Part shown: piece by piece, positions 1-64,000 of the stretch
How the letters are laid out: every line of letters starts with the position of its first letter
Position numbering within the stretch: the first letter of the stretch is position 1
DNA from: a virus
Length of the DNA stretch: 64,000 nt
Reading direction: 5' to 3' (one strand)
Virus record (IMG/VR): IMGVR_UViG_3300020463_001735
Coordinates: 1 to 64,000 of that record
Notes under the pieces: generated by a model
The model's database searches: none
What the model saw: the letters and a program-made list of their open reading frames with translations, nothing else
What the model was told of the DNA's origin: nothing
Program-made: the position numbers and the translations under genes

Positions 1-291
1 GATAAGGCAATAAAGCCAGAAAAGGTTGGTGAATATTATGATCTTAGTCAAAAAGGACAACTAAAGTTTGTTGTTGGCAATAGTGATGAACAGTGGGAAG
101 AAATGGAAAGTGTAATTGCACAAATGAGACAAGCAGGTGTAAAGTGGCCTGTGTGGGTTATGCCGGTTGGTGCAAGATCAGAAGAACAAGAAGCAACAGC
201 AGGTGATGTTGCGGCTAGAGCCTTTAAACGTGGTTATAACGTAGCGGCCCGTGTACATGTTTACTTGTTTGGTAATGCAATAGGAACTTAA
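1..291 (+). CDS. queE: 7-carboxy-7-deazaguanine synthase QueE-like radical SAM protein, C-terminal part (5' truncated by window)
   Basis: Frame is open from base 1 (DKAIKPEKVGEYYDLSQKGQLKFVVGN...VWVMPVG...RVHVYLFGNAIGT); LKFVV, xMP and RxHxxxxG are typical of the QueE C-terminus. The CxxxCxxC motif is outside the window. Confidence 0.75.
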   Translation, partial: DKAIKPEKVGEYYDLSQKGQLKFVVGNSDEQWEEMESVIAQMRQAGVKWPVWVMPVGARSEEQEATAGDVAARAFKRGYNVAARVHVYLFGNAIGT

Positions 292-292
292 T

Positions 293-469
293 ATGATAAA
301 ATATATAAAAAATCTATTTAAAAGTAAGCCAGCAAAGAAGCCATACCACCCGCCTTATCCACAAGACGAACTTAATAATATACGTGAATATAAAAATCTA
401 CAACATGAAAAAGCAATGAAGGCAGAAATAAAAGATCCTTCAGATAATTTAAGAAAGGCAGGACTATGA
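293..469 (+). CDS. small hypothetical protein (58 aa), absent from the ORF track
   Basis: ATG 1 nt after the queE stop; reads MIKYIKNLFKSKPAKKPYHPPYPQDELNNIREYKNLQHEKAMKAEIKDPSDNLRKAGL; its TGA overlaps the next ATG (ATGA), filling the gap exactly. Confidence 0.7.
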   Translation: MIKYIKNLFKSKPAKKPYHPPYPQDELNNIREYKNLQHEKAMKAEIKDPSDNLRKAGL

Positions 470-870
470 AAAATTTTATGAAAAAGATTACTGGACTTGG
501 CAAAGAGCAAGAAAAATTAGATGCTGACAAAAAAGAACTTGCTAAACAAGAAGAAGAACTTATTAAAAAACGTGATCCTAAAGAATATGCTACACGTAAG
601 AAAGAACCTTGGGTCGGTGTCTTAGATGTAAAAGTAAATGAAAAGAATGTTCGTAATGGATTTTTTGAATTAGATTGGAACAAATATTTTATTAAACAAC
701 TTATTGATGCAGGATATGGTGTTGCTAACGATGATGAAGAAGAAATTGTAGATCGTTGGTTCAGAGATATTGTTGGAAATATTTTGGGCGAAGAAGGACT
801 TGACAAAGACCGCGGATCGGGTTATATTAATGTAGTACCTATAAGTAAGGGAAAGAGTGAAATAAGTTGA
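466..870 (+). CDS. hypothetical phage protein
   Basis: 134 aa, AGGA Shine-Dalgarno, coupled to both neighbours; EPWV...GFFELDWN...IVDRWF core. Confidence 0.8.
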   Translation: MKNFMKKITGLGKEQEKLDADKKELAKQEEELIKKRDPKEYATRKKEPWVGVLDVKVNEKNVRNGFFELDWNKYFIKQLIDAGYGVANDDEEEIVDRWFRDIVGNILGEEGLDKDRGSGYINVVPISKGKSEIS

Positions 871-1568
871 CACAAATAGAATACTTTGGGTTATTAGAAG
901 GAATGCAAGGACAAACGATGCCATACGAGCTCGATTGTCTAGTACAAGAACCAGTTCCTGCACTAAAGTATTTACGTAGTATAGCTGAATTAAAAAGTCT
1001 AATGTGTCCTGTAGTGCAAGATTACTTACAAAATGTATTTGTAATTACAAGCCCTTTAGATTGGACTATACGCAGATTAGACGATAAAAGTTTTGAAATA
1101 TTAAATGATAAAAAAGGAAAACCTTTAGATGGATTTATTCAGATAGGTGGTGCAGAACCTGGATTACTATATGGACAACCTATGATACATTTTAACTTGC
1201 AATATCATTTTATTACAAAACAGCCAAATGTAATAATGGAAGTATTAAATGTGCCTTTGGTAGATATTCGGTTGACAAATGTAATAGGAGAGTATAATAT
1301 TAGTAAATGGATACATCCTACAAACTTTTGTTTTTTTATGAGTAATGATGTAGATACAATAAGTTTTAAACGTGGTGATCCGTTAATGGCTGTAAAATTT
1401 AGAACCAATGACAGAGTAAAACTAGTAGAAGTGCTTGATACAGATAGAAGAAATAAAATACGTGATGAAGCCCAACGAGGTATGAGTATAAAGGATTACT
1501 ATCCTAAAATACCACTAAGACAAAGTTTTGAACTGTTTACAAAAAGAATGAGGAATCTTTGGCAATGA
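867..1568 (+). CDS. hypothetical protein (beta-rich; start uncertain, TTG 867 or a downstream ATG)
   Basis: Long ORF with CP..QDY and FKRGDPL motifs; no confident family. Confidence 0.65.
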   Translation: MTQIEYFGLLEGMQGQTMPYELDCLVQEPVPALKYLRSIAELKSLMCPVVQDYLQNVFVITSPLDWTIRRLDDKSFEILNDKKGKPLDGFIQIGGAEPGLLYGQPMIHFNLQYHFITKQPNVIMEVLNVPLVDIRLTNVIGEYNISKWIHPTNFCFFMSNDVDTISFKRGDPLMAVKFRTNDRVKLVEVLDTDRRNKIRDEAQRGMSIKDYYPKIPLRQSFELFTKRMRNLWQ

Positions 1569-2551
1569 GTACATATATTCTTGTAGATACTGCAAACACA
1601 TTTTTCCGTGCAAGACATGTAGTGCGTGGGGATCTTGATACAAAGGTAGGTATGGCTTTACATATCACTCTAAATAGTATTAGGAAAGCATGGAAAGACT
1701 TTGATGCAGATCATGTTGTATTTTGTTTAGAAGGACGTAGTTGGCGTAAAGATTATTATGAACCATACAAACGTAATCGACAAGAAACACGGGATGCAAT
1801 GACTCCCTCCCAGCAAGAAGAAGATACAGTTTTTTGGGAGATATTTGATGAATTTAAAGATTTTATTCATACAAAGACTAATTGCACAATGATACAACAC
1901 AAACAGTTAGAAGCAGATGATTTAATTGCAGGTTGGGTACATAATCATCCTAAAGACAATCATGTAATTATTAGTACAGATGGTGATTTTGCACAACTTA
2001 TTGCACCCAATGTTAAACAATATAACGGTGTAAGTAATACAACTATTACACATAATGGATACTTTGACGACAAAGGTAAAGAAGTAATAGATAAAAAAAC
2101 TAAACTACCTAGAGAAAAACCTAATCCAGAATGGCAACTGTTTGAGAAATGCATGCGTGGCGATACAAGTGATAATGTTTTTAGTGCCTATCCTGGTGTA
2201 CGTAAAAAAGGTACACGTAATAAAGTTGGCTTAATAGAAGCATTTGATGATAAAAATACAAAAGGTTATAATTGGAATAATCTTATGTTACAACGTTGGG
2301 TAGATCATAACGGACAAGAACATCGTGTATTAGATGATTATAATAGAAATGTTATACTATGCGATCTTACTGCACAACCTAACGAAGTAAAAGAACTAAT
2401 TAATAATACCATTGGTACAGTAGAAACAAAAAATATTACGCAAGTAGGTATGCGTTTATTAAAGTTCTGTGCTAAATGGGATATGCAACGTATCGCAGAT
2501 CAAGCGGCACAATATGCACAACCACTACAGGCGAGGTATGAAAATGATTAA
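1559..2551 (+). CDS. rnh: T4-like RNase H / 5'-3' flap exonuclease
   Basis: FEN/5' nuclease acidic motifs ILVD, SWRKDYYEPYKRNR, EADDLIA, ISTDGDFAQL, GDTSDNV. Confidence 0.9.
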   Translation: MAMSTYILVDTANTFFRARHVVRGDLDTKVGMALHITLNSIRKAWKDFDADHVVFCLEGRSWRKDYYEPYKRNRQETRDAMTPSQQEEDTVFWEIFDEFKDFIHTKTNCTMIQHKQLEADDLIAGWVHNHPKDNHVIISTDGDFAQLIAPNVKQYNGVSNTTITHNGYFDDKGKEVIDKKTKLPREKPNPEWQLFEKCMRGDTSDNVFSAYPGVRKKGTRNKVGLIEAFDDKNTKGYNWNNLMLQRWVDHNGQEHRVLDDYNRNVILCDLTAQPNEVKELINNTIGTVETKNITQVGMRLLKFCAKWDMQRIADQAAQYAQPLQARYEND

Positions 2552-3005
2552 GGCGAAAGAAGTCCTAAAAGATAAGTTTTGGATAGTTGAAGAACATGGT
2601 GAAAATGTTGCAACTATTTCATGGGATAAAGAAAACTATATTGTAAACCAAAAAGGTGTTACACGTTTGTTTCAAACACAAAGTGAGATAAGCGAAAACT
2701 TAGGTAAAAAAATATTTTTTGATAAGTTAGATATCAAAGAAGAAATACCTTTAGAAGCACATGGATTCCCTACAAGTTGTACACCGTATAATACTGTACT
2801 AGATGTTAAACGCAGATTACCTTTATTTACAAAGAGTAATAAGTCTAAAAGTTTATATTGTGCAGGGTTTTATATTATACATTTTGATAAAGGCTGGGTC
2901 AAGAGTTTTTGTCCTAAGTTGATTACAATTGAAAGATACGAAACACAAGGTCCATTTAAAACTAAATTAGAAATGAAAACGGCACTAAGCAATGCAAACA
3001 AATGA
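2544..3005 (+). CDS. hypothetical phage protein
   Basis: Start reassigned to ATG 2544 (GAGGT SD upstream, overlaps rnh stop); LFTKS..SKSLYCAGFY..GW..SFCPKLIT. Confidence 0.75.
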   Translation: MIKAKEVLKDKFWIVEEHGENVATISWDKENYIVNQKGVTRLFQTQSEISENLGKKIFFDKLDIKEEIPLEAHGFPTSCTPYNTVLDVKRRLPLFTKSNKSKSLYCAGFYIIHFDKGWVKSFCPKLITIERYETQGPFKTKLEMKTALSNANK

Positions 3006-3231
3006 ACCACTTAATACATCAAGCATACAAGCGTTTATACAGCAGGTAAAAGGTGCTGAAGCTAGTAGAGCTAAAGACATACGTATGGACATTACACAAG
3101 CAAAAAACCTTGCTTTTACACTAGGAATTGTAATGGCAAGGTTAAACGGCGATTTAGAGCAAATAATTGCTAACAAAAGTAATGCAGATGAAACTGTAGA
3201 AGTTCAACTAGACGGCGGATCAAGCTGGTAA
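2992..3231 (+). CDS. hypothetical protein
   Basis: 79-aa ORF overlapping the upstream stop; ends in the LDGGSSW tail. Confidence 0.7.
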   Translation: MQTNEPLNTSSIQAFIQQVKGAEASRAKDIRMDITQAKNLAFTLGIVMARLNGDLEQIIANKSNADETVEVQLDGGSSW

Positions 3232-3236
3232 AAAAG

Positions 3237-3243
3237 ATAAATA
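3237..3243 (+). promoter_or_regulatory. T4-type late promoter core ATAAATA
   Basis: ATAAATA in the short intergenic gap upstream of 3270; the same motif recurs in most intergenic gaps. Confidence 0.6.
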
Positions 3244-3269
3244 TATGCGTATATAACTAAGGAACGCAT

Positions 3270-3557
3270 ATGAGCAGACCAAAGCCTACTGTCTTATTAG
3301 AAACAATAGATAAAAAAACATATAAAGCAGACCAAGTTCTTAAAGCTGAAGCTATTTGGGCAGTATTTTATAAAGATGCTCCTTTCAATCTCAAAAGTTC
3401 TAACATTCTTACAAACTATCCTGGACCTAAATATAAAAAAGTAAGTTTTTCAAATCCAGGACATGCATTAAATTTAGCAAAAAAGTTGAACGAAACATTC
3501 GCTACTGAAGATTTTACGGTTGTAAAACTTACAGAAGGCGAAATTGTAGCAGAATGA
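3270..3557 (+). CDS. hypothetical phage protein
   Basis: AAGGA SD; MSRPKP...PGPKYKKVSFSNPGHA. Confidence 0.8.
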   Translation: MSRPKPTVLLETIDKKTYKADQVLKAEAIWAVFYKDAPFNLKSSNILTNYPGPKYKKVSFSNPGHALNLAKKLNETFATEDFTVVKLTEGEIVAE

Positions 3558-3937
3558 ACTGGAAAGAAACCTATACAAAAGTTTTTTTGAAGCAAAAAGG
3601 TAAAGCTATTAGTGAAGTGACGCTAAAGCAATACATGTCTGAATGGTGGCAAAACACAAGAGCTAAAGAACAAGGTGGATTACGACTTACAGATGCAGGC
3701 TTTGAATTTGTACGCAATGAATTAGATCTTGCAACATATGATGTGCCTTTTCCTAAAGACTTTGAAATGACTACTAACACCATCATTTGGTTAGACCAAT
3801 TTATAACTTGTCCTTACTACCTTTTCCGCAATAGCATAGTAGTATTAGACGAAAGAAAAGCAATGGAATTACATTTGTTTTCAGGTGATATAAAAAAATA
3901 CGGTTTAACAAAAGCTATGAATAGACATAAAAATTAA
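3554..3937 (+). CDS. hypothetical phage protein
   Basis: ATGA-coupled; WWQN...GGLRLTDAG...CPYY. Confidence 0.8.
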   Translation: MNWKETYTKVFLKQKGKAISEVTLKQYMSEWWQNTRAKEQGGLRLTDAGFEFVRNELDLATYDVPFPKDFEMTTNTIIWLDQFITCPYYLFRNSIVVLDERKAMELHLFSGDIKKYGLTKAMNRHKN

Positions 3938-3957
3938 ACATTTTGGCAAAAAAGAGG

Positions 3958-3986
3958 TTGACCTTTACTGCTAACTATAGTATATT
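3958..3986 (+). promoter_or_regulatory. sigma70-type promoter
   Basis: TTGACC-N17-TATATT upstream of the AAA ATPase. Confidence 0.7.
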
Positions 3987-4036
3987 AATAGAGTAAGTTA
4001 AACATTAGCACTGATTAACAAGAAAAGGAATACACT

Positions 4037-5122
4037 ATGGAAGCAGTAGCAACACGTACAGTTTCGCCTAATCGAGCAAAAAAGTCGATTACACGAGCTT
4101 TTAAGAAAAAACGTCCAATATTTTTATGGGGTCCTCCAGGTATTGGTAAGTCAGACATTGTGCATCAAATTGGTTATGGAATGGATGCATATGTTATTGA
4201 CGTAAGACTTTCGCTTTGGGAACCTACAGATATCAAAGGTATTCCATATTATGCCGCAAATGACAACAGTATGCAATGGGCGGCTCCAGCAGAACTTCCA
4301 ACTTTAGCACTTGCTAAAAAACACAAATGGATTATTTTGTTCTTGGACGAAATGAATTCAGCGGCTCCTGCGGTGCAGGCGGCAGCTTATCAACTTATTC
4401 TTAATCGTAAAGTAGGGCAATATACATTACCAGATAACGTGCTTATCGTAGCCGCTGGTAACAGAGAAGCTGACAAAGGTGTTACATATAGAATGCCTGC
4501 TCCGTTGGCTAACAGATTTGTACACTTGGAACTAGCAGTTGACTTTGACGATTGGTTTCAGTGGGCTGTTGATAACAATCAGCATAAAGATGTTGTAGGT
4601 TATCTACAGTTTGCAAAAAAAGACTTGTATGACTTTGATCCTAAGTCACCAAGTCGTTCGTTCGCAACACCCCGTTCTTGGTCTTTTGTATCAGAACTGT
4701 TAGATGATGAGGACGATGAAGAAACACTTACAGATCTTGTTTCAGGTTCTGTTGGTGAAGGATTGGCTGTGAAGTTTATGGCACACAGAAAAGTTGCAAG
4801 TCAAATGCCTAACCCTACAGACATTCTTGCTGGTAAGGTTAGTGAGCTTAAGGCAACAGAAATCAGTGCTATGTATTCCTTAACTGTCTCACTTTGTTAT
4901 GAGCTAAAAGAAGCACATGACAAAAATAGCTCTAAGTTTGACGCTATGGTAAACAACTTTTTACGTTTTGCTATGGATAACTTTGAAACTGAACTGGTTG
5001 TAATGGGTATAAAACTTGCTCTTACGCAATATGCACTACCTATTGATCCAGATGAAGTTGAGTGCTTTGATGAATTTCATGAGCGTTTTGGCAAGTATAT
5101 TACTGCCGCACAAAGCGCCTAA
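4037..5122 (+). CDS. MoxR/dynein-related AAA+ ATPase
   Basis: Walker A GPPGIGKS, Walker B ILFLDEMN, sensor AAGN, PLANRF arginine finger, TPRSW. Confidence 0.9.
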   Translation: MEAVATRTVSPNRAKKSITRAFKKKRPIFLWGPPGIGKSDIVHQIGYGMDAYVIDVRLSLWEPTDIKGIPYYAANDNSMQWAAPAELPTLALAKKHKWIILFLDEMNSAAPAVQAAAYQLILNRKVGQYTLPDNVLIVAAGNREADKGVTYRMPAPLANRFVHLELAVDFDDWFQWAVDNNQHKDVVGYLQFAKKDLYDFDPKSPSRSFATPRSWSFVSELLDDEDDEETLTDLVSGSVGEGLAVKFMAHRKVASQMPNPTDILAGKVSELKATEISAMYSLTVSLCYELKEAHDKNSSKFDAMVNNFLRFAMDNFETELVVMGIKLALTQYALPIDPDEVECFDEFHERFGKYITAAQSA

Positions 5123-5134
5123 GCCAAAAAGAGT

Positions 5135-5162
5135 TGGGCGATCTCTCCAAAACGCCCATTTT
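5135..5162 (+). terminator. possible intrinsic terminator
   Basis: TGGGCG-N12-CGCCCA followed by TTTT, just after the AAA stop; the long loop and short U-tract weaken the call. Confidence 0.4.
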
Positions 5163-5165
5163 CAC

Positions 5166-5194
5166 TTGACTTTCGTGTTAAAAGATTGTACTAT
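5166..5194 (+). promoter_or_regulatory. sigma70-type promoter
   Basis: TTGACT-N17-TACTAT upstream of ATG 5225. Confidence 0.7.
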
Positions 5195-5224
5195 ATAAGT
5201 ATAGTAACAAAAAGGATATATCCT

Positions 5225-6535
5225 ATGTCAGCTAAAAAAACAGAAACTAAACTAAAAAATTGGCAACCCGATCCAAAAATTACTAAAGAACAATTGGAAG
5301 AAATGCGTGTTGAGGTTGTAGAACGCATTATTATTGCTCGTGTTGGTTTGTTATTACGTCATCCATGGTTCGGTAACATGGCCACAAGATTACGTATTGT
5401 TTCAGCAGATGATTGGTTAATGACTGCCGCAGTTGACGGTAGAAACTTATTTTTTAATACACAATTCTTTAATGCAATGGGCAATAAAGAAATTGAGTTT
5501 GTAATTGCACACGAAATACTACATTTAGTATTTGATCATCTAGGACGTAGAGATAGTAGAAATCCTAAACTGTATAATATTGCCGCAGATTATAAAGTAA
5601 ACAATACTTTAGTTAGAGATCGTATAGGAGAAAAGCCTAAGATTGTAGATTGTTATCAAGACTTTAAATATGAATCATGGACATCAGAAGAAATCTACGA
5701 TGAAATTTATGAAACTGCAAAGAAGAATGGAGAAGAGTTCTTAAAAGAACTTGGCGAAATGCTAGATGAACATCTTGATCCTCAAGGCAAAGAAGGTGAA
5801 GAAGGTTCTAGTCAAGACGGCAAAGATAAAAATGGGAACAATGTAAGCAAGGGCAAGCCGAAATATACAAAAGAAGAAATTGCACAAATAAAAGATGAAA
5901 TTAAAGAAGGTATGCTACAGGCCGCTCAAAGTGCAGGAGCAGGTAATGTACCCGGTGAAGTTGCACGTTTGATTCAACAACTTACTGAACCTAAAATGAA
6001 TTGGCGTGAGCTTATAAGGCAACAGATACAATCTACAATTAGAAATGATTACACATTTAGCCGTCCTTCACGTAAAGGTTGGCACACAGGAGCAATATTA
6101 CCAGGTATGAATTTCATGGACACTATTGATATTGCAGTTTCGATCGATATGAGTGGTTCTATAGGTAATGAACAAGCACAGGACTTCTTAGGCGAAATAA
6201 AAGGCATAATGGAAGAATTTAAAGATTACAAAATTAAACTTTGGACTTTTGATACTAAAGTATATAATGAAGAAGACTTTAGTGCTGATGATGGAAAAGA
6301 CTTATTAGACTATGAAATATTTGGCGGTGGCGGTACTGACTTTGATTGTAATTGGTCATACATGAAAGATCAGGATATTGTTCCAAGTAAATTTATTATG
6401 TTTACAGATGGTTATCCGTGGGATAGCTGGGGTGACGCAGACTATTGTGATACTATATTTGTAATACATAGTAATTCAGACAAGAACTTACAAGCACCTT
6501 TTGGTGCAACTGCACACTATGATCAGGCGGCATGA
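5225..6535 (+). CDS. HExxH metallopeptidase-like + vWA domain protein (DUF2201-type), AAA partner
   Basis: TAAVDG, HEILH zinc motif, NIAADY, acidic linker, MIDAS DMSGS, GGGTDF, FTDG; start moved to ATG 5225 (AAGGA SD). Confidence 0.85.
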   Translation: MSAKKTETKLKNWQPDPKITKEQLEEMRVEVVERIIIARVGLLLRHPWFGNMATRLRIVSADDWLMTAAVDGRNLFFNTQFFNAMGNKEIEFVIAHEILHLVFDHLGRRDSRNPKLYNIAADYKVNNTLVRDRIGEKPKIVDCYQDFKYESWTSEEIYDEIYETAKKNGEEFLKELGEMLDEHLDPQGKEGEEGSSQDGKDKNGNNVSKGKPKYTKEEIAQIKDEIKEGMLQAAQSAGAGNVPGEVARLIQQLTEPKMNWRELIRQQIQSTIRNDYTFSRPSRKGWHTGAILPGMNFMDTIDIAVSIDMSGSIGNEQAQDFLGEIKGIMEEFKDYKIKLWTFDTKVYNEEDFSADDGKDLLDYEIFGGGGTDFDCNWSYMKDQDIVPSKFIMFTDGYPWDSWGDADYCDTIFVIHSNSDKNLQAPFGATAHYDQAA

Positions 6536-6810
6536 TTAAAGACAAACCCAATGTGTTAAATTTCTTTGGTATTAGAAAAATGAAGGTTCCGCCTCCTCAT
6601 TTTGAATATATGGTTATACCTCAGAAATATAACTTAGAAGTAAGCCTTGATAAATGGATATCACAAAATTTAAGAGGCAGATATTATCTAGGCACTACTT
6701 TAGCAGTAGCTGAAGCTAATGGACTAGATACAAGGTTAAAAGTAGGATTTGAAGATGCTAAAGAATTAAGTTATTTCACTTTGGCGTGTCCACTTTTAAA
6801 GTATAATTAA
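6532..6810 (+). CDS. hypothetical phage protein
   Basis: ATGA-coupled; VGFEDAKELSYF C-terminus. Confidence 0.75.
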   Translation: MIKDKPNVLNFFGIRKMKVPPPHFEYMVIPQKYNLEVSLDKWISQNLRGRYYLGTTLAVAEANGLDTRLKVGFEDAKELSYFTLACPLLKYN

Positions 6811-6847
6811 ATAAAGTGCGTATATATACAATATAGGAGATAAAAAT

Positions 6848-7096
6848 ATGGCAGAAAAAGCCGAAACAGAAGTTGTACAAGAAACGCCTGCACCAGCAAC
6901 GGCAACACCTGCGCCTGATGCACAAAACACTGAACTTACTGTAAACGACTTAAATAATATAAAACAAATTATTGATGTTGCAAGTTCACGTGGCGCATTT
7001 CGTCCTAATGAAATGATGACTATAGGCCAAGTGTATAACAAATTAGAAACATTTTTAGCAACAGTGGCACAACAACAGCCGCCACAAGGAGAATAA
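6848..7096 (+). CDS. hypothetical phage protein
   Basis: AGGAG SD; P/A-rich N-terminus followed by LTVNDL..IIDVASSRGAF. Confidence 0.8.
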   Translation: MAEKAETEVVQETPAPATATPAPDAQNTELTVNDLNNIKQIIDVASSRGAFRPNEMMTIGQVYNKLETFLATVAQQQPPQGE

Positions 7097-7097
7097 A

Positions 7098-7715
7098 ATG
7101 GCATTAAAACATATTGGTAGACTAGGTGATACCAAAAAGAAATGTGCTGTCGTTTACCGAGTAGTTCCAGGTGAGCCGAACAGTGCAGTAATTGTAATGA
7201 CTGAAAGTCTTGCCGCAGAAGAACATGATTCATTAATGAAACTAATTGAATCTCCTGCAGGCCAGGATGCATATGAACTAGGAGAATCAATGGCAAGGGC
7301 AACTTTACCAGACGGTAGAATTATGCTTTCTGCTTTTCATGCAACAGGCAAAATGAATAAAGTTGATTCAGCAAGAGTAGAAATGATTCCGAATTCGTCA
7401 ACTACTGTAAATCTGCAAGAGCTTAATAGAAATATTGCAGAACAACAAGGTGTAAGTATAGCTGACCTTGCACTCAAAGGACCTGATGGTAAACCAGTAC
7501 CAGATCAGACAGCACCAAAAGTTGATGCCGCCGCTATGTATACAGACGAAGTTGCAACAGATGACAGTGTTCTAAGTGATGAACAACTAGCATCCTCTTA
7601 CCGTAGTCAAGCAGATAGGCTTTTTAAAGAAGCAAAAGTCTTACGTGAACAAGCAGAAGAACTTGTTCCGACTAAGCGGAAGAAAGCAACTGCTAATGCC
7701 ACCGAAGAAGGATAA
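7098..7715 (+). CDS. hypothetical phage protein
   Basis: AAGGAG SD; 205 aa with a C-terminal coiled coil. Confidence 0.8.
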   Translation: MALKHIGRLGDTKKKCAVVYRVVPGEPNSAVIVMTESLAAEEHDSLMKLIESPAGQDAYELGESMARATLPDGRIMLSAFHATGKMNKVDSARVEMIPNSSTTVNLQELNRNIAEQQGVSIADLALKGPDGKPVPDQTAPKVDAAAMYTDEVATDDSVLSDEQLASSYRSQADRLFKEAKVLREQAEELVPTKRKKATANATEEG

Positions 7716-8016
7716 ACTTTCGAGAGGTGTGCAAAGTACATGGCCGGAGGTATTCAAGGACATCAAAGTTGATGTTATTCCAATAGAATATCTCACAACT
7801 ATAAGAGTCATTTTTAAAGATAATAAAGTTTGGGAAATAGATATGCAATCTTCTAGAAATAAACTAGGAGATGATAAAGTTTTGGAAGATGTACTACAAG
7901 AATTATTCAACGAATATGAAAATAGTATAGGAAATATAGACTTTAGACTCGATACAGAACGATTAAAAAATGATATACAAAAGCGAACTCGTGTGTTTAT
8001 GAAGAAAGGCAAATGA
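7696..8016 (+). CDS. hypothetical phage protein
   Basis: Likely start ATG 7696; WPEVF..IPIEYL...IDFRLD. Confidence 0.7.
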   Translation: MPPKKDKLSRGVQSTWPEVFKDIKVDVIPIEYLTTIRVIFKDNKVWEIDMQSSRNKLGDDKVLEDVLQELFNEYENSIGNIDFRLDTERLKNDIQKRTRVFMKKGK

Positions 8017-8027
8017 ACTTAAAAGGC

Positions 8028-8034
8028 ATAAATA
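8028..8034 (+). promoter_or_regulatory. late promoter core ATAAATA
   Basis: Intergenic, upstream of a structural gene with an AGGAG SD. Confidence 0.6.
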
Positions 8035-8065
8035 TACATAGCAGAACGAATCCAGGAGTATAGTA

Positions 8066-9283
8066 ATGGCTTTACAGATAAGACGTGGTACCGACGCACA
8101 GAGACAAGGAATAACACCTAAAGCAGGTGAACCAATCTTTACAACAGATACAAAAAAGTTGTTTATAGGAGATGGATCAACAGCTGGTGGTGTTATTGTA
8201 GACACAACAGGTAGTCAATTAAGTGATATAATCGAAGATACAACACCACAACTAGGTGGGTCATTAGATCTCAATAATCAAAATATAACTGGAACAGGTA
8301 ACATTAACATTACCGGACAAATTTCTGCTTCTTCTATTGATCTAAAAGGTTCTATATTTGCTGATGATTCAACACTGCTCGTAGATGGTATTTCTGGAAA
8401 AATTGTTGGTCCTGTAGAATCTAACGTTATCGGAAATGTTACTGGCAACGTAACAGGTAATGTTACAGGTAATTTGACAGGTGATGCAAATGGTAATCAC
8501 TCAGGTACATTTGATGGAACAGTTACAGCAGTTGGTCAGTTTGAAGGACAAGTTTTAGGTTCAATCTTTGGTGATGATAGCACTATGTTAATTGACGGTG
8601 TAAACAATAAAATTGTTGGACGAATTCAGACTACAGAAATTATAGATATAGATGCAAACGCACTTGCTTCTGGTGTAAATGCACTAAGAACAACAGGATA
8701 TATGCAACCAACTGGTTTAAATTCAGGTATAGGAATACAAACAAAGGCTGCTAGAAATAGTGGATCAAATACTCCTGTTACATTACAACCAGGAGACTTT
8801 ATCAAAGATATTATTGCAGCAGGTTATGATGGCACAGACTATACCACTTGTGCTGTGATTAAAATGGGCACAGACAAATATAAAACTATCCAAACAGGAA
8901 AGATGGCTGGTAGAATGATCTTTACAGCATATAAAGATGACGGTACATTTGGTTTAGATACTATTATGGTTTTCCAAAGTGATGGTAAATTATCAATTGG
9001 TGCTGGCGACAATCCTCAAGCTAAATTAGATGTTGCTGGCGATGGAAAATTTACAGGCACAGTAAATGCTCCAGCTTTCCAAGGTGATGTTACCGCAGAC
9101 GATTCAACTGTAATGTTCAACAGTAACACAGGACAAATTACTGCTCCAGGCACTGTAACCCTTGCTAGTTATACAACTACAGCAAGAAATGCATTAACGG
9201 CTGCTAACGGCATGATAATTTATAACACAACTACAAGTAAGTTAGAAGCATATGCTGGCGGTAGTTGGGTAGCTTTACACTAA
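8066..9283 (+). CDS. tail fibre / virion protein with Mtd_N (hyaluronidase-like) N-terminal domain
   Basis: MALQIRRGT...GEPIFTTDTKKLFIGDG N-terminus, GNVT repeats, three DDST repeats, C-terminal GMIIYNTTTSKLEAYAGGSW fibre motif. Confidence 0.75.
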   Translation: MALQIRRGTDAQRQGITPKAGEPIFTTDTKKLFIGDGSTAGGVIVDTTGSQLSDIIEDTTPQLGGSLDLNNQNITGTGNINITGQISASSIDLKGSIFADDSTLLVDGISGKIVGPVESNVIGNVTGNVTGNVTGNLTGDANGNHSGTFDGTVTAVGQFEGQVLGSIFGDDSTMLIDGVNNKIVGRIQTTEIIDIDANALASGVNALRTTGYMQPTGLNSGIGIQTKAARNSGSNTPVTLQPGDFIKDIIAAGYDGTDYTTCAVIKMGTDKYKTIQTGKMAGRMIFTAYKDDGTFGLDTIMVFQSDGKLSIGAGDNPQAKLDVAGDGKFTGTVNAPAFQGDVTADDSTVMFNSNTGQITAPGTVTLASYTTTARNALTAANGMIIYNTTTSKLEAYAGGSWVALH

Positions 9284-9936
9284 GTTTTTTTTTCGTAATT
9301 TTCTACTACACGTTTTTGCCAAGGCACTGTAAAGTCCCACATATTCACAGTTTCATCACTTTCAACTGATTCTATTGCTTTTTCCCAGGGCACTGTCATT
9401 AAATGTGTCTTTAGTATCATTCTTTCATTATCAGTTGCATTGGCAACACCATGAAAACGATTAACATTTAAAAAACTTGGATTAAAATATTCGTGGCTTT
9501 CAATTTTATTAGATGGTTTGTTATCTAATGTGTCATAAAAATCAATTACTGTTTTACCTCTAAGTGGAATGTTAAAAGCACTAAGAGCCCTAAAATTGAC
9601 AGCAGTATGTGGCGGTAGTAATCCTCCAGGAGGAAACCAAATAAAAGTAAATCTTATTACATGTTTTATTTCATCCCAGTTTAATTTGACATCAGATTTT
9701 ATTGCAATATTTGTTACCCTGGCATATAGTTCGTTCCATAACGGAATATTACAATCATAACACAAATTATAGATTGTTTGTTTTGTTGCATCAGTTCCTA
9801 TAACAGCATGATCTCCTATTTTAGATTTTACTTTTGTTTTAAAAAAGTGATCTAATTCTTCTTTATCCGATTCAAAGAAATCATAACCTTGTGTTTCTGC
9901 ATATCTATCTTCAAACTTATATCTAAAGTTACCCAT
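9280..9936 (-). CDS. Fe/2OG oxygenase-fold protein with HxA motif (halogenase-like)
   Basis: FPPGGLLPPHTA...NIPL...NVNRFHGVAN...ER; aligns by eye with the neighbouring HxD paralogues but has Ala in place of Asp. Confidence 0.6.
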   Translation of the reverse strand: MGNFRYKFEDRYAETQGYDFFESDKEELDHFFKTKVKSKIGDHAVIGTDATKQTIYNLCYDCNIPLWNELYARVTNIAIKSDVKLNWDEIKHVIRFTFIWFPPGGLLPPHTAVNFRALSAFNIPLRGKTVIDFYDTLDNKPSNKIESHEYFNPSFLNVNRFHGVANATDNERMILKTHLMTVPWEKAIESVESDETVNMWDFTVPWQKRVVENYEKKT

Positions 9937-10777
9937 TGTTTACCTCCCAACAATTTTCATAGTCAAAACTTAATCTATACAAATATCTATCTCCTTCAAC
10001 TGCATTACGTTTATGAATACTATGGAACTGATCCATAAAAATAAAATCTCCAGGTTGCCAATCATCATGATGCCAAATATATTTGTCTTGAAAAATGTGT
10101 GCCATTAATTTATCAAAGATAGGTTGCTTGTCTAACTTCTCTTCTTTACTGTCTCTAAGCCACATTTCTCTGATGTAATGAAATGTAAAGTATAATCCTT
10201 CATCACCATCATAAGGATGTGTATATACCAAAGGCTTGGTAACACCATATTTAAAATCTCTTGCGCCGCCTTTAAACATTTTTAATTCTTTGTCATCTTC
10301 GTCTAAGTCATAAAATGTTCCGTTTTCAAATTTGAATGTACAATCTATTTGTTTGTAAAAGTTTTTATCTTCTGCACTTAAATCTCTATATGCTTGTCTA
10401 GTATCACAAAAGCTGGTTACACTATTTTCGCCAGGACGTACACAATAAAGGGCTACACAGCATTCTTTGCCGCTTTTCCTACCATTACCATTACTATGCC
10501 AATCCAATTCTTTGTCTGCAAATATACCAATTTTCTCACCGTCTTTGCGTTCGTTAGTGACTCTAAACAAGCCAGGATAATCTGGGTGCATAAAAAACTG
10601 CTCTGGTTTAAGTATATTACCAATTAGTTCACATACTCTAAGTATACCTGCTTCGTCTAAATTTTGATTTCTAACAAGTACTACATTATCTTTTACAATG
10701 TTCTTACCCCAATCTTGAACTTCCGTATCTGTCATTTTGTCAAAATCAATTTCGTATCTTACAGCATCCATCTGCAT
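9929..10777 (-). CDS. TauD/TfdA-family dioxygenase
   Basis: VVLVRNQNL, WHSNG, TSFCD..AY..L, KPLVYTHP, WQPGDFIFMDQFHSIHKR, RYLYR. Confidence 0.8.
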   Translation of the reverse strand: MQMDAVRYEIDFDKMTDTEVQDWGKNIVKDNVVLVRNQNLDEAGILRVCELIGNILKPEQFFMHPDYPGLFRVTNERKDGEKIGIFADKELDWHSNGNGRKSGKECCVALYCVRPGENSVTSFCDTRQAYRDLSAEDKNFYKQIDCTFKFENGTFYDLDEDDKELKMFKGGARDFKYGVTKPLVYTHPYDGDEGLYFTFHYIREMWLRDSKEEKLDKQPIFDKLMAHIFQDKYIWHHDDWQPGDFIFMDQFHSIHKRNAVEGDRYLYRLSFDYENCWEVNNG

Positions 10778-11505
10778 TAGTTATTTTCTCCTAATAAAAT
10801 TTTTTTTGGATTTTGTGTTTTTCCGTTTACGTAATTACGCCACAGTACAGCATTTTCGAGTTCAACATTAAACTCTTCTTTACTTAATTTACCTATACTA
10901 AAATTTCCTACAGTGTCCCAAACATCTGCAACAAGATGCCATCTATCTGTTTTTCCGTTATTTTTAACATAATGATAAGGACTTACATCAGCCATATAAC
11001 AACCACCTTCTTCTAATTTGTATGTGTGATCACCATGAACAAAATCCGTGCCTTCTGTAACTATAGGTATATGCAATTTAAACCCGCCGCCATCACTGTG
11101 CTTATGTATAATACCCTGTGGTGGCAAATAAGATAACCTTACTCTTCTAGGATTCATACCCTTTTCATATAAGAAATTAACAATTTGTTTCCATATACCT
11201 TTACAAGCAATAGTTTCTACTTCATAGTCTAACATATGATATATTTTATGTTGCCTAGCATAATCTAAATTAAAATATATACGAGGATTAGGATTGGTTT
11301 TATCTTGTTCTGAATAAGGAGGATCTTGTAATCCGACGTTAAAATTAAATCCATTATATAGACTACCATCTTGTGAAGTTATACACAAACCATGTAATCC
11401 TCCTTTTTGGATATCATTTGATTTATTTTCTTTTAATAGATCGTATAGTTCTTTTTTTAATTGTTTTGTGTCAAACTTCCAACTATTTTTTACCACATAG
11501 TTCAT
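10777..11505 (-). CDS. aspartyl/asparaginyl beta-hydroxylase-like Fe/2OG oxygenase
   Basis: RVRLSYLPPQGIIHKHSD..LHIPIVT..HYVKNNGKTDRWHLV. Confidence 0.75.
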   Translation of the reverse strand: MNYVVKNSWKFDTKQLKKELYDLLKENKSNDIQKGGLHGLCITSQDGSLYNGFNFNVGLQDPPYSEQDKTNPNPRIYFNLDYARQHKIYHMLDYEVETIACKGIWKQIVNFLYEKGMNPRRVRLSYLPPQGIIHKHSDGGGFKLHIPIVTEGTDFVHGDHTYKLEEGGCYMADVSPYHYVKNNGKTDRWHLVADVWDTVGNFSIGKLSKEEFNVELENAVLWRNYVNGKTQNPKKILLGENN

Positions 11506-12152
11506 ACAAGTAAACTTTCCTTATTAGGTAAGTTATCGTATGCTATACCAAAAATTAAAACAATTCTTATATTATTAGAAGGATTTACAACTCTGTGCAA
11601 CCATCCTGTATTTACAAAATATGCTTCTCCAAGTGTCATATTTAAACTTACTTCTTCACTTTTTGTTTTCCATTGAAATAAACTTCCTTCTGTCTGTACA
11701 GGAATTTGCACACGGCATAACACACTTGTATCAGTATCTATATGATAGTTAAGTTCATTACCACCGTGCATGACGCTTATACGTGTTCTATAGGGTGTTT
11801 TAAACTTGGTGTTTAAATATTTTTGTATATGATCGCTTTCAATGTCATTTCGCCAAATTGTGTAGTTAGTTTCATTTATAACATCATCTGAAGAGCATTG
11901 TTGTAAAAGGATTTGTGAATAAGTTTCGCTTGCAGTAAACGTATTTTTTACATCACAGTGTTGACTGATTTGATAATTATCACCTCCTAAATCGTTAGCT
12001 TTGTACGAACATGCAATTTGAAAAATTTGATCAACTACTTCTTGTGGTACATCATCAGCTACTGTTCCGTGTGTAAGCATTTGATGTCTTCTAGGTCCTG
12101 TGCCTTTCACTCTGCTTCTACGTGTTTCTTTAATTAAACATTTTTCTGTCAT
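11502..12152 (-). CDS. aspartyl/asparaginyl beta-hydroxylase-like Fe/2OG oxygenase
   Basis: RTRISVM..YHID..RVQIPVQT..GEAYFVNTGWLHRVVN..RIVLI. Confidence 0.75.
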   Translation of the reverse strand: MTEKCLIKETRRSRVKGTGPRRHQMLTHGTVADDVPQEVVDQIFQIACSYKANDLGGDNYQISQHCDVKNTFTASETYSQILLQQCSSDDVINETNYTIWRNDIESDHIQKYLNTKFKTPYRTRISVMHGGNELNYHIDTDTSVLCRVQIPVQTEGSLFQWKTKSEEVSLNMTLGEAYFVNTGWLHRVVNPSNNIRIVLIFGIAYDNLPNKESLLV

Positions 12153-12159
12153 CTCTATC

Positions 12160-12831
12160 CTATCTATTGAAAGCTGGATCTAACCATTCTGTTTTTGTTA
12201 TCGGTCGGCTTACAGTCATTTTAAATAAAGACTTTTCTAGTAACTGTGTATATAGTGGATTTTGTTCTCCATGCCAAGGAGATCCGATACATAAAGTAAT
12301 TTTTTCCTCAGGATCAGGATCAATGCTATGTGCATGACTGCCGTCCATTGCATAGCTGTTGTAATATTCAGGAACGTATATTTTGTTATAATTTTTATCA
12401 ATAAAATATAATTTACCAATATTTCCATTTAACACAATTCGGTACTTATATTGTAATGTTCCTATTTCAGATTCTGCACTATCCAGATGAATATTTAATC
12501 CTGTATGAGGATTAGTCCTTAAAATAGTTACCCGTCCAGGAGGAGACATAAAAGGAAAAATTTTTTCTTGGCAGATTTTTTGTATAGTAGGACATTTTTT
12601 TCCTGCTGTAGTGTATTCAAATTGTCCTTGTGTTGTATCAATATGTGTACCGTCATTTAGTTCTACCCTACCGCCCATTCGTCCGCCGCCGTTGTAAATG
12701 GCTATCATGCGGCAACCTCTAAACTCGTTCCAATGATGTACGTCTGCAGATAATTCTAGTACCTCTTGTAGCATGGCTTGTCTTTCGATATCTGTAACAG
12801 CTATGTCAAGAGCGGCAAATGTAAAACTCAT
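12160..12831 (-). CDS. Fe/2OG oxygenase-like protein
   Basis: RVTILRTNP..NIHLD...MDGSHAHS..EKITLC. Confidence 0.6.
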   Translation of the reverse strand: MSFTFAALDIAVTDIERQAMLQEVLELSADVHHWNEFRGCRMIAIYNGGGRMGGRVELNDGTHIDTTQGQFEYTTAGKKCPTIQKICQEKIFPFMSPPGRVTILRTNPHTGLNIHLDSAESEIGTLQYKYRIVLNGNIGKLYFIDKNYNKIYVPEYYNSYAMDGSHAHSIDPDPEEKITLCIGSPWHGEQNPLYTQLLEKSLFKMTVSRPITKTEWLDPAFNR

Positions 12832-13547
12832 TAATTAACCTTTATTAATTTAATAAACCATTTAGTAGGATCAAACTCCCACCATTTTTGCCCTATTTCA
12901 TAACTCCCAGCACGTCTGTGATGATTGCGGTGCCAGCCCTCTCCAGCAGTAAGTATATTTGCAATCCAACTGTTATTTGGTTGTGCATTCTTATGTCCTA
13001 AAATGTTTAATATTCCGTACCCATGAAATGCTAAAACTACCGGCATAGCATAACCAAATATCATAAGCAAAGGATCAATTAAACTAAAAACTACAATTAT
13101 ACCAATATTTAAATGAAAATAATACTTGTGAAAGAATCTAAGTAAAGAATCTTGTAATAGTCTTTTTATAAACTTACGTTTAATTTTAAATCCATATCCC
13201 CATGTGTTTACGTATACTGCCCATATACCTTTTACACTGTGACTATGTGGATCTAACTCTGTATCACTGTGTGCATGATGTTGTCTATGAGTAGCGGCCC
13301 ATGTCATTGCAGGACCTGCACCTGCAAACATACCTAATATATTTACTGCCCAAGGATACCATTTGCCTGCTTCAAAGGTTTTATGACTGTAGTATCTATG
13401 ATAACCACCACTTATTGCCACTATAGCTATTATATACCACCACAAAAAAGCGCCGATGAACATCCACAATTCTCCGAACATAAATGCAGGTATTAGCATC
13501 AAATGACAAAATGTATGATTAATTAAAAGTTTTGTTGTGTTTTCCAT
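12831..13547 (-). CDS. membrane fatty-acid desaturase (delta-9 type)
   Basis: Three His boxes HRYYSH, HRQHH and GEGWHRNHH; SDTELDPH; hydrophobic segments; WEFDP. Confidence 0.9.
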   Translation of the reverse strand: MENTTKLLINHTFCHLMLIPAFMFGELWMFIGAFLWWYIIAIVAISGGYHRYYSHKTFEAGKWYPWAVNILGMFAGAGPAMTWAATHRQHHAHSDTELDPHSHSVKGIWAVYVNTWGYGFKIKRKFIKRLLQDSLLRFFHKYYFHLNIGIIVVFSLIDPLLMIFGYAMPVVLAFHGYGILNILGHKNAQPNNSWIANILTAGEGWHRNHHRRAGSYEIGQKWWEFDPTKWFIKLIKVN

Positions 13548-13548
13548 A

Positions 13549-14247
13549 TTAGTATTTATTTGGTTGTTTATCTACTGGGTATGCAACACTGATATTACTA
13601 GCAGTGCCTTCCTTTACAGCCTGTTCTTGGCCGCTTACTAAGTACTCTTTAAATTTAATATATTGCGGATTGTCACCTTGAATATGTTGCCACTTGTCAT
13701 TAGGATTTGCTTTTAGCTTCCATTCACGTAACTCAGGACGCATATTTACTGGCGCACAAAGTTCAAACCTTTCATTACCAGAACCAGGACAAATTTTGTG
13801 ATAGTAATGGGTTGCATTTAAATACCAAACAGTACCGTTCGGCACTTGAAGATTAAAAATGTCCTCACCTGTATCTACATCAATGTTTGCGTTACCTTGC
13901 ACTGTGACGTGAAACTGTCCATCTAGATAGTATCTATCTTTGTGCCAGACACTCATTTCTTCACTGTCATCAGAAGTATATGCAAGCACTATCCAATCTA
14001 CCTCTAAAGGTTTTTGATATATTTTTTCAAACTCTACAGCATGTTTATCTACTACTTGTGCAAATTCTTTGATAATAGGCAGTTGACTTGTCTTATGAAA
14101 ATGCCAAGTTTTATATGTGTGAAAAAATTTCCCACTAATATTACTTGACTCTGTCATAGGAAAATTGTCAATAATATATTTGCATTGTTCTAAGCACCAT
14201 TTAGGATCAAACTTATCAAAAATAGTATGTGTTGGTCCTATTTGCAT
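13549..14247 (-). CDS. Fe/2OG oxygenase-like protein
   Basis: WHKD...GTVWYLNATHYYHKI...ERFEL. Confidence 0.6.
   Translation of the reverse strand: MQIGPTHTIFDKFDPKWCLEQCKYIIDNFPMTESSNISGKFFHTYKTWHFHKTSQLPIIKEFAQVVDKHAVEFEKIYQKPLEVDWIVLAYTSDDSEEMSVWHKDRYYLDGQFHVTVQGNANIDVDTGEDIFNLQVPNGTVWYLNATHYYHKICPGSGNERFELCAPVNMRPELREWKLKANPNDKWQHIQGDNPQYIKFKEYLVSGQEQAVKEGTASNISVAYPVDKQPNKY
13553..13559 (-). promoter_or_regulatory. possible late promoter ATAAATA, 5 nt before the desaturase ATG
   Basis: Minus strand reads ATAAATA-CTAAT-ATG with no SD; it lies inside the 3' end of the upstream gene. Confidence 0.45.
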
Positions 14248-14879
14248 TATGCAAACTCCACATTTTTTATTACAAAATCAACTGTTTCAGGCACAGTTTT
14301 AACATTTAACACTACCCAATAACTAGGATCGAAACTTGCATTAAACAGTGTATGAACTTTTGCTGTGTTTAAAAAATGCATGTGACCACTAGTCCAATGT
14401 AAAATTTTATTATCTAAAATAAAATGTACTCTAGGAGCATTAAAATTTACAAGAGGCATAATAATTCTAAAACTACTAAAATCTTTTCCGTAAAAATCTC
14501 TATGCGGCGGAAAAAATCCTCCTGGATTTAATTTAAGAATATGGCTTCTAAAAATTTTATCTTTTATAGGCTTAATTAACGTATTTAATTTTTCATATTC
14601 TAAAACAGGTGTAGGAACATTAAAACTATCTTCTAACCAATTGGTTCCATGTTCCTTGTTATATTCTTTGAGAGAATCTAAGTCAGGTCTGCCTGACAAA
14701 CCTCCATCTGCACTAGTAATGCTAAGTCCCCATCTGTCTACATTTTTTCTTGGATTATATCTTACATATTCAAAATTTTCCTCGGTCCAGTCAACAAAAG
14801 CATCTGTATCATGTAGATTAGGACTTAGTAGTATTTGATCTCCATAGGCTGTAAGTGTAGAATATAATTCTATTGACAT
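14247..14879 (-). CDS. aspartyl/asparaginyl beta-hydroxylase-like Fe/2OG oxygenase
   Basis: RSHILKLNPGGFFPPHRD..FRIIMPL..FLNTAKVHTLFN. Confidence 0.7.
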   Translation of the reverse strand: MSIELYSTLTAYGDQILLSPNLHDTDAFVDWTEENFEYVRYNPRKNVDRWGLSITSADGGLSGRPDLDSLKEYNKEHGTNWLEDSFNVPTPVLEYEKLNTLIKPIKDKIFRSHILKLNPGGFFPPHRDFYGKDFSSFRIIMPLVNFNAPRVHFILDNKILHWTSGHMHFLNTAKVHTLFNASFDPSYWVVLNVKTVPETVDFVIKNVEFA

Positions 14880-15436
14880 TCATTTTCCTTTTTTGTTTTC
14901 CATTCATCTATTGATAGACTAGGCAATTTTATATCTTGTCCTTTGTATATAACACTTTGAAAACAATTTGTACTATCTTCATTGCAGGTTCTTAGCATCA
15001 AAGGATGTAATTTCCAAGAGCTATCTAGTTTGCTTGCTAATCTATTTAATGCTTTTCTCCTCTTAAGATCTTGCATACTAATAAAAACAGTGTCGTATGT
15101 ATTTAAATAATTTAGTTGGGCTTCGGCTAAATGTATGGCAGGAGTACGCTCATTTGTATCGTAATAAAGATGACTTCTTCTATGTGCAGGATTGTAATAG
15201 GTCCTAGTTAACAATCTATAACACCCATTGTAAAATTCTTGTATTGTTGCAAATGCTATTAGTTCTTGTTTTTCGACCAAAAAGAACCATTCTACAAATC
15301 TAGTTTTGTAAATTTCTGGAAGTCTATCGAACCAATCTGTGTTACGCCAGTCACCCGGATAACACAGTCTTTTAAAATATTCTAGTTCAGCTAGGAATCT
15401 ATCCTCACCAAATTCTTGTAAAGTTTGTATGTGCAT
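14870..15436 (-). CDS. hypothetical protein, possibly GNAT-fold
   Basis: Start reassigned to ATG 15436 because the upstream TTG is a -35 box; LIAFATIQ..YRLLTRTYY resembles GNAT beta strands. Confidence 0.45.
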   Translation of the reverse strand: MHIQTLQEFGEDRFLAELEYFKRLCYPGDWRNTDWFDRLPEIYKTRFVEWFFLVEKQELIAFATIQEFYNGCYRLLTRTYYNPAHRRSHLYYDTNERTPAIHLAEAQLNYLNTYDTVFISMQDLKRRKALNRLASKLDSSWKLHPLMLRTCNEDSTNCFQSVIYKGQDIKLPSLSIDEWKTKKENECQ

Positions 15437-15443
15437 TTTTATG

Positions 15444-15472
15444 TTGACTTTTCTATTTATTAATGTTATTAT
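15444..15472 (+). promoter_or_regulatory. sigma70-type promoter (rightward)
   Basis: TTGACT-N17-TATTAT. Confidence 0.7.
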
Positions 15473-15496
15473 ACAACAATATAGCCTTACTGTCAA
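15468..15496 (-). promoter_or_regulatory. consensus sigma70 promoter (leftward)
   Basis: Perfect TTGACA-N17-TATAAT on the minus strand. Confidence 0.85.
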
Positions 15497-15513
15497 GTAA
15501 ATATTGGATGCAA

Positions 15514-16353
15514 ATGATTAATATTGTAGTAACAAGCAAACCTGTAGACGGACTTTTGTACTATAGTTACGAATACTGTGACTTATTAAATAAGGCAGGT
15601 TACCCTGCACGGCTGGTGATAATTACGCATCGAAACTTTCAAACATTAGATTATATTCAATCTATACAGAAAAAGTATACATATTTTAAGAATATTGCTG
15701 TAGACAGTTACGAATGTGATGAAAATGATACTACCCTAATTCTAGGTAGAAGTATGCTTACTTTAAGTTGGGAAAGTTTCAATGACTATACTATAACACA
15801 ACAAACGCTTTTGAAGAAACTTTTTAGTTGTAAATTGATCAGTGTGTATTCGGAAAATCATCCTACACTTTACCCTAAAGCAGTAAAATTTTACAATCCT
15901 AAACAAATTATAGACTTGTGTGATACTGATGTGTATCCTAATGGGGTAGGTAAACATTTTGAAAAACATATAAACTTCTCTATATACAAACCACATACAG
16001 ACAACATAAAATTTAAATATTTATTTTTTGGAACGAATGAAAAATATTATGCGGCGGCTGAAAAAGCGTTAGTAAACTTTCCTAATTACGGAATATTAAC
16101 ATATAATGCAAAGTATGTAAATTACAGTTACAATAATGTGTTTGTACCTGTAGATAATGTTCTGGGTATGTTTGAAACATATGTGTATACAAAAGAAACA
16201 TTCGATCCTGCGCCAAGGATTATACAAGAGTGTAAATACTATGATAAAGAAATAATTTACTTTAGAGATAAGAATATTGTAGATGGTGGGAGTGTATATT
16301 GGAATAGAGATATTATTGAGCCTGATATTTCTCCAATTGTAGAAGCGTTATGA
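15514..16353 (+). CDS. hypothetical protein, possibly GT-B glycosyltransferase-like
   Basis: Start at ATG 15508 or 15514; FDPAPRIIQECKYY resembles the nucleotide-sugar-binding helix of GT-B enzymes. Confidence 0.4.
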   Translation: MINIVVTSKPVDGLLYYSYEYCDLLNKAGYPARLVIITHRNFQTLDYIQSIQKKYTYFKNIAVDSYECDENDTTLILGRSMLTLSWESFNDYTITQQTLLKKLFSCKLISVYSENHPTLYPKAVKFYNPKQIIDLCDTDVYPNGVGKHFEKHINFSIYKPHTDNIKFKYLFFGTNEKYYAAAEKALVNFPNYGILTYNAKYVNYSYNNVFVPVDNVLGMFETYVYTKETFDPAPRIIQECKYYDKEIIYFRDKNIVDGGSVYWNRDIIEPDISPIVEAL

Positions 16354-16856
16354 AAAAATATCTTAATGAAAGATCTATGTGCTTACATAGCCAAAGCGGG
16401 TTTACTCCTAAAGAGTGGTTTACTTTGTATACAAAATTTCAGAATATTGAACCAAGACTAGTTCAGATATACAATTTTAATAAAAAGGAACTTTCTTTTG
16501 AGATGGAAGATATTGAAGGTTTCGTGTTGTCTGATACTGACGAAGTTAAGAAACTAGAAAGATGGAAACGTAGAAAGATACAATCTGAAGTGATAAGCAT
16601 ATGGGGAACCATACAAACTTTTAGTGTAGATGATAAACATGGTACTGGTACAGCAACATTTATACATAAAGATTATTGTACGAATAATTTAATGTATGAT
16701 ACAAACAAAAAACAAGTAAGATTGATCGACCCTGATGCTTTTCACAAAGAATCGCCAGGAGAATTTCCCCCTATTTGGCACGGACTATTTATAGACACCC
16801 TGTATAATACTAGCCAATGGGAAAAATACGATCATAGACTATGGGACCAACCATGA
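16350..16856 (+). CDS. small protein-kinase-like (APH/Kdo-kinase-type) phosphotransferase
   Basis: Hinge MEDIEG, catalytic loop IHKDYCTNNLM, metal-binding LIDPD. Confidence 0.6.
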   Translation: MKKYLNERSMCLHSQSGFTPKEWFTLYTKFQNIEPRLVQIYNFNKKELSFEMEDIEGFVLSDTDEVKKLERWKRRKIQSEVISIWGTIQTFSVDDKHGTGTATFIHKDYCTNNLMYDTNKKQVRLIDPDAFHKESPGEFPPIWHGLFIDTLYNTSQWEKYDHRLWDQP

Positions 16857-17203
16857 AGATACAACCTAGATGTTTAGCATTTAATACTAGAGACAATAAA
16901 GGAGCCGCATATACTTCAGACGGCTTTATGTTACCATGTTGTTGGATGGATGACCCTCCTGTATATAGATATGTAAAAGCATGTGGATTGAAAGACGAAG
17001 AATTACTTCTGTCAAACAACAAAAATTTAGATGATATATTCACATCAGATCAGTGGGAAAATTTTTTTCAAACACTTTTGAATGATCCAGAAAATGCTTC
17101 ATATATGTGTAAAAAGAAATGTGGCATAGATATTGATAAAGATAAAGTTAGAGAAGAAGAACGTAGAGAAGTAAAGGCACAGGCAAATGGCGCGGATTAC
17201 TGA
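16853..17203 (+). CDS. stand-alone SPASM/Twitch-like Fe-S protein
   Basis: ATGA-coupled; PRC...AYTSDGFMLPCCW...CKKKCG. Confidence 0.6.
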   Translation: MKIQPRCLAFNTRDNKGAAYTSDGFMLPCCWMDDPPVYRYVKACGLKDEELLLSNNKNLDDIFTSDQWENFFQTLLNDPENASYMCKKKCGIDIDKDKVREEERREVKAQANGADY

Positions 17204-17942
17204 CGAATACGTAATAATGCAAAAACGTTGTAGGCCTAATATAGATGCATCGCATCGTTGTATATTTAGATGTCCACAATGTATTAGGCAAAAAACATCT
17301 AGTCAAGAACAGATACGCAGAAGTTTTGATCTTGAAGAGGATCAATTTAAAAAAATATTAGACTACTATGATTTTGGTATAACATTTTGTGGACAAATAT
17401 CAGATCCAATCTATCATCCTAAGTTTTTAGACCTGCTTAAAATGTGTGACGGTCAAGGCAAGGCAGTACGTGTTGCAACAGTAGGTAGCGGAAAAAAAGA
17501 TGCTTGGTGGGATGAAGCATATAGTTATGGCGTTGGAGAAAACGCTTGGTACTTTGGCGTAGACGGCATAGACGAAAAAAGCGAACTATACAGGGTAGGT
17601 TCTAAGTTTCAAGATGTATGGAACAGAATGAAGCAAGGAAGAGATTTAGGTCATACCATTGTTTGGCAATATATTATTTTTGGATACAACGAACATGAAG
17701 TAGATGACGCAATAGAAATAGCAAAACAAGAAAACTTCAGTTTATTGTTAATTAATACTAATAGAGGTTTTAATCCTGACAGTCCTTTGCTAAGAAAAAA
17801 CGTAGATTTTAAATTGACTTCTCCAGATAAAAAACATTTACAAGAAAGAGTCAAAAAAGAATATTGGGGACACAAAACACAAAGTTTGGAAACTTGGCAT
17901 AAGTTGCCAAGAAAACGTGCTGAAAGAATGGGTATTACATGA
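17187..17942 (+). CDS. radical SAM protein
   Basis: CIFRCPQC; GQISDPIYHP; FGVDG; WQYIIFGYNEHEV. Confidence 0.85.
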   Translation: MARITDEYVIMQKRCRPNIDASHRCIFRCPQCIRQKTSSQEQIRRSFDLEEDQFKKILDYYDFGITFCGQISDPIYHPKFLDLLKMCDGQGKAVRVATVGSGKKDAWWDEAYSYGVGENAWYFGVDGIDEKSELYRVGSKFQDVWNRMKQGRDLGHTIVWQYIIFGYNEHEVDDAIEIAKQENFSLLLINTNRGFNPDSPLLRKNVDFKLTSPDKKHLQERVKKEYWGHKTQSLETWHKLPRKRAERMGIT

Positions 17943-18691
17943 ACCAAGATTTAATTGGAAGTGAACATAGAGATACTATTGTAAAATGGGACGGTGGAAA
18001 TGATACACTTAAATTATTTATACGGAACCAAAAAGAACTAGGTGGTCAGTGGTATTACAACAACAAAAAAATTACCTACAAATACAACACAAATGGGTTT
18101 AGAGCACAAGAATTTAATAATATAGATTGGGCTAACAGTGTTTTAGTTTTAGGTTGTTCTAATGTTTTAGGAGTCGCAAATCGTATAGAAGATAGTGTTC
18201 CTAGTGTTTTACAAGACATATTAGGAATCCCATGTATAAACTTAGGTATAAGTGGGTCAGCAGTAGATCATGCCTGTTGGAACAGTCTAATACTGCATGA
18301 GAACTATCCGCACCCAAAAGCAATAGTTCAAGTTTGGTCTAGTACACGTAGATATACAGATTTTTTAGATGTAGGGATGGTTAAAGCTGACTATCCTATT
18401 TTTGGTGTTCCAATGTGTCCAAGCAATGTACAACCTTGGAAGTCACATTACTGCGTAAAACATTCGTGGGAATTGCGTTCTAAATTTTATGTGGCCGCAG
18501 ATAGAGCTTTATGGAAAGACAAAACTATTTACTTTGAGGCAACCTTTTTTGAACACAGTGCAAAGCAATTAGAAATCCCTTGGGTAAATGAATGCGATAA
18601 GGGCAGAGATTTTGATCACCCTGGATACGGTTCTTGCAAAGCGATGGCAGAATTAATTGGTAAAAATTTAAAAGAAAGAGGTATAAAATGA
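17939..18691 (+). CDS. SGNH/GDSL-like protein
   Basis: LGCSNVLG, NLGISGS, DFDHPG. Confidence 0.6.
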   Translation: MNQDLIGSEHRDTIVKWDGGNDTLKLFIRNQKELGGQWYYNNKKITYKYNTNGFRAQEFNNIDWANSVLVLGCSNVLGVANRIEDSVPSVLQDILGIPCINLGISGSAVDHACWNSLILHENYPHPKAIVQVWSSTRRYTDFLDVGMVKADYPIFGVPMCPSNVQPWKSHYCVKHSWELRSKFYVAADRALWKDKTIYFEATFFEHSAKQLEIPWVNECDKGRDFDHPGYGSCKAMAELIGKNLKERGIK

Positions 18692-19002
18692 TTTTTTGGT
18701 TAGGATATACAATAATGTTTTTTAATGAGGGCTTTGTAATAATGCGTCATATAAGTCCTTGGTTTGCAAATAAACGTAAAAAACTACACGAAAAATTTGG
18801 CAGAGAAAAAGTAAAACGTATACATGGATTTACTGATTGGACTTGGATAATACTAATTGCGATAGGCACATACTTAGAATATGAAAACTGGAAACTATAT
18901 GCAAGTGTTGTTCTCGGCTTTTGGTTGATCGTTGCAGTTGGAGTATATCTACCTATGTTAATAAGAAAATTAATGAAGAAAGAAACAGGATACGTAAAAT
19001 GA
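18688..19002 (+). CDS. small membrane protein
   Basis: 104 aa with about three hydrophobic segments; ATGA-coupled at both ends. Confidence 0.7.
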   Translation: MIFWLGYTIMFFNEGFVIMRHISPWFANKRKKLHEKFGREKVKRIHGFTDWTWIILIAIGTYLEYENWKLYASVVLGFWLIVAVGVYLPMLIRKLMKKETGYVK

Positions 19003-20072
19003 TATCATATGATGGTTGGGATAGAGAATATAAACAACATAAGTCTGCATACTTAGATATTTTTGATTCATTTATGTCTCAAGCAAACTACGAGAATAAT
19101 GAGGAATTTGAAGAATATTTTGCAAACTTTATAGGCAGAAAACATGTTGTCAGTGTAGCAAGTGCAACAGATGCTTTGCATTTTACACTTCAAGCATACG
19201 GAATTTCTGCTAATAATGAAGTTCTTGTTACAGATTTTAGTTGGATAAGCAGTAGTGCTTGTGTCAACATGGTAGGTGCAATACCTATATTTTGTGATAT
19301 TGACATTAACACATATCATATAGATATAGAAAGTGTTAGACGTATGATCACACCAAATACAAAAGCAATAGTGTATCCACACTTGTTTGGTAGCATGTCA
19401 GACACATCTGAATTAGAAAAATTTTGTAAAGAGAAAAAAATAATTTTCATTGAAGATTCAGCACAAAGTTTAGGAAGCAGTCTTAATGGACAAAAAGCAG
19501 GCACTATCGGAGATACTAGTGTTTTTAGTTTTAACAGTAACAAAGTCATTGCCGGTGTAAATGGTGGTGGTGTTGTAATGACAGACGATGAAGAACTTGC
19601 CAAGCGTATAAAAATGATTAGGCGACATGGAAAAAATAAAGATTTTAGTATGCTAGGGTATAATAGTCGTATGTATGTACTTAATGCAATGATTATAAAA
19701 CAAAGACTAAAATTTTACAAAGAAAATCAACTGGTGAGACAAAATATAGCAAATATCTACAACGAAGCTTTTGCAGATTTGCCATTGAAAATACAAGAAA
19801 ATGGCAACGGACTTAATCATAATTATCACAAATATGTAATAAGGACAGAAAATAAAGATACTAGAAAAATGTTAAAGAACGCTTTAAAAGCAAGTATTCA
19901 TTATGAAACACCTTTGTCTAAAAATAGTATGTACAATACTATGAATATGCGAAAAGATGATTGTGTAAGTTCCAAGATTGCTTCTGAAACAGTTCTGTCA
20001 CTTCCTGTACATGCATGGCTAGAAGAACACGAAGTTAATTATGTAATAGACACTGTAAAAAATGCTTTATAA
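18999..20072 (+). CDS. DegT/DnrJ/EryC1/StrS PLP-dependent sugar aminotransferase
   Basis: ASATDAL, PIFCDID, HLFG, IEDSAQSLG, SFNSNK (PLP lysine), GYNSR, LSLPVH; start at ATG 18999. Confidence 0.9.
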   Translation: MISYDGWDREYKQHKSAYLDIFDSFMSQANYENNEEFEEYFANFIGRKHVVSVASATDALHFTLQAYGISANNEVLVTDFSWISSSACVNMVGAIPIFCDIDINTYHIDIESVRRMITPNTKAIVYPHLFGSMSDTSELEKFCKEKKIIFIEDSAQSLGSSLNGQKAGTIGDTSVFSFNSNKVIAGVNGGGVVMTDDEELAKRIKMIRRHGKNKDFSMLGYNSRMYVLNAMIIKQRLKFYKENQLVRQNIANIYNEAFADLPLKIQENGNGLNHNYHKYVIRTENKDTRKMLKNALKASIHYETPLSKNSMYNTMNMRKDDCVSSKIASETVLSLPVHAWLEEHEVNYVIDTVKNAL

Positions 20073-20715
20073 AAATAAATTCGGCGAAGTAAAAATACTT
20101 GAGCCTATCGAATTGTATGATGGAAAATCTATCGGCATATCTATGTCAGGTGGGGCAGACAGCACAATGTTGTGTTACTTATTAGCAAATACAATTACCT
20201 ATCAAAAACTTAATATAGAAATACAACCTTACAATGGATATGATATTTCTGTACCTACTGATTCGGCTGGTCTTCCTATTATAATAAAATATATTCAAAA
20301 AAAGTTTCCTGATGTAAAATTACATTGGCCTATTGCTTGTGTATTTGACACTAATGGAGATGATATAAAAAATACATATATAAGACCTTTAATAGAAAGA
20401 CTATACGATAAAGGTGTAGTAGATGAAGTAATACAGGCAGTATGTCTTGGACCTCCTAAAGATGTACAAGAAAGTTTTATTGGAAATGATTATTTTAGAA
20501 GACCCGGGTATCAATTATGGGAAGAAGTAGCCCAAGCTAAGAATCATGCCCCGTTTGTAAACGTAGATAAAAGATTTATTATGCAGTGTTATAAAAGTTT
20601 TGATATTGAGGAATTAAGAGAACTAACAAATAGTTGCACAGTACCGATTGGAAATTGCGGAGAGTGTTGGTGGTGTCAGGAACGAACTTGGGCTATAAAC
20701 GAGGTAAATAAATAA
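20062..20715 (+). CDS. QueC-like PP-loop ATP pyrophosphatase
   Basis: SMSGGADS PP-loop; SC-x6-CGECWWCQER zinc motif. Confidence 0.7.
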   Translation: MLYKNKFGEVKILEPIELYDGKSIGISMSGGADSTMLCYLLANTITYQKLNIEIQPYNGYDISVPTDSAGLPIIIKYIQKKFPDVKLHWPIACVFDTNGDDIKNTYIRPLIERLYDKGVVDEVIQAVCLGPPKDVQESFIGNDYFRRPGYQLWEEVAQAKNHAPFVNVDKRFIMQCYKSFDIEELRELTNSCTVPIGNCGECWWCQERTWAINEVNK

Positions 20716-20722
20716 TTTCATA

Positions 20723-22075
20723 ATGTCAGATCAAATTGCCAAACACATTACAAAAGGTGGTCCAGGAGATAGATATCTTGGAGGCGGAAAAGTAGACACA
20801 AGTTCATGGTTTAATGAATTTCCTTTACTAGAAGATCAAATTAGAAATCAAGATATCTGGTTTTGTAGTGCTCCTTTTCAGTTGCTTTACACAAGCACAA
20901 GAGGAGAACTATTGCCCTGCTCTTGGGCTAAAGAAGGTCTTGGACCTAATATTAAGAATGTTAAATTAGCAGACTATTTTGTTCATGATAAAGCACTGAA
21001 TAAAATGCGTAAAGAAATGACCACTCCAGGAAGCAATTTAGAAACTTGTAAAATAATGTGTAAAAATTGTTTATATCAAGAAGAAAAATATGGTAGATCG
21101 AGAAGACAAGCAAGTTTAAAAATACAAACCAACGATGTAGGTATTTGGCCCGGTATTAGTAGAGCTGTGCAAACTTTTAAAGATACAGGAAAAGGTAGAA
21201 TTACTGAACAAATATTTGAAGTACAGGTGAAAGCATTTGGCAATCAATGTAACCTTGACTGCTATATGTGTATCCCGTATGATTCAAGCACAAGATTAAA
21301 GACCATACATTCAACTGAACTTGAAGAGGAAAATATCTTTTCACAATATGCAAAAACACCAATTGAATCATTTAGAGATGAAAGATTAGAAAATGTTATA
21401 GATCAAATTGTTGATGTAGCTCCGTATATAAAAAACTTAAAGTTCATCGGTGGCGAACCTTTGGTAATGAAACAGTTTTATGATCTCTTAGAGAAAATTG
21501 TAGCCACAGGGTATGCTAAAAACATGCTTGTCAAATATCAAACAAACATGACCGTACTTCAATTAGAAAAAATAAAACTTACAAAATTTATTCCAGAATT
21601 TGAACTTTTTGAATTTACAGTATCTGTAGATGGTGTAGGCAAATGGAACGACTACATTAGGCGTAGATCATCATGGGACAACATAACAGGAAACATAGAT
21701 ACTGTACTAAAATATCCTAATGTAAAAGTAAATATTAACGGAACTATAAGTTTCTTAAGTGTGTTAAAGTTTTATAAACTAATAGAATGGTTTGAACAAA
21801 ATGATCATAGACTAGAACAAGTAAATTGGTCAAACATAAGAGGACCAGCTAAATTGTGTGCAAATGTGTTACCTGAAAAAATTAAACAAAAATTAATTCC
21901 AATGTATACAAATTTTCCTGATATTGTTAATGTATTGAAACAAGATAACGGTGGATTAGATTTTCAAGACACGCTTAAATACTTGCTAATGATTGATAAT
22001 CATTACAGAGGAACAAAATGGGGGATGGAACTGTTTGACGTGTTTCCAGAACTAGAGGAGTTTTACAATGAGTAA
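20723..22075 (+). CDS. radical SAM protein with N-terminal Twitch-like domain
   Basis: FCSAPF..PCSW..CKIMCKNC; CNLDCYMC; GGEPL; YQTN; SVDG. Confidence 0.9.
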   Translation: MSDQIAKHITKGGPGDRYLGGGKVDTSSWFNEFPLLEDQIRNQDIWFCSAPFQLLYTSTRGELLPCSWAKEGLGPNIKNVKLADYFVHDKALNKMRKEMTTPGSNLETCKIMCKNCLYQEEKYGRSRRQASLKIQTNDVGIWPGISRAVQTFKDTGKGRITEQIFEVQVKAFGNQCNLDCYMCIPYDSSTRLKTIHSTELEEENIFSQYAKTPIESFRDERLENVIDQIVDVAPYIKNLKFIGGEPLVMKQFYDLLEKIVATGYAKNMLVKYQTNMTVLQLEKIKLTKFIPEFELFEFTVSVDGVGKWNDYIRRRSSWDNITGNIDTVLKYPNVKVNINGTISFLSVLKFYKLIEWFEQNDHRLEQVNWSNIRGPAKLCANVLPEKIKQKLIPMYTNFPDIVNVLKQDNGGLDFQDTLKYLLMIDNHYRGTKWGMELFDVFPELEEFYNE

Positions 22076-22766
22076 AATGGAGAAAAAACTTTTAAAGCTA
22101 TTAGATAGTAGAAAGCATGTGTGGGAGTTTGATACTGAAAATATTCCAGAACAAAGCCTAGTGAAGGAATGCTTAACCAATGCATGGAAAGTTACACCGT
22201 CAAAAAATAATTTTATGCCTTATCATGTAAATGTAATAGGACCAAAGGATCAAGTTTTAAAAGATAAAATACATGCTTTGTCGAGACTTAATAAGAAAAG
22301 AACTAACGAAAGAGCAAATGTGAATAACATAGAAAATTTTGAAGAAGACGGTTCTAACCCTAATTTTTCATTCTACAATACAGCTCCTTATGTTTTAGTT
22401 TTTAGTCAAAGAGTAGCAGAGCCAAATCCATACATTGCTAATGCTATAATTGAACAAAATGATATCTATGAACAGATGCACGAACATCTGTTCGATGACA
22501 TTCTAAGCACTACCTGTATAGAAATTGGTATGTTTATGCAGAATGCTACTGCATTCTTGTTGGAAAAAGGAATAGATACTACCTACATAAAATGTTATCC
22601 CTATGAATATTCGCTTTGGAAGCCTGATTTTCCTTTATTAGCAGGGCCTGTTATGCTTATTGCAGGATTAGGATATAGCAAACTTTCTAGAAGAGATGCG
22701 ATGACCAACGAACAAAAAAAGCAAGATTATAAACCAGAACCTGAAGAAATTGTGAGGTGGTTTTGA
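22068..22766 (+). CDS. nitroreductase-family flavoprotein
   Basis: SRKHVWEF, TPSKNNFMPY, APYVLVF, EIGMF, GLGY. Confidence 0.7.
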   Translation: MSKMEKKLLKLLDSRKHVWEFDTENIPEQSLVKECLTNAWKVTPSKNNFMPYHVNVIGPKDQVLKDKIHALSRLNKKRTNERANVNNIENFEEDGSNPNFSFYNTAPYVLVFSQRVAEPNPYIANAIIEQNDIYEQMHEHLFDDILSTTCIEIGMFMQNATAFLLEKGIDTTYIKCYPYEYSLWKPDFPLLAGPVMLIAGLGYSKLSRRDAMTNEQKKQDYKPEPEEIVRWF

Positions 22767-23332
22767 AAAATCTAAGACACTTGATATTGTTAATAGATTT
22801 CACGGGACATCCGCCTTTGGGGGATGAACATACAAACAATTTAAGATACAGTGCATTAAACACACTAGCATTTGGACTACCAGAAGATTTGACAGAAGAC
22901 TATGTGATTATATCTGATCATTTCGATCACCGTGCATCTCATGAAAAAATTTCTGAAGTCAAAAAAATGGTTACAATAGAAAAAAGACATACTTGGATAA
23001 ACATTAATCCAGATGAACCTATTACTCCGCCAGAAATTGTAGATATGTTAAAAGAAAAATCAATTTATATTAACAATGTGATTATTGGGGGAACAAACAC
23101 AGCAGGATGTGTGCTACGCAGTAGGCCTTACTCGGCCATACACTGGGCAAAATGTGGATATGATGTAAAAATATTTCTGCAGATGTGTGCAGAATATCAA
23201 ATGCCAGGACACAATCAAGCTGAAAGAAATATGTATGCGTTTACAGAAATGTGGAATGAAATTAAAACACAAGGATTAACACACAAAATAGATCCGGTGA
23301 CTAACATAAAAGAATTATTTAAGGAGAAATAA
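22757..23332 (+). CDS. isochorismatase/cysteine-hydrolase-like protein
   Basis: LLIDF and IIGGTNTAGCV motifs; start may be TTG 22763. Confidence 0.5.
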   Translation: MVLKNLRHLILLIDFTGHPPLGDEHTNNLRYSALNTLAFGLPEDLTEDYVIISDHFDHRASHEKISEVKKMVTIEKRHTWININPDEPITPPEIVDMLKEKSIYINNVIIGGTNTAGCVLRSRPYSAIHWAKCGYDVKIFLQMCAEYQMPGHNQAERNMYAFTEMWNEIKTQGLTHKIDPVTNIKELFKEK

Positions 23333-24172
23333 ATGAAGATCACACACGGTAATCAAACTATAGACCTTTTTCCAGGAGAACTACCTAAAGTTTGTCCTAT
23401 ATCTTTGTCAGGAGGACTTGATAGTGCTAGTTTAATGTTTTTAGTTTCTAAACATTTTCCGCAAGTACAAATTATTCCTTACACAGTTAGAGACTTAAAT
23501 GCACCTTTAGACGCAGATGCGGCGGCTGATATTATAAAATGGTTTCAAAAAGAATTTCCAAACAACAATATACCTGATATTGAAATTTATGAATTTAACG
23601 ATCGCACAGAGGACTTTGTTACCTGGGCCGAATGTGACGAAGCAATGGAAAAACATCCGCAACTTGCAGGTATGCGTAGGATACAAGTATCAAAAATAAT
23701 ACAACTTGATCGAATATCTTGGAATTTAATGAAACGTTTTCCAGGCGGAATCAGACTAGATGGTATGACACGTAATCCGCCAACTGAAGATATGGTTATA
23801 GGCGGATTTTATGATATTGCTGAACGTCGTAGAGATAAAGAGTTAGATGAAGTTGAAACTTATAGGCCAAACGAAAACAATCCTCCATTAGGTATATACC
23901 AGGCATATGCAAATGTAGATAAAAAATTTGTAGCAGGCGTGTATTTTGATTATGGGTTAATGGACAGTTTGTTTCCTATGACTAGATCATGTGTTGGTAC
24001 TAGAACACAAACTGAAAACTTTACTCAAGAGTGTAGTAAATGTTTTTGGTGTCATGAAAAGGCATGGGCATTTGGATGGGATGTAAAGAATTTGCCTATT
24101 ATTTGGAATCCTGATACACCTACCTATCTAACAAAAGGTGGTCCAGGTGATAAAAAATTAGAGTATGCATGA
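23333..24172 (+). CDS. QueC-like PP-loop ATP pyrophosphatase
   Basis: SLSGGLDSA; TRSC-x13-CSKCFWCHEK. Confidence 0.7.
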   Translation: MKITHGNQTIDLFPGELPKVCPISLSGGLDSASLMFLVSKHFPQVQIIPYTVRDLNAPLDADAAADIIKWFQKEFPNNNIPDIEIYEFNDRTEDFVTWAECDEAMEKHPQLAGMRRIQVSKIIQLDRISWNLMKRFPGGIRLDGMTRNPPTEDMVIGGFYDIAERRRDKELDEVETYRPNENNPPLGIYQAYANVDKKFVAGVYFDYGLMDSLFPMTRSCVGTRTQTENFTQECSKCFWCHEKAWAFGWDVKNLPIIWNPDTPTYLTKGGPGDKKLEYA

Positions 24173-24884
24173 TAAAATTAAAGAAGCCGTAAGAGTTACG
24201 CAAAGAGCACAGCGTAACTATGACCTAACAAAAAGTATTCCAGCACAAGATCTTGATACTATAATTTTTGCCGCGGCTAATAGTCCTAGTAAGCAAAACG
24301 AAACCCACTATAGATTGCATGTGTATACAGATCCATCAATGATAAAAAAAATACATGAATGTACAAAAAAATTTACACTAGGTATACATCAAGCTCTTGA
24401 AGAAGGAAAAGGCGAAAACTGGTTATATGAAAATAGATCAGTAACAAATTCACAAATTTATGCAAATGCACTTTTTATCTACGAAGAAATAAAAGGTAAA
24501 CCAAGGGGTGCTACCCATTTAAGAGCTGAAAGTGGTGATGACAAAAGCCGGGAATACTATGCAGAACAGAGATATTACAGTATTGGAACAAGTATAGGTA
24601 ACCTTACATTGACAGCAGGTTTGTTAGGATACAAAACAGGAATATGTTCTGCTATGGATGATGATACAATAAGAGACTTGACAAACATACAAAATGATGT
24701 TAAAGTACTAGTAGGAGTTGGATATGCTAATGAAGGTGTTGATAGAAGATTACATCCAGAAGTATTAAATAAGCATGTACCACAAGACAGCAGAACTGGA
24801 GGACTAAAAGAAAACTGGCGTTTTCCTAGTTTTGATAGACAATTAGAAGTGGTACTTAACAATGAGGAATACCAAGGTATATGA
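24165..24884 (+). CDS. nitroreductase-family flavoprotein
   Basis: RAQRNYD, SPSKQN, SIGTSIG..LLGYKTGIC, VGVGY. Confidence 0.75.
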   Translation: MHDKIKEAVRVTQRAQRNYDLTKSIPAQDLDTIIFAAANSPSKQNETHYRLHVYTDPSMIKKIHECTKKFTLGIHQALEEGKGENWLYENRSVTNSQIYANALFIYEEIKGKPRGATHLRAESGDDKSREYYAEQRYYSIGTSIGNLTLTAGLLGYKTGICSAMDDDTIRDLTNIQNDVKVLVGVGYANEGVDRRLHPEVLNKHVPQDSRTGGLKENWRFPSFDRQLEVVLNNEEYQGI

Positions 24885-25735
24885 CGCCTACACTAAAAGA
24901 ACTTAAAGGATCACCATATCGCACAGTAGATTTCTATCTTTCTAAGTCATGCAACAAAAGTTGCCACTATTGTACTGCATGGACTTTACAGATGCGTAAT
25001 TTAAATGTGGATATGGATTTAGTGCGTACAATATTAAAAGGACTAGCACCTTACAAAACAAGAATATGTTTACTAGGTGGAGAGCCTGGCCTTGCAAAAA
25101 ATTTAGATGAAGTAATTGCAGAAATAAAAAAACATGAAAACTTGATTCCGCAAGTATTAAGCAACAGTTTAGTAAGAAAATTTTATCCTCACATACTAGA
25201 GGATAGAGATATAATATATATTGAACATTTGGTTTTAGATTTTTATCAGGATAAAATAGAAAAATTAGGCAATTATCCTTTTTTGCCAAAAAATGATTTA
25301 AACAATTATAATCTTATAATTGAAACTCCTGGATATTTTAAATACAGGGATAATTTTGATCTAACAGAAATAGATCATGAAAATACAGAATTTAAAGAAT
25401 ACAATTCAAGATCACCAGATTTTTTTACAGATCATGAACTTGTACAAGCTCCAGAATTAGAAAGACGTGTGTGTGCAAAGTTTCCTCAAGTACCTGTATT
25501 TGATTTTGAAATACGTAAGATTAGACATTGTAGTAGAAAAGCAATCAACGGTAGCAGTGAATTTGACATCACAGTAGAAAATATTACAAAGATGATGAAC
25601 TATGAATTATTTAATTTTGAGAAATATTGTACAACATGTATGGATATTATTCCTAAACGTCCTAAAATGCGTAGAGACGAGATTACAGCACTTATTTCTA
25701 ACGAAGTTAACTTACTAGATTTAATGGATGCATAA
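24881..25735 (+). CDS. radical SAM protein
   Basis: CNKSCHYC, LLGGEPG; C-terminal C..HC..YCTTC auxiliary cysteines. Confidence 0.85.
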   Translation: MTPTLKELKGSPYRTVDFYLSKSCNKSCHYCTAWTLQMRNLNVDMDLVRTILKGLAPYKTRICLLGGEPGLAKNLDEVIAEIKKHENLIPQVLSNSLVRKFYPHILEDRDIIYIEHLVLDFYQDKIEKLGNYPFLPKNDLNNYNLIIETPGYFKYRDNFDLTEIDHENTEFKEYNSRSPDFFTDHELVQAPELERRVCAKFPQVPVFDFEIRKIRHCSRKAINGSSEFDITVENITKMMNYELFNFEKYCTTCMDIIPKRPKMRRDEITALISNEVNLLDLMDA

Positions 25736-27240
25736 TGAAAATTTTCGCAGTAGCAGTTAACATTCATGATCATAACACCTATGATGGTAAGACGCATTTT
25801 CTTGCAGAGAGATATACTAGAGCAAAGCATAATCTTAATAGAGAAAATCCGCACGATCCAACTCCTAGTAGAATATTTTACAAAGAATATATTGAACCTA
25901 AATATGGAAAACAAAATGAAATATTTGCTTTCACAGTTAGCAATCTCGGACAAGAATTTGTTATTGATTATTTAGAAGAAAATTTGCCTGATAAAAGTTT
26001 TTTAGATTTTAATCCTACAAAACTTTGGGACTATTATAAGACAGACAACTACTACTACATTGATCATCACCAAAGTCATGCCGCTTATGCATTACTTACA
26101 AGCGAATTTAAAGAAAGTGATATTCTTGCTATAGATGGTAGAGGATGGCAATTTAATTGTATCTTCATAGATAAAAATGGATTAATCCATAATATTAGCG
26201 ATAAAGTTTCAATAGGTGGATTATGGAATAGACTATCACAAGATTTAGGCTTTGGATATTTAGGTGCAGGAAAAACAATGGGCTTAGCCGGATATGGCAA
26301 ATTTGATTTTGATGTTTACAAAATGGTGCATGAATATATGAAAGATCCAAATCATAAATTACCTAAAGGATCTAGAGATATTTTATCAAACATACCAAGA
26401 GAAGACATTGCATTTACTTTGCAAAAATATACAATAGATTTAATAAAAAAATATGTTTTTCCTTTAAAAACCTGTAACAATATTTGTATTGCAGGAGGTG
26501 TTGCATACAATGGTTATGTAAACGAAGAATTTACAAATTATTATGATAATGTCCATGTTCCTCCGGCTGCAGGAGATGAAGGTCAATCATTAGGAACATA
26601 TATGCATGCAGATTTTATGCTAAACAACAATGTTCACATACCAACTGTATATGCAGGCGCAGAACATCATATAGATGAAAAAATATTCGAAGGTTTAAAT
26701 TATGAAAAACTTCCTTTCGAAGAAATATGCACACAAGTTGCAGAGGCTATAGATAATGGACAAATAGTAGGATGGTACCAAGGATGTAGCGAAAGCGGCA
26801 ACAGAGCTTTAGGCAACAGAAGCATATTAGCAGACCCAAGAGCAGATTACATACAAAAACAAATCAACAATAACGTAAAATTAAGAGAAGATTTTAGGCC
26901 ATTTGCACCAAGTGTTTTAGAAGAATATTATCAAGATTACTTTGACACTAATCAACCTAGTCCGTATATGAGTAGAATTATGCCTGTAAAATCTGACAAG
27001 ATACCAGGTGTAACACACGTAGACGGAACAGCAAGAATACAAACTGTGAATAGAAAATTTAATCAAAGATACTACGATGTTATTGAAGCATTTTTCAAAT
27101 TGACAGGTATACCCATGTTACTGAATACTAGTTTCAATTGCCAAGAACCAATTGTAGAAACTCCTCAAGATGCAGTAAACACTTTTAACAAATGTGGTTT
27201 GACTGTTCTTGTAATAAATGATTATATTGTGAGGAAATAA
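25735..27240 (+). CDS. O-carbamoyltransferase (NodU/CmcH/TobZ family)
   Basis: HHQSHA, IDGRG, GKTMGLAGYG, AGGVAYN, GDEG, RALGNRSILADP, FRPFAP, HVDGTARIQTV, LLNTSFN. Confidence 0.92.
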   Translation: MKIFAVAVNIHDHNTYDGKTHFLAERYTRAKHNLNRENPHDPTPSRIFYKEYIEPKYGKQNEIFAFTVSNLGQEFVIDYLEENLPDKSFLDFNPTKLWDYYKTDNYYYIDHHQSHAAYALLTSEFKESDILAIDGRGWQFNCIFIDKNGLIHNISDKVSIGGLWNRLSQDLGFGYLGAGKTMGLAGYGKFDFDVYKMVHEYMKDPNHKLPKGSRDILSNIPREDIAFTLQKYTIDLIKKYVFPLKTCNNICIAGGVAYNGYVNEEFTNYYDNVHVPPAAGDEGQSLGTYMHADFMLNNNVHIPTVYAGAEHHIDEKIFEGLNYEKLPFEEICTQVAEAIDNGQIVGWYQGCSESGNRALGNRSILADPRADYIQKQINNNVKLREDFRPFAPSVLEEYYQDYFDTNQPSPYMSRIMPVKSDKIPGVTHVDGTARIQTVNRKFNQRYYDVIEAFFKLTGIPMLLNTSFNCQEPIVETPQDAVNTFNKCGLTVLVINDYIVRK

Positions 27241-28298
27241 TGTTAGATAAAGAAAATTTAAAATTTGTAAAGAATATACTAAGCGTTACAAATAAAAATG
27301 TTGAGTTAGATACAGTAGATAAAATAATGACTTATGCACGTGATGAAGATTATCCGTCATTCTTTAACACTGTGCTTGATTGTTTAGATAATGATCCTAC
27401 ATTTAGAATAAAATACTTACGTATACTACATAGTATAAAAGATAACAACCAATATGAACTTTTTAAAGACATAATAGGTATAAAAGACAATGAAAAAACA
27501 GTAACCGAACTTGTAAAAATATTACCTATAATAAAAGCAATTACTGATCAAAACGAATTAGACTTTTTTAATTCTACACTTACTGTGACAAATCCTACAC
27601 TTGATGTAGAAACTTTATATAATATACTTAAGACAGTAAAAGATCAGCCAGAACTTAAAGAAGATATATTTGATAGTTTTAGTGACAATCAAATTGCATC
27701 TAAAACAGCATTATTAAGTCAAATTGATGAATTAAATTTTTTGAACAAAGATAGTAATGTTGTAATTTGGGGTAGTTGGTATGGCAGTATACTGATTCCA
27801 CAACTAGTAAATCGTGTGAACAAAGTTGTGTGTATGGACATTGATGAGAAACCTTTAAATATTGCAAAGAATAGATTTTTTACAAACTATAGAAACATAG
27901 ATTATGTCAGCGGAGATGTTTTTGAAAACTACAAAGACATATATCAAAAAGTAAATTTAATTATAAACACATCATGCGAACACATGAGACCTATGGAAGA
28001 ATGGCCCTGGTTTAGATTTAGTTCAATGGAGACAGATGCTGTACATCCTAAAGGATACGCTGACGACAAACCACACAGACGAAAAGTTTATCAATCAGCA
28101 AAACTATCAAGTGACTGTTACTTTGCTTTTCAATCTAACAATATGTTCGACATACAAGGACACATAAACTGTGTAAATAGTTTAGAAGAATTTAAAAAGC
28201 AATTACCAGAAAGAGCAGAAGTACTATACGAAGATGAAGTAGCCGACACAAGAGGTACTAGATATATGCTAATAGGAAAGTTCAATCATTTAGTATAG
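27240..28298 (+). CDS. class I SAM-dependent methyltransferase-like protein with helical N-terminal extension
   Basis: VIWGSWYG, CMDID, GDVF, INTSCEHM. Confidence 0.6.
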   Translation: MLDKENLKFVKNILSVTNKNVELDTVDKIMTYARDEDYPSFFNTVLDCLDNDPTFRIKYLRILHSIKDNNQYELFKDIIGIKDNEKTVTELVKILPIIKAITDQNELDFFNSTLTVTNPTLDVETLYNILKTVKDQPELKEDIFDSFSDNQIASKTALLSQIDELNFLNKDSNVVIWGSWYGSILIPQLVNRVNKVVCMDIDEKPLNIAKNRFFTNYRNIDYVSGDVFENYKDIYQKVNLIINTSCEHMRPMEEWPWFRFSSMETDAVHPKGYADDKPHRRKVYQSAKLSSDCYFAFQSNNMFDIQGHINCVNSLEEFKKQLPERAEVLYEDEVADTRGTRYMLIGKFNHLV

Positions 28299-28944
28299 TA
28301 TTATACATATTGTAAGCAATAAGATTTTGTGTTTGTGGTCCAGGATGTCTACCATCGCTGGCATGATCTAAAAAAATATATTCAGGATTATGAGTTTCAC
28401 AAAAATTAATATATCGTATATTCACTTCATTCCAATCCGGTTCTTGAATATTGTTAAACGGTAATTCTGTCCAAATAAAATGATAATTTTTTACACCTTT
28501 TTTATCTAGAAACAATTTTGAAAAATTAATGGCTGAATAGCTTTCTACATTTTGATTTAGATCAAAATATAAAGTTTTATAAAATGATTTTGCCATTTTT
28601 CTTTTCAATGGATTTTTTTGTAATGTAATAGAAGATGGTTGTATGTCAATCCATCTTTTTTCATCTGTATAAAAAGTAGTTCTAGCAAAATCTGTCCAAA
28701 GTATTACAGCAATGTCATCTTTTTTATATTTTTGTTGTACAATTAAATTACAAATGTTTTTATTGCTAGTTCCAGGAAATCCTAAATTTTTTACCGGCAT
28801 CATATTTAAGAATTTACTTAGACAGGTAGGCCAAGCATATTTACTTGGATAGGGAGATCTCCCATTATTACTATTAAGACAGTCTATCAAACCCTCACCA
28901 TAAGTAATACTACATCCGAATGCCATTATTCTTTCAATGTTCAT
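28282..28944 (-). CDS. SGNH/GDSL-like protein
   Basis: AFGCSITYG, NLGFPGTSN, ILWT..R, DGRHPG. Confidence 0.6.
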   Translation of the reverse strand: MNIERIMAFGCSITYGEGLIDCLNSNNGRSPYPSKYAWPTCLSKFLNMMPVKNLGFPGTSNKNICNLIVQQKYKKDDIAVILWTDFARTTFYTDEKRWIDIQPSSITLQKNPLKRKMAKSFYKTLYFDLNQNVESYSAINFSKLFLDKKGVKNYHFIWTELPFNNIQEPDWNEVNIRYINFCETHNPEYIFLDHASDGRHPGPQTQNLIAYNMYNTILND

Positions 28945-29594
28945 TTTATAATTCCATATACTTGTGAGGCTAGATTATCATGTGCTTTTAAACCTGGATG
29001 CATATTATCTGCTCCATAATCATCTAATAACTTTAAATTTTTTATAGGAGATAAAAACCAATTAGGAACAAAATCAAGTTCTGATGATATCATTTTTTTA
29101 TCTCTACTAAAAGTAAAGTTATAAACTTTTACACCATAATTAATTAAATATCTATAACTATGATCGATAGCTACATATGTTTCATTTTGTGAATTAAATT
29201 CATTAAAAAGATGTGTATAAAATATTTTATTTAAATTTCTTCTAGCTGGTAGATTTCCTTTTCTTTTCTCAGTATAACTAGGCATAAACTGATAAGGGCT
29301 CTTTTTTTTGCTATGTAAAAAACAAGTTCTATTATGGTGTGTCCATAACACAACCACTGTATCATTTTTGTTTAAATCTGCATCTAATATAGAATGCTGT
29401 ATTTCTTTGTTTGATGCACCACACACTGCATAATTTATACACTCTAAAGATAACTTGTCGGCAAGTAAGTATGGCCAAGAAAATTTGCTTGGAGGTGGAA
29501 TAGGTATACCTGGTTTATTTAATGTGCCAATGCAATCTGGTAAACCCTCTCCGTATGTATGACTACATCCGAATGCTATGAGTCTATTCATCAA
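28941..29594 (-). CDS. SGNH/GDSL-like protein (paralogue of 28282-28944)
   Basis: AFGCSHTYGEGL, NYAVCGASN, VLWT..R, DNMHPG. Confidence 0.6.
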   Translation of the reverse strand: MMNRLIAFGCSHTYGEGLPDCIGTLNKPGIPIPPPSKFSWPYLLADKLSLECINYAVCGASNKEIQHSILDADLNKNDTVVVLWTHHNRTCFLHSKKKSPYQFMPSYTEKRKGNLPARRNLNKIFYTHLFNEFNSQNETYVAIDHSYRYLINYGVKVYNFTFSRDKKMISSELDFVPNWFLSPIKNLKLLDDYGADNMHPGLKAHDNLASQVYGIIK

Positions 29595-30258
29595 ACTTTT
29601 CCCTCAACCATTCAAAATTATTAATTAACCCAAGATCAGACCTCCTAGAAAGGCCAAACTCCATACCAGCGGTAGCGCCTGCCAAAGCGTATTCGCCATA
29701 TGGTCTATCGTGTCCCACGGTTGTCCAAGTTTTGAGTCTTTCTTCAGTTTCATTATGTACCTGCCTTTCTATTGTTTTACTTGCTAATTTTGCACATTCT
29801 CTAAAAGCACTGCGCCATGTGCTAAATTTGTCTGTATTAAAACACGTGATATTGCTTATTTTTTCAACCACACAGAAGTTTTTGCTAATACTTGTTGTCA
29901 TATCATTAGTATTTTTATCCATTTCTAAAACTAATTTTCTTGGAAGTAATTTAATACCACCGTATCCGTAGACTAAATTATTTATTGGATTTATACTTTG
30001 CCAAACATATACAGTGTCATAACAAACATTAAAATTTTGTTTGAAATTTTCATCAAAATTAAAACTAGGCACGATATCTGCATCACCATCTATTACATAA
30101 AACATTTTTGTATCACAAAGTTCTGCGGCTTTTACATGTGCATTATGTATTCCTTGTACATTGTCAATACGTTTTATAAAAGGAATTATTTTTTTAAGTT
30201 TGCTAAACCTTTGTTCTTTGTCTGGTTCTTTGTAACTTATGTATACAACATCAAACAT
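29584..30258 (-). CDS. GT-A glycosyltransferase-like protein
   Basis: DVVYISYKEP, AHVKAA, IDGD (DxD), GYGGIKL, WRSAFRE. Confidence 0.6.
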   Translation of the reverse strand: MFDVVYISYKEPDKEQRFSKLKKIIPFIKRIDNVQGIHNAHVKAAELCDTKMFYVIDGDADIVPSFNFDENFKQNFNVCYDTVYVWQSINPINNLVYGYGGIKLLPRKLVLEMDKNTNDMTTSISKNFCVVEKISNITCFNTDKFSTWRSAFRECAKLASKTIERQVHNETEERLKTWTTVGHDRPYGEYALAGATAGMEFGLSRRSDLGLINNFEWLREKFDE

Positions 30259-31684
30259 TTACAAAAGCCCATTCGTCAAAGTAAGATACAAATTCAGGAA
30301 ATGTTTGTTTAAAATTAGTGCCTCTTCGCTTGTCATACTCTGTAATATATTCAACAAAGTTGTATCTTGTAAGTTGTAAATCTTTAGGATCTGCTTTGTT
30401 TTGTAACTCAATTACACTGTTATATATACGCATAATTTTTTCACTTTCATTCGGCCATTGATCAGTAGGAGCTGAATCATATGCATCTTGTAGTGTTTTT
30501 ATAATTTTTTTCATATATCTATCTAATATCTTTCTTGGTGTAATCATTATATCTAAAAATTTAGGATTTCTTACATAGGCAAAATCCATGGTAATAGTAG
30601 GTGAATGTTTTCTTAAATCATTAATATCGTTTATCATTAGATGCAGTGTAGTTGTGCTTAACATATTGACTGCACACATAATGCTTAGTTTAACACTTTT
30701 TGTATTACTTACAAGCATTTTTAAGTTTTTCAACCATAGGTCATAGTCCATACCAAATCTTACATAATTATTTTGTTCACCTTTTGCTTCTGCACTAGTA
30801 TAAATTGTAAAACTTTTAATACTTTTAGTATCTTCTAAAATGTTAATTTTGTTAATAAAACTTTTCCATATTTTATGGGGAGGACATGCATTAGTATTGA
30901 TAGCGAACTCTAAATTAGGTTGAGGATTCTCTAGAAGATAGTCTATTACTTTCATAGTGTGTTTACTTAATAAAGGTTCTCCACCTGTAATTCTAAATAC
31001 ATGCATGTGTTTTACTGCTTCAGGAAACCATTTCCAAAATGCCTCTATATAAGGATTGTGTTCTCTTTCCAAATATTGTACCTCATCAGGATTTATAAAA
31101 CCAAATTCTCTTTTGTTTCCTTTGTAATCTGTATATTTGTAAGTTCCTTTTTCTTTTACTTCTTCAGTCCATTTGCTACTAAAAGCTGGTCCGCAGTAAG
31201 CACACTTAAAATTACACACATTACTAAAACTTATTTCAACATATTTCGGAAATATATTTTCATTGCCCTTGCTTTCCATTATTTCATGTAAATAGGGAAT
31301 ACTCCAGTCTTGTATGCTTTTTGTAATTCGATCACTAAAATGATTGCTGTTATCTTCAATACGCCAACAGTAATCACATTCTACAGGACGTTCACCGTTA
31401 AGCATTTCTTGTCTTCGTTCTTTTTTAAATTCTGTATTATGTAATGCACCTGGATCTTTTTCAAGCTCGTCAAGTTTAATTTTATGTGCACCTACGTGAT
31501 GACAACTGTGTGTGATACCACTACCTAAATGTGTTGTCACTTGAGTCCATTTTGCTAAACAAAATCCAGGACCAACGGCATCTAAAGAATCTTTAAGTAA
31601 TTCTAATTTACGCGGATCATTTTTGTCAAATTTAAGTCGTTTTGCAAGACTTTTTGCTTTTACACGTTGCCATTCAGCTTTCAC
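30251..31684 (-). CDS. radical SAM protein with N-terminal Twitch-like domain
   Basis: FCLAKW..HSCHH..ECDYCW; CNFKCAYC; TGGEPLL; NTN. Confidence 0.9.
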   Translation of the reverse strand: MKAEWQRVKAKSLAKRLKFDKNDPRKLELLKDSLDAVGPGFCLAKWTQVTTHLGSGITHSCHHVGAHKIKLDELEKDPGALHNTEFKKERRQEMLNGERPVECDYCWRIEDNSNHFSDRITKSIQDWSIPYLHEIMESKGNENIFPKYVEISFSNVCNFKCAYCGPAFSSKWTEEVKEKGTYKYTDYKGNKREFGFINPDEVQYLEREHNPYIEAFWKWFPEAVKHMHVFRITGGEPLLSKHTMKVIDYLLENPQPNLEFAINTNACPPHKIWKSFINKINILEDTKSIKSFTIYTSAEAKGEQNNYVRFGMDYDLWLKNLKMLVSNTKSVKLSIMCAVNMLSTTTLHLMINDINDLRKHSPTITMDFAYVRNPKFLDIMITPRKILDRYMKKIIKTLQDAYDSAPTDQWPNESEKIMRIYNSVIELQNKADPKDLQLTRYNFVEYITEYDKRRGTNFKQTFPEFVSYFDEWAFVNV

Positions 31685-32562
31685 CGTATTCTCCTAGCTG
31701 GAGGTGCGTACACTGTTTTAAAGAATTTACTTTGTTCCTCATCTAATGCAACTTTACTGATAGGTAATCCTTGCTGTTGTAATACTTCGCCATATTCAGC
31801 AATCTTTTGTTCTACAGGACAATCTTTAATCTCATTCCAGTATTCATTAAGCCATTTGAAATCTCTTGTTACAGAATGATCCCAATCGGTTGCAAGTATC
31901 TTTTGGCAACCATCTCTAGCACCCATTATAGCATAAAGTCCATTATTAACATCTGCACCAACATTCAACCAAACAAGTAGTCTATTGTAATTTTGCCACC
32001 AAGTATTATTTGCAAGATCCTCTACCTTTGCACCTCTGTTTAGCGACATTTTGACACCTTCTCGAAATCCTGCTCTCCAAGCCTGATGTGGTGTTGCACT
32101 AATAATGCTGGTTGAATAGTTTTCGTTTAGTTGGTAATAGTTATCAAAGTAACAAAATTCTATTAATGTATCGTCAGACCCGTCTGTGTTTTCATGTGTC
32201 TTCATATTCGCAACAAAATCCTTTGTCCACATTTTTAAACTTCCGTTACCGTATCTCAAACCATTTATGTCAATGTTACCACACCAGCTGAATTGGTAAT
32301 CATCATCTACTCCCAATTCATCTAAGTCTAAAACAACATTTAAAAATTTTGGATCAATAACAGTATCACCATCTACGGTTACAAAGTGTTTTGTTTCTGA
32401 TATATCTGCACAGGCTTTATGTGCCGCATCTGAGCCGTCTACTCCGTGTATGCGTTTGGCATAAGGCACTTTCGTAAGTATATCTGCATAATTTTTTTCT
32501 GCATTAGGCTCATCATATGAAAGAAAAACAATATCACAATCTCCAACTTTTATATTATTCAA
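31681..32562 (-). CDS. GT-A glycosyltransferase-like protein (paralogue of 29584-30258)
   Basis: DIVFLSYDEP, AHKACA, VDGD, YGNG, AWRAGFREG. Confidence 0.6.
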   Translation of the reverse strand: MNNIKVGDCDIVFLSYDEPNAEKNYADILTKVPYAKRIHGVDGSDAAHKACADISETKHFVTVDGDTVIDPKFLNVVLDLDELGVDDDYQFSWCGNIDINGLRYGNGSLKMWTKDFVANMKTHENTDGSDDTLIEFCYFDNYYQLNENYSTSIISATPHQAWRAGFREGVKMSLNRGAKVEDLANNTWWQNYNRLLVWLNVGADVNNGLYAIMGARDGCQKILATDWDHSVTRDFKWLNEYWNEIKDCPVEQKIAEYGEVLQQQGLPISKVALDEEQSKFFKTVYAPPARRIR

Positions 32563-33070
32563 TTGTTTCTCCTATTGTGTGATAGTAACTTTGCATATCG
32601 GGTTGTGTTATAATCCTGCAATTATCAAAATATTTTGTATCAAACGTAAATGGTCCATCAAAGAAATCTTGATATCTACATTCTAGTGTACAGTACAATT
32701 TGTTTGCGTTATTTAAGTGTATTACAAAAAACTTTTTAAAAGTTTGAGAAGGCGGCAGTTTATCAATGCTAAATGTATGTGTAATGCTGTAACATTTTAA
32801 TTTTGGATTTTGAATAATATATATGCTGTTGGGTTTTTTATTATCCGACATTTCTACTGTGAATACATTGCTGTGTAAAGTTTGTTTGCCGTCTTTTTTC
32901 TCCATTACATAGTCATGTTTTTTCACAACTATATAATCATCAATATTTTCTACTGCATCTGCAAACTTTTCATACATCTCAGCACTTATTTCTAAATACT
33001 GCAATATGTTATCAGTTTCATTAGTAATTTTTAATATTTTACCTGTGCTATCAAAACCAACATACAACAT
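32555..33070 (-). CDS. hypothetical protein
   Basis: 171 aa, translationally coupled within the operon. Confidence 0.7.
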   Translation of the reverse strand: MLYVGFDSTGKILKITNETDNILQYLEISAEMYEKFADAVENIDDYIVVKKHDYVMEKKDGKQTLHSNVFTVEMSDNKKPNSIYIIQNPKLKCYSITHTFSIDKLPPSQTFKKFFVIHLNNANKLYCTLECRYQDFFDGPFTFDTKYFDNCRIITQPDMQSYYHTIGETIE

Positions 33071-33873
33071 TATTTAAAATGCTCCAACAATTCATCTGTG
33101 AGAAATTCATCTTCCACATAATGTAACACACCTTTTTGTGTGAAGTTACCTAAATATATATTATCATCCAAATAGACATCAAGATAATCAGTCCATTTTT
33201 CTGGAACATTTTCCCAATGTTGTGCGTGGGGTTTCATATGTGTAAAAGTAAGTGGCATTTTTAAATTAGGTAAGTCTAAAAGTTTATATGCAATAGCACA
33301 ATTCAAATCAAAACTTTGCCAATTTTGTTTTCTCTTAGGTGCAAATTGTTTATAAAAAATTTGCCAGTCTTTGCTGATAATTTCCACTAATAGGAAAAAT
33401 TCTTTTGCAATATTATTTTTTTTAAAATAGTACAATCCACTATACAAATTAGGTAAATTATTTGCAACAAAAGTTTTTCTATAGTAATTTGTCGATACAA
33501 CATCTTTTCTGTACGTAACGACATCTGTTGTAAATGCTACACTGTGTTCACTACATTTATACCACCAATCAGATATATCTTCAAGAATTAACATGTCTGC
33601 ATCCATTACGATAGTATTTTCATAAGGTGTTAAATGATAAACTTTCCATCTATTTTCTATTTTCCAGTCACTATTCACTGCAAGATTTCCCCAAGGAATA
33701 GGAATAATTTTGTCAAATACATCTTTATATTCATTCGGTACGTTATCGTCTGTAATTAAGCTAACATTTTGATTTCTATTGTTTTTGTGTATACTACATG
33801 CTAATGCATATGCTTGTCGTACATAGTCTGTTTTATAATTATTTTCTGCTAGTATACAAAATCCATTATTCAT
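33070..33873 (-). CDS. GT8-like glycosyltransferase
   Basis: DYVRQAYALA, LTPYENTIVMDADM (DxD), FTHMK, LHY; ATG at 33873. Confidence 0.6.
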   Translation of the reverse strand: MNNGFCILAENNYKTDYVRQAYALACSIHKNNRNQNVSLITDDNVPNEYKDVFDKIIPIPWGNLAVNSDWKIENRWKVYHLTPYENTIVMDADMLILEDISDWWYKCSEHSVAFTTDVVTYRKDVVSTNYYRKTFVANNLPNLYSGLYYFKKNNIAKEFFLLVEIISKDWQIFYKQFAPKRKQNWQSFDLNCAIAYKLLDLPNLKMPLTFTHMKPHAQHWENVPEKWTDYLDVYLDDNIYLGNFTQKGVLHYVEDEFLTDELLEHFK

Positions 33874-34705
33874 TTGCAAAATCCTTATCTATGTATCTAT
33901 CCAAACTAAATTTATTCATTACATGCAAATCAGATCCTTTTATTGTACAAGCAAGTTCATTTTTGTCTTGTTGTAAAAGTAAAATCATTTTTGTATCTTC
34001 TATATCTATAAGTGTATCTTTTCCTGTAATCATATACAGTGTAGGTAATACTTTGGGCCAGGCAACTGATTCATGGTTACTAAGTATGTGGAGTGCAATG
34101 CTAAATGCAAAATCATTTCTGTATGTGTTAGAAACAATATTATACAATAATTTATAATAGCTCCAATTATCTCTTATATGTTCTATTAGATTAAAAAGTA
34201 TTTTAGTTTTGTTTGTTTTTTTAAAATAAAATACTGTAGCCCAATACATTGGAATACTTGTGTTGCTTACTAATAATTCTGCAGAATTGTCTCTTGTGGT
34301 ATTACAATCAAATGCTAATCTGTTAATTAAAAAATTGTGATTAGTTTTGAAGCATTGTAAAATACTTTTACTATTAACAACAAAGTCTGTATCTATTACC
34401 AATGTATGTTCATAAGGTGTTAAATCATAGCAAGATGCACGAGAAAAATTTTTCCAAGTAGCATCTATATATGAACTTCCGTCATAAAATTTTTTTTGTT
34501 GTGTTTCATAAGATGGTTCTACTTGTATTACTTTGTTGATATATTTTTTATAAAAAGGAAATTTTTTAAGTTGTTCAGCACTATCTGTAACTAGTGTGAC
34601 GTGTAATTTTGTAAAACTTTTTACACGCTTCGCACAAAAGATTGCTTGCTTTACATAATCTATTTGTTCATTATTATTAGCAAACAGCAAAACACCTTTG
34701 TTCAT
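33866..34705 (-). CDS. GT8-like glycosyltransferase (paralogue)
   Basis: DYVKQA, LTPYEHTLVIDTDF (DxD), WATVFYF, RNDFAFSIA, HVMNK. Confidence 0.6.
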   Translation of the reverse strand: MNKGVLLFANNNEQIDYVKQAIFCAKRVKSFTKLHVTLVTDSAEQLKKFPFYKKYINKVIQVEPSYETQQKKFYDGSSYIDATWKNFSRASCYDLTPYEHTLVIDTDFVVNSKSILQCFKTNHNFLINRLAFDCNTTRDNSAELLVSNTSIPMYWATVFYFKKTNKTKILFNLIEHIRDNWSYYKLLYNIVSNTYRNDFAFSIALHILSNHESVAWPKVLPTLYMITGKDTLIDIEDTKMILLLQQDKNELACTIKGSDLHVMNKFSLDRYIDKDFANE

Positions 34706-35046
34706 TAATCTAATAATCCCTTAATTTTTTTATTACTTTTAAACTTGTTGTATGCAATTAAATATTTGTTAGTGCTTTGTATATAAACATCAACAATATC
34801 ATCAATAAATTGTTTTGGATTTTTAATTTCTACAGGTATGCTGTTACTATCAAGTAATACTAAAGGTTTTTCTTTTGAAAGTATAAAATTGCAAAATGTA
34901 ATTAAGTCAGGAGTAACTTCAAACGCACAACCATCTTGATAATGATAACAATTATCTTGGTATTGTTTTAAAAGTATATTTTTTTGATTTTGTAATGTTT
35001 GCGAAAAATTAGCAAACTCTAATGCTTTTTCTAACTTTGAATCCAT
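34705..35046 (-). CDS. hypothetical phage protein
   Basis: AGGAGG SD; 113 aa. Confidence 0.75.
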   Translation of the reverse strand: MDSKLEKALEFANFSQTLQNQKNILLKQYQDNCYHYQDGCAFEVTPDLITFCNFILSKEKPLVLLDSNSIPVEIKNPKQFIDDIVDVYIQSTNKYLIAYNKFKSNKKIKGLLD

Positions 35047-35065
35047 AAAATCCTCCTATAGCTAT

Positions 35066-35094
35066 AGTATACAGGAAGTAATGATAAAAGTCAA
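35066..35094 (-). promoter_or_regulatory. sigma70-type promoter for the glycosyltransferase operon
   Basis: TTGACT-N17-TATACT. Confidence 0.75.
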
Positions 35095-35100
35095 GAATTA

Positions 35101-35937
35101 TTAAAGTGTAGATTGATTGGTATATGTTGGTGCTGATAAAGAAACGTTTGAACCAGATGCTCTTAAATGTTGTACATTACTTGTGGTTGTGCCTGTAACG
35201 TTTTCATCTGGATTACCACCTTTGTCGTCTTGTAAATATATTCTAAACAATATAGCACCAGTTTGACTTAGAGCTGAAATAATATAATCATTTGCCGCAT
35301 ATACACCTGAGCCAGATTTTTGAAATATCTGTTGATAGCTACCAGTTAAATCTTGTTGACCTATACTTGTTCCTGAGCCAGATCCTGTAGATGTTGTATT
35401 GGTGTAGTTCATTTTTATAGTACCCATGTTTGCTAACATATTACGCCAATCAACATTAATTGAACTAGATCCGCCGGATTGACTAGCAGTAAACCTAATT
35501 TCTCCACCTGCTTTAAAAAATTGTGTTTTAGCAATATCAGAACCAAAACTTACTAATACCCTGTGTTCTAATGTTCCATTCCAAGGCGAAGTTCTTGAAC
35601 TACTTGTTCCAGATTCAATTGAAAATTGTCCTGATCCAATTGAATATAAATTTGATTCAACAGTGGTCATTACTGTTGCATATTGATTTAAATGAGCGGC
35701 TAGTATTGTATCGCCCACATCTACGTTAGTAATAGTAGGACCAGTGCCTTGTTGATGGGTATATGCTTTTGTAATATCTGTGCGTAAATTATCTAACTGA
35801 TCGTCTGTAATTGTTTGGCCTACTGATACTTGTCCACTTAATAACGATTGTCCGTAGTCTGTACCCATTATGGTGTTAATTCGACTTTGAACTGTGTTAT
35901 AATCGCCTGCTGTAATTGTTGCATTTTGGACTGGCAT
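35101..35937 (-). CDS. virion structural protein (S/T/G-rich)
   Basis: FFKAGGEIRF, DW..ML..MG, YQQIF motifs; lies in the tail cluster. Confidence 0.7.
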   Translation of the reverse strand: MPVQNATITAGDYNTVQSRINTIMGTDYGQSLLSGQVSVGQTITDDQLDNLRTDITKAYTHQQGTGPTITNVDVGDTILAAHLNQYATVMTTVESNLYSIGSGQFSIESGTSSSRTSPWNGTLEHRVLVSFGSDIAKTQFFKAGGEIRFTASQSGGSSSINVDWRNMLANMGTIKMNYTNTTSTGSGSGTSIGQQDLTGSYQQIFQKSGSGVYAANDYIISALSQTGAILFRIYLQDDKGGNPDENVTGTTTSNVQHLRASGSNVSLSAPTYTNQSTL

Positions 35938-35957
35938 ATAATATCTCCTATTCCTTA

Positions 35958-35986
35958 ATTATAGTACAAACAAAGATTAAAGTCAA
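35958..35986 (-). promoter_or_regulatory. sigma70-type promoter
   Basis: TTGACT-N17-TATAAT. Confidence 0.8.
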
Positions 35987-36004
35987 CACTTTTTATTAAC
36001 TACG

Positions 36005-36016
36005 TATTTATTTATA
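36005..36016 (-). promoter_or_regulatory. late promoter TATAAATA(AATA)
   Basis: Exact T4 late consensus TATAAATA overlapping the upstream stop, followed by an overlapping ATAAATA. Confidence 0.6.
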
Positions 36017-37514
36017 CTTTCAACACACATTCAATCAATTTTTCCGATTCATCGTCACTTGATTCTAATGCTATGCCAACCATTGCCGTTGTATGGATTG
36101 TAGAACACACGCCGTCTTGCCATGCATATATTGGTTGTCCTTTTGCTACAATACCTTTTACTCTAACAGGAACACGACCTTTTAATGCAATATATTGTCC
36201 ATCAGATTCTGAATTCATCATTAAACCTGGATCTGTTGATACTACACCAATACAAATATCACTTACCTTAGCTGGTTCTATTTCATGATCTGGATGACTG
36301 CATACTGCTACTGCTGTTCCTGCTGGTAATTCTTCTTTTGTAGTATATTTTTCTGCAAGGTCAGCAAAACGTGAACTTGTAGCAATGCCGTCAAATACGT
36401 TTGCTGTAATATTTCCACTTGCGTTTCTGCATGCAATAGTGTTTGGTAATGTTGTAGACACAGAAGCAGCTCTATAACTGCCGCCATCTACTTGTAATGT
36501 GTTGGCCTGAGTTGCTGTTCCTGTAAATGTTGTGGCAAATACATTATTAAATGTGTCTGTAGCAGAACCTATTGTAACAGTTTGTATTGAAGTACCGTCT
36601 GATTGTAATCCTGGCAACAATGCAAGTGTAGCATCTGCTTGGACACGTAAGATATTTTCTGTTGTTCCACTTAATGGCTTTGCACTTAATTTAATAGTTT
36701 TGCCTACTTCGTTTGCAATACTACCTTCATTATCATTAATAATTTTAATTTTTAGATCACTACTATCACCTATAGCAATACCTACATCAGCAAAACTTGT
36801 CAATGTTGTAAATGCCGCTAATCCAGTTTGTACAAAATTCGATGCTTCTATACCGCCTAATTTATCAGCATTTGTTGCTGTACCGTGAAATCTATGTCCT
36901 GTAGTAGTAACGCCGTTTGCACTATTTTGTGTATTTTTAAGTGTTAATCCTCTTCTAATGACATCATATCCAGTAATAGCATTTTCAGCATCAGTTGAAT
37001 CAATAGTAAATTGTATTGCACTTATTGTAAATATTACTTCATCATTTACAGTGGCTGCAATTATAGATCTATTTGTTCCACCATCATCACGCACTGTTTT
37101 GGATTGCATTTGAGTAATACCAGATCCTGCGTCTTGTGGTCCAACTAGGATAAAATCTGTTCCGTTATAGGCATATAATTGTTCGTTGGCAGTATCCCAC
37201 CAAAAGTCGCCAGCCTTTAAGCCAGTTGGGGCACTTGCACTGACCTCGGCACCGCCTGTGGTACGCCATTTTGTTCCATCATAAAACTTTAATTTTGAAT
37301 TTCCGCTATCAAACCACATTTGTCCTGATATAGCTTTTGGCGGAGCATTTGCACCGCTAAAATTTTCTAGTAAGAATACAAAATTTTCATTTTGTATTTC
37401 TCCATAACCTGCATAGTTTTTTCCAACTAGTTTAAGGTCAGTGGTTTGATCTAGAGTACCGTCTTCGACTGTACTCAGTGTTGCATTGTTGTATCTGTTT
37501 ATCGTATATGCCAT
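36012..37514 (-). CDS. tail fibre/baseplate structural protein with C-terminal chaperone-like domain
   Basis: Shared LVGKNY..YGE..NENF..LLENF N-terminus; C-terminal ADLAEKY...IALKGRVPV...VGIALE. Confidence 0.75.
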   Translation of the reverse strand: MAYTINRYNNATLSTVEDGTLDQTTDLKLVGKNYAGYGEIQNENFVFLLENFSGANAPPKAISGQMWFDSGNSKLKFYDGTKWRTTGGAEVSASAPTGLKAGDFWWDTANEQLYAYNGTDFILVGPQDAGSGITQMQSKTVRDDGGTNRSIIAATVNDEVIFTISAIQFTIDSTDAENAITGYDVIRRGLTLKNTQNSANGVTTTGHRFHGTATNADKLGGIEASNFVQTGLAAFTTLTSFADVGIAIGDSSDLKIKIINDNEGSIANEVGKTIKLSAKPLSGTTENILRVQADATLALLPGLQSDGTSIQTVTIGSATDTFNNVFATTFTGTATQANTLQVDGGSYRAASVSTTLPNTIACRNASGNITANVFDGIATSSRFADLAEKYTTKEELPAGTAVAVCSHPDHEIEPAKVSDICIGVVSTDPGLMMNSESDGQYIALKGRVPVRVKGIVAKGQPIYAWQDGVCSTIHTTAMVGIALESSDDESEKLIECVLKV

Positions 37515-37539
37515 TTCTTATAACCCCTAATACATAATG

Positions 37540-37546
37540 TATTTAT
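37540..37546 (-). promoter_or_regulatory. late promoter core ATAAATA
   Basis: Intergenic, upstream of the 37514 start. Confidence 0.6.
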
Positions 37547-37550
37547 TCGT

Positions 37551-39467
37551 TTACGGTGTATATGTGTTTGTGCTTGTATGTGTCCATGCTCCACCTGATA
37601 CAGTAAACACCATTGTGTATCTGTTTGGAGTTAGGGTAGCGTTACCGCTTGCCGCAGAAAATGTCACGTCTTGCACAACTGATTGTGCATTTACTACATT
37701 ATTTTTATCTACTGATACAGTAGATTTACTCATAGCGGCGTTAATATCAATACCACTAACTGATGCTGAACTATAATCAACTGCGTGTATCACTGCTTTT
37801 GCACCATTAGTTAATGTTTTAACACCCGCTGTATACATTGCTGTAAGTATAGCAATAATATTAGTTGTAGGTCCATCACCTGTTCCTGGTGGGTTTGGTG
37901 ATGTCAAACCTGTAATATCTAAACTTAAAACTAGTGGTTCAATTTCCCTTGCATTATCGGTATAACCTTTAGTAGCTACGTGGCTGTCAGCTGTAGGTGA
38001 TGCTACACCCGTAATTTTTTGCGTGTTAACAGCGATATCGCCACTTGTTGAAATCGATAATCCACTTGTTGATGTAATAGTTGAACCGTTTATATTAATA
38101 TTATCAACATCTAGTTGTGTCAAAGTGCCTAGTCTTGTTAAGCCGGTTGCTTGTGTTACTGTGTTATGTAATTCTGTATCAGAAAGTTTTTTTACTCCCT
38201 TGATATGATATGCAGGATTTCCTATTGTATCAGTAGCGGCTAAATCTACATTTTGATTAAATGTCCACGCTGATGTTGCATTACGCCATAAAATATCCTT
38301 AGATCCGGTTATACTATTTAAAATTACGCCTCCTTGGTCTATGGCGGCGTCAGTAGGAAGTGTACTATCGCTTGTAATACCTAGTTCTAAATTTTTTCCT
38401 TCAATCTTAAAATTAGATACATCAAATGAAAGTGTAGTACCTGTTACAGTTAAATTTCCTACAACGTCTAAATTTCCGCTTATTTTACCATTACCTGTAA
38501 CATCTAATGCCGCTGTAGGAGTTGAATTAAAAAAACCAAGGTACTGATTTGTAGAATCTATATAAAGAGCACTGTTAGTAGAGTTCCCTACTCTTATTCT
38601 CATATCAATATCGGAATCACCTGCTTGATTTTCAAATACTGTTGTTGTACCATCTATTTTTATAGCATGATATTTAGTATCTCCTACACCAATAGCAAGT
38701 CCACCACTGTTTTTAACAAACAAACTTCCTGTCATATTTTGGTTACCAGTGGTGGCAACAAATTTTGACACATCATATTTTGTGCCAGCACCATCTACTA
38801 ATGCATCTGCAGACTCTGCAGTTCCGTTGTATTTGTAAATTTCTCCTGTAGGATTGACAGGATTAAATCCAACTTTAATTAATTGTCGTTGCGGTGATTG
38901 AGAATCATTTGCATCTACAGGATATCCTGGTATTTCAAAATTATTACCTGGACGAAATTGTACACGAGAATGCACACCTGCAAGTACACCTCCAACGAAT
39001 AGTTTAAGTACTGTTCTTGTAACGTTACCATCATCAACAACACTATCTGCTTCGAATCCTGTTTTCCCTTGCCTCTGTGTGTACATAGGTCCCACAAGTA
39101 CAAGATCTGTTCCATCATAGAAATATAGTCTATTCTTAGCATCATCTATCCATAAATCACCAGCTACTAAATTTGTAGGCTCTTGGTTACTTACAATTGG
39201 TCCGCCTGCTACTTTCCAAGCACTACCATTAAAAATTTTTAATCTTGCACTTGCTGTGTCATACCATAATTGTCCTTTCAACGGGTTTGTTGGTGCACTA
39301 CTGCTAGAAAAGTTTTCAAGCATTTTAATATAATTTTCATTGATGAATTCACCAAAACCTTTATAGTTTCTTCCCACTAATGTAATGTCAGTGCTTGTTG
39401 TATCAATAGAACCATCTACAAGCGTTACTAAAAGCGTGCCATCTGTTTTGTTTAGAATGTAACTCAT
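37551..39467 (-). CDS. tail fibre/baseplate structural protein
   Basis: Same N-terminal module; GQLWYD and GDLWID repeats; PTADSHVATKGYTD fibre motif. Confidence 0.75.
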   Translation of the reverse strand: MSYILNKTDGTLLVTLVDGSIDTTSTDITLVGRNYKGFGEFINENYIKMLENFSSSSAPTNPLKGQLWYDTASARLKIFNGSAWKVAGGPIVSNQEPTNLVAGDLWIDDAKNRLYFYDGTDLVLVGPMYTQRQGKTGFEADSVVDDGNVTRTVLKLFVGGVLAGVHSRVQFRPGNNFEIPGYPVDANDSQSPQRQLIKVGFNPVNPTGEIYKYNGTAESADALVDGAGTKYDVSKFVATTGNQNMTGSLFVKNSGGLAIGVGDTKYHAIKIDGTTTVFENQAGDSDIDMRIRVGNSTNSALYIDSTNQYLGFFNSTPTAALDVTGNGKISGNLDVVGNLTVTGTTLSFDVSNFKIEGKNLELGITSDSTLPTDAAIDQGGVILNSITGSKDILWRNATSAWTFNQNVDLAATDTIGNPAYHIKGVKKLSDTELHNTVTQATGLTRLGTLTQLDVDNININGSTITSTSGLSISTSGDIAVNTQKITGVASPTADSHVATKGYTDNAREIEPLVLSLDITGLTSPNPPGTGDGPTTNIIAILTAMYTAGVKTLTNGAKAVIHAVDYSSASVSGIDINAAMSKSTVSVDKNNVVNAQSVVQDVTFSAASGNATLTPNRYTMVFTVSGGAWTHTSTNTYTP

Positions 39468-41488
39468 TACGCACTCCTACCTGTATAAATGATATACTTC
39501 ATACTCATATAAGGATTCATTACATCTAACGGGTCGCCGTCACCTCCGTCAAGAACACCACCACTTGTTAATATACGTTGGCTATTTTGTTGTGACGCAA
39601 TATCAACTGTTGATCTTTGAATTCCAGTTAGTAACGTATCTCCTGTGTTTATTTCTCGCACTGCATAAAATTGTTCTCCTGTAGGCGAACGTAGATCATG
39701 TTCATGCTCAGGTAAATTTTTTGTTGTAACAGTTTTAGTTTCGCTTCCGCCTATGCCGCCTAATGTGTCTGCTGAGTTGTTAGTGACTGTATTTGCACTT
39801 ACACCATTCATGTTATCTAATCCTAAAGGAAATCTACCTCTTAAATCCGGCACAGCAAATTTTCCAGATTCTGGAGAATCTTTAAATGAAAAAAGAATAG
39901 CATCATATAAAGCCTGATACTCTGCTATAAGATACTCTGCTCCGTCACATAGCAACCAACCTGCAGGAGTAGCTATACCTGCATATGGCACAATCACACC
40001 CGGCGGATTTGTTGGTACAGCTTTTAACAAATTACGTCTTGATACTTTTTTAAGTCCTGTCTGGCCTGACGTTCTATTAATTAATATTTCATCATCTACT
40101 TGTGTTTCTGTAACACTTGTTTTGTTTGAAACAATAGTATTACTAATACTTGTTGTAAATGTTTTTACACTTCCGCCAACTTGTCCATCAAATACAAAAT
40201 CGTCAGCACTTACATCACCTGTCAACCTAAATGTTGTTGAACTTGTTAATTTATCTGCAGATCCTGCTCTACCGGATACAGTACCACTTACATTTCCTGT
40301 AAGGTTTCCAATAAATGTTGTAGCATACATAGTCTTATATTTGTTTAATGCAGCTCCTATATTTCTAACGTTACTTTGATCAGGTTCAATATTACGTGTG
40401 TTTAAAGTATTTTCTAGTTCTGTTTGGCCACCTACAAATAAATTTTTTGCTATACCTACACCACCTTTGATAATTGCACTACCTGTACCTATAGTTGTTG
40501 CATCTGTCGTATCATTTATTTTTAACACACCACTTTGTTGTATGTTACCTGTAACATCTAATGCTTCTTCTGGTGCTTCGTTGTTGATACCCACTTTTAG
40601 ATCACTATCAACTCTCACTACAGTTTTAGAAGTACCAGCATTTTTTACTCTTAAGTCAATGTTAGACCCTGCAACTTGATGTTGTAATATACCAGCATTT
40701 CCTTCAATACCTATATTCATTTCTGAATTGATACCATAATTAATACCTGCGTTATTTTGAACATTAAGTCCATTTAATGTTGTGCTTACAATATCGCTTC
40801 TTAAAAAATTTCCTGCACTAACATTAACATTGTTTACAATTAAAGATTCTGCTTTTTCTGCTGTTCCGTAAAATTTTGCTGCACCGTCTCCTTTTATATC
40901 CCTAGAAGATAACGTAACACCTGGTTTAATCACAGTAAAACCTGGTATAGTTGTTTTAGGTGTAAATTCGTCCGTAGCAATTATTGCAATAGGTTGTGCA
41001 TCCACTTCTATCTGTACAACATTATAAACAAGATTATCAGTTCCAGTCAGCGATACTGGTATAGGTCCTGTGTTAAGGCCATCACTAAATGTGGGGCCTA
41101 CAAGCACCCACCCAGATCCGCTAAACAAGTATAACTGTTGGTTATCTGTGTCAGTCCATAAATCGCCTATTTGACTGTTCGCCGCTTCTGGTTCTGTTGT
41201 TCCTCTAATAATACCACCTACAGGAACCCAATCAGGAAGATTGTATACCTTAAGTTGTTCTTTTCCTGGAGTGCTATCATACCAAAGTTGACCTTCAACA
41301 GGGTTGCTAGGTTGTGTGGCACTTGCAAAATTTTCTAACAGATGCAAAAAGTTTTCTGCAATAGCAGTACCATATGCAGTTGTGTTTCTACCAGGAATTT
41401 TTAAATCTGTTGTTGTGTTAAGAGTGTTATCCTCAATAGTAATAGTGCCTTTGTTGGCCTGGTCTGTATATGCAATAGTATAAGCCAT
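39467..41488 (-). CDS. baseplate/short tail fibre protein with tail-collar domain
   Basis: Same N-terminal module; PPGVIVPYAG..PAGWLLCDG..VPDLRGRFPLG..LPEHEH..YIIY collar/tip motifs. Confidence 0.85.
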   Translation of the reverse strand: MAYTIAYTDQANKGTITIEDNTLNTTTDLKIPGRNTTAYGTAIAENFLHLLENFASATQPSNPVEGQLWYDSTPGKEQLKVYNLPDWVPVGGIIRGTTEPEAANSQIGDLWTDTDNQQLYLFSGSGWVLVGPTFSDGLNTGPIPVSLTGTDNLVYNVVQIEVDAQPIAIIATDEFTPKTTIPGFTVIKPGVTLSSRDIKGDGAAKFYGTAEKAESLIVNNVNVSAGNFLRSDIVSTTLNGLNVQNNAGINYGINSEMNIGIEGNAGILQHQVAGSNIDLRVKNAGTSKTVVRVDSDLKVGINNEAPEEALDVTGNIQQSGVLKINDTTDATTIGTGSAIIKGGVGIAKNLFVGGQTELENTLNTRNIEPDQSNVRNIGAALNKYKTMYATTFIGNLTGNVSGTVSGRAGSADKLTSSTTFRLTGDVSADDFVFDGQVGGSVKTFTTSISNTIVSNKTSVTETQVDDEILINRTSGQTGLKKVSRRNLLKAVPTNPPGVIVPYAGIATPAGWLLCDGAEYLIAEYQALYDAILFSFKDSPESGKFAVPDLRGRFPLGLDNMNGVSANTVTNNSADTLGGIGGSETKTVTTKNLPEHEHDLRSPTGEQFYAVREINTGDTLLTGIQRSTVDIASQQNSQRILTSGGVLDGGDGDPLDVMNPYMSMKYIIYTGRSA

Positions 41489-41491
41489 TTA

Positions 41492-42106
41492 TTATCCCTC
41501 GTTGAATCCTGTTAAACTTTGAACTCTTACTGTATAATCAATTTGTACTAGTCTGTTCAAACTTTTTTGTACAGGATGAAATACAACATGTGTTAACAAT
41601 CTACCATTACCATCTTCCGCATATGCTTTTAAACCTAATTCATCAAATACGTATAAAGAATTTTGATCTGTAGCTGTATCAAATGCATCTTGTCCGGCAG
41701 GTTCACCGTAATCAAGTAGACATGTAACTAATACATCTGTATAATTAGTACCACTAATATGTCTGGTTTCTATTTTATTACGAACAGGATCAATGTTTGA
41801 CACGCTCCTATCATCTACAACTTTTTTAAAAGTTTGATTGTATAAACTTGCATTTGTTCCTGTACTGTTAGGTGTAAGATATGTAATTATTCCTGTAGGA
41901 TCTACACTAGTGCCACCATTTCCAAACGCCATTTCGTGTATCCAACCGTTTCCGCTATTTCCTAAACTTTCAGCGAGAGATAAACTTATGTTTTCATAAT
42001 GTATAGCATTACGTTTATCTATAATGACTTGTCCACTTTCAGGATCATAAATTTTAATATGTCCTTGTATATACACACCTTGATGTTCGTTTATTTTATC
42101 TGTCAT
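41492..42106 (-). CDS. baseplate-associated structural protein
   Basis: GHIKIYD..NAIH..FGNGG..FDELGL..LLTHVVFHPVQKS; position in the tail cluster. Confidence 0.7.
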   Translation of the reverse strand: MTDKINEHQGVYIQGHIKIYDPESGQVIIDKRNAIHYENISLSLAESLGNSGNGWIHEMAFGNGGTSVDPTGIITYLTPNSTGTNASLYNQTFKKVVDDRSVSNIDPVRNKIETRHISGTNYTDVLVTCLLDYGEPAGQDAFDTATDQNSLYVFDELGLKAYAEDGNGRLLTHVVFHPVQKSLNRLVQIDYTVRVQSLTGFNEG

Positions 42107-42122
42107 TTTGTTTTCCTACATG

Positions 42123-42129
42123 TATTTAT
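42123..42129 (-). promoter_or_regulatory. late promoter core ATAAATA
   Basis: Overlaps the stop of the giant ORF, upstream of the 42106 start. Confidence 0.55.
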
Positions 42130-45100
42130 CGCGGCAAGTCAGTTGTTGAATTCCTTAAGAAACGAGCTATATTTCCTTTTGCTTTACTTAGCTGTGTTCC
42201 TAAATCGCTCCAAGTTCTTCCTTGCTTTCTAATTATAATTACTTTGCTATTTTCTGGTGCAGATTGTGCAAGAGAAAGTGTTGTACCTGATACAGTAAAC
42301 TCTGGTGGAAGTGTTTGATCACCTTCTGGTGAATCCATTTGTGGAGCACTTACTGTGTTTCCACTTCCGTCAACTGTTTCAAATGTATAACTATCAATAC
42401 TATTCTTTCTCATACGCTTGCCTGCAACAAAAACTTCAAATTCGTTTACACTTGTAGGTGTCCAATCTAGTTGAAAATCTGTAGTAGTTCCGTCACCGTC
42501 TAGTGTAAGAGTAATAGTTTCATCTTTGTAAGGAATATTTTGATCTATACCTTGTTGATATATTTCTGTGCCTTCTTTATATACATCCTTTGCACCTGTA
42601 CCCATTGTAGCTCTTCTAAGTTGCTTGAGTGTATTTCCGTCTCTTACAAAATATTCAATACGTTCACCTTCAATAAAAATAATACTTGGCATATCAGGAT
42701 TATCATTAGGTTGAGGTAGTTTATCGCCGTTTTCAACTTCTATAGTCTTATCCCATGGATATAAATCTCTTACAAGTAAAATATTTTCTGCTCCTGTGAG
42801 CCTTTTGTAGTGTGTCCTGTTAAGTATATCTTTAAACTGTCTCCAACCAAACTTTTGTATCAACGGTGGGTCAGCAAAATGTATAATATCTATAGTGTCA
42901 TTTTCTAATAAGTCATATGCAATTTTTATATATTTCTTATTATCTGTTACAAAGTAATCAACACTAGGTGTTAGCAGTATTCCATTTTTTACTACCCAAA
43001 CATACTGAGCATCAGTAGCCGGTTTGCGTAATTCAATTAAGCCATTTCTTAAATGCCTTAGGTTATACCAACTAGCAGAGCCTTGTGTTAATTTAGTTCT
43101 TTCTACAATGTCAAATTCTTGTCTTTCTATTCCCTGTGCTTCATCGTTATTAAATGTATACACAGTAATAATATCACTTGACTCATATACATTATCCATG
43201 TATATCGTTCCAGGAGTGCTTATAAATTCACCTGCACTATCCCAATATCCATATGCATATTGTCCATCTTTAATTGCATATACTCTTAGCGTATCACCAG
43301 TTTCGCCTACACCAGGCAACAATGTTATTGTTGAACCTATTTGTTGATCGGGTACTGAAGAAATGTCAAATTCTCCGGCACTAACATAATTCCATTGTAC
43401 TCCATACGTAAGTTCAATATCATTCAAATATACTAACAAATCCTGATGATTGAATGTACCTAAAGGCACTTGCCATAAATCTAATCGATATTCTCTTACA
43501 TCGGAAACAGCAAAATGTTGACTATATCCTGCTGTTAAGATAGTGTTATTAACTTTGACAATAGTATTATGTTGACTAGGTGTGCCACTAAATGGAGTCT
43601 TTTCTAAAGTATATGTAAGCGAACTGCCATCTCCTATAAATGTATCAATCTGTACTGCACTATAGTTTTGTGTAGTGCCTTCGAATATTCCAAAATTAAT
43701 TATTTTATCATTAGCAACAGGTGTTGCAAAACGTATTACAACATTTCCAGGCATATCGTGGGCACTGTCATCACTTTTAATAAGTAAAGTATCTTGTGTA
43801 ACACCGTCAATAGTAGCATAATGTGTCATATTCTCTGTCCAACGAATATTTGTAAGATAATCTATTGTGCTACCATCGCCAACAAAAGTTCCATAATCTA
43901 AAACATTTTTTCCTGCTACATCTAAAGTTATGATATTTACTTTTGTATTTGCAGTAGGAGCAACATCTAAAATAATACTTTTTCTATCTATAGAAAATAT
44001 ATAATCTTCCTTTGTTTTAATCTCGTTGCCTACCTTTAAAAATAGGTTATTATTAAAAGCAATATTTTGTCCAATTGCAAAAGTTTTTGTACTTCCGTCT
44101 CCAAGATAATTAAAACTTCTAATATTACTTGAACCACCTGTTGGTCTTTCGTATACTTGTATATCCACTGTATCTAAAACTTGTCCTGGAATAATTTCTT
44201 CCGGGCCTTTACTTGTGGTAGGAGTTACAAAGCCATCTCCATCTACAGTTATATCTTCTGCAGATAATCCACTAGCTGTTGTATAAGGAAAATCTCCGCC
44301 TTCTATTAATGTATCGTAACCATTAGGATCTGCTAAGAAACTTCCATCACTTGTTTTTTTACGTATTACAAGTGTATCTCCATCTGCTACTTTTATACCT
44401 AAGTTATCAAGATTAAGTATTTTTAAAGACCCGTCGCCGACAAGCGTTTCAATTATAGCGTTAGAATTTTCTATAAATGTACTACCATCATAATTTGGAT
44501 CGTCTATACGTACATTATTTTTGTAAACATTATATTCTACACCACTTTCTAAAGGTTTAGACAGTTCTATTAGTAGAGTGCTACCATCAAAGTTAAATAC
44601 TTCGTCTTCATAGGTATCATCATATGTATCCCATTTTCCGGTAAACCAACCTTCAGCATCAAATCCACCCTGATTTTCAAATCCAAAACTTTTTACTTCT
44701 ACTCCACCATAATCTATACCATCCATTACTTGTGAAATATCTTTTCCTAACATACCAGTGGTAGGATCATAAAGTAAATTAACCCTGTCTTGTGCCACTA
44801 GTAAATCAGGATCTTTTTTGTATTCTATAGTAATAGCTTTTGTATCTGCAGGAGGAGTATCAAGTGTTATACGTCCTTTGAATCTTACATAAGATTTTGT
44901 GTTATCTTGTAAATTAGTATAGGTATATTGACTATTTAAAAGCTCAGTACCACCAACTGTAATTTTTATGTTTGCAGGTTTTACATCTATTGGCCACTTC
45001 AAATCAAATACATATTTGCTACCTGTACCAACAAAACTTTCGCTTTCATTTAACTTTGTAATTATGAAACTAGAGCTAATCCTATCAAATTTTACCCTTG

Positions 45101-48100
45101 TTAAAAAACTTCTAACAGTTTGATGACCAATTACTGCACTTATCTTTGCATCAGTTCCGTCTGGGTTGCTTCCATTTATATCTAAAGTAGGTGCACCAAT
45201 GTAACCACTTCCTTCATTTACAACTTCGATTTTTACTATCTTTCCGTTAACACCTAAATAACTTTTAAATTTAGCACCTGTGCCACCGCCTCCAACTGCT
45301 GTGATTACAGGTGGCTCAGTATATTTAGAACCGCCATCATAAATGTTTACGCTTTTAATTTCATAACTTGCGTTATCCAGCCAATGTCTATAAGGATATG
45401 TTGTAATATCTGATTCTGTACCAACTATCATATCCTGTAGTACTTGTGAAGGATGAGGTTGTATACCCCTACCTTCAACATATCTAGGTGCTAAATCAAA
45501 ATCTGTAATCACTGTATTAGTAGGTTCTATCTTTTCATAACTAGAAAGATATTCACGTAATTTTGTTTTAAATGGTTTTACTTCTTCTAAATAATCCTCA
45601 TAACTAGGTAAATTATCATTGTTAAATGTTATATCTTCTCTAAGTGTTCCAACATTATGTTGAGCTTTTACAAAACTAGTTTTAAATGCCCAATCAATAT
45701 AAGGTTGTTCACTAAATGCATATCTTATACTAGCAAAAAACAGTTGGTTATATTCTTCTTCAAGTTCTACAGTGAATATATCATCACGTATTACTTCAAA
45801 TATTCTACGTTGTTCTACTGTAGGTTGTGCATCATAAAACTGAACATCAAAACTTATACTATCAAACCCATTCAAATTAGCAGTAACATCATATAAACCA
45901 CGCTTAAATTGTATGGTTCCATTCTGTCTACCTATTGTTTTATAATTCACTGTGTAATCAGTTGTTATTTGTTCATCTATTTTTTGCAACAACAACCAAC
46001 CACCTGTGCCTATAGTGCTTATTTTAACAATGTCACCAACTGAATCATTAAGTGGTTCTAATTGATAAGAATAATCAATTAAATAATCTATATCAATTGT
46101 TTCATTAACACCTGTAGCGTACCAATCTGCATACTCCCAATATAGCGTTGTATTGTATGCTTGGCTTTTGATTCTGTTCCAGCTGTTTGTTTCGCTTAGT
46201 CTTTCGTAAATGGACCATTTTCCGTTAATAGTTTCATCTGCTTTTACAAGTGCCGCAAACTTTCTTACTTCTATAGTAGTAGCATCTTCATAATTTTGTC
46301 CTTGATTATTCACAACCACAGTTGTAATTTGGCCTGCATTATCTATTGTAAATGTAAAATCTGCACCTTCTCCGCTATCTCCTCTAATAGTGTAGGTAGG
46401 CGAAACTAGATACCCTCGTCCAGGATCAGTAATAGTTACTCTTACTATTTTTCCATCCTCTATCACAGGAGTTAGAATTGCTTGTTTACTTTTTGCTACA
46501 CCAATAAGTTCAATTTCTGCAAAAGTGTCTACAGATGTATCATATAATCTAGAAATAGTGCTTGGAAAATCTTCTTTATAATCTAAGCCCGTTAAGTTTT
46601 TATTTTCTACAATTAAATTTTTTATAAGCACACTGTTAACACGTTCAATGGTTTGTTTCATTGCTTCTGTGCTGTTAACAAATATACTCTGTCTAGGTGT
46701 ATTTAATATTCCATATTTCTTTTTTGCACCTAATGTAGTATCTGGTACTGGTCTGTTGTTTGTATCGTATCCTATTAAACTATCAAACCATTTTCTTTCA
46801 ATATCTCTATTAGGTTTACTGCTTGCAAGACCATCTGTCAAAATTTGATATTGATTATGCACGTTTGTATCTTGATTATCTAATGTATAGTACTGTACAC
46901 TGATTGCAACATCTTTTCCTGAAATAAGTGTATCGCAATTATTAATTGCAAATTGATTGTTACTAAAGAAACTAACAAATTTATATCCATATGAATAAGG
47001 ATCTGTAATTAATTGTGCAGTGTTAAAAGCACTTTCATTTCTAAATTCATTATTAGGTATAGTTTTCTTATCTTTTACCCAATAAAAATACTTGTCTACA
47101 GAACTTTGGCTTATACTATCATATACTTTTTTAAGAACATAGTTTGTAGTGCTTTTTGCTTGGCCACTAATTCCCTGTGATAACCCATCATTTGTATCAG
47201 CTTGTGCATTCCATAACTCAGGAGTAAGTGTAGACTCTATCCATTCATATACATCTATCGATGCACCACTAAAAAGTTTGTTCCAATTATTTGTACTGTA
47301 TGTAACGTCATTTTGATAAGGATTTAAAAATTTTGCATTGTTTAAATCCCACCATAATTGTCCTACTTGTTCTGTGCCCCATGTGTTTAAGTTATCTACT
47401 ACCACATTTGTACCTGTTGTGTACGTAGCAGGGTCATAGTATGTTTTGTATCTTAGTTCTTGTTCTGCTACTCCTGCAATTTTTCCTTGCAAGACATCAA
47501 TATAATCTAAGTATGCAAGTAGCTCTTTTGTTTTTGTATCATACAAAATAACTTTTTTAATTTTATTAAGATCTACAGGATCTTTGGGTGTTCTAATATT
47601 ATCATATACTGATCCTTGTATACTATAATCAACAAATGCTCCTAATTTACTTGCAGTTTCTAATCTAGGTAATCCGACATACACATGATTTCCTCTTGCC
47701 TCTACATTTCTACCAAAATAATCTACATTTGCATTGTTTAATTGTATAATATCAGCATACAATAATTTTCCATTAAGATTTTCATAAACATAAACTACAC
47801 CATCATCTACATTTGTTTTTCTAAACTTAGTAAAGCTATTATCAAACGTAGTTGGCGATCCAGTTGGAGGACTTGTAGGATCGTTTGTGTATGCAGATCC
47901 TATTTTTTTAATACTAAATACGTCTATTGTAGATTCAAAAATACTGTCTGCATTTTTACTACCAACAGCAAGCACATTTCCTGTATATGACACTGTTGTT
48001 CCAAATTGTTCTGCCCTTTCATTTTTTGGGCTATATAAATTTTGATCTAATACAAATTTTCCGTTTTGTTGTCTGTAAATATATACAATTCCTTGATCTG

Positions 48101-51100
48101 CATCTTTCTGATCATCGTAAGGTGCACTTATTGCAATACTCATTCCGTCATCTGATATTGAAATACTATCTGCAAAACCTATCGTTTTGCTAGGTGCTTC
48201 TATTATCTCATCGAATTCAAAGAAACCATTGTTTACCCTATATACAACAACACCGTTTGGCTTAGATTGATCATATGTAACACTAACAATAAGAACATCA
48301 CCATTTGCATTTACATCAATTGTATTACCAAAAACTCCTAAGGCTTCTTGATTGAGCACTGTACTACCATCTGTACTATCATTAATAACTGAAAGCGTGG
48401 TGTCATTTGGTAAGTATCCAACGTAATCTACAAGATCATCAGTGCTTGTCCAATCACTACTGTTAAAAGCACCTGCGGCTAAATTAGTACGTGCGACCAA
48501 TAAAGAACCGCCTAAATAAACAATATCATTTTCTTTATATGTGCTAGAAGCACTAAACTCACCTTTAAATTTTTTATTTTTTGCAGTATCCCAATCAAAC
48601 GTAACATTATTTTCTATACCTTTTTTATACTGATATATTTTTCCGTTATTACCATCTTGTGATGCATATACAAACAATCTATATAAATCATTGTTTTTAG
48701 CACCTTTTACTGTTGTTCCTAAATATTGATTGCTTGCTCTATATTCGTTAATATAATATCCTACAGGATCATAAGTACCTGAAGGTTTACGTTCAAAAAT
48801 ACTAAACATACCTTCGTACAAAAGATCACTTAGATTATTTTGTGCATCAGCATCTACAGGAATAGCAAATACTTCTTCCCAATCATTACTATCTGGTCCA
48901 GGTAAATTAGGTTGTCTAGGAATACCACTAACTTGTGCTTCGTCATAAAACCAATATTCTGACTCTAGTAAAATACTTTGTACTGTCAAAGGAATATTAG
49001 CACTATTTTGAAATACTAAAAACTTTCCTATACCAAACGGAGCATACGAAAATCCTACTGCATCAATTTGCCCAAATACACGATCTCCTTGATATATTGG
49101 ATCGGCTCTACTAAGATCACCAATAAATTCTATTTCAACATTATCACCGTAATCGTTACCTAAACTAAATGTTCCATTTGTGTTTTTTACAAAGATAACA
49201 CCATTTGATCCGTCTCGTATGTAAAATACAACGTCTGCTTCTGCTCCTGTACCTAGATCTCTTACACGTAAAGCATCGCCACCACCTAAAACTTTTGGTT
49301 CAAAAACATTACCGGTGGCCGGATCGGTCTTTGTAAAATTAAATTTTATATATCCATCCCAAACATCATACACTGTTTGTTCTTTATTTGTTATTGTTGT
49401 AGTTAATCCAATATCATTTATATTTTTATATGTGTTATCACTCCATCTAGGCAGCTGATCTATAAAAAGATTAATTTTACTACCAGCACTAATATTATCG
49501 GTTAAAGTTTTAGGAGATTTCATTACGTATAAGTCACTTAACAAAGGATTGGTTGTTCCACCTGCTCCTGGTGCACCTTGATTAGTAAGTGTTCTAATAT
49601 AGCTTCCTATTGTATTTTCACTGTTTATTGTGCTATCATCGTCTACATCTAATATATTAAAATATCTTCTATTTTGATTTGTTTGACCGCTTGGAGTAAA
49701 ATCTTCGTATATCAAACCTTTACCGCTATCTCCTAAAGAGCTTTCGGTAGGGCCAGTGTTATAACTTTGTCCAGCGTTTATTACCCAGTAACCTCCCCAT
49801 TGTGCAGTGTAATCTGCGGCATCACTCTGTAATTTTTTCTCATATTCTCCTACAAAGTCACCGTTATTTAAAAATAGACTACCTGTGGCTGGAAAAGTTC
49901 CATTAACATCTTTCATATATATAGCTACTCTAGCTAGTTCATTGTATTTGTAAGCCACTGTACCGATAGCACCAGTGGTTTCTAAAATATCTCCTACTAT
50001 AGGCACATTAGTTGCGGCATCAACATATAATACTGCATCTACTTTATAAATAATCGGATGTTCTCCTGTTATAAAGTCTGTGCCAACTATGGGATTATAT
50101 ATACTATTAAAAGGTGCAATATCTTGTATAGAACTTTTATTTTGATAAGCATTAGATCTTTGATTCCATTTTAAACTAATTGTATCACCAATTTTTGAAC
50201 CCTCGTATTGATTAAACGGAGCTCTTACTATTACATGATCTGTAGCTGTATTTGTAAAAGGATAATTACCAGTTGCTAGAACAACAGGCGCATCATCTGT
50301 TTCAGCTGTAAGTCCTAGAGCTAGTCTTATCTGTGTCACACTTGCAAAACTTTGAAAATCAATAGACGCTTCTGCGCCTTGTATGCCAACACCTGCTTTC
50401 CATATACTATTAGCATATTTTACAATGTCATTTTTAAGATAATTAGTTGTTGTAATAAATTCATCTTGATATCTAGTTTTTACTTTTGATGCATGAGGAG
50501 ATCCTACGTAAATATATTTTCCATCTTCACTTACATCTACACTTGCACCAAATCTTTCTTTGTCCATAGCCGCGCCAGCTAAAGGTACTAATTCTGCAAT
50601 CAAAATAAAATTATTGCCTTGGCTGGATCTATTGTACACATTTACTTTTCCATTATCATAATCAGGTAACCCTACAGCAAGAACTGTATTCCGTTTGTTT
50701 ACTGCAATACTACTTGCAAAATTATGTAATGCACTATCGTCACCGCTTTGATTTTCTACAGTCTGTTGTAAACTATAGTCTCTAGAATTTTTTACAACAG
50801 CCCACTTATCATCTGCAGCTTTGTCTATCCAAAGAATATCTCCATCTTGTAAATTAGCTTGTGCAATCTTGTTTGCATCATCAACGTTAGAAGCCCTCAC
50901 TTTTACAAAATTTGTTATATAACCAACACAACTTGCTATGTCCTCTATTTCTTCATCTGTATCATTTATCAGTGTAATTTTATCACCTGTTACAGATTTT
51001 ACTTTATAAAATCCATCTATACCAGTAACATCAAATACTCCTATAATATCGTCAACAGCTACACTACGGAATGTTTCTTTTAGATTCAAAGTAAAGTCAT

Positions 51101-54100
51101 CTGTACCACCTGTAACGCTAGTAATAGCATTTGTTGTATTTGAATATTTGTATACACTCCAGGATAAGTTATCCGTTCCTACCCATACATAATCTCCTTG
51201 CCGCAAATTTTCAAATGTTAAATTTACAATATCATCATATGTTGAAGATATAACTTTTACATCATCTAAATCTACATAGCCTGCATTTCTTACATATGTA
51301 TCTTCTATGTATTTTGTTGGAAAAGGAGCATGTGTGTAATTATCAGTCTTTTGATATACTTCAAAAGGACGTATTTTATACACAAGGTCTGTAGAAGCAC
51401 TATCAATAGTTTCAACAAGTTCTATTGGTTGAGGAGCAAGTCTAAATGAACTTTCATCTAGAATATAATCAACTTCCTGGAATGACTCTACAGCGCCGTA
51501 CTGGCCGTCCTTGATTGCCCATTCTTCATAAAATTGCAAACTATCTTTATCAGCACTTGCAAGGGCATCAAACATTTTAGTGAGAGAATTTTTCGTTCCT
51601 TTATCTTGTAACATGCCTTGATAAAATTTATATTGACTTACGTCATCATTTATAATATTTTCTAAATACTTACGCTTTTGATATCCTATCAGATGTTGAG
51701 CAAGTCTTTGTTGCTCTACATCAAAATTATCGCTATCTAAATCATAAAAATCTGTAAACTGGATTGCTTTATAATCCCAATTAGAATATAATCCACCTAC
51801 AGGTTTGTCAGTGAGCCTATTCCATTGCTTATCAATAAATGTTTCTGTGCCGGGTATCTTTTGATCGGCTGCATAATAAAATTCTTTATACTTTACAATG
51901 GCTCCTATATCATAATCTACCCAAGATTCCCATTGAACAATTTTTGCTCCGTCGTAAAAGAAACCAGGAATACTAATGCTGCCGTTCCATTCATCTGTTC
52001 TATAACCAGCAACCTTTATACGTTCTTGTCTGTATCCAGGTTCTTGATCATAAATTACATCACCAAACACTGTGCGGTTATCTAATAACACAACATGTTC
52101 CTTTTGAACTAGAGGTAATGTTACAGCGTATATTCCGTCTGCTGTATTCCTTGTTTGTATGTAGAATTCATTTGGATTTTCTCTGCCCACTGCTAAATAT
52201 TCAGAATTTAATTTTTTACCATCAGCTTTTACCAAACTGTATCCGTAAATTGTTTCATACACATTTGCAACTACACTATATTCACTTATAAATTTTAAGT
52301 ATTGAGCTGCAGGTGATAATGTAATTAAAGTACCATTATCCCATCTTTGTGTAGACCAAAACATAAATTGTTTTGCACTATATTTCCAGTCTTGTACAAC
52401 TGCCTCATTGCCTTCATAATTATCAAATACAAAACCTTGTTCTTCTAACCAGGATCCGTAACCTATCATAAAATCAACAACTTCTTGTAATGTGTCAAAC
52501 GTAGTCCCGTATTCGACTTCTTTTATAATATCTCTGTTATAAAGTTTAGCAAAACTAGCTCTTACACCGCCGGTCATAGGTAATTCTGCTAACTTTACAG
52601 TTTTATCTCCATCTAGTGTAACTCCACTAGTATGGGACTCTGTAACTCTATAATATGCACTTTGAAATTCAACAATATATCCTTTTTCATAATACTTGTC
52701 AGAGGCCCATTTTAGAAAGTCTTCACTTATTCCTCCAATAGTTATTACAGGATCTTTTTGTTGTTTTATGACAGGATGGGTTTTAAAGGTTGCACTTGTA
52801 TTGCTATATCCCTTTACTGTAAATCCTCCTATTACTTTTTCTACAATGACTCCAGAATATGCAACAGTTTTTACAGGTGTACTTGTATTTAAAAATATTT
52901 CATAATTTTCATTTGGTATGAAAACATTACCTTCATTCGTTGGACTTCTACTATCAAGTATTAATTTAAATTTTGCCTTTTCTGTAAAAGCACCTATTTT
53001 TAATCCAATGTTGTTTTGTATAGATGATATGTTATTTTTATAATCTTCAAAACTTGTAGTCACATCAAGAAACATATAATCTGCAACATAGTTTACAAAT
53101 CCACTTGTGTATGTTTGTGCAATATCGGAAGTAGATGCAGGATAAACAATTTTATCTAGTTCTATCTGTTTACCAGTATCTTTGTATACTAATACACCTG
53201 CTACATTCCTTATCTGTCTTTGTCTATCAAAAGCAGTAGCAAACATTTTTGATGGACAATTTAAAATGCAACTACTAATCAAACTAAATGGATACTCGCT
53301 TGACCTGCGCCAAGCACTTTCTACAGGTGCTCCGTCACCAAATTTAAAATTATCTTCTATACCTGTGCTTGTAAATCCTTGTGCATACCCACTAGCAAGT
53401 GGACTCAATAGTTCTCCGTTAGGACCAGATGGTATGTGATTAGTTAAACCTGGACGTTTGTATTCATCTACAAATTTAGCAACCTTGTTCGGTTCGGCTA
53501 TTTTTCCTTTTTCTATATCTTGCCACATCACTAAGTTATCACCAGTGTAAGGTGCTGGACCATAATTAGTTTCCCACCATGTAGGTTTAACACTGAAGCC
53601 TAACATTTCCCAAGGATGTGTGTGAGGACGATCTGTGTCATATGCAACCATATATACTTGTCTCCAATAGCCTGGAAGAACTTTGCCAGAGGGACTCTGC
53701 ATTGATTCGTAATTAAAAGTAAAAGTATCTGATCTAACAAAATTATTTTTTGTATATTCAGTATCAGCTATTTTAGTCCATTCTATAAAATCACTTAGCA
53801 TTGCTTTATCTAAATTTACTTTAGGAGTATCAACAACTCTACGGTCACCTTCGATATAGTCTGTCAAATCAAAAACAGTTGTATCGTAAGACATTTTTAA
53901 ATTATTATAAATTCTATTTTCTAATTCTAGTAATAAATTATCTCTGTAATCGCCATATGCTTTTATAATACTACCATCATGTCCTTGGATTACATCTACT
54001 GTAGTTCTATATGTTGTATCTGTAAACTTAATTGGTTCATAACTTGGATATAATCCTAACTTAGTAGGAGTTGCTGGCACATAACTACCATTTGTGTTTT

Positions 54101-56993
54101 CATATTCATATATGGAGACAATATCGTTTTCTGCCTTTGTGGCTGTAATAACAACAAATCCTTCTGTGTTAAATGTATAATCTTTTCCGTGAGTCAATTG
54201 TACTCCATTAAGATATACTGTAACTGCTTTTTTATCTAATATAGTTTTATCAAATACTTGACTTAAAGCAAAAAAAGTGTTATTAGGATCTTCTATCTCA
54301 TATCTTAATTCTTTTGCTGCTCCTAATGGAACCATATCGCTAAAGAAAAACGGATTTGTTTCAGTTTTACTTTTATTCATTTCAGTAAAAATTAAATCAA
54401 CATGTGTTTTTACGTCGCCTTCAAAACCTAATGTCTCCGCAACTTGCATAAATCTGCGTTTAAATTTACCATATTCTTTTCTTGCAAATTTAACACTGTT
54501 AATAACATTGCTTTCGTTGTTGGTCAAATGATAAAGAGAATGATTTATTAAACCACTGTGTTTAACAAATCTGTTTCCATATATTGTAACCTGACCTAAA
54601 TCACGTAAATTACTTTTTCCAGGAAACGCACCGTCAAAATTATCTATCTCTTCAACTATAGTGCTAACATGGTCATTTACCTCACCGAGTGTAAATTCTG
54701 TTATATTCTTGTTTTTTGGATTTCTTTCTAAGTTTATAGGAAATTCATATGTGCCGTTATCATTTTTTTCTGTTGCTGATTTTGTTTTAATTAAAATCAC
54801 ATCATTTACTATTAGATCTTTTGTAAAAACAATTTGTTTTACATTGTTAACATCTTGTGTAGTAGTGTAATCCACACCTTGTTTTTGAATGTCATTATTT
54901 TTATAGACACGCAACCATAAGTCTGTTAATTTTGAACTTTCATTGTATTGATCAATATTAAATTCTGTTTGTGAGCCGTCATAAACATACTGTCTTTCTA
55001 CTTTTTGTGTGCTTAGTGTTGCGGCTTTTTTATATCCTGTTTCAAATGTAAAACTATCTATTGTTGAATATTTTTTTAAAAATGCAACATCAGAATTTAT
55101 ATCAACTAGACTGTTTTCAGTCTGGTATGTAAAAGTTTGTCCTAGTAGGTCAAAGTCAAAAAGTATATCACCACTATTAGTAATATTTCTATATGACAAT
55201 GCAAATCCTAGTTCAGTGTCATTTGCTCCTAATCCTTGTTTGTATGAAAATAATTTATTGCCTGTAAAGTTGCTTGAAGAGTATACTGTTTTATCTCCAT
55301 AACTTTTTCCATCTTTGTCAGATAGATCAAATAAAGGACTTACGTTTACATTTGTTTTATCTTGTCCGTTTTTCCATTGAGTACCATTATAGAAAAACAT
55401 TTTACCTTTATATACATCGCCTTGTCTAACTAGCACAGTTTCGTTTTCTATCGCATCTGTATCTGTTTCATCCACTAATGCAATTTGTGTTACACCTTGA
55501 AACGAAATAAATTTTACTTTAAAAATTTTACCATAAACACGTTCGTCTGTATCTCCTAAGAAAAGTATTCTCATACCTTCCGAAAGATCTATGTTATCAA
55601 TATTATATCCTGTTGAACCTTCAATTGTTGATCTAACATCAGAAGTAAAAATATCTACTAGGTCTACGTCTGTTTTATTTTTTGTACCAAAATCAAAAAG
55701 TTTTATACCTGCCTCAAATTCTATAATAGGTCTACTTGCTCTATTTGTTTGATCTACTTCTATAGGTTGATTGTTTATAGATGCACTTTTTTCAATCACA
55801 TCTCGATGAAACCAACGATTATATCTACTCCATAAGTTTCCGTCTATTGCACTTCTGTTAATTAAAATGTAATCTCTTGTAAGTGGATATCCTATGCTCT
55901 GTCCAAAAGGTAATCTATCAAATGCTCCATCATCAAAAGGATTTGTTATATTTGTTGTAAATGTTGTAGGTACATCCAATGCATCTTCTTTAATTAATTT
56001 AATTGCATTTCCTACACCTTCTACATAATATTCTCCTTCGGCGTATGTACTAGGTGTTACGTTACCAATAAAATAAATCTTCATTCCGTTTGTAAGTTCA
56101 AAACCATTTCCTGTTTTATATGTTTTTTTACCTACAACTTCAGCATCTACATCTATTTTTGTTGCTTCTTCTATGTTATAAACTTCTATCACTCCACTAC
56201 TTCCAGGATCATTATCGCTAAGATAATAAATTACGTCTGGGGTACTTTGATCAAGTTTAAATTCTATCACACCTTTATCTGTTGCGTCGGATGAGTCTTG
56301 TATAATATTAAATGTTGGATCCTCTACACGCTTACTCCTAAATACTAAAGGTAATCCAGGAGCATCAACTTCAAATCTATATGTTATGCCTCTATACAAT
56401 TTTAATGTTGGATTTGGTGTTTTTCCATCAGGTGAAAATACATATGATCGATTGTCAAGATTTTCTTGAGCTGTAACAGTGTAAGTACTAACTACATCTA
56501 TAGTTTGTCCAGCAACCGGTACACTTTGCGGCCCGGTAGGCAACCAGTAGTATTCTCTAAAGTTTACAAATTTATCCCAATCAATATGCGGATCCCAAGC
56601 ATAATATTCTTGTGCATTTAGTTTGGCATGATTTTTATTGGCACCGTTAAAGTTTCCTATTTGATTTACATAATCATTATAATCTTTATAGTAGGTTGTG
56701 TTTCCTAAAGTATCTTTAATTAAACTAGCAGGTTCAAATTGATAGTCTTCACGCTGTTTTGATACATCGCCAACATAATTATCATCAGCTGTATATGCAT
56801 TTGTAATTTTTCTTCCGTAGTAACCATTTACCTTTTCAGCTACGCCGGGGCGAATCATTTGATCAAATGTTGCACTTAAAAATTTTCTATTATATCTTGA
56901 TCTAAAATATTTAGGTAAATGATTAATACTAGAACGTTTAATAGGCTTGTCTGCAGGAAGTGCAGGATCGTTTTGATTATCGTCGTAAGCCAT
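42126..56993 (-). CDS. giant (4955 aa) baseplate/virion structural protein
   Basis: Uninterrupted ORF downstream of the gp6-like gene; FG-GAP-like propeller blades, CBM5/12-like repeats, GxGY repeats, GDGST repeats, VKPFKTKLRE motif. Confidence 0.8.
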   Translation of the reverse strand: MAYDDNQNDPALPADKPIKRSSINHLPKYFRSRYNRKFLSATFDQMIRPGVAEKVNGYYGRKITNAYTADDNYVGDVSKQREDYQFEPASLIKDTLGNTTYYKDYNDYVNQIGNFNGANKNHAKLNAQEYYAWDPHIDWDKFVNFREYYWLPTGPQSVPVAGQTIDVVSTYTVTAQENLDNRSYVFSPDGKTPNPTLKLYRGITYRFEVDAPGLPLVFRSKRVEDPTFNIIQDSSDATDKGVIEFKLDQSTPDVIYYLSDNDPGSSGVIEVYNIEEATKIDVDAEVVGKKTYKTGNGFELTNGMKIYFIGNVTPSTYAEGEYYVEGVGNAIKLIKEDALDVPTTFTTNITNPFDDGAFDRLPFGQSIGYPLTRDYILINRSAIDGNLWSRYNRWFHRDVIEKSASINNQPIEVDQTNRASRPIIEFEAGIKLFDFGTKNKTDVDLVDIFTSDVRSTIEGSTGYNIDNIDLSEGMRILFLGDTDERVYGKIFKVKFISFQGVTQIALVDETDTDAIENETVLVRQGDVYKGKMFFYNGTQWKNGQDKTNVNVSPLFDLSDKDGKSYGDKTVYSSSNFTGNKLFSYKQGLGANDTELGFALSYRNITNSGDILFDFDLLGQTFTYQTENSLVDINSDVAFLKKYSTIDSFTFETGYKKAATLSTQKVERQYVYDGSQTEFNIDQYNESSKLTDLWLRVYKNNDIQKQGVDYTTTQDVNNVKQIVFTKDLIVNDVILIKTKSATEKNDNGTYEFPINLERNPKNKNITEFTLGEVNDHVSTIVEEIDNFDGAFPGKSNLRDLGQVTIYGNRFVKHSGLINHSLYHLTNNESNVINSVKFARKEYGKFKRRFMQVAETLGFEGDVKTHVDLIFTEMNKSKTETNPFFFSDMVPLGAAKELRYEIEDPNNTFFALSQVFDKTILDKKAVTVYLNGVQLTHGKDYTFNTEGFVVITATKAENDIVSIYEYENTNGSYVPATPTKLGLYPSYEPIKFTDTTYRTTVDVIQGHDGSIIKAYGDYRDNLLLELENRIYNNLKMSYDTTVFDLTDYIEGDRRVVDTPKVNLDKAMLSDFIEWTKIADTEYTKNNFVRSDTFTFNYESMQSPSGKVLPGYWRQVYMVAYDTDRPHTHPWEMLGFSVKPTWWETNYGPAPYTGDNLVMWQDIEKGKIAEPNKVAKFVDEYKRPGLTNHIPSGPNGELLSPLASGYAQGFTSTGIEDNFKFGDGAPVESAWRRSSEYPFSLISSCILNCPSKMFATAFDRQRQIRNVAGVLVYKDTGKQIELDKIVYPASTSDIAQTYTSGFVNYVADYMFLDVTTSFEDYKNNISSIQNNIGLKIGAFTEKAKFKLILDSRSPTNEGNVFIPNENYEIFLNTSTPVKTVAYSGVIVEKVIGGFTVKGYSNTSATFKTHPVIKQQKDPVITIGGISEDFLKWASDKYYEKGYIVEFQSAYYRVTESHTSGVTLDGDKTVKLAELPMTGGVRASFAKLYNRDIIKEVEYGTTFDTLQEVVDFMIGYGSWLEEQGFVFDNYEGNEAVVQDWKYSAKQFMFWSTQRWDNGTLITLSPAAQYLKFISEYSVVANVYETIYGYSLVKADGKKLNSEYLAVGRENPNEFYIQTRNTADGIYAVTLPLVQKEHVVLLDNRTVFGDVIYDQEPGYRQERIKVAGYRTDEWNGSISIPGFFYDGAKIVQWESWVDYDIGAIVKYKEFYYAADQKIPGTETFIDKQWNRLTDKPVGGLYSNWDYKAIQFTDFYDLDSDNFDVEQQRLAQHLIGYQKRKYLENIINDDVSQYKFYQGMLQDKGTKNSLTKMFDALASADKDSLQFYEEWAIKDGQYGAVESFQEVDYILDESSFRLAPQPIELVETIDSASTDLVYKIRPFEVYQKTDNYTHAPFPTKYIEDTYVRNAGYVDLDDVKVISSTYDDIVNLTFENLRQGDYVWVGTDNLSWSVYKYSNTTNAITSVTGGTDDFTLNLKETFRSVAVDDIIGVFDVTGIDGFYKVKSVTGDKITLINDTDEEIEDIASCVGYITNFVKVRASNVDDANKIAQANLQDGDILWIDKAADDKWAVVKNSRDYSLQQTVENQSGDDSALHNFASSIAVNKRNTVLAVGLPDYDNGKVNVYNRSSQGNNFILIAELVPLAGAAMDKERFGASVDVSEDGKYIYVGSPHASKVKTRYQDEFITTTNYLKNDIVKYANSIWKAGVGIQGAEASIDFQSFASVTQIRLALGLTAETDDAPVVLATGNYPFTNTATDHVIVRAPFNQYEGSKIGDTISLKWNQRSNAYQNKSSIQDIAPFNSIYNPIVGTDFITGEHPIIYKVDAVLYVDAATNVPIVGDILETTGAIGTVAYKYNELARVAIYMKDVNGTFPATGSLFLNNGDFVGEYEKKLQSDAADYTAQWGGYWVINAGQSYNTGPTESSLGDSGKGLIYEDFTPSGQTNQNRRYFNILDVDDDSTINSENTIGSYIRTLTNQGAPGAGGTTNPLLSDLYVMKSPKTLTDNISAGSKINLFIDQLPRWSDNTYKNINDIGLTTTITNKEQTVYDVWDGYIKFNFTKTDPATGNVFEPKVLGGGDALRVRDLGTGAEADVVFYIRDGSNGVIFVKNTNGTFSLGNDYGDNVEIEFIGDLSRADPIYQGDRVFGQIDAVGFSYAPFGIGKFLVFQNSANIPLTVQSILLESEYWFYDEAQVSGIPRQPNLPGPDSNDWEEVFAIPVDADAQNNLSDLLYEGMFSIFERKPSGTYDPVGYYINEYRASNQYLGTTVKGAKNNDLYRLFVYASQDGNNGKIYQYKKGIENNVTFDWDTAKNKKFKGEFSASSTYKENDIVYLGGSLLVARTNLAAGAFNSSDWTSTDDLVDYVGYLPNDTTLSVINDSTDGSTVLNQEALGVFGNTIDVNANGDVLIVSVTYDQSKPNGVVVYRVNNGFFEFDEIIEAPSKTIGFADSISISDDGMSIAISAPYDDQKDADQGIVYIYRQQNGKFVLDQNLYSPKNERAEQFGTTVSYTGNVLAVGSKNADSIFESTIDVFSIKKIGSAYTNDPTSPPTGSPTTFDNSFTKFRKTNVDDGVVYVYENLNGKLLYADIIQLNNANVDYFGRNVEARGNHVYVGLPRLETASKLGAFVDYSIQGSVYDNIRTPKDPVDLNKIKKVILYDTKTKELLAYLDYIDVLQGKIAGVAEQELRYKTYYDPATYTTGTNVVVDNLNTWGTEQVGQLWWDLNNAKFLNPYQNDVTYSTNNWNKLFSGASIDVYEWIESTLTPELWNAQADTNDGLSQGISGQAKSTTNYVLKKVYDSISQSSVDKYFYWVKDKKTIPNNEFRNESAFNTAQLITDPYSYGYKFVSFFSNNQFAINNCDTLISGKDVAISVQYYTLDNQDTNVHNQYQILTDGLASSKPNRDIERKWFDSLIGYDTNNRPVPDTTLGAKKKYGILNTPRQSIFVNSTEAMKQTIERVNSVLIKNLIVENKNLTGLDYKEDFPSTISRLYDTSVDTFAEIELIGVAKSKQAILTPVIEDGKIVRVTITDPGRGYLVSPTYTIRGDSGEGADFTFTIDNAGQITTVVVNNQGQNYEDATTIEVRKFAALVKADETINGKWSIYERLSETNSWNRIKSQAYNTTLYWEYADWYATGVNETIDIDYLIDYSYQLEPLNDSVGDIVKISTIGTGGWLLLQKIDEQITTDYTVNYKTIGRQNGTIQFKRGLYDVTANLNGFDSISFDVQFYDAQPTVEQRRIFEVIRDDIFTVELEEEYNQLFFASIRYAFSEQPYIDWAFKTSFVKAQHNVGTLREDITFNNDNLPSYEDYLEEVKPFKTKLREYLSSYEKIEPTNTVITDFDLAPRYVEGRGIQPHPSQVLQDMIVGTESDITTYPYRHWLDNASYEIKSVNIYDGGSKYTEPPVITAVGGGGTGAKFKSYLGVNGKIVKIEVVNEGSGYIGAPTLDINGSNPDGTDAKISAVIGHQTVRSFLTRVKFDRISSSFIITKLNESESFVGTGSKYVFDLKWPIDVKPANIKITVGGTELLNSQYTYTNLQDNTKSYVRFKGRITLDTPPADTKAITIEYKKDPDLLVAQDRVNLLYDPTTGMLGKDISQVMDGIDYGGVEVKSFGFENQGGFDAEGWFTGKWDTYDDTYEDEVFNFDGSTLLIELSKPLESGVEYNVYKNNVRIDDPNYDGSTFIENSNAIIETLVGDGSLKILNLDNLGIKVADGDTLVIRKKTSDGSFLADPNGYDTLIEGGDFPYTTASGLSAEDITVDGDGFVTPTTSKGPEEIIPGQVLDTVDIQVYERPTGGSSNIRSFNYLGDGSTKTFAIGQNIAFNNNLFLKVGNEIKTKEDYIFSIDRKSIILDVAPTANTKVNIITLDVAGKNVLDYGTFVGDGSTIDYLTNIRWTENMTHYATIDGVTQDTLLIKSDDSAHDMPGNVVIRFATPVANDKIINFGIFEGTTQNYSAVQIDTFIGDGSSLTYTLEKTPFSGTPSQHNTIVKVNNTILTAGYSQHFAVSDVREYRLDLWQVPLGTFNHQDLLVYLNDIELTYGVQWNYVSAGEFDISSVPDQQIGSTITLLPGVGETGDTLRVYAIKDGQYAYGYWDSAGEFISTPGTIYMDNVYESSDIITVYTFNNDEAQGIERQEFDIVERTKLTQGSASWYNLRHLRNGLIELRKPATDAQYVWVVKNGILLTPSVDYFVTDNKKYIKIAYDLLENDTIDIIHFADPPLIQKFGWRQFKDILNRTHYKRLTGAENILLVRDLYPWDKTIEVENGDKLPQPNDNPDMPSIIFIEGERIEYFVRDGNTLKQLRRATMGTGAKDVYKEGTEIYQQGIDQNIPYKDETITLTLDGDGTTTDFQLDWTPTSVNEFEVFVAGKRMRKNSIDSYTFETVDGSGNTVSAPQMDSPEGDQTLPPEFTVSGTTLSLAQSAPENSKVIIIRKQGRTWSDLGTQLSKAKGNIARFLRNSTTDLPR

Positions 56994-59900
56994 TAGTAAC
57001 CATATCCTCCGCTGGAACCACCGCCGCCACTGCTACCAGAGCCGCCGCCGCCACTAGAACTGCTTGAACTGCTTGAGCTACTAGAACTGCTTGAGCTACT
57101 AGAACTACTTGAACTACTTGAACTACTTGAACTAGTGCTTGTGCTTGTCCTATATGAAGAACTTGCACGGGTAGACGTAGTTGCTGTTGTTGCACTTGTA
57201 ATACCTGCATTAGCAGTAGTGCTTTCTGTCACTACATTTCCTGCGGCTTTTAATCTGCTTGCTGTTATAGCATCAATAATATCTATATCTGTGACTTGTG
57301 CTCCACTTATAAATATTTCATCTGTTTCAGATTTTATTTCATATAAACTACCAAATGTTTGTGTATCATCTTGGGGAACAATTACAAATGTTGTGAGGTC
57401 GGGTGCAAGTTGACTCATAACATACGCACTCAATTCACTAAAATAAAATCTTTCTCCAAAGTCCCAATTTTCTAAACTAAAAAATTCATTTATTGCACTG
57501 ATAACTCTTGATTTGACATCGTTATCATTTAACACTTTATCAGGATTTTTAACTAATTTAAATTGTGCTTGCAAATCACCACTCGCTTTGTCTCCAAATA
57601 ATACTTTATACTTTACAGGATGATATATTATTTCATCACTTATAGATTTTACTTCATTTAGTTTAACACCAAAATTTTGAAATAATGCATCACTGCTAGG
57701 AGGTAAAGGTTTAGCAGTAATAGCGCCATCTAACCATTGCCTAAATTGTGTGTCAAAACTACGTGTAAGTATGTATGTGTCTACAATGTTACTAGCACTA
57801 GGATCGATACGTGTGCTTGCATCTGCGCCATGTACATAATGAAATTTTAAATCAGCTCTGCCGATTTGAGCTTTATAATCATCTGTAATTGACAATGTAC
57901 TTGTTGTTTTATCTAATACTTTAAATACATTTTCATCAACAAGATAAAATACTTGACTATCATCATATGCACTATATGCACCTACAGCGTTTTGATTTTG
58001 CTTTATTTGTATTTTTAATATTGTGTTACTAACATAATTAAAATCTTCTACTCCGTCTGCAGATTTCAATTTGCGTAAAAATATAAATTTATTTAAAGGA
58101 TTAGTAGTTTCATCTACTATCTCATCAAAAATTTGAGGATCATCAACCACACCATCATCATCTTCGTCAAAGAAACTTACTTGTATTTTTTTTGAATTTA
58201 CATAGCCTTCTGCATCTCTAAACTCTTCTTTTATTTCCCAATCAAAATCTACAGTAAAATTTGCTATGCTATCTGGCTTTTTGTTAATACTTAACACACT
58301 AATTTTATCTTTAATAGTCTTTCCTGTGAGATTATTGTAGATCTTATCGCTACTATCATAATAAAATTTTACTTCTTGATCACTTTCAAAAATATACCTG
58401 CTACCACGATATGTAATTGTATATTTTTCACCATCAGTTTGGAATAATAGCAACCAACTTGCATCCAACTTTTGTCCTGATACATCTCCTGTTTTACCTA
58501 TACTAAATGGTGTATTCAATCGTAAGTTTTCTTCTGATATTAGTTTCCATTCGCCGCTGGTTCTATCAAAACGTAGTCCAAAAGCATTGTATGCAGTGAC
58601 TTGATCTATAATTTGTGTCTGAACTTCATTTGTTATTTCTGAAGCAATGAAAGGTCTAATTTCTGTAAGTTGTGCTCCAGTTGGAATAATATCATTAAGC
58701 TGTACAGCACCTATACCATCTTCGTCTACTGTTGTTCCATCGCCGGTGACAGATACTACTTTAGTCCATTTATATAATACTGCTTGCGGATGATCGGCCG
58801 CGCCTGACATCAAACTATGACTATTATCTGCCATAAAGTGTTGACCTGAAGGTGCTACAAACTTAACTAACGAACCAGGTTTTACAAACTGTAGAGTAGA
58901 AGTAGTAAATGAACCTAGTTGTATTTTTACACCAGCAGTGCTTTCAAAAATACCAGTGTTAGTATTTGTTGCATTTGTTTTACCTTGCCATAAAATATTA
59001 AGGTCAGTGATATCAATTTTTGGAAAACTATTAGAGTAAAAGTTTTTAATTAGTGTATTTCGTAATATAGGTTGTATGGTGTTGTTAATAGCACCACTTA
59101 TATCAGTAGTGGTTGTAAAACTAAACATAGCTTTTGAATCTAAAAAGTCTTTATAAATTACACCGTCTGTTGCAAACATATTTGTTTTACTATACTTTCC
59201 AGTTGCATCTAAAAGATCAAAATATCTTGATATACCACTAGCTGTTCTGTTTACACTTTTTGTTTTTACAATTTCTTGGGAAATTGTTAATGGAACAATT
59301 TGATAATCTTCTGCTGTAATCATTCTGTTTTGTGTGTAATATGTAGCAGGTGCATTATTTTTTATACTTTCGCTAGTTTCACTTACAGTAGCATTATCAA
59401 CTGTATACTCTAATGAATATATAAAAGTTAAAGTTTCAACTCCTCCTGTTTTAGAAATATAAGGAACTTTTATACTGATGCCTTTCATTTCATCTGGTGT
59501 GATAATCATACGCTGATTTTTACTTGTTCTGTAATATGTTCTAAAAGTACCTTTTGGTAAATTACCAAACACACCGTCTGAAAATACAACTGATATTCTA
59601 TCTTCGACCCTTGTCAATACACTATAAAAATTTCTAACACTTTTACTCAAACTATTATAAATTACATTATTTCCTTGAGTTGAAGCAACTTTTGACCAAA
59701 GTTCAATTTCTTGACCGTTTGTATCTAATTTGTATAACCATACATCTGTATCATTTACATTTACAGCATCAATAGCAACCACTTGATTAGTGGTTGGATT
59801 AGTAATTGTAAAAGGTCCTTGGTCTAATGCACCTTGACGGAAGTGACTAAAAAATCCTGTGTTAGTGCTTCCATTACCTCTACCATCATTTCTAAATAAT

Positions 59901-60610
59901 ATTGCAAAATTGTTTCCAGGAAATGGTGCTTCTTCTTCAATAACTCCATCACCTATATCTGTGCTTACGATTTCAAATCTATTATTTGCACCATTGACAG
60001 CTTTGTTAAAACTAAAAACAGGCACATCCTGATTTGTTGAATTAAATCTATATTGTTCTGTTGGTACTCCGGCTATAGTATCTTTTTTAAACGGACGACC
60101 AAATGTTCCATTTACAGGTAGTCCTGCGTTCATTACTAAAATAAACTGTTCATACCAATCTGGATTTGATGGATCATTCCAAAGTATTGTTTGATTTTCT
60201 AAGTTAGTGTTGTTTGAGTCTATTATTTCTTCTGTGGTAGAAATACTTTCTATTTTCAATAGTCCGTTAGCGGCTTGATTTCTCTTTGGATTGTATGAAA
60301 GTAAACGTGCAAGACGTAACACACTTTCTCTACGCTCTGCAAGTTCAAGGAAATTTTCTCTAGCGTTTAGTTCGGTACGGAATGCAAGATTCTGTCCTAA
60401 ATAAGCAATTAGATCTATTAATGCAATGTATTCACTAGATTCTATATAATCATTAAAATCCTCAGGATAATTTTCCCTGAGGTAATTTATCATTGTTCGC
60501 CTTAAATTATCAAAGTCATAACTTTGAAAATCTGCGTTTCTGTAGCTTTGATATACTCGCTTCCAATCTTCTGCTACAAGTAATCTATTTTGCCTATCTG
60601 TTGACGACAT
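56993..60610 (-). CDS. gp6: baseplate wedge protein (gp6-like) with poly-Ser/Gly C-terminal tail
   Basis: DFDNLR..YLR..FNDYIESS..LIDLIAY..ENFL..A.RRESV..LA..LSYNPKR, FSDGVFG, IKNNAP..YYTQNRMITAEDY; follows gp25. Confidence 0.85.
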   Translation of the reverse strand: MSSTDRQNRLLVAEDWKRVYQSYRNADFQSYDFDNLRRTMINYLRENYPEDFNDYIESSEYIALIDLIAYLGQNLAFRTELNARENFLELAERRESVLRLARLLSYNPKRNQAANGLLKIESISTTEEIIDSNNTNLENQTILWNDPSNPDWYEQFILVMNAGLPVNGTFGRPFKKDTIAGVPTEQYRFNSTNQDVPVFSFNKAVNGANNRFEIVSTDIGDGVIEEEAPFPGNNFAILFRNDGRGNGSTNTGFFSHFRQGALDQGPFTITNPTTNQVVAIDAVNVNDTDVWLYKLDTNGQEIELWSKVASTQGNNVIYNSLSKSVRNFYSVLTRVEDRISVVFSDGVFGNLPKGTFRTYYRTSKNQRMIITPDEMKGISIKVPYISKTGGVETLTFIYSLEYTVDNATVSETSESIKNNAPATYYTQNRMITAEDYQIVPLTISQEIVKTKSVNRTASGISRYFDLLDATGKYSKTNMFATDGVIYKDFLDSKAMFSFTTTTDISGAINNTIQPILRNTLIKNFYSNSFPKIDITDLNILWQGKTNATNTNTGIFESTAGVKIQLGSFTTSTLQFVKPGSLVKFVAPSGQHFMADNSHSLMSGAADHPQAVLYKWTKVVSVTGDGTTVDEDGIGAVQLNDIIPTGAQLTEIRPFIASEITNEVQTQIIDQVTAYNAFGLRFDRTSGEWKLISEENLRLNTPFSIGKTGDVSGQKLDASWLLLFQTDGEKYTITYRGSRYIFESDQEVKFYYDSSDKIYNNLTGKTIKDKISVLSINKKPDSIANFTVDFDWEIKEEFRDAEGYVNSKKIQVSFFDEDDDGVVDDPQIFDEIVDETTNPLNKFIFLRKLKSADGVEDFNYVSNTILKIQIKQNQNAVGAYSAYDDSQVFYLVDENVFKVLDKTTSTLSITDDYKAQIGRADLKFHYVHGADASTRIDPSASNIVDTYILTRSFDTQFRQWLDGAITAKPLPPSSDALFQNFGVKLNEVKSISDEIIYHPVKYKVLFGDKASGDLQAQFKLVKNPDKVLNDNDVKSRVISAINEFFSLENWDFGERFYFSELSAYVMSQLAPDLTTFVIVPQDDTQTFGSLYEIKSETDEIFISGAQVTDIDIIDAITASRLKAAGNVVTESTTANAGITSATTATTSTRASSSYRTSTSTSSSSSSSSSSSSSSSSSSSSSSSSSSSGGGGSGSSGGGGSSGGYGY
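57053..57133 (-). repeat. 27-codon poly-serine tract (degenerate 9-nt repeat)
   Basis: Mix of AGT/AGC/TCA/TCT codons, followed in the protein by GGGGSGSSGGGGSSGGYGY-stop. Confidence 0.95.
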
Positions 60611-60633
60611 ATTTGCTTCCTTGTTCTATATTG

Positions 60634-60640
60634 TATTTAT
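60634..60640 (-). promoter_or_regulatory. late promoter core ATAAATA
   Basis: Intergenic, upstream of the AAGGA SD of the gp6-like gene. Confidence 0.6.
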
Positions 60641-60667
60641 TATGATTGGAAAAGTGCGTACTTTATT

Positions 60668-61117
60668 TTAGCCCAAAAAACCTGCATTTTGATCAAACTG
60701 TAATTTTAAATTTTCAGATATATTATATGGCAAATATGATAGATCTATTTCTATTTGTAAACCACTTTCATATTGATCTATAGCAACATTTGTTACTTGT
60801 ACTCTTGGATCATAATTTACTATTGCTGTTACATTGTTAACTATTGCTTCTTTCAATTGTTCTGTTAAAGGATCGAATAATACGTCCCATATAATTGTTC
60901 CGAACTCAGGATCAGAAAGTTTTTCTCCTTGACGTATATGAAAATGATTTAATATATCTTGTTTAATAAGTGCAAGATCATAAAGCACAGTTTCGTTATT
61001 TTCAGGGTTTACAGTAGAAATGCCTCTATACGCACGACTAGATACACCATATTGTGTACTTGTACCGGTGCCTTTTACCTCTATTTGTTTATAAAGTTGT
61101 TTTTCTTTTGTGCTCAT
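60668..61117 (-). CDS. gp25: baseplate wedge subunit gp25-like
   Basis: LIKQDILNHFHIRQGEKLSDPEFGTIIWDVLFDP...YDPRV. Confidence 0.88.
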   Translation of the reverse strand: MSTKEKQLYKQIEVKGTGTSTQYGVSSRAYRGISTVNPENNETVLYDLALIKQDILNHFHIRQGEKLSDPEFGTIIWDVLFDPLTEQLKEAIVNNVTAIVNYDPRVQVTNVAIDQYESGLQIEIDLSYLPYNISENLKLQFDQNAGFLG

Positions 61118-61122
61118 AGTAC

Positions 61123-61129
61123 TATTTAC
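61123..61129 (-). promoter_or_regulatory. possible late promoter GTAAATA, 5 nt before the gp25 ATG
   Basis: Minus strand reads GTAAATA-GTACT-ATG with no SD. Confidence 0.45.
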
Positions 61130-63672
61130 CTTGTCCCTTTAACCTCTTGTTTGTTAGTGTTAACAGGCGGTAAAGGTTCTGCTTTAACATTTGTGCCATC
61201 TGGCTCTAATGTGAGACTTGCCAATCTAGTAATTTGACCATTAATTAAATTATAGAAGTAACCTCTACCTGTTTTTTGTCTAAGCCCTGTCTGTGTAAGA
61301 CCAGTTTTTGGATCAACAGCATCTGCATATCCAACAGCACTTTTAAATTGATTAGCTAAACTACTAATACTAGAGCTTGACCAGGTTATACTTTTAGACT
61401 TCAAATACGCAACAGCAATATCAGTTGCAATTACTGGATCATTAGCAAGGTCTGGGTTTTGTACAATGTTTGGATGACCGGAGGCTTTACCATATGTAGT
61501 GTAGTTATTCTTGAACGTAATTTGTATCATTCCTCTACCTCTATATTTGTATCCTTCGTTTGCGGCATTTCCATATCTACCGCCATACACCGTATTACCT
61601 ATAGTAGCTGGCTTACGTGCAATAGCATTTGCTATTCTAACCTTATCAGCTCTAGTGACTTTTTTCTTAGGTTTATTAAATTCTTTAGCTGCCGCAAGTT
61701 TAAGTCTATAATCAAAAACTCTTAATAATGCACTCGCACTATAATTTAAAATTTCACTTTTTGGTTCAAAAGTACATTCATGATGTACTTGTGCCATAGC
61801 CATAGCTACTGCTTCTGCATTGCCACCTTGTTTAGCACTTTTTGTTTCATCAAGTCCTAAGGCACTACAAAGTTGATTGACAAAGTATCTTTCCATATCT
61901 GAAGGTGCTACTGGTTTATTTGGTTGTTCACCTATTTCACCTTCTTGTCCTGGAACAATTCCGTTGCCTTCAACTTCAACAGTTTTTCCATCTATTGTTT
62001 CTGTCTTATCGTTAGCCTGTTCTCGCCATTGTGTTGTGGTAGGACGTTGATCTTGATCGGTTTCAATAGGAGGACTAGCATTTCTGTTTACATAACTAGG
62101 AGCATCATTTGCTTTTGTGTTAGTTGCTGTAAAAATTGTTGGATTCAAATGCTCATGACCTAACCAAGGTTCGTGTTCTGGTAGTCTTACCGGAAAGGCA
62201 GCATCTAGTGCTTTTTTGGCTTTTGGCGCTACAACAGCTTCTGCTGCCATTGCGGCTGGAATGCTAGGATTTAAATCAATAGTTGCACCAGTAATCTTTG
62301 TTGCTTTTGTGGTGTTTATATCTAATGTTTCTCCTTGTGCAAAACGTGTTGATAAATCGCTTTTTATATCAAGCATACCTTGTGCGTGTATTCTTGTATT
62401 TGTTGTTGACTTTACATCTAAGGATTCTTCAACAGTCAACTTACCATTTGCAGTGACATTAATATTTAGGTCTTTACCTGTGCTTAAATTTGCTGTATCA
62501 CCTACAAGCATATTCAGTTCTGCACCTACTTGAAAATTCATATCTATACCTGTTTTAATATCAGTGCGTTGCCCTGTCCTTATTTTAGTGTTATCACCTG
62601 TATTCACATTAAAGTTTTTTCCTGCATACATATTGATATCTCTATCAGCCGCAATGTTTAAATCTAATTCAGTGTGTATGCTAATACTATCTCTACTGTA
62701 GATATCTATTTTGCCTAAACTGGTAAGTTCTATCCAAGCAGTTCCTTTGGCATTACCTATGTAAATTAAATCTTCAGAGTTATGCATCAACAGCTGATGT
62801 CCTGTGCGTGTACGAAGTCTAACTAATTCGTTATGTGGTACATCAGCAAAACCTTTTTTGTCTTTATCTTCTTCTACACTAACATATTCTGCTTTTGTTT
62901 CACTAGCATACCCTGTACGCAAAATTGCAGGGTCACCGTCGTCCATAACAAATGTGGAACCACCTAATCTGTTGTAAAATCTTTGTGTACCGCCGGTTCC
63001 AGGAGAACCATATTGTGTCCTTGGTGCTCCATCTCTACGATCTTCAGGACCAGGTGTACTCCAGCCAAATACCATACTAGGTACTTCTCGTCTTGCACTA
63101 GAAGTAGTTGTTCCTCTAATACTGTCTTCAAATAATCCTTGTGTTTTTAAATTAAATTCTGCATCATCACTGTGAGGCTTTATAAATTTTGTAGGATTTT
63201 TTCCTGCACCAGTTTCAATTTTTTTGTTGTATTCGCCTACAGGATATGGTTTTGAAGTATCATCATCATTATAGAATGAACTTGCCATTCCAGGCAACAT
63301 AAAGTTCATATATTCATCTTGCACACAACCGATCCAGTAACCTCTGCTTCGATTACCTTCAGCAAAAATGACAAGTACTTGCGTGCCTATATCTGGTGGT
63401 ACTGCCCACATACCATAACTTTTTTGTGTGTACTTGTAACCTTTATTTTTTGTTAATCCAGCAAAAGGTGTTACACCATAAAAAGGTGACATATATTTTA
63501 CTGTAATTATTTCTCCAGTACCTTGAGTAGAATTACCACTTTCCACTACTTTCAGTAGCTCAACTTCTAGTGACCCCATATATTTTGCATCGAGGTGATT
63601 AACAACTTTTGCAAGAAAAGGACCAGGATCTTTTATTATCTGTCCAGAGGGGCTTCTAGTTTGTTCAGACAT
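61126..63672 (-). CDS. gp5: baseplate central spike gp5/VgrG-like protein with C-terminal GH19 lysozyme/chitinase domain
   Basis: OB-fold (D..YMGSLEV, PPDIGTQVLVIF..G..GYWIG), RTRTGHQ, beta-helix repeats, then HEC..E.LNYS, YRGRGMIQITFKNNY, NPDL. Confidence 0.85.
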   Translation of the reverse strand: MSEQTRSPSGQIIKDPGPFLAKVVNHLDAKYMGSLEVELLKVVESGNSTQGTGEIITVKYMSPFYGVTPFAGLTKNKGYKYTQKSYGMWAVPPDIGTQVLVIFAEGNRSRGYWIGCVQDEYMNFMLPGMASSFYNDDDTSKPYPVGEYNKKIETGAGKNPTKFIKPHSDDAEFNLKTQGLFEDSIRGTTTSSARREVPSMVFGWSTPGPEDRRDGAPRTQYGSPGTGGTQRFYNRLGGSTFVMDDGDPAILRTGYASETKAEYVSVEEDKDKKGFADVPHNELVRLRTRTGHQLLMHNSEDLIYIGNAKGTAWIELTSLGKIDIYSRDSISIHTELDLNIAADRDINMYAGKNFNVNTGDNTKIRTGQRTDIKTGIDMNFQVGAELNMLVGDTANLSTGKDLNINVTANGKLTVEESLDVKSTTNTRIHAQGMLDIKSDLSTRFAQGETLDINTTKATKITGATIDLNPSIPAAMAAEAVVAPKAKKALDAAFPVRLPEHEPWLGHEHLNPTIFTATNTKANDAPSYVNRNASPPIETDQDQRPTTTQWREQANDKTETIDGKTVEVEGNGIVPGQEGEIGEQPNKPVAPSDMERYFVNQLCSALGLDETKSAKQGGNAEAVAMAMAQVHHECTFEPKSEILNYSASALLRVFDYRLKLAAAKEFNKPKKKVTRADKVRIANAIARKPATIGNTVYGGRYGNAANEGYKYRGRGMIQITFKNNYTTYGKASGHPNIVQNPDLANDPVIATDIAVAYLKSKSITWSSSSISSLANQFKSAVGYADAVDPKTGLTQTGLRQKTGRGYFYNLINGQITRLASLTLEPDGTNVKAEPLPPVNTNKQEVKGTR

Positions 63673-64000
63673 TATAATGTTCCTCTAATTCTATTAACTA
63701 CTGTCGTCTCTGTTGGTTTAGGTTTACTACCCTTGTTGGTATCAGCACTTGTTGTAGTCTGGCTTGCTCCTCCGCCAGTAGAATTAGTTTTGCTTGTTTT
63801 TTCATCTTTCTTTTTACTAGGCACTTGTGTAGGATTTCCTGTTGGATCTGTGCTTTCATTCAAATTGTTTTGTTTATCACCATCTTTAACCATTCCATTT
63901 CCGTCTTGTGCTGGAACCGCCTTTGTATCTGTATCTTGATTTTTTCTACGCATACACTTTAGGCGCTGTGTAAACTTGCCGTCGGAAAAATCATTTTCAA
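63672..64000 (-). CDS. 3' end of a baseplate hub (gp27-like) protein, truncated by the window
   Basis: Frame stays open to the window edge: ENDFSDGKFTQRLKCMRRKNQ...; this resembles the terminal strands of hub proteins and precedes gp5 with a TAATG overlap. Confidence 0.55.
   Translation of the reverse strand, partial: ENDFSDGKFTQRLKCMRRKNQDTDTKAVPAQDGNGMVKDGDKQNNLNESTDPTGNPTQVPSKKKDEKTSKTNSTGGGASQTTTSADTNKGSKPKPTETTVVNRIRGTL

Follow-up and report, generated by a model that had tools for sequence, protein, structure and literature searches.

The genes at 9280-35046 are best explained as a hypervariable 'host recognition cluster' (HRC) of a marine jumbo myovirus, built in two layers: a glycosyltransferase operon, module B, that stays fixed, and exchangeable cassettes of tailoring enzymes. 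The island matches the published cluster of marine myoviruses, and marine phages were already known to carry islands of this kind. It lies in a window of 64,000 nt (positions 1 to 64,000 of IMG/VR record IMGVR_UViG_3300020463_001735). As the initial annotation described, its genes are coupled, form three operons and sit between a tail fibre and the baseplate cluster. We count 34 tightly packed ORFs, where about 33 had been given: a minus-strand operon of 9 (9280-15496), a plus-strand operon of 16 (15463/15508-28298) and a second minus-strand operon of 9 (28282-35046). Genes within operons overlap or touch at 28/31 junctions and are never more than 7 nt apart.

8066-9283, plus: left-flank tail-fibre protein with Mtd_N N-terminal domain (Pfam 8.4e-13; PHROG tail-fibre C-terminus)
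9280-15496, minus: operon 1, g01-g09 (Pfam, blastp)
9280-9936, minus: g01, weak g08 paralogue with HxA (blastp 1e-4)
9929-10777, minus: g02, TauD-type (Pfam TauD 1e-30)
10777-11505, minus: g03, AspH-type (Asp_Arg_Hydrox above Pfam cut-off)
11502-12152, minus: g04, AspH-type (Asp_Arg_Hydrox above Pfam cut-off)
12831-13547, minus: g06, membrane desaturase (FA_desaturase 2e-11, three His boxes)
14247-14879, minus: g08, AspH-type (Asp_Arg_Hydrox just under cut-off, 21.4 vs 22.6 bits)
Within 9280-15496, minus: g05, g07 and g09, the unknowns of operon 1
15444-15503, divergent: sigma70-like promoters between operons 1 and 2, 5′ of g09 and g10
15463-28298, plus: operon 2, g10-g25 (Pfam/NCBIfam)
Operon 2, plus: g10, unknown conserved enzyme (family of 1488 members, all unnamed)
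Operon 2, plus: g11, kinase-like (APH 22.3 bits vs cut-off 23.2)
Operon 2, plus: g12 and g13, apparently a split N-twitch radical SAM (rSAM) enzyme (Pfam/NCBIfam)
Operon 2, plus: g14, SGNH-like (motif only)
Operon 2, plus: g15, small membrane protein (TM-like segment)
18921/18999-20072, plus: g16, DegT aminotransferase (4.5e-90)
Operon 2, plus: g17 and g21, QueC-like PP-loop (QueC 1.7e-5, SGGxDS motif, paralogy 4e-8)
Operon 2, plus: g18, N-twitch rSAM (NF033640 N_Twi_rSAM 297 bits, cut-off 170)
Operon 2, plus: g19 and g22, nitroreductases (Pfam/NCBIfam)
Operon 2, plus: g20
Operon 2, plus: g23, rSAM (Pfam/NCBIfam)
25735-27240, plus: g24, carbamoyltransferase (N and C domains, 8e-65)
27240-28298, plus: g25, methyltransferase (weak, 19 bits)
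28282-35046, minus: operon 3, module B, g34-g26 (AF2 with Foldseek/VIA, NCBIfam)
Module B, minus: g26 and g27, SGNH (sub-cut-off matches, paralogous at 4e-31)
29584-30258, minus: g28, GT2-like (g30 paralogue)
30251-31684, minus: g29, N-twitch rSAM (NF033640 N_Twi_rSAM 321 bits, cut-off 170)
31681-32562, minus: g30, GT2-like (AF2 model fold)
Module B, minus: g31
33070-33879, minus: g32, GT8-like (g33 paralogue)
33866-34705, minus: g33, GT8-like (AF2 model fold)
34705-35046, minus: g34
35066-35094, minus: sigma70-like promoter TTGACT-N17-TATACT in the f35-g34 spacer
35101-35937, minus: f35, S/T-rich (26%) conserved protein (alignment of homologues)
36012-42106, minus: genes for three tail fibres of 500, 638 and 673 aa, plus one for a 204-aa protein, on the upstream side of f35 (PHROG/Pfam)
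56996-57295, minus: C-terminal low-complexity tail of the gp6-like wedge (S/T-rich, about 30 consecutive Ser, G/S-rich end, GGYGY)

The left-flank fibre, whose gene carries a ATAAATAT motif on its 5′ side, has a homologue at the equivalent position in relatives G001, G003, G005 and L007. On the right, the fibres at 36012-41488 contain Peptidase_G2, Collar and Gp10_C domains with PHROG tail assignments, and beyond them follow a 4955-aa giant protein, the gp6-like wedge (phrog_10646, 1012 bits), gp25 and a gp5-like hub/lysozyme. The f35 protein returned no match in Pfam, PHROG or PDB; it has only viral atlas neighbours, is partly matched by RsoM2USA_355 and separates the last fibre gene from module B in 37/37 loci with a full module B. 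It is probably a structural protein. The earlier label 'jumbo' is supported: CheckV places the 80,186-bp record at 23% complete, and homologues sit on contigs of 310-356 kb.

No island glycosyltransferase matches an HMM in Pfam or NCBIfam. Of the four to five proposed earlier, four are retained at the level of predicted fold, two GT8-like and two GT2-like, because the AF2 models of g33 and g30 adopt such folds and g32 and g28 are their paralogues. The g33 model (pLDDT 92) has a GT8 fold (Z 16.4, RMSD 3.4 over 205 residues to glycogenin); its top structure matches are all GT8/GT24, and in its family D105xD107 is invariant or nearly so and H206 nearly invariant. The g30 model (pLDDT 92) has a GT-A fold (Z 9-10) with an invariant D64xD66, matching A64R at Foldseek E 2e-4 (Z 8.7) and the Che8 glycosyltransferase at BFVD rank 26. 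Every named protein among its BFVD matches, many of which are uncharacterized, is a glycosyltransferase, and by Z it is equally near the nucleotidyltransferases IspD and MobA. A g28-type domain, 55% identical, passes Pfam Glycos_transf_2. In other marine contigs, g30 and g28 are fused with a g25-type methyltransferase into a single protein, which we count as support for functional coupling. The glycosyltransferases contain no TM segments, TM-like segments in the island being confined to g06 in operon 1 and g15 in operon 2, and the island holds no Pfam/NCBIfam match to a flippase, polymerase or polyprenyl-phosphate transferase.

Gene order across relatives supports a tie between the glycosyltransferase operon and the tail genes far beyond chance. 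Among 55 IMG/VR loci with enough upstream DNA, 37 keep module B collinear with the fibre genes, as does the Ralstonia jumbo phage RsoM2USA. These loci retain the order f35-g34-g33-g32-g30-g29 on the fibre strand (g29 identity 42-77%); they are all of the orthologous loci (37/37), with fibres upstream in each, and the 18 non-collinear loci are distant paralogues. Only module B is fixed, and the remainder is a hypervariable region, so that exchangeable cassettes form the second layer. G001, G003 and G005 have identical flanks, but entirely different content in the 17-25 kb that separate g28 from the Mtd_N fibre. The G001 region includes a full ABC importer, an ATP-grasp enzyme, a GNAT and a B12-rSAM; unrelated auxiliary genes therefore also gather at this site. 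In relatives, module B is succeeded by tandem rSAM arrays of as many as 6-7 genes. The linkage to tail genes claimed for the whole island thus holds for module B, and that of operons 1 and 2 may reflect just a permissive hyperplastic site, because the remaining 17-25 kb varies. This variation between close relatives, and the importer in one, contradict the initial picture of a single pathway of 33-34 genes.

The cassettes themselves are largely as first described. Of seven Fe/2OG-fold oxygenases, the TauD-type g02 and AspH-type g03 and g04 stand, g08 is just sub-cut-off and g01 weak; g05 and g07, named solely from HxD...H motifs, were not upheld. The desaturase g06 was recovered. The AspH family includes LpxO and OlsC, and lipid substrates of that type fit an operon of AspH-family enzymes and a desaturase at least as well as protein hydroxylation does; operon 1 may be a separate lipid-directed module. 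The proposed Asp/Asn hydroxylation of virion proteins found no backing: the structural proteins contain no canonical EGF motif, and their sole collagen-like (G-x-y) run is 15 residues at the Gly/Ser end of the gp6 tail. In operon 2, the DegT enzyme is nearest to PseC/LegC/DesI-type nucleotide-sugar aminotransferases, and the DegT/rSAM/carbamoyltransferase/methyltransferase core is found, in one orientation or the other, at about 25 IMG/VR loci. The DegT, both nitroreductases, the carbamoyltransferase and four rSAM enzymes (g13, g18, g23 and g29) were all found as claimed. The assignments of PP-loop amidating enzymes, kinase and methyltransferase correspond to weak matches, and of three SGNH proteins, g26 and g27 are sub-cut-off paralogues and g14 has the motif only. 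NRPS, PKS and YcaO gave no match in Pfam/NCBIfam, which supports the earlier view of tailoring-type enzymes without a scaffold synthase; the enzymes are also soluble.

All three operons are preceded by sigma70-like promoters rather than the late-type motif. In the f35-g34 spacer, 16 relatives conserve the -35 and -10 boxes at variable spacing, and 20 others carry a TAAATA-type motif instead (19 TAAATAG; L072 with ATAAATAA). In the 19 class II loci, TAAATAG before g34 resembles TAAATAC before their fibre gene; a late-type motif thus stands before module B in one sublineage, as before fibre genes. The genes s_204, fib500 and f35 each have a ATAAATAC motif 23-83 nt upstream.

We tentatively favor, at somewhat under even probability, a system that builds a glycan in the cytoplasm and attaches it to a tail or baseplate protein of the virion. 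The cassettes would act in the cytoplasm on nucleotide-sugars of the host, giving unusual sugars that bear amino, carbamoyl, methyl and acyl groups. From these, the four GT-A enzymes would then assemble a short glycan on a structural protein from the same gene block, candidates being a fibre, f35 and the gp6-like wedge with its poly-Ser tail. Cassette swapping would diversify the glycan among related phages, as in bacterial flagellin/O-antigen glycosylation islands. The cytoplasmic setting, with TM-free glycosyltransferases and no flippase, polymerase or polyprenyl-phosphate transferase, argues for a virion acceptor, as do the linkage of module B to the fibre genes, the late-type motif before module B in class II loci, the sugar chemistry of DegT and the diversified cassettes of G001, G003 and G005; glycosylation of mycobacteriophage capsid and tail-tube C-termini offers a precedent (Freeman 2023, as cited in PMC12619734). 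Against it count the sigma70-like promoters, as expected of early genes, the G001 importer, the missing EGF motif, a membrane desaturase with no obvious role in glycan or protein tailoring, and the published reading of such islands as host O-chain modification (PMC7029224). That reading, in which LPS/O-chain, capsule or membrane lipids are altered, for example to block superinfection or change the cell surface during a long infection, is rather unlikely here. It is the one given for HRC glycosyltransferases of pelagimyophages and cyanomyophages, where GT8 is the commonest family (PMC7029224; PMC12801897), and it accommodates the early-type promoters, the pairing of AspH-family enzymes with a desaturase-family protein and the presence in GT8 of LPS enzymes such as LgtC (Z 14.7 to g33). 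However, the island has no membrane glycosyltransferase, flippase, Wzy/Wzx, GtrABC or acyltransferase_3-type protein, and envelope remodelling leaves unexplained both the strict module B-fibre collinearity (37 loci and the soil phage) and the late-type motif of class II relatives.

An improbable alternative is that there is no common product, the hyperplastic site having gathered unrelated auxiliary genes of which some cassettes alone cooperate. The complete replacement of the g28-to-fibre region, the contents of G001 and the island's mosaic make-up, in which some blocks match Mosig and others RsoM2USA, two unrelated phages, speak for this, but module B is invariant in content and order, the operon-2 core order persists at 45-55% identity across phage families, the operon-2 methyltransferase is elsewhere fused to module-B glycosyltransferase domains, and nearly all junctions are translationally coupled (28/31). 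A free or secreted small molecule, such as an aminocyclitol/pseudo-oligosaccharide, or a RiPP-like change of a non-virion peptide is quite improbable. Twitch rSAM, DegT-family aminotransferase, TobZ-type carbamoyltransferase, APH-like kinase and glycosyltransferases recall 2-deoxystreptamine aminoglycoside logic (BtrN/BtrS/TobZ), nitroreductase-fold and PP-loop enzymes are common in RiPP/cofactor pathways, and relatives carry the tandem rSAM arrays; Pfam/NCBIfam nevertheless returned no cyclitol synthase, NRPS, PKS, YcaO or recognisable precursor peptide, the window holds no exporter, and the fixed position after fibre genes is unaccounted for. Very unlikely is decoration of a virion DNA base against restriction by the glycosyltransferases, carbamoyltransferase, kinase-like, PLP, rSAM and 2OG enzymes. 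Phage NodU/TobZ-type enzymes can carbamoylate 5hmC (PMC8670742), and 5hmC-glycosylating phage GT-A enzymes share g30's PDB fold neighbours (TarP, A64R), a point against the virion acceptor, and co-occur with APH-like kinases and epimerases; the weak QueC-like and QueE-like matches and early-type promoters would also fit. The 80-kb record, however, has no thymidylate-synthase-family or TGT/DpdA match (that for Tet_JBP is also blank, but uninformative because the control genomes gave none as well). Relative G001, which is 73% complete, lacks a ThyA-family gene, and that of G004 lies about 60 kb from the island. Known DNA-modification clusters, which like the island come from uncultured phage contigs and include NodU/TobZ-type carbamoyltransferase, GT-A and APH-like kinase, adjoin ThyS, 5mYOX or C5-methyltransferase and replication genes (Yang 2021, PMC8670742; Pyle 2023 preprint), whereas this island adjoins fibres and no such gene was found. 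Carbamoyltransferases of unmodified contigs adjoin glycosyltransferases, as here (PMC8670742), and the R...DDD...EDY/F motif that has been reported in DNA GT-A enzymes is missing from the g30 family. The synteny check proposed initially points the same way, module B following fibre genes and not polymerase/nucleotide-metabolism genes.

Flagellin/O-antigen islands of Pse/Leg type combine a conserved transferase core with variable aminotransferase, PP-loop amidotransferase and methyl-, carbamoyl- and acetyl-transferases, by which a surface glycan is varied. Their PseC/LegC-like DegT presumably parallels the island's in logic only; no nonulosonic-acid synthase or CMP-activating enzyme was identified here. 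The HRC of pelagimyophages and cyanomyophages is a large non-syntenic island in the structural region (Zaragoza-Solas et al. 2020, PMC7029224), likewise placed between a giant VrlC-type baseplate protein and tail fibres, with GT8-type glycosyltransferases, rSAM cassettes and cassette gain and loss between close relatives; a conserved fibre-collinear glycosyltransferase/rSAM operon is not described there. Its concrete counterpart is genes 00072-00094 of Pelagibacter phage Mosig EXVC030M, a divergent two-operon layout sharing g02, g04, g06, g08, g10, g13, g16, g19, g22, g23, g24 and g25 at 25-55% identity (45-55% for g08 and the operon-2 core g10, g16, g23, g24 and g25). Mosig 00083-00090 keep the gene order of operon 2, and g02, g04, g06 and g08 have homologues on the equivalent island side in Mosig and L007. 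Mosig is a 140-kb T4-like phage, unlike this roughly 350-kb jumbo myovirus of RsoM2USA/XacN1-PA5oct type, and gives no tblastn hit for g28-g34. Module B is instead found in RsoM2USA (MG752970); among 50,697 GenBank phage records, no other has these glycosyltransferases. Genes 355-347, all annotated hypothetical, run f35-g34-g33-g32-(x)-g30-g29-g28-methyltransferase at 33-42% identity, downstream of gp5, gp25, gp6, a giant structural protein and structural ORF356; its module B (RsoM2USA_354-347) adjoins virion-confirmed ORF356 and ORF361. In this soil phage, the cassettes of operons 1 and 2 are missing from the site.

Mycobacteriophages and chlorovirus PBCV-1, the latter with capsid glycan enzymes such as A64R, also encode soluble cytoplasmic GT-A enzymes, without sequence-level homology to those here, where virion glycosylation is a prediction and an rSAM enzyme and large tailoring cassettes are added. 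In the mycobacteriophages, the acceptor is the C-terminal part of structural subunits, according to Freeman 2023 as cited in PMC12619734. The gp6 poly-Ser tail is a plausible candidate O-glycan acceptor in this phage. It is absent in SCTP-2, PA5oct, Atu_ph07 and GAP32, and also, counting against a virion acceptor, in RsoM2USA despite its module B; it is conserved in the three module-B relatives G001, G003 and G005.

The structural genes of the window are of the jumbo-myovirus type and run in the order gp5, gp25, gp6, a 4955-aa giant protein, fibres, island and Mtd_N fibre (the tail-fibre gene on the left flank, 8066–9283). They include a gp5-like hub/lysozyme, gp25, the giant protein, three fibre genes and a gp6-like wedge of 1205 aa, whose best tblastn matches (36–38% identity) are in SCTP-2, Atu_ph07 and PA5oct. 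The window makes up the opening 64 kb of an IMG/VR record of 80,186 bp that CheckV places at 23% completeness, implying a genome of about 350 kb; contigs bearing homologues of the island genes measure 310–356 kb. GC content is about 33%. Seawater and marine metagenomes of eight studies contain near-identical DNA, and a megablast of positions 9280–33000 against GenBank phages returned no match. The giant protein is a single ORF (42126–56993, minus strand) at the VrlC/gp7 position, about twice as long as its counterparts in the Ralstonia jumbo phage RsoM2USA (2541 aa) and Pelagibacter phage Mosig (2045 aa), and its only match is a faint one to an FG-GAP repeat. Past the Mtd_N fibre lie a CobS-like AAA ATPase and a DUF2201/VWA (CobT-like) protein (4037–6535, plus strand), the usual auxiliary pair of marine myoviruses, at 59–80% identity in relatives.

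Positions 9280–35046 hold 34 ORFs (g01–g34) in three blocks of nine (operon 1, minus strand), 16 (operon 2, plus strand) and nine (operon 3, hereafter module B, minus strand); 28 of the 31 within-block junctions overlap or abut, and the widest gap is 7 nt. The initial annotation described an island of tailoring-type enzymes with no scaffold synthase, and this description stands: most enzyme classes are supported by profiles, and the island contains no NRPS, PKS or YcaO. Its individual assignments fare less evenly, with profiles behind most classes, fold behind the glycosyltransferases (models of g33 and g30) and motif only behind the putative oxygenases g05 and g07. Neither a relaxed Pfam search (E ≤ 5) nor hhalign with single sequences could support an oxygenase or GNAT assignment for g05, g07 or g09.

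Profiles identify a TauD protein (g02), two nitroreductases (g19 and g22) and a FA_desaturase with three His boxes (g06). Against the Asp_Arg_Hydrox cut-off of 22.6 bits, g03 (43.1) and g04 (25.3) score above and g08 (21.4) just under; this Asp/Asn beta-hydroxylase family includes lipid hydroxylases too. A weak paralogue of the AspH-type g08, g01 (9280–9936, minus strand), has H-T-A in place of the HxD of its paralogues, a halogenase-like variant of the facial triad. Four proteins (g13, g18, g23 and g29) match radical SAM profiles, and the island holds four to five radical SAM genes. Both g18 (296.8 bits) and g29 (320.9 bits) exceed the cut-off of 170 for NF033640, the N-terminal-twitch radical SAM family, and the CxxxCxxC cluster motif is seen in these proteins as CNLDCYMC and CNFKCAYC; g12 and g13 together look like a split member of the same family. 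The DegT/DnrJ/EryC1 match of g16 is full-length (302.9 bits against a cut-off of 19.8), and its nearest equivalogs, PseC, LegC and DesI, each fall under their own cut-offs. With Carbam_trans_N (60.9 bits) and Carbam_trans_C (217.9 bits) domains, g24 is a NodU/TobZ-type carbamoyltransferase; we rejected NodU orthology (123.6 against an equivalog cut-off of 1000). Low-scoring profiles backed by motifs, paralogy or homologue fusions account for the PP-loop proteins g17 and g21, the SGNH proteins g14, g26 and g27, the methyltransferase g25 and the kinase-like g11. A 'GGTNTAGCV' motif in g20 (22757–23332, plus strand) recalls isochorismatase/cysteine-hydrolase active sites, with no profile match behind the likeness. 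PHROGs returned nothing useful for 20 island proteins, PDB sequence searches with g33, g30 and profiles of f35 and g10 were all empty, and the atlas matches of f35, the S/T-rich protein between the last fibre gene and module B (35101–35937, minus strand), were viral hypothetical clusters only.

The module B proteins g28, g30, g32 and g33 have no HMM match, and neither g32 nor g33 has a Pfam family, Glyco_transf_8 included, at E ≤ 0.01. We therefore assign g32 and g33 to GT8 by fold, since neither Pfam nor PDB sequences gave a match. Structure models of g33 and g30, built from alignments of 35 and 40 relatives from IMG/VR loci, each reach a pLDDT of 92. The g33 model aligns to glycogenin-1 over 205 residues (Z 16.4, rmsd 3.4; Foldseek E 1e-6), and its top 50 structural matches are GT8/GT24-type throughout, with UGGT, GlyE, LARGE1 and LgtC following glycogenin. 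In this predicted structure g33 is a GT8-type GT-A protein across its whole length. Across the 35 sequences D107 is invariant and D105 and H206 nearly so, matching a DxD motif and a distal histidine; H206 is a candidate counterpart of the GT8 distal His. The g30 model has a GT-A Rossmann-like fold (Z 8.4–9.9 over about 130–140 residues) for which IspD/MobA nucleotidyltransferases equal glycosyltransferases by Z, and Foldseek places glycosyltransferases first (ThuS/SunS, A64R, TarP). All BFVD viral-library matches of g30 that bear a functional name are glycosyltransferases, and D64xD66 is invariant in 40 sequences. Neither g28 nor g30 matches Pfam Glycos_transf_2 (PF00535), and the g28-type domain of a fused homologue, P0327, which is 55% identical, exceeds the cut-off of 23.3 with 28.5 bits. 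Paralogy links g32 to g33 and g28 to g30. The g30 family has at least 8000 metagenome homologues, on contigs of up to 356 kb, none of which has a Pfam domain or functional name.

At least 305 relatives of the g29 radical SAM protein are present in IMG/VR; we fetched 80 loci, 55 of them with at least 6.5 kb of upstream DNA. In 37 of these 55 the genes f35-g34-g33-g32-g30-g29 are ordered on one strand, with g29 identities of 42–77%, and fibre genes lie directly upstream in all 37. The other 18 contain distant radical SAM proteins (41–44%) in other contexts. Three relatives with full islands (G001, G003 and G005) have gp6 proteins 58–59% identical to that of the window and share both flanks: on one side the giant protein, s_204 (a 204-aa protein upstream of the fibres), three fibres, f35 and module B, and on the other the Mtd_N fibre, a 205-aa protein, VWA, CobS and an exonuclease. 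The 17–25 kb between module B and the Mtd_N fibre differ in content. In G001 the operon-2 core (the DegT, radical SAM, carbamoyltransferase and methyltransferase genes) comes straight after g28 and is followed by an ATP-grasp enzyme, an ABC importer, a PP-loop enzyme, a GNAT protein, a B12-radical SAM protein and a 2OG oxygenase; in G003 the core is in reverse orientation; and G005 has a methyltransferase, six radical SAM genes and oxygenase/desaturase genes. Because flanks and module B are shared and the intervening DNA is not, module B belongs to the fibre block as its fixed extension, and the rest is a flexible cassette region. The linkage to tail genes that had been claimed for the whole island is real and strong for the glycosyltransferase operon; the 26 kb are not one pathway. 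The cassette region can hold unrelated auxiliary genes as well. The ABC importer of G001, a 262-kb relative, is complete, with two BPD_transp_1 permeases, an ATPase and SBP_bac_8, and lies with the ATP-grasp enzyme at L103:369–3843. A limited search of bacterial genomes with the desaturase g06 found only MAG genes at 24–30% identity and one 27-residue fragment at 59%, with no island gene nearby.

Cultured carriers can be named for both parts, RsoM2USA for the invariant operon and Mosig for the main cassette. In Mosig, a 141-kb T4-like pelagimyophage, operons 1 and 2 likewise diverge from each other, with the tail fibres on one side and the VrlC/gp8 baseplate genes on the other, with identities to the window of 55% for g24 and g23, 54% for g10, 50% for g16 and 47% for g08, and with g02, g04, g06, g13, g19, g22 and g25 also present. 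In RsoM2USA (MG752970) genes 355–347 keep the order of operon 3 at 33–42% identity, downstream of gp5, gp25, gp6, a giant structural protein and the virion-confirmed ORF356; no other of the 50,697 GenBank phage records has the module B glycosyltransferases. Pelagimyophages and cyanomyophages carry an island, the host recognition cluster (HRC), between VrlC and fibre/neck genes that is rich in GT8 glycosyltransferases and radical SAM cassettes, and its authors proposed modification of the host O-chain (PMC7029224). The window island is an HRC of this kind: like that of Mosig it lies within the structural module, between giant baseplate protein and tail fibres; its flanks are conserved and its interior is non-syntenic between related phages (G001, G003, G005); and it has GT8-fold g32 and g33, GT-A-fold g28 and g30, and the radical SAM genes. 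This kind of island, with 'LPS-like' and radical SAM genes set among tail genes, is long known from abundant ocean myoviruses. What appears new is, next to the flexible tailoring cassettes, an invariant fibre-collinear operon of glycosyltransferases and N-twitch radical SAM enzyme, the fusion link of that operon to the methyltransferase, and the poly-Ser wedge tail.

The fusions connect module B with operon 2. Some other marine contigs encode g30 and g28 as one protein of 529–656 aa, and further ones join this pair through a helical linker to a g25-type methyltransferase (850–1220 aa). A methyltransferase also directly follows g28 in RsoM2USA and many loci, so the operon-2 methyltransferase belongs functionally with module B. 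Together these arrangements argue that the operon-2 cassette and module B act on one product. Transmembrane segments are predicted in g06 and g15, and in no glycosyltransferase and almost none of the other enzymes; a flippase, polymerase, polyprenyl-phosphate transferase or Gtr/Oac-type protein is likewise missing from the island Pfam matches. All this points to chemistry in the cytoplasm.

The glycosyltransferase genes are embedded in or adjoin the structural gene block, as in virion glycosylation systems. We consider it possible, though not probable, that module B serves a widespread marine (in part soil) jumbo-myovirus lineage as a machine dedicated to virion O-glycosylation, with adjacent cassettes diversifying the sugars between strains. 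Four soluble GT-A enzymes and the N-twitch radical SAM enzyme would assemble a glycan on proteins of the tail or baseplate, and hypervariable cassettes of DegT, radical SAM arrays, PP-loop, carbamoyl-, methyl- and acyl-transferases would vary its sugars from strain to strain. If so, module B and its cassettes would be for phages what flagellin glycosylation islands are for bacteria, N-twitch radical SAM enzymes would gain a new role in sugar chemistry, and glycosylated tails would commonly help to determine how marine phages recognise hosts, stay stable or evade defences, a role that has gone unrecognised.

One candidate acceptor is the C-terminal tail of the gp6-like wedge (56996–57295, minus strand; about 100 aa), an S/T-rich stretch with about 30 consecutive serines and a G/S-rich end (GGYGY) that includes the single collagen-like run (15 residues) in the structural proteins. 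The poly-Ser tail is kept in G001, G003 and G005, all with module B, and is absent from the cultured jumbo phages SCTP-2, PA5oct, Atu_ph07 and GAP32, all without it; RsoM2USA, also cultured, has module B and lacks the tail. Such co-variation is imperfect, if suggestive, and comes from phylogenetically dependent cases. Alternative candidates are f35 (26% S+T) and the fibres. Hydroxylation of virion proteins, the other modification envisaged in the initial annotation, finds no support: the EGF-type motif C-x-[DN]-x4-[FY]-x-C has no occurrence in nine structural proteins of the window. A degenerate (WSN)12 pattern, meant to pick up S/T tracts at the DNA level, gave too much noise for Mosig or RsoM2USA to be scored. 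In a distantly related 183-kb phage contig, G002, a very long (Gly-Thr-Ser)n-type repeat protein is encoded at C1:66200–69700 (minus strand); it accounts for 85 of the contig's 89 degenerate S/T codon matches, the other four lying at about 122.9 kb.

Three targets, virion, DNA and host surface, can be weighed against this gene content. Hypermodification of virion DNA would agree with the fold neighbours of g30, which DNA-acting phage GT-A enzymes share, but it is weakened by the surroundings: validated 5hmC carbamoyltransferases and DNA glycosyltransferases adjoin ThyS, 5mYOX or C5-MT genes, and the island neighbourhood has none of these. Neither the island nor the 80-kb record, itself 23% complete, contains a ThyA-family, TGT (PF01702) or Tet_JBP gene, the Tet_JBP search being uninformative because it matched no control genome either, and a ThyA-family gene is also absent from the 73%-complete G001. 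We rejected 7-deazaguanine modification of DNA (DpdA/QueC/QueE), as there is no PF01702 match and g17 scores 16.7 bits against a QueC cut-off of 150. Host-envelope remodelling remains a serious competitor, above all for operon 1, whose AspH-family enzymes and membrane desaturase resemble LpxO/OlsC-type lipid chemistry; what speaks against it is that no membrane flippase, bactoprenol glycosyltransferase or acyltransferase of GtrABC/Oac-type O-antigen modules appears among the island's Pfam matches. Two further rivals remain, namely a free product, aminoglycoside-like or RiPP-like, and a set of island genes with no common product. With cultured carriers, a candidate acceptor and the methyltransferase–glycosyltransferase fusions in hand, the choice between virion, host surface and DNA becomes directly testable.

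A T4-late-promoter-like octamer, ATAAATAC, lies 23–83 nt upstream of s_204, the 500-aa fibre, f35, gp6 and two genes past the window, six structural-type genes in all:

36004–36011, minus strand, ATAAATAC site in the window
37539–37546, minus strand, ATAAATAC site in the window
42122–42129, minus strand, ATAAATAC site in the window
60633–60640, minus strand, ATAAATAC site in the window
74316, plus strand, ATAAATAC site in the contig
76255, plus strand, ATAAATAC site in the contig

The octamer is a candidate late promoter of this phage lineage; genome-wide it is not over-represented and is non-random only in its placement upstream of genes. Enrichment of the T4 late promoter TATAAATA was rejected (5 matches, 14 expected). 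A generic sigma70 scan was at chance level (68 against 70.5), and we used only sites in intergenic spacers that are conserved in relatives. TTGAC[TA]-N17-TATA[AC]T boxes lie upstream of the three island operons, f35 and cobS. Two kinds of f35-g34 spacer occur among the relatives: in the window and 16 loci the -35/-10 boxes are conserved and the spacer between them is variable, and in 20 loci a TAAATA-type motif is present (TAAG[AG][TG]TAAATAG in 19, ATAAATAA in L072). In the five TAAATAG loci checked, TAAATAC precedes the fibre gene. We infer that the TAAATA-type motifs and sigma70-like boxes are promoters. As no terminator lies between f35 and g34, module B would be readable from late-type promoters, directly in the TAAATA class and by read-through here. 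In this phage it is also behind an early-type promoter, so timing does not settle the acceptor question. A close variant of the octamer, ATAAATAT, stands upstream of the Mtd_N fibre.

Follow-up and report, generated by a model that had tools for sequence, protein, structure and literature searches.

The gene at positions 9280 to 9936 of the analysed virus DNA (the window, 64,000 nucleotides, corresponding to positions 1 to 64,000 of IMG/VR record IMGVR_UViG_3300020463_001735) encodes a protein in which the Asp of the iron-binding facial triad is replaced by Ala. This change is real and conserved. The data support the classification of the protein as a phage Fe/2OG oxygenase that has diverged from Asp/Asn-hydroxylase-like proteins of the PF05118 lineage. 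We estimate the probability at roughly one half that it is a two-His Fe/2OG oxygenase, catalysing a hydroxylation-type step in a conserved viral multi-oxygenase module. The open reading frame and the fold are established directly, as are homology, residue correspondence, conservation and synteny.

Predicted active site and descent from the PF05118 family

The target is the final gene in a leftward operon, and its start codon overlaps the stop codon of the TauD-like gene upstream. It has no PHROGs match. The family is small, occurs only in viruses and was not found in GenBank phages (tblastn, 50,697 records). The protein consists of a single domain; an exhaustive search without length limit found no fused forms of the family, except for an unrelated repeat protein (P0056). 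The gene and the residues considered below are:

9280..9936, minus strand: target ORF, PF05118-lineage carboxylate-less Fe(II)/2OG oxygenase as classified here; 218 amino acids, ATG start
9601..9609, minus strand: H110-T111-A112 (CAT ACT GCT), proximal iron His and Ala at the facial-triad carboxylate position; aligned on HRD and HSD of paralogues
9451..9453, minus strand: H162, predicted distal iron His in RFHGVAN; lines up with the distal His in the paralogues
9421..9423, minus strand: R172 in NERM, predicted Arg for the 2OG C5 carboxylate; invariant, lines up with the paralogue-family Arg
9571..9573, minus strand: N122, at the AspH His690 position by chained alignment; invariant
9463..9465, minus strand: V158, four residues before H162, at the AspH Asp721 position by chained alignment
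9403..9405, minus strand: H178, six residues after R172, candidate second-sphere or replacement ligand (family conservation)
9493..9495, minus strand: H148, candidate second-sphere residue (family conservation)
9751..9762, minus strand: C59-Y-D61-C62, candidate relocated carboxylate or metal motif (family conservation)

A preliminary description of the window had aligned the HTA motif with the HRD and HSD motifs of two paralogues, and this alignment holds. BLASTP against the paralogue at 14247-14879 gave an E-value of 3e-6 and placed PPHTA on PPHRD. The BLASTP match to the paralogue at 10777-11505 is weak if taken singly (E 0.11), and hhalign of the two families yielded a probability of 81% and an E-value of 1.2e-5; it pairs HTA with HSD, and H162 and R172 with the distal His and the Arg. 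Together with the PF05118 matches within the family, these E-values reject a chance match of the HxA motif. Alignment on the HxD of the PF05118 paralogues confirms that A112 occupies the position of the facial-triad carboxylate; the canonical Asp or Glu two residues past the proximal His is missing. The distal His and the putative 2OG-binding Arg were described as retained, and both are indeed invariant, as are H110, N122, Y150 and K176, in 64 distinct family sequences down to approximately 25% identity. H110 and H162 align with the ligand histidines of the PF05118 paralogues, of Cpz10 and of human AspH, and the paralogue-family Arg that aligns with R172 is itself aligned on AspH R735.

The suggested Asp/Asn-hydroxylase-like origin is corroborated by the hhalign result and by Pfam. 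The family comprises 42 clusters; 25 members were scanned with Pfam and the 64 distinct sequences were used for conservation counts. Six of the 25 members match PF05118, the best being P0052 (1.2e-10, 42 bits versus a cut-off of 22.6), and the other five score under the cut-off. The target itself and most family members have no Pfam match, PF05118 included, and no other Pfam domain was found in the 25 members. Sequence searches of the PDB with the target-family profiles A1 and A3, with P0052 or with a single paralogue gave nothing meaningful. The sequence bridge to solved structures runs only through the profile of the paralogue family of 10777-11505 (A4), which matches Cpz10 with E 1.6e-6 and AspH with E 1.3e-3; here the HSD column aligns with HtG of AspH and HRD of Cpz10.

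The AF2 model of the target (pLDDT 90.7, pTM 0.88) adopts the DSBH fold, with eight strands in the region of residues 94-179. In VIA comparisons it matches solved 2OG oxygenases (ALKBH6, AlkB, P4H, AspH and others) over approximately 165 residues with Z-scores of about 10-13. The Z-scores for AspH (9.7) and Cpz10 (10.0) are about equal to those for the halogenases WelO5 (10.1), HalB (10.2) and CurA-Hal (9.9), and thus do not discriminate between hydroxylases and halogenases. Foldseek against the PDB returned only generic cupin/DSBH matches with TM-scores below 0.5, and matches in BFVD are viral Asp/Asn/Pro-hydroxylase-like proteins (TM 0.4-0.55); neither search separates the two activities.

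Among solved structures, the paralogue profile has its best sequence match in Cpz10 (PDB 7v4f), a small stand-alone PF05118-type beta-hydroxylase of 182 amino acids from caprazamycin biosynthesis (PMC9814697). Its residues H115, D117, H160 and R170 correspond, with equal ligand spacing, to H110, A112, H162 and R172 of the target. The distance of 10 residues from the distal His to the Arg is common to the target (H162/R172), Cpz10 (H160/R170; PMC9814697) and AspH (H725/R735; PMC6817910). The substrate of Cpz10 is a small molecule, and its pathway also employs a TauD-family enzyme, a kinase and PLP enzymes, among them a transaldolase and a decarboxylase. In contrast to the target, Cpz10 has a normal HxD triad, and it has no direct sequence match to the target-family profile.

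Variation at position 112

Among the 64 distinct relatives position 112 is Ala in 51, Asn in six and Asp in five, while Gly and Thr occur in one sequence each. Ala is conserved in all close homologues (at least 90%, alignment A1), a check that the preliminary description had proposed; HxD in close homologues had been named there as a finding that would refute the halogenase reading, but HxD occurs only in remote relatives with 25-35% identity. Both GCT and GCA are used for Ala112, and the neighbouring positions 113-114 vary freely. With synonymous codons keeping the Ala while these positions vary, the loss of the carboxylate is constrained. The Asn-type orthologues form a clade (SH-aLRT 99) and share the syntenic position of the target, flanked by the TauD-like gene and the homologue of 12160. 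The Asp-type members constitute one deep clade, the deepest and most PF05118-like branch. Rooting the tree with the paralogues of the window gave outgroup branches of 4-8 substitutions per site and a support of 54% at the basal node; the direction of change, probably from D to A, N or G, is taken from the paralogues and PF05118 rather than from the tree. No loci for the HxD-type relatives turned up when viral and metagenome contigs were scanned with P0047, P0048, P0052 and the alignment of the D group (A5).

The oxygenase module

The genes upstream of the target, listed here from the target outwards, are:

9929..10777, minus strand: TauD/TfdA-family oxygenase with W-H94-S-N96 (HxN, 10498-10490) in place of WHxD; Pfam PF02668, 9.7e-31
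10777..11505, minus strand: PF05118 paralogue with HSD; Pfam 5.3e-11
11502..12152, minus strand: PF05118 paralogue with HID, core module; Pfam 1.6e-5, in 21 of 21 related loci
12160..12831, minus strand: protein with HLD...H motif, possible oxygenase (motif level), core module by synteny
12831..13547, minus strand: membrane fatty-acid-desaturase-like di-iron enzyme, core module; PF00487, 1.8e-11, in 21 of 21 loci
13549..14247, minus strand: protein with HKD...H...NERF motif, possible oxygenase (motif level)
14247..14879, minus strand: PF05118-like protein with HRD, closest to the target among its paralogues; Pfam 2.5e-4, just below cut-off
14870..15436, minus strand: GNAT-like fold protein (a lead only, from an Atlas structure search), first gene of the operon, core module

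The two proteins encoded at 12160-12831 and 13549-14247 have no Pfam match, and single-sequence hhalign was not significant for either of them; they were therefore rejected as established DSBH paralogues and are kept as candidates at motif level. The protein of 14247-14879 is 47% identical to a Mosig protein annotated with an Asp_Arg_Hydrox domain. The product of 14870-15436 resembles GNAT acetyltransferase clusters with TM-scores of 0.53-0.58 in the Atlas search.

Conservation of the module extends over 21 IMG/VR loci, and the target gene is kept in all of them at the same syntenic position. The module adjoins tail-fibre genes (a tail fibre is encoded at 8066-9283) and is of the pelagimyophage type, the best cultured relative being Pelagibacter phage Mosig. 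The target is the only paralogue of the operon without HxD, apart from the TauD-like neighbour, to which it is translationally coupled and which has HxN. The WHSN motif of this neighbour is conserved in 18 loci, including that of phage Mosig, and aligns with WHaD of ScoE and 6l86; a literature search returned no useful report on functional HxN triads. The HxN in the adjoining enzyme suggests that the two enzymes share a feature linked to the pathway substrate, and speaks less for an isolated change towards halogenation.

Tandem arrays of dioxygenases are known from T4-like cyanophages such as Syn9, with peptides, tail proteins or secondary metabolites as the suggested targets of modification (Iyer et al., 2010, PMC2938197; Sullivan et al., 2010, PMC3037559). 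Like these arrays, the module has several diverged 2OG oxygenases side by side, belongs to a marine T4-like phage and lies close to tail-fibre and hypervariable genes. It differs from them in being of the pelagimyophage type and in containing the carboxylate-less target.

Possible chemistry of the carboxylate-less site

We infer metal binding, 2OG binding, a two-His geometry and the reaction outcome. The target would be an active enzyme, and it descends from small stand-alone PF05118 enzymes that were duplicated many times in the phage operon. Iron would have H110 and H162 as its only protein ligands. 2OG would be bound by R172, at its C5 carboxylate, and probably also by N122 and T97. Water or a group of the substrate may take the third facial position, which the change from Asp to Ala has emptied. 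Activation of O2 and decarboxylation of 2OG would yield a ferryl species that abstracts a hydrogen atom, and the likeliest outcome would be OH rebound, that is hydroxylation, or a related oxidation. The steps of the module might be carried out by the GNAT-like protein, the membrane desaturase, the PF05118 paralogues, the HxN TauD-like enzyme and the target, acting on a small molecule, a lipid or a virion protein.

The precedent for this reading is human AspH, a two-His hydroxylase of the same Pfam family with H679-x-G681...H725, which does not halogenate in the presence of chloride or pseudohalides (PMC6817910, PMC13168262). A carboxylate-less site of the PF05118 family is therefore able to hydroxylate. 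Target and AspH have in common the Pfam lineage (by chained profile alignments), the DSBH fold, two His as the only iron ligands (predicted for the target), a small residue at the carboxylate position (A112 and Gly681) and a polar residue at the position of the 2OG C1 carboxylate, which in AspH is hydrogen-bonded by His690 (PMC6817910) and where the target has N122. They differ in size and architecture: AspH, a large protein of the ER, carries a TPR domain and acts on EGF domains, whereas the target is a single domain of 218 amino acids that has no PF05118 HMM match of its own. In addition, AspH contains Asp721, a second-sphere carboxylate that holds the iron-bound water (PMC10915816). The target has Val158 at this position, which is hydrophobic or small (V/I/T/P) across the whole family, and thus the AspH solution is not copied. 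A hydrophobic surrounding at V158 would count against an AspH-like reading and would also suit a halide. The tolerance for A, N, G and T at position 112 fits a dispensable carboxylate with water or substrate as ligand better than it fits a halide pocket.

The preliminary description concluded from the HxA motif that the protein may be a radical halogenase. Here, halide would bind to iron at the site opened by the change from Asp to Ala, and Cl or Br would rebound after H abstraction; the product might possibly be a chlorinated or brominated pathway intermediate, lipid or virion component, with halogenation possibly serving as a cryptic activating step. This conclusion did not find support, and we regard halogenation by the target as unlikely. 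To our knowledge, Ala or Gly at the carboxylate position is the hallmark of every natural Fe/2OG halogenase, and the natural carboxylate-less 2OG enzymes that we know to be characterised are mostly halogenases. Seawater is rich in halide. The Ala is located exactly on the carboxylate position and is kept in 51 of the 64 distinct sequences despite synonymous codon change, the iron and 2OG residues are intact, the AspH-like second-sphere carboxylate is absent, and the loss of the Asp coincides with a gain of the aromatic or hydrophobic residues F121, F155 and A120. The target has the superfamily fold in common with the known Fe/2OG halogenases (SyrB2/CytC3/CurA-Hal, WelO5/AmbO5, BesD/HalB and AdaV) as well as the two-His site with HxA or HxG in place of HxD, and the structures of WelO5, HalB and CurA-Hal are matched about as well as those of hydroxylases; the same near-equal Z-scores mean that this match does not favour halogenation. 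The known halogenases belong to other subfamilies of the fold, and Pfam and PDB searches revealed no sequence relation of the target to the SyrB2/PhyH-like, WelO5, BesD, AdaV or DAH families. The motif is necessary but insufficient: since AspH shares the loss of the carboxylate and hydroxylates without halogenation, HxA alone does not make the target a halogenase. The Asn of syntenic orthologues and the Thr of a single relative would moreover fill the space of the halide. Pfam scans of 30 neighbouring ORFs showed no PP-binding/ACP domain, as would be expected of the carrier-protein partner that halogenases of the SyrB2 type use, and none of these 30 ORFs hinted at halide chemistry. The viral halogenases found in the literature are flavin-dependent (PMC10452541, PMC3037559). 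VirX1-type enzymes, which use FADH2 and hypohalous acid, provide a precedent for halogenases in marine phages (PMC10452541), but they are unrelated in fold, cofactor and mechanism to ferryl-radical Fe/2OG enzymes.

The remaining readings assume either that the iron site has been rebuilt or that it has been lost. A candidate rebuilt site would use D61 in the CYDC loop, H148 or H178 to complete the iron coordination, either with a relocated carboxylate or with three His, and the enzyme would be an ordinary oxygenase. D61 is found in 58, H148 in 55 and H178 in all of the 59 carboxylate-less members. D61 is present in none of the five HxD members; at position 148 four of these have a hydrophobic residue and one a His, and at position 178 they vary (N/H/S/N/F), with a single His. 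H178 is located on strand VIII, six residues past Arg172; the corresponding position in AlkB and FTO lines the active site. The HxD members are one deep clade, however, so that any clade-specific residue would show the same anti-correlation with HxD. P0046 has HTA but lacks both D61 and the CYDC motif, and H148 appears, from the predicted secondary structure, to lie on strand V at the edge of the sheet, which in the usual DSBH order is two strands from strand VII, where the metal binds. A rebuilt three-ligand site is therefore rather unlikely in our judgement. Loss of a facial-triad ligand is also a frequent mark of pseudoenzymes, and the variation between A, N, G and T at position 112 and the lack of a Pfam match for the target and most members might indicate an impaired or non-oxygenase paralogue, either a binding or scaffolding subunit or an enzyme with another metal or cosubstrate. 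We consider this improbable, as both His, the 2OG Arg, N122, Y150 and K176 are strictly invariant over about 25-95% identity, Ala is held under synonymous change, and the gene is present in 21 of 21 syntenic loci and translationally coupled to the TauD-like gene.

The family is useful whatever its chemistry is, since it offers, in a small and well-modelled protein that looks soluble, a natural series of D, A, G, N and T at the carboxylate position. Because it lacks an equivalent of Asp721, a two-His oxygenase of this type would represent a second, independent way to run or re-purpose a two-His iron site. We know of no Fe/2OG halogenase from viruses or from the PF05118 lineage. There is a small chance that the family, located beside an HxN TauD-like oxygenase in a SAR11-type phage, is the first of both; in the surface ocean, infection by abundant SAR11-type phages would then give rise to metabolites, lipids or virion components that carry chlorine or bromine, and new Fe/2OG halogenase families are wanted for selective C-H functionalisation. 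For the phages related to those infecting SAR11, the analysis draws attention to a conserved, uncharacterised oxygen-dependent pathway near the tail-fibre genes, with up to seven oxygenases of which two lack the carboxylate.

Family and fold of the 9280-9936 protein

The gene lies on the minus strand; at one end its ATG overlaps the stop codon of the TauD-like gene upstream, and at the other its stop codon overlaps that of a convergent tail-fibre gene (8066-9283, +). The protein itself has no match in Pfam or PHROG families. A word-indexed search returned 42 clusters of relatives, whereas only 18 turned up when 1.84 billion representatives were scanned exhaustively with HMMER; look-alikes in the ESM Atlas are viral in 91-100%. 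Six of 25 family members match PF05118 (Asp_Arg_Hydrox), and one of them, the remote member P0052, exceeds the curated cut-off with 42 bits (1.2e-10). The protein is an offshoot of the PF05118 oxygenases that lacks the carboxylate and is confined to viruses.

The AlphaFold2 model generated from the family alignment (pLDDT 90.7, pTM 0.88) contains a double-stranded beta-helix of eight strands (residues 94 to 179). An exhaustive structural comparison matched it over approximately 165 residues at Z 10-13 to many solved 2OG oxygenases, including ALKBH6, AlkB and prolyl hydroxylases. The predicted fold is thus certainly that of a 2OG oxygenase. AspH (Z 9.7) and Cpz10 (Z 10.0) score nearly the same as the halogenases WelO5 (10.1), HalB (10.2) and CurA-Hal (9.9), and therefore the fold does not tell a hydroxylase from a halogenase. 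Foldseek searches against the PDB and BFVD were consistent with the fold and discriminated no further. A long protein from the HMMER scan, P0056 (772 aa), contains six matches to the C-terminal tail (residues 179-213, doubled VPW motif), which may be a repeat module that occurs elsewhere.

A predicted iron site without the triad carboxylate

Gene and iron-site residues:
9280-9936 (-): uninterrupted frame of 218 aa
9609-9601 (-): H110-T111-A112, codons CAT ACT GCT
9453-9451 (-): H162, the distal His, within RFHGVAN
9423-9421 (-): R172, within NERM, aligned on the Arg of the paralogue family

The preliminary description had lined up the HTA motif with HRD of 14247-14879 and HSD of 10777-11505. 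The alignment with 14247-14879 was reproduced (BLASTP E 3e-6; PPHTA on PPHRD, distal His aligned). That with 10777-11505 is weak pairwise (E 0.11) but stands in a profile-profile comparison of the two families (Prob 81%, E 1.2e-5), which pairs HTA with HSD, H162 with the distal His, R172 with the Arg and N122 with a conserved His of the paralogue family. By sequence, the profile of the target family found no link to the PDB. The profile of 10777-11505 and its relatives (A4) reaches Cpz10 (E 1.6e-6), the beta-hydroxylase that acts in caprazamycin biosynthesis, and human AspH (E 1.3e-3). Here the HsD column of the paralogues falls on HRD of Cpz10 and HtG of AspH, the distal His matches, as does the Arg that follows ten residues later, and an invariant Val four residues before the distal His aligns on AspH Asp721.

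Residues of the target and of AspH matched by chained alignment (target against paralogue family, then paralogue family against AspH)
Target H110: AspH H679
Target A112: AspH G681
Target N122: AspH H690
Target V158: AspH D721
Target H162: AspH H725
Target R172: AspH R735

The triad and 2OG Arg of Cpz10 (H115, D117, H160 and R170; PMC9814697) are spaced like H110/A112/H162/R172. Both comparisons put A112 at the facial-triad carboxylate position, as had been proposed.

The family set comprised 64 distinct sequences, made up of search hits and 21 IMG/VR loci. H110, N122, Y150, H162, R172 and K176 are invariant in all of them, down to approximately 25% identity, so the distal His and the 2OG Arg are indeed retained. 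This argues for an Fe/2OG core that would be functional rather than decayed, and that the protein is impaired or has another function is very unlikely. Position 112 is Ala in 51 sequences, Asn in six, Asp in five and Gly and Thr in one each. Two codons, GCT and GCA, are used for Ala112, and variation at positions 113-114 is free, which shows that Ala112 is constrained; in close homologues it is conserved.

The five HxD sequences form a single deep clade whose members are still PF05118-like, and the PF05118 paralogues of the operon all have HxD. Loss of Asp is therefore probably the derived state, in a family tree that is not reliably rootable (the outgroup branches measure 4-8 substitutions per site). 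Sequences with Asn group in a clade with good support (SH-aLRT 99) and occupy the exact syntenic slot of the Ala forms. Since Asn codons (AAY) are one step from Asp (GAY) and two from Ala (GCN), the codons suggest more than one loss of the carboxylate. Such a pattern fits better with a dispensable carboxylate than with a one-time invention of a halide site.

A conserved multi-oxygenase operon

The window belongs to an 80-kb IMG/VR virus record with 33% G+C. CheckV completeness of the whole record (80,186 bases) is just 23%, an odd value given that the related pelagimyophages have roughly 140 kb. The nearest cultured relative, the T4-like myovirus Pelagibacter phage Mosig, has a similar cluster in which the target gene is absent. 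The structural genes include a single ORF of 4955 aa (42126-56993, -); after it come two ORFs, of 1205 and 848 aa.

A leftward operon (15436-9280) ends with the target gene. It encodes three proteins matching PF05118 (with HRD, HID and HSD), presumably of the LpxO/OlsC family, two more proteins with HxD...H motifs that have no statistical confirmation as oxygenases, a membrane fatty-acid-desaturase-like enzyme, a TauD-family enzyme and a GNAT-like protein. The last two are:
9929-10777 (-): TauD/TfdA-family gene directly upstream of the target, W-H-S-N (HxN; 10490-10498) replacing WHxD
14870-15436 (-): first operon gene, GNAT-like; similarity of its Atlas model to GNAT acetyltransferases (TM 0.53-0.58, a lead only), no Pfam match

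W-H-S-N aligns on W-H-A-D of ScoE and 6l86 and is kept in 18 related loci, that of phage Mosig among them; with the HxA of the target, two adjacent oxygenases lack the iron carboxylate. Each of the 21 related viral loci has, with its homologue of the target, the desaturase, the 11502-12152 paralogue and the GNAT-like gene, which is part of the conserved core with the desaturase and oxygenases. Most of the 21 also have the 12160-12831 protein, and 17 have the TauD-like gene. The module is a multi-oxygenase set of pelagimyophage-like viruses in which the target is conserved.

The combination of GNAT-like, membrane desaturase/hydroxylase-like and PF05118 proteins loosely recalls aminolipid modification, which is speculation. 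A divergent rightward operon encodes radical-SAM enzymes, a DegT aminotransferase, QueC-like proteins, nitroreductases, a carbamoyltransferase and a methyltransferase. Enzyme types in 9280-28298 overlap with caprazamycin-like nucleoside-antibiotic pathways (Cpz10-like PF05118 and TauD-family enzymes, a kinase-like protein, a PLP enzyme (the DegT aminotransferase), carbamoyltransferase and methyltransferase), a resemblance only. For similar tandem dioxygenase arrays in cyanophage Syn9, the proposed targets of modification were peptides, tail proteins or secondary metabolites (PMC2938197). The tail-fibre-like protein (8066-9283, +) combines an Mtd_N domain with a (GNVT)n repeat rich in Asn and Gly and is a conceivable substrate of Asp/Asn-hydroxylase-like enzymes.

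Hydroxylation or halogenation

The protein is best read as a variant of the known two-His Fe/2OG oxygenases that carries out a hydroxylation-type step, a reading to which we give a probability of about one half. HxA is a hallmark of known Fe/2OG halogenases, and from this motif the preliminary description had drawn the striking reading of a possible radical halogenase. The intact catalytic core would agree with it, as would the hydrophobic or aromatic A120, F121 and F155 that appear alongside Asp loss and the presence of Val158 in place of AspH Asp721, which keeps water at the vacant iron site (PMC10915816). However, AspH, the archetype of PF05118, has the same two-His site and hydroxylates, with no halogenation even when chloride or pseudohalide is in excess (PMC6817910, PMC13168262), so that the motif is not predictive in this lineage. 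Asn in orthologues of the same module and Thr in single relatives would fill the halide position. Engineering studies are likewise reported to have found HxG alone insufficient to turn a hydroxylase into a halogenase. Pfam-type and PDB sequence comparisons gave no link to known halogenase families, no carrier protein was seen among the 30 neighbouring ORFs scanned against Pfam, and the viral halogenases found in the literature are flavin enzymes (PMC10452541). Halogenation is thus unlikely.

A rebuilt site, in which a residue gained in step with Asp loss (D61, H148 or H178, the last at Arg+6) would supply the third ligand, is a shade less probable still. D61 is invariant in a motif present in nearly all carboxylate-less members and absent from HxD members:
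9751-9762 (-): C59-Y-D-C62

One subclade has S-Y-D-D. The motif might bind metal, form a disulfide or supply a relocated carboxylate.

The observation of a carboxylate-less HxA site in a phage enzyme of the PF05118 lineage is confirmed and extended. With its relatives, the protein offers an attractive natural D/A/G/N/T series at the carboxylate position.
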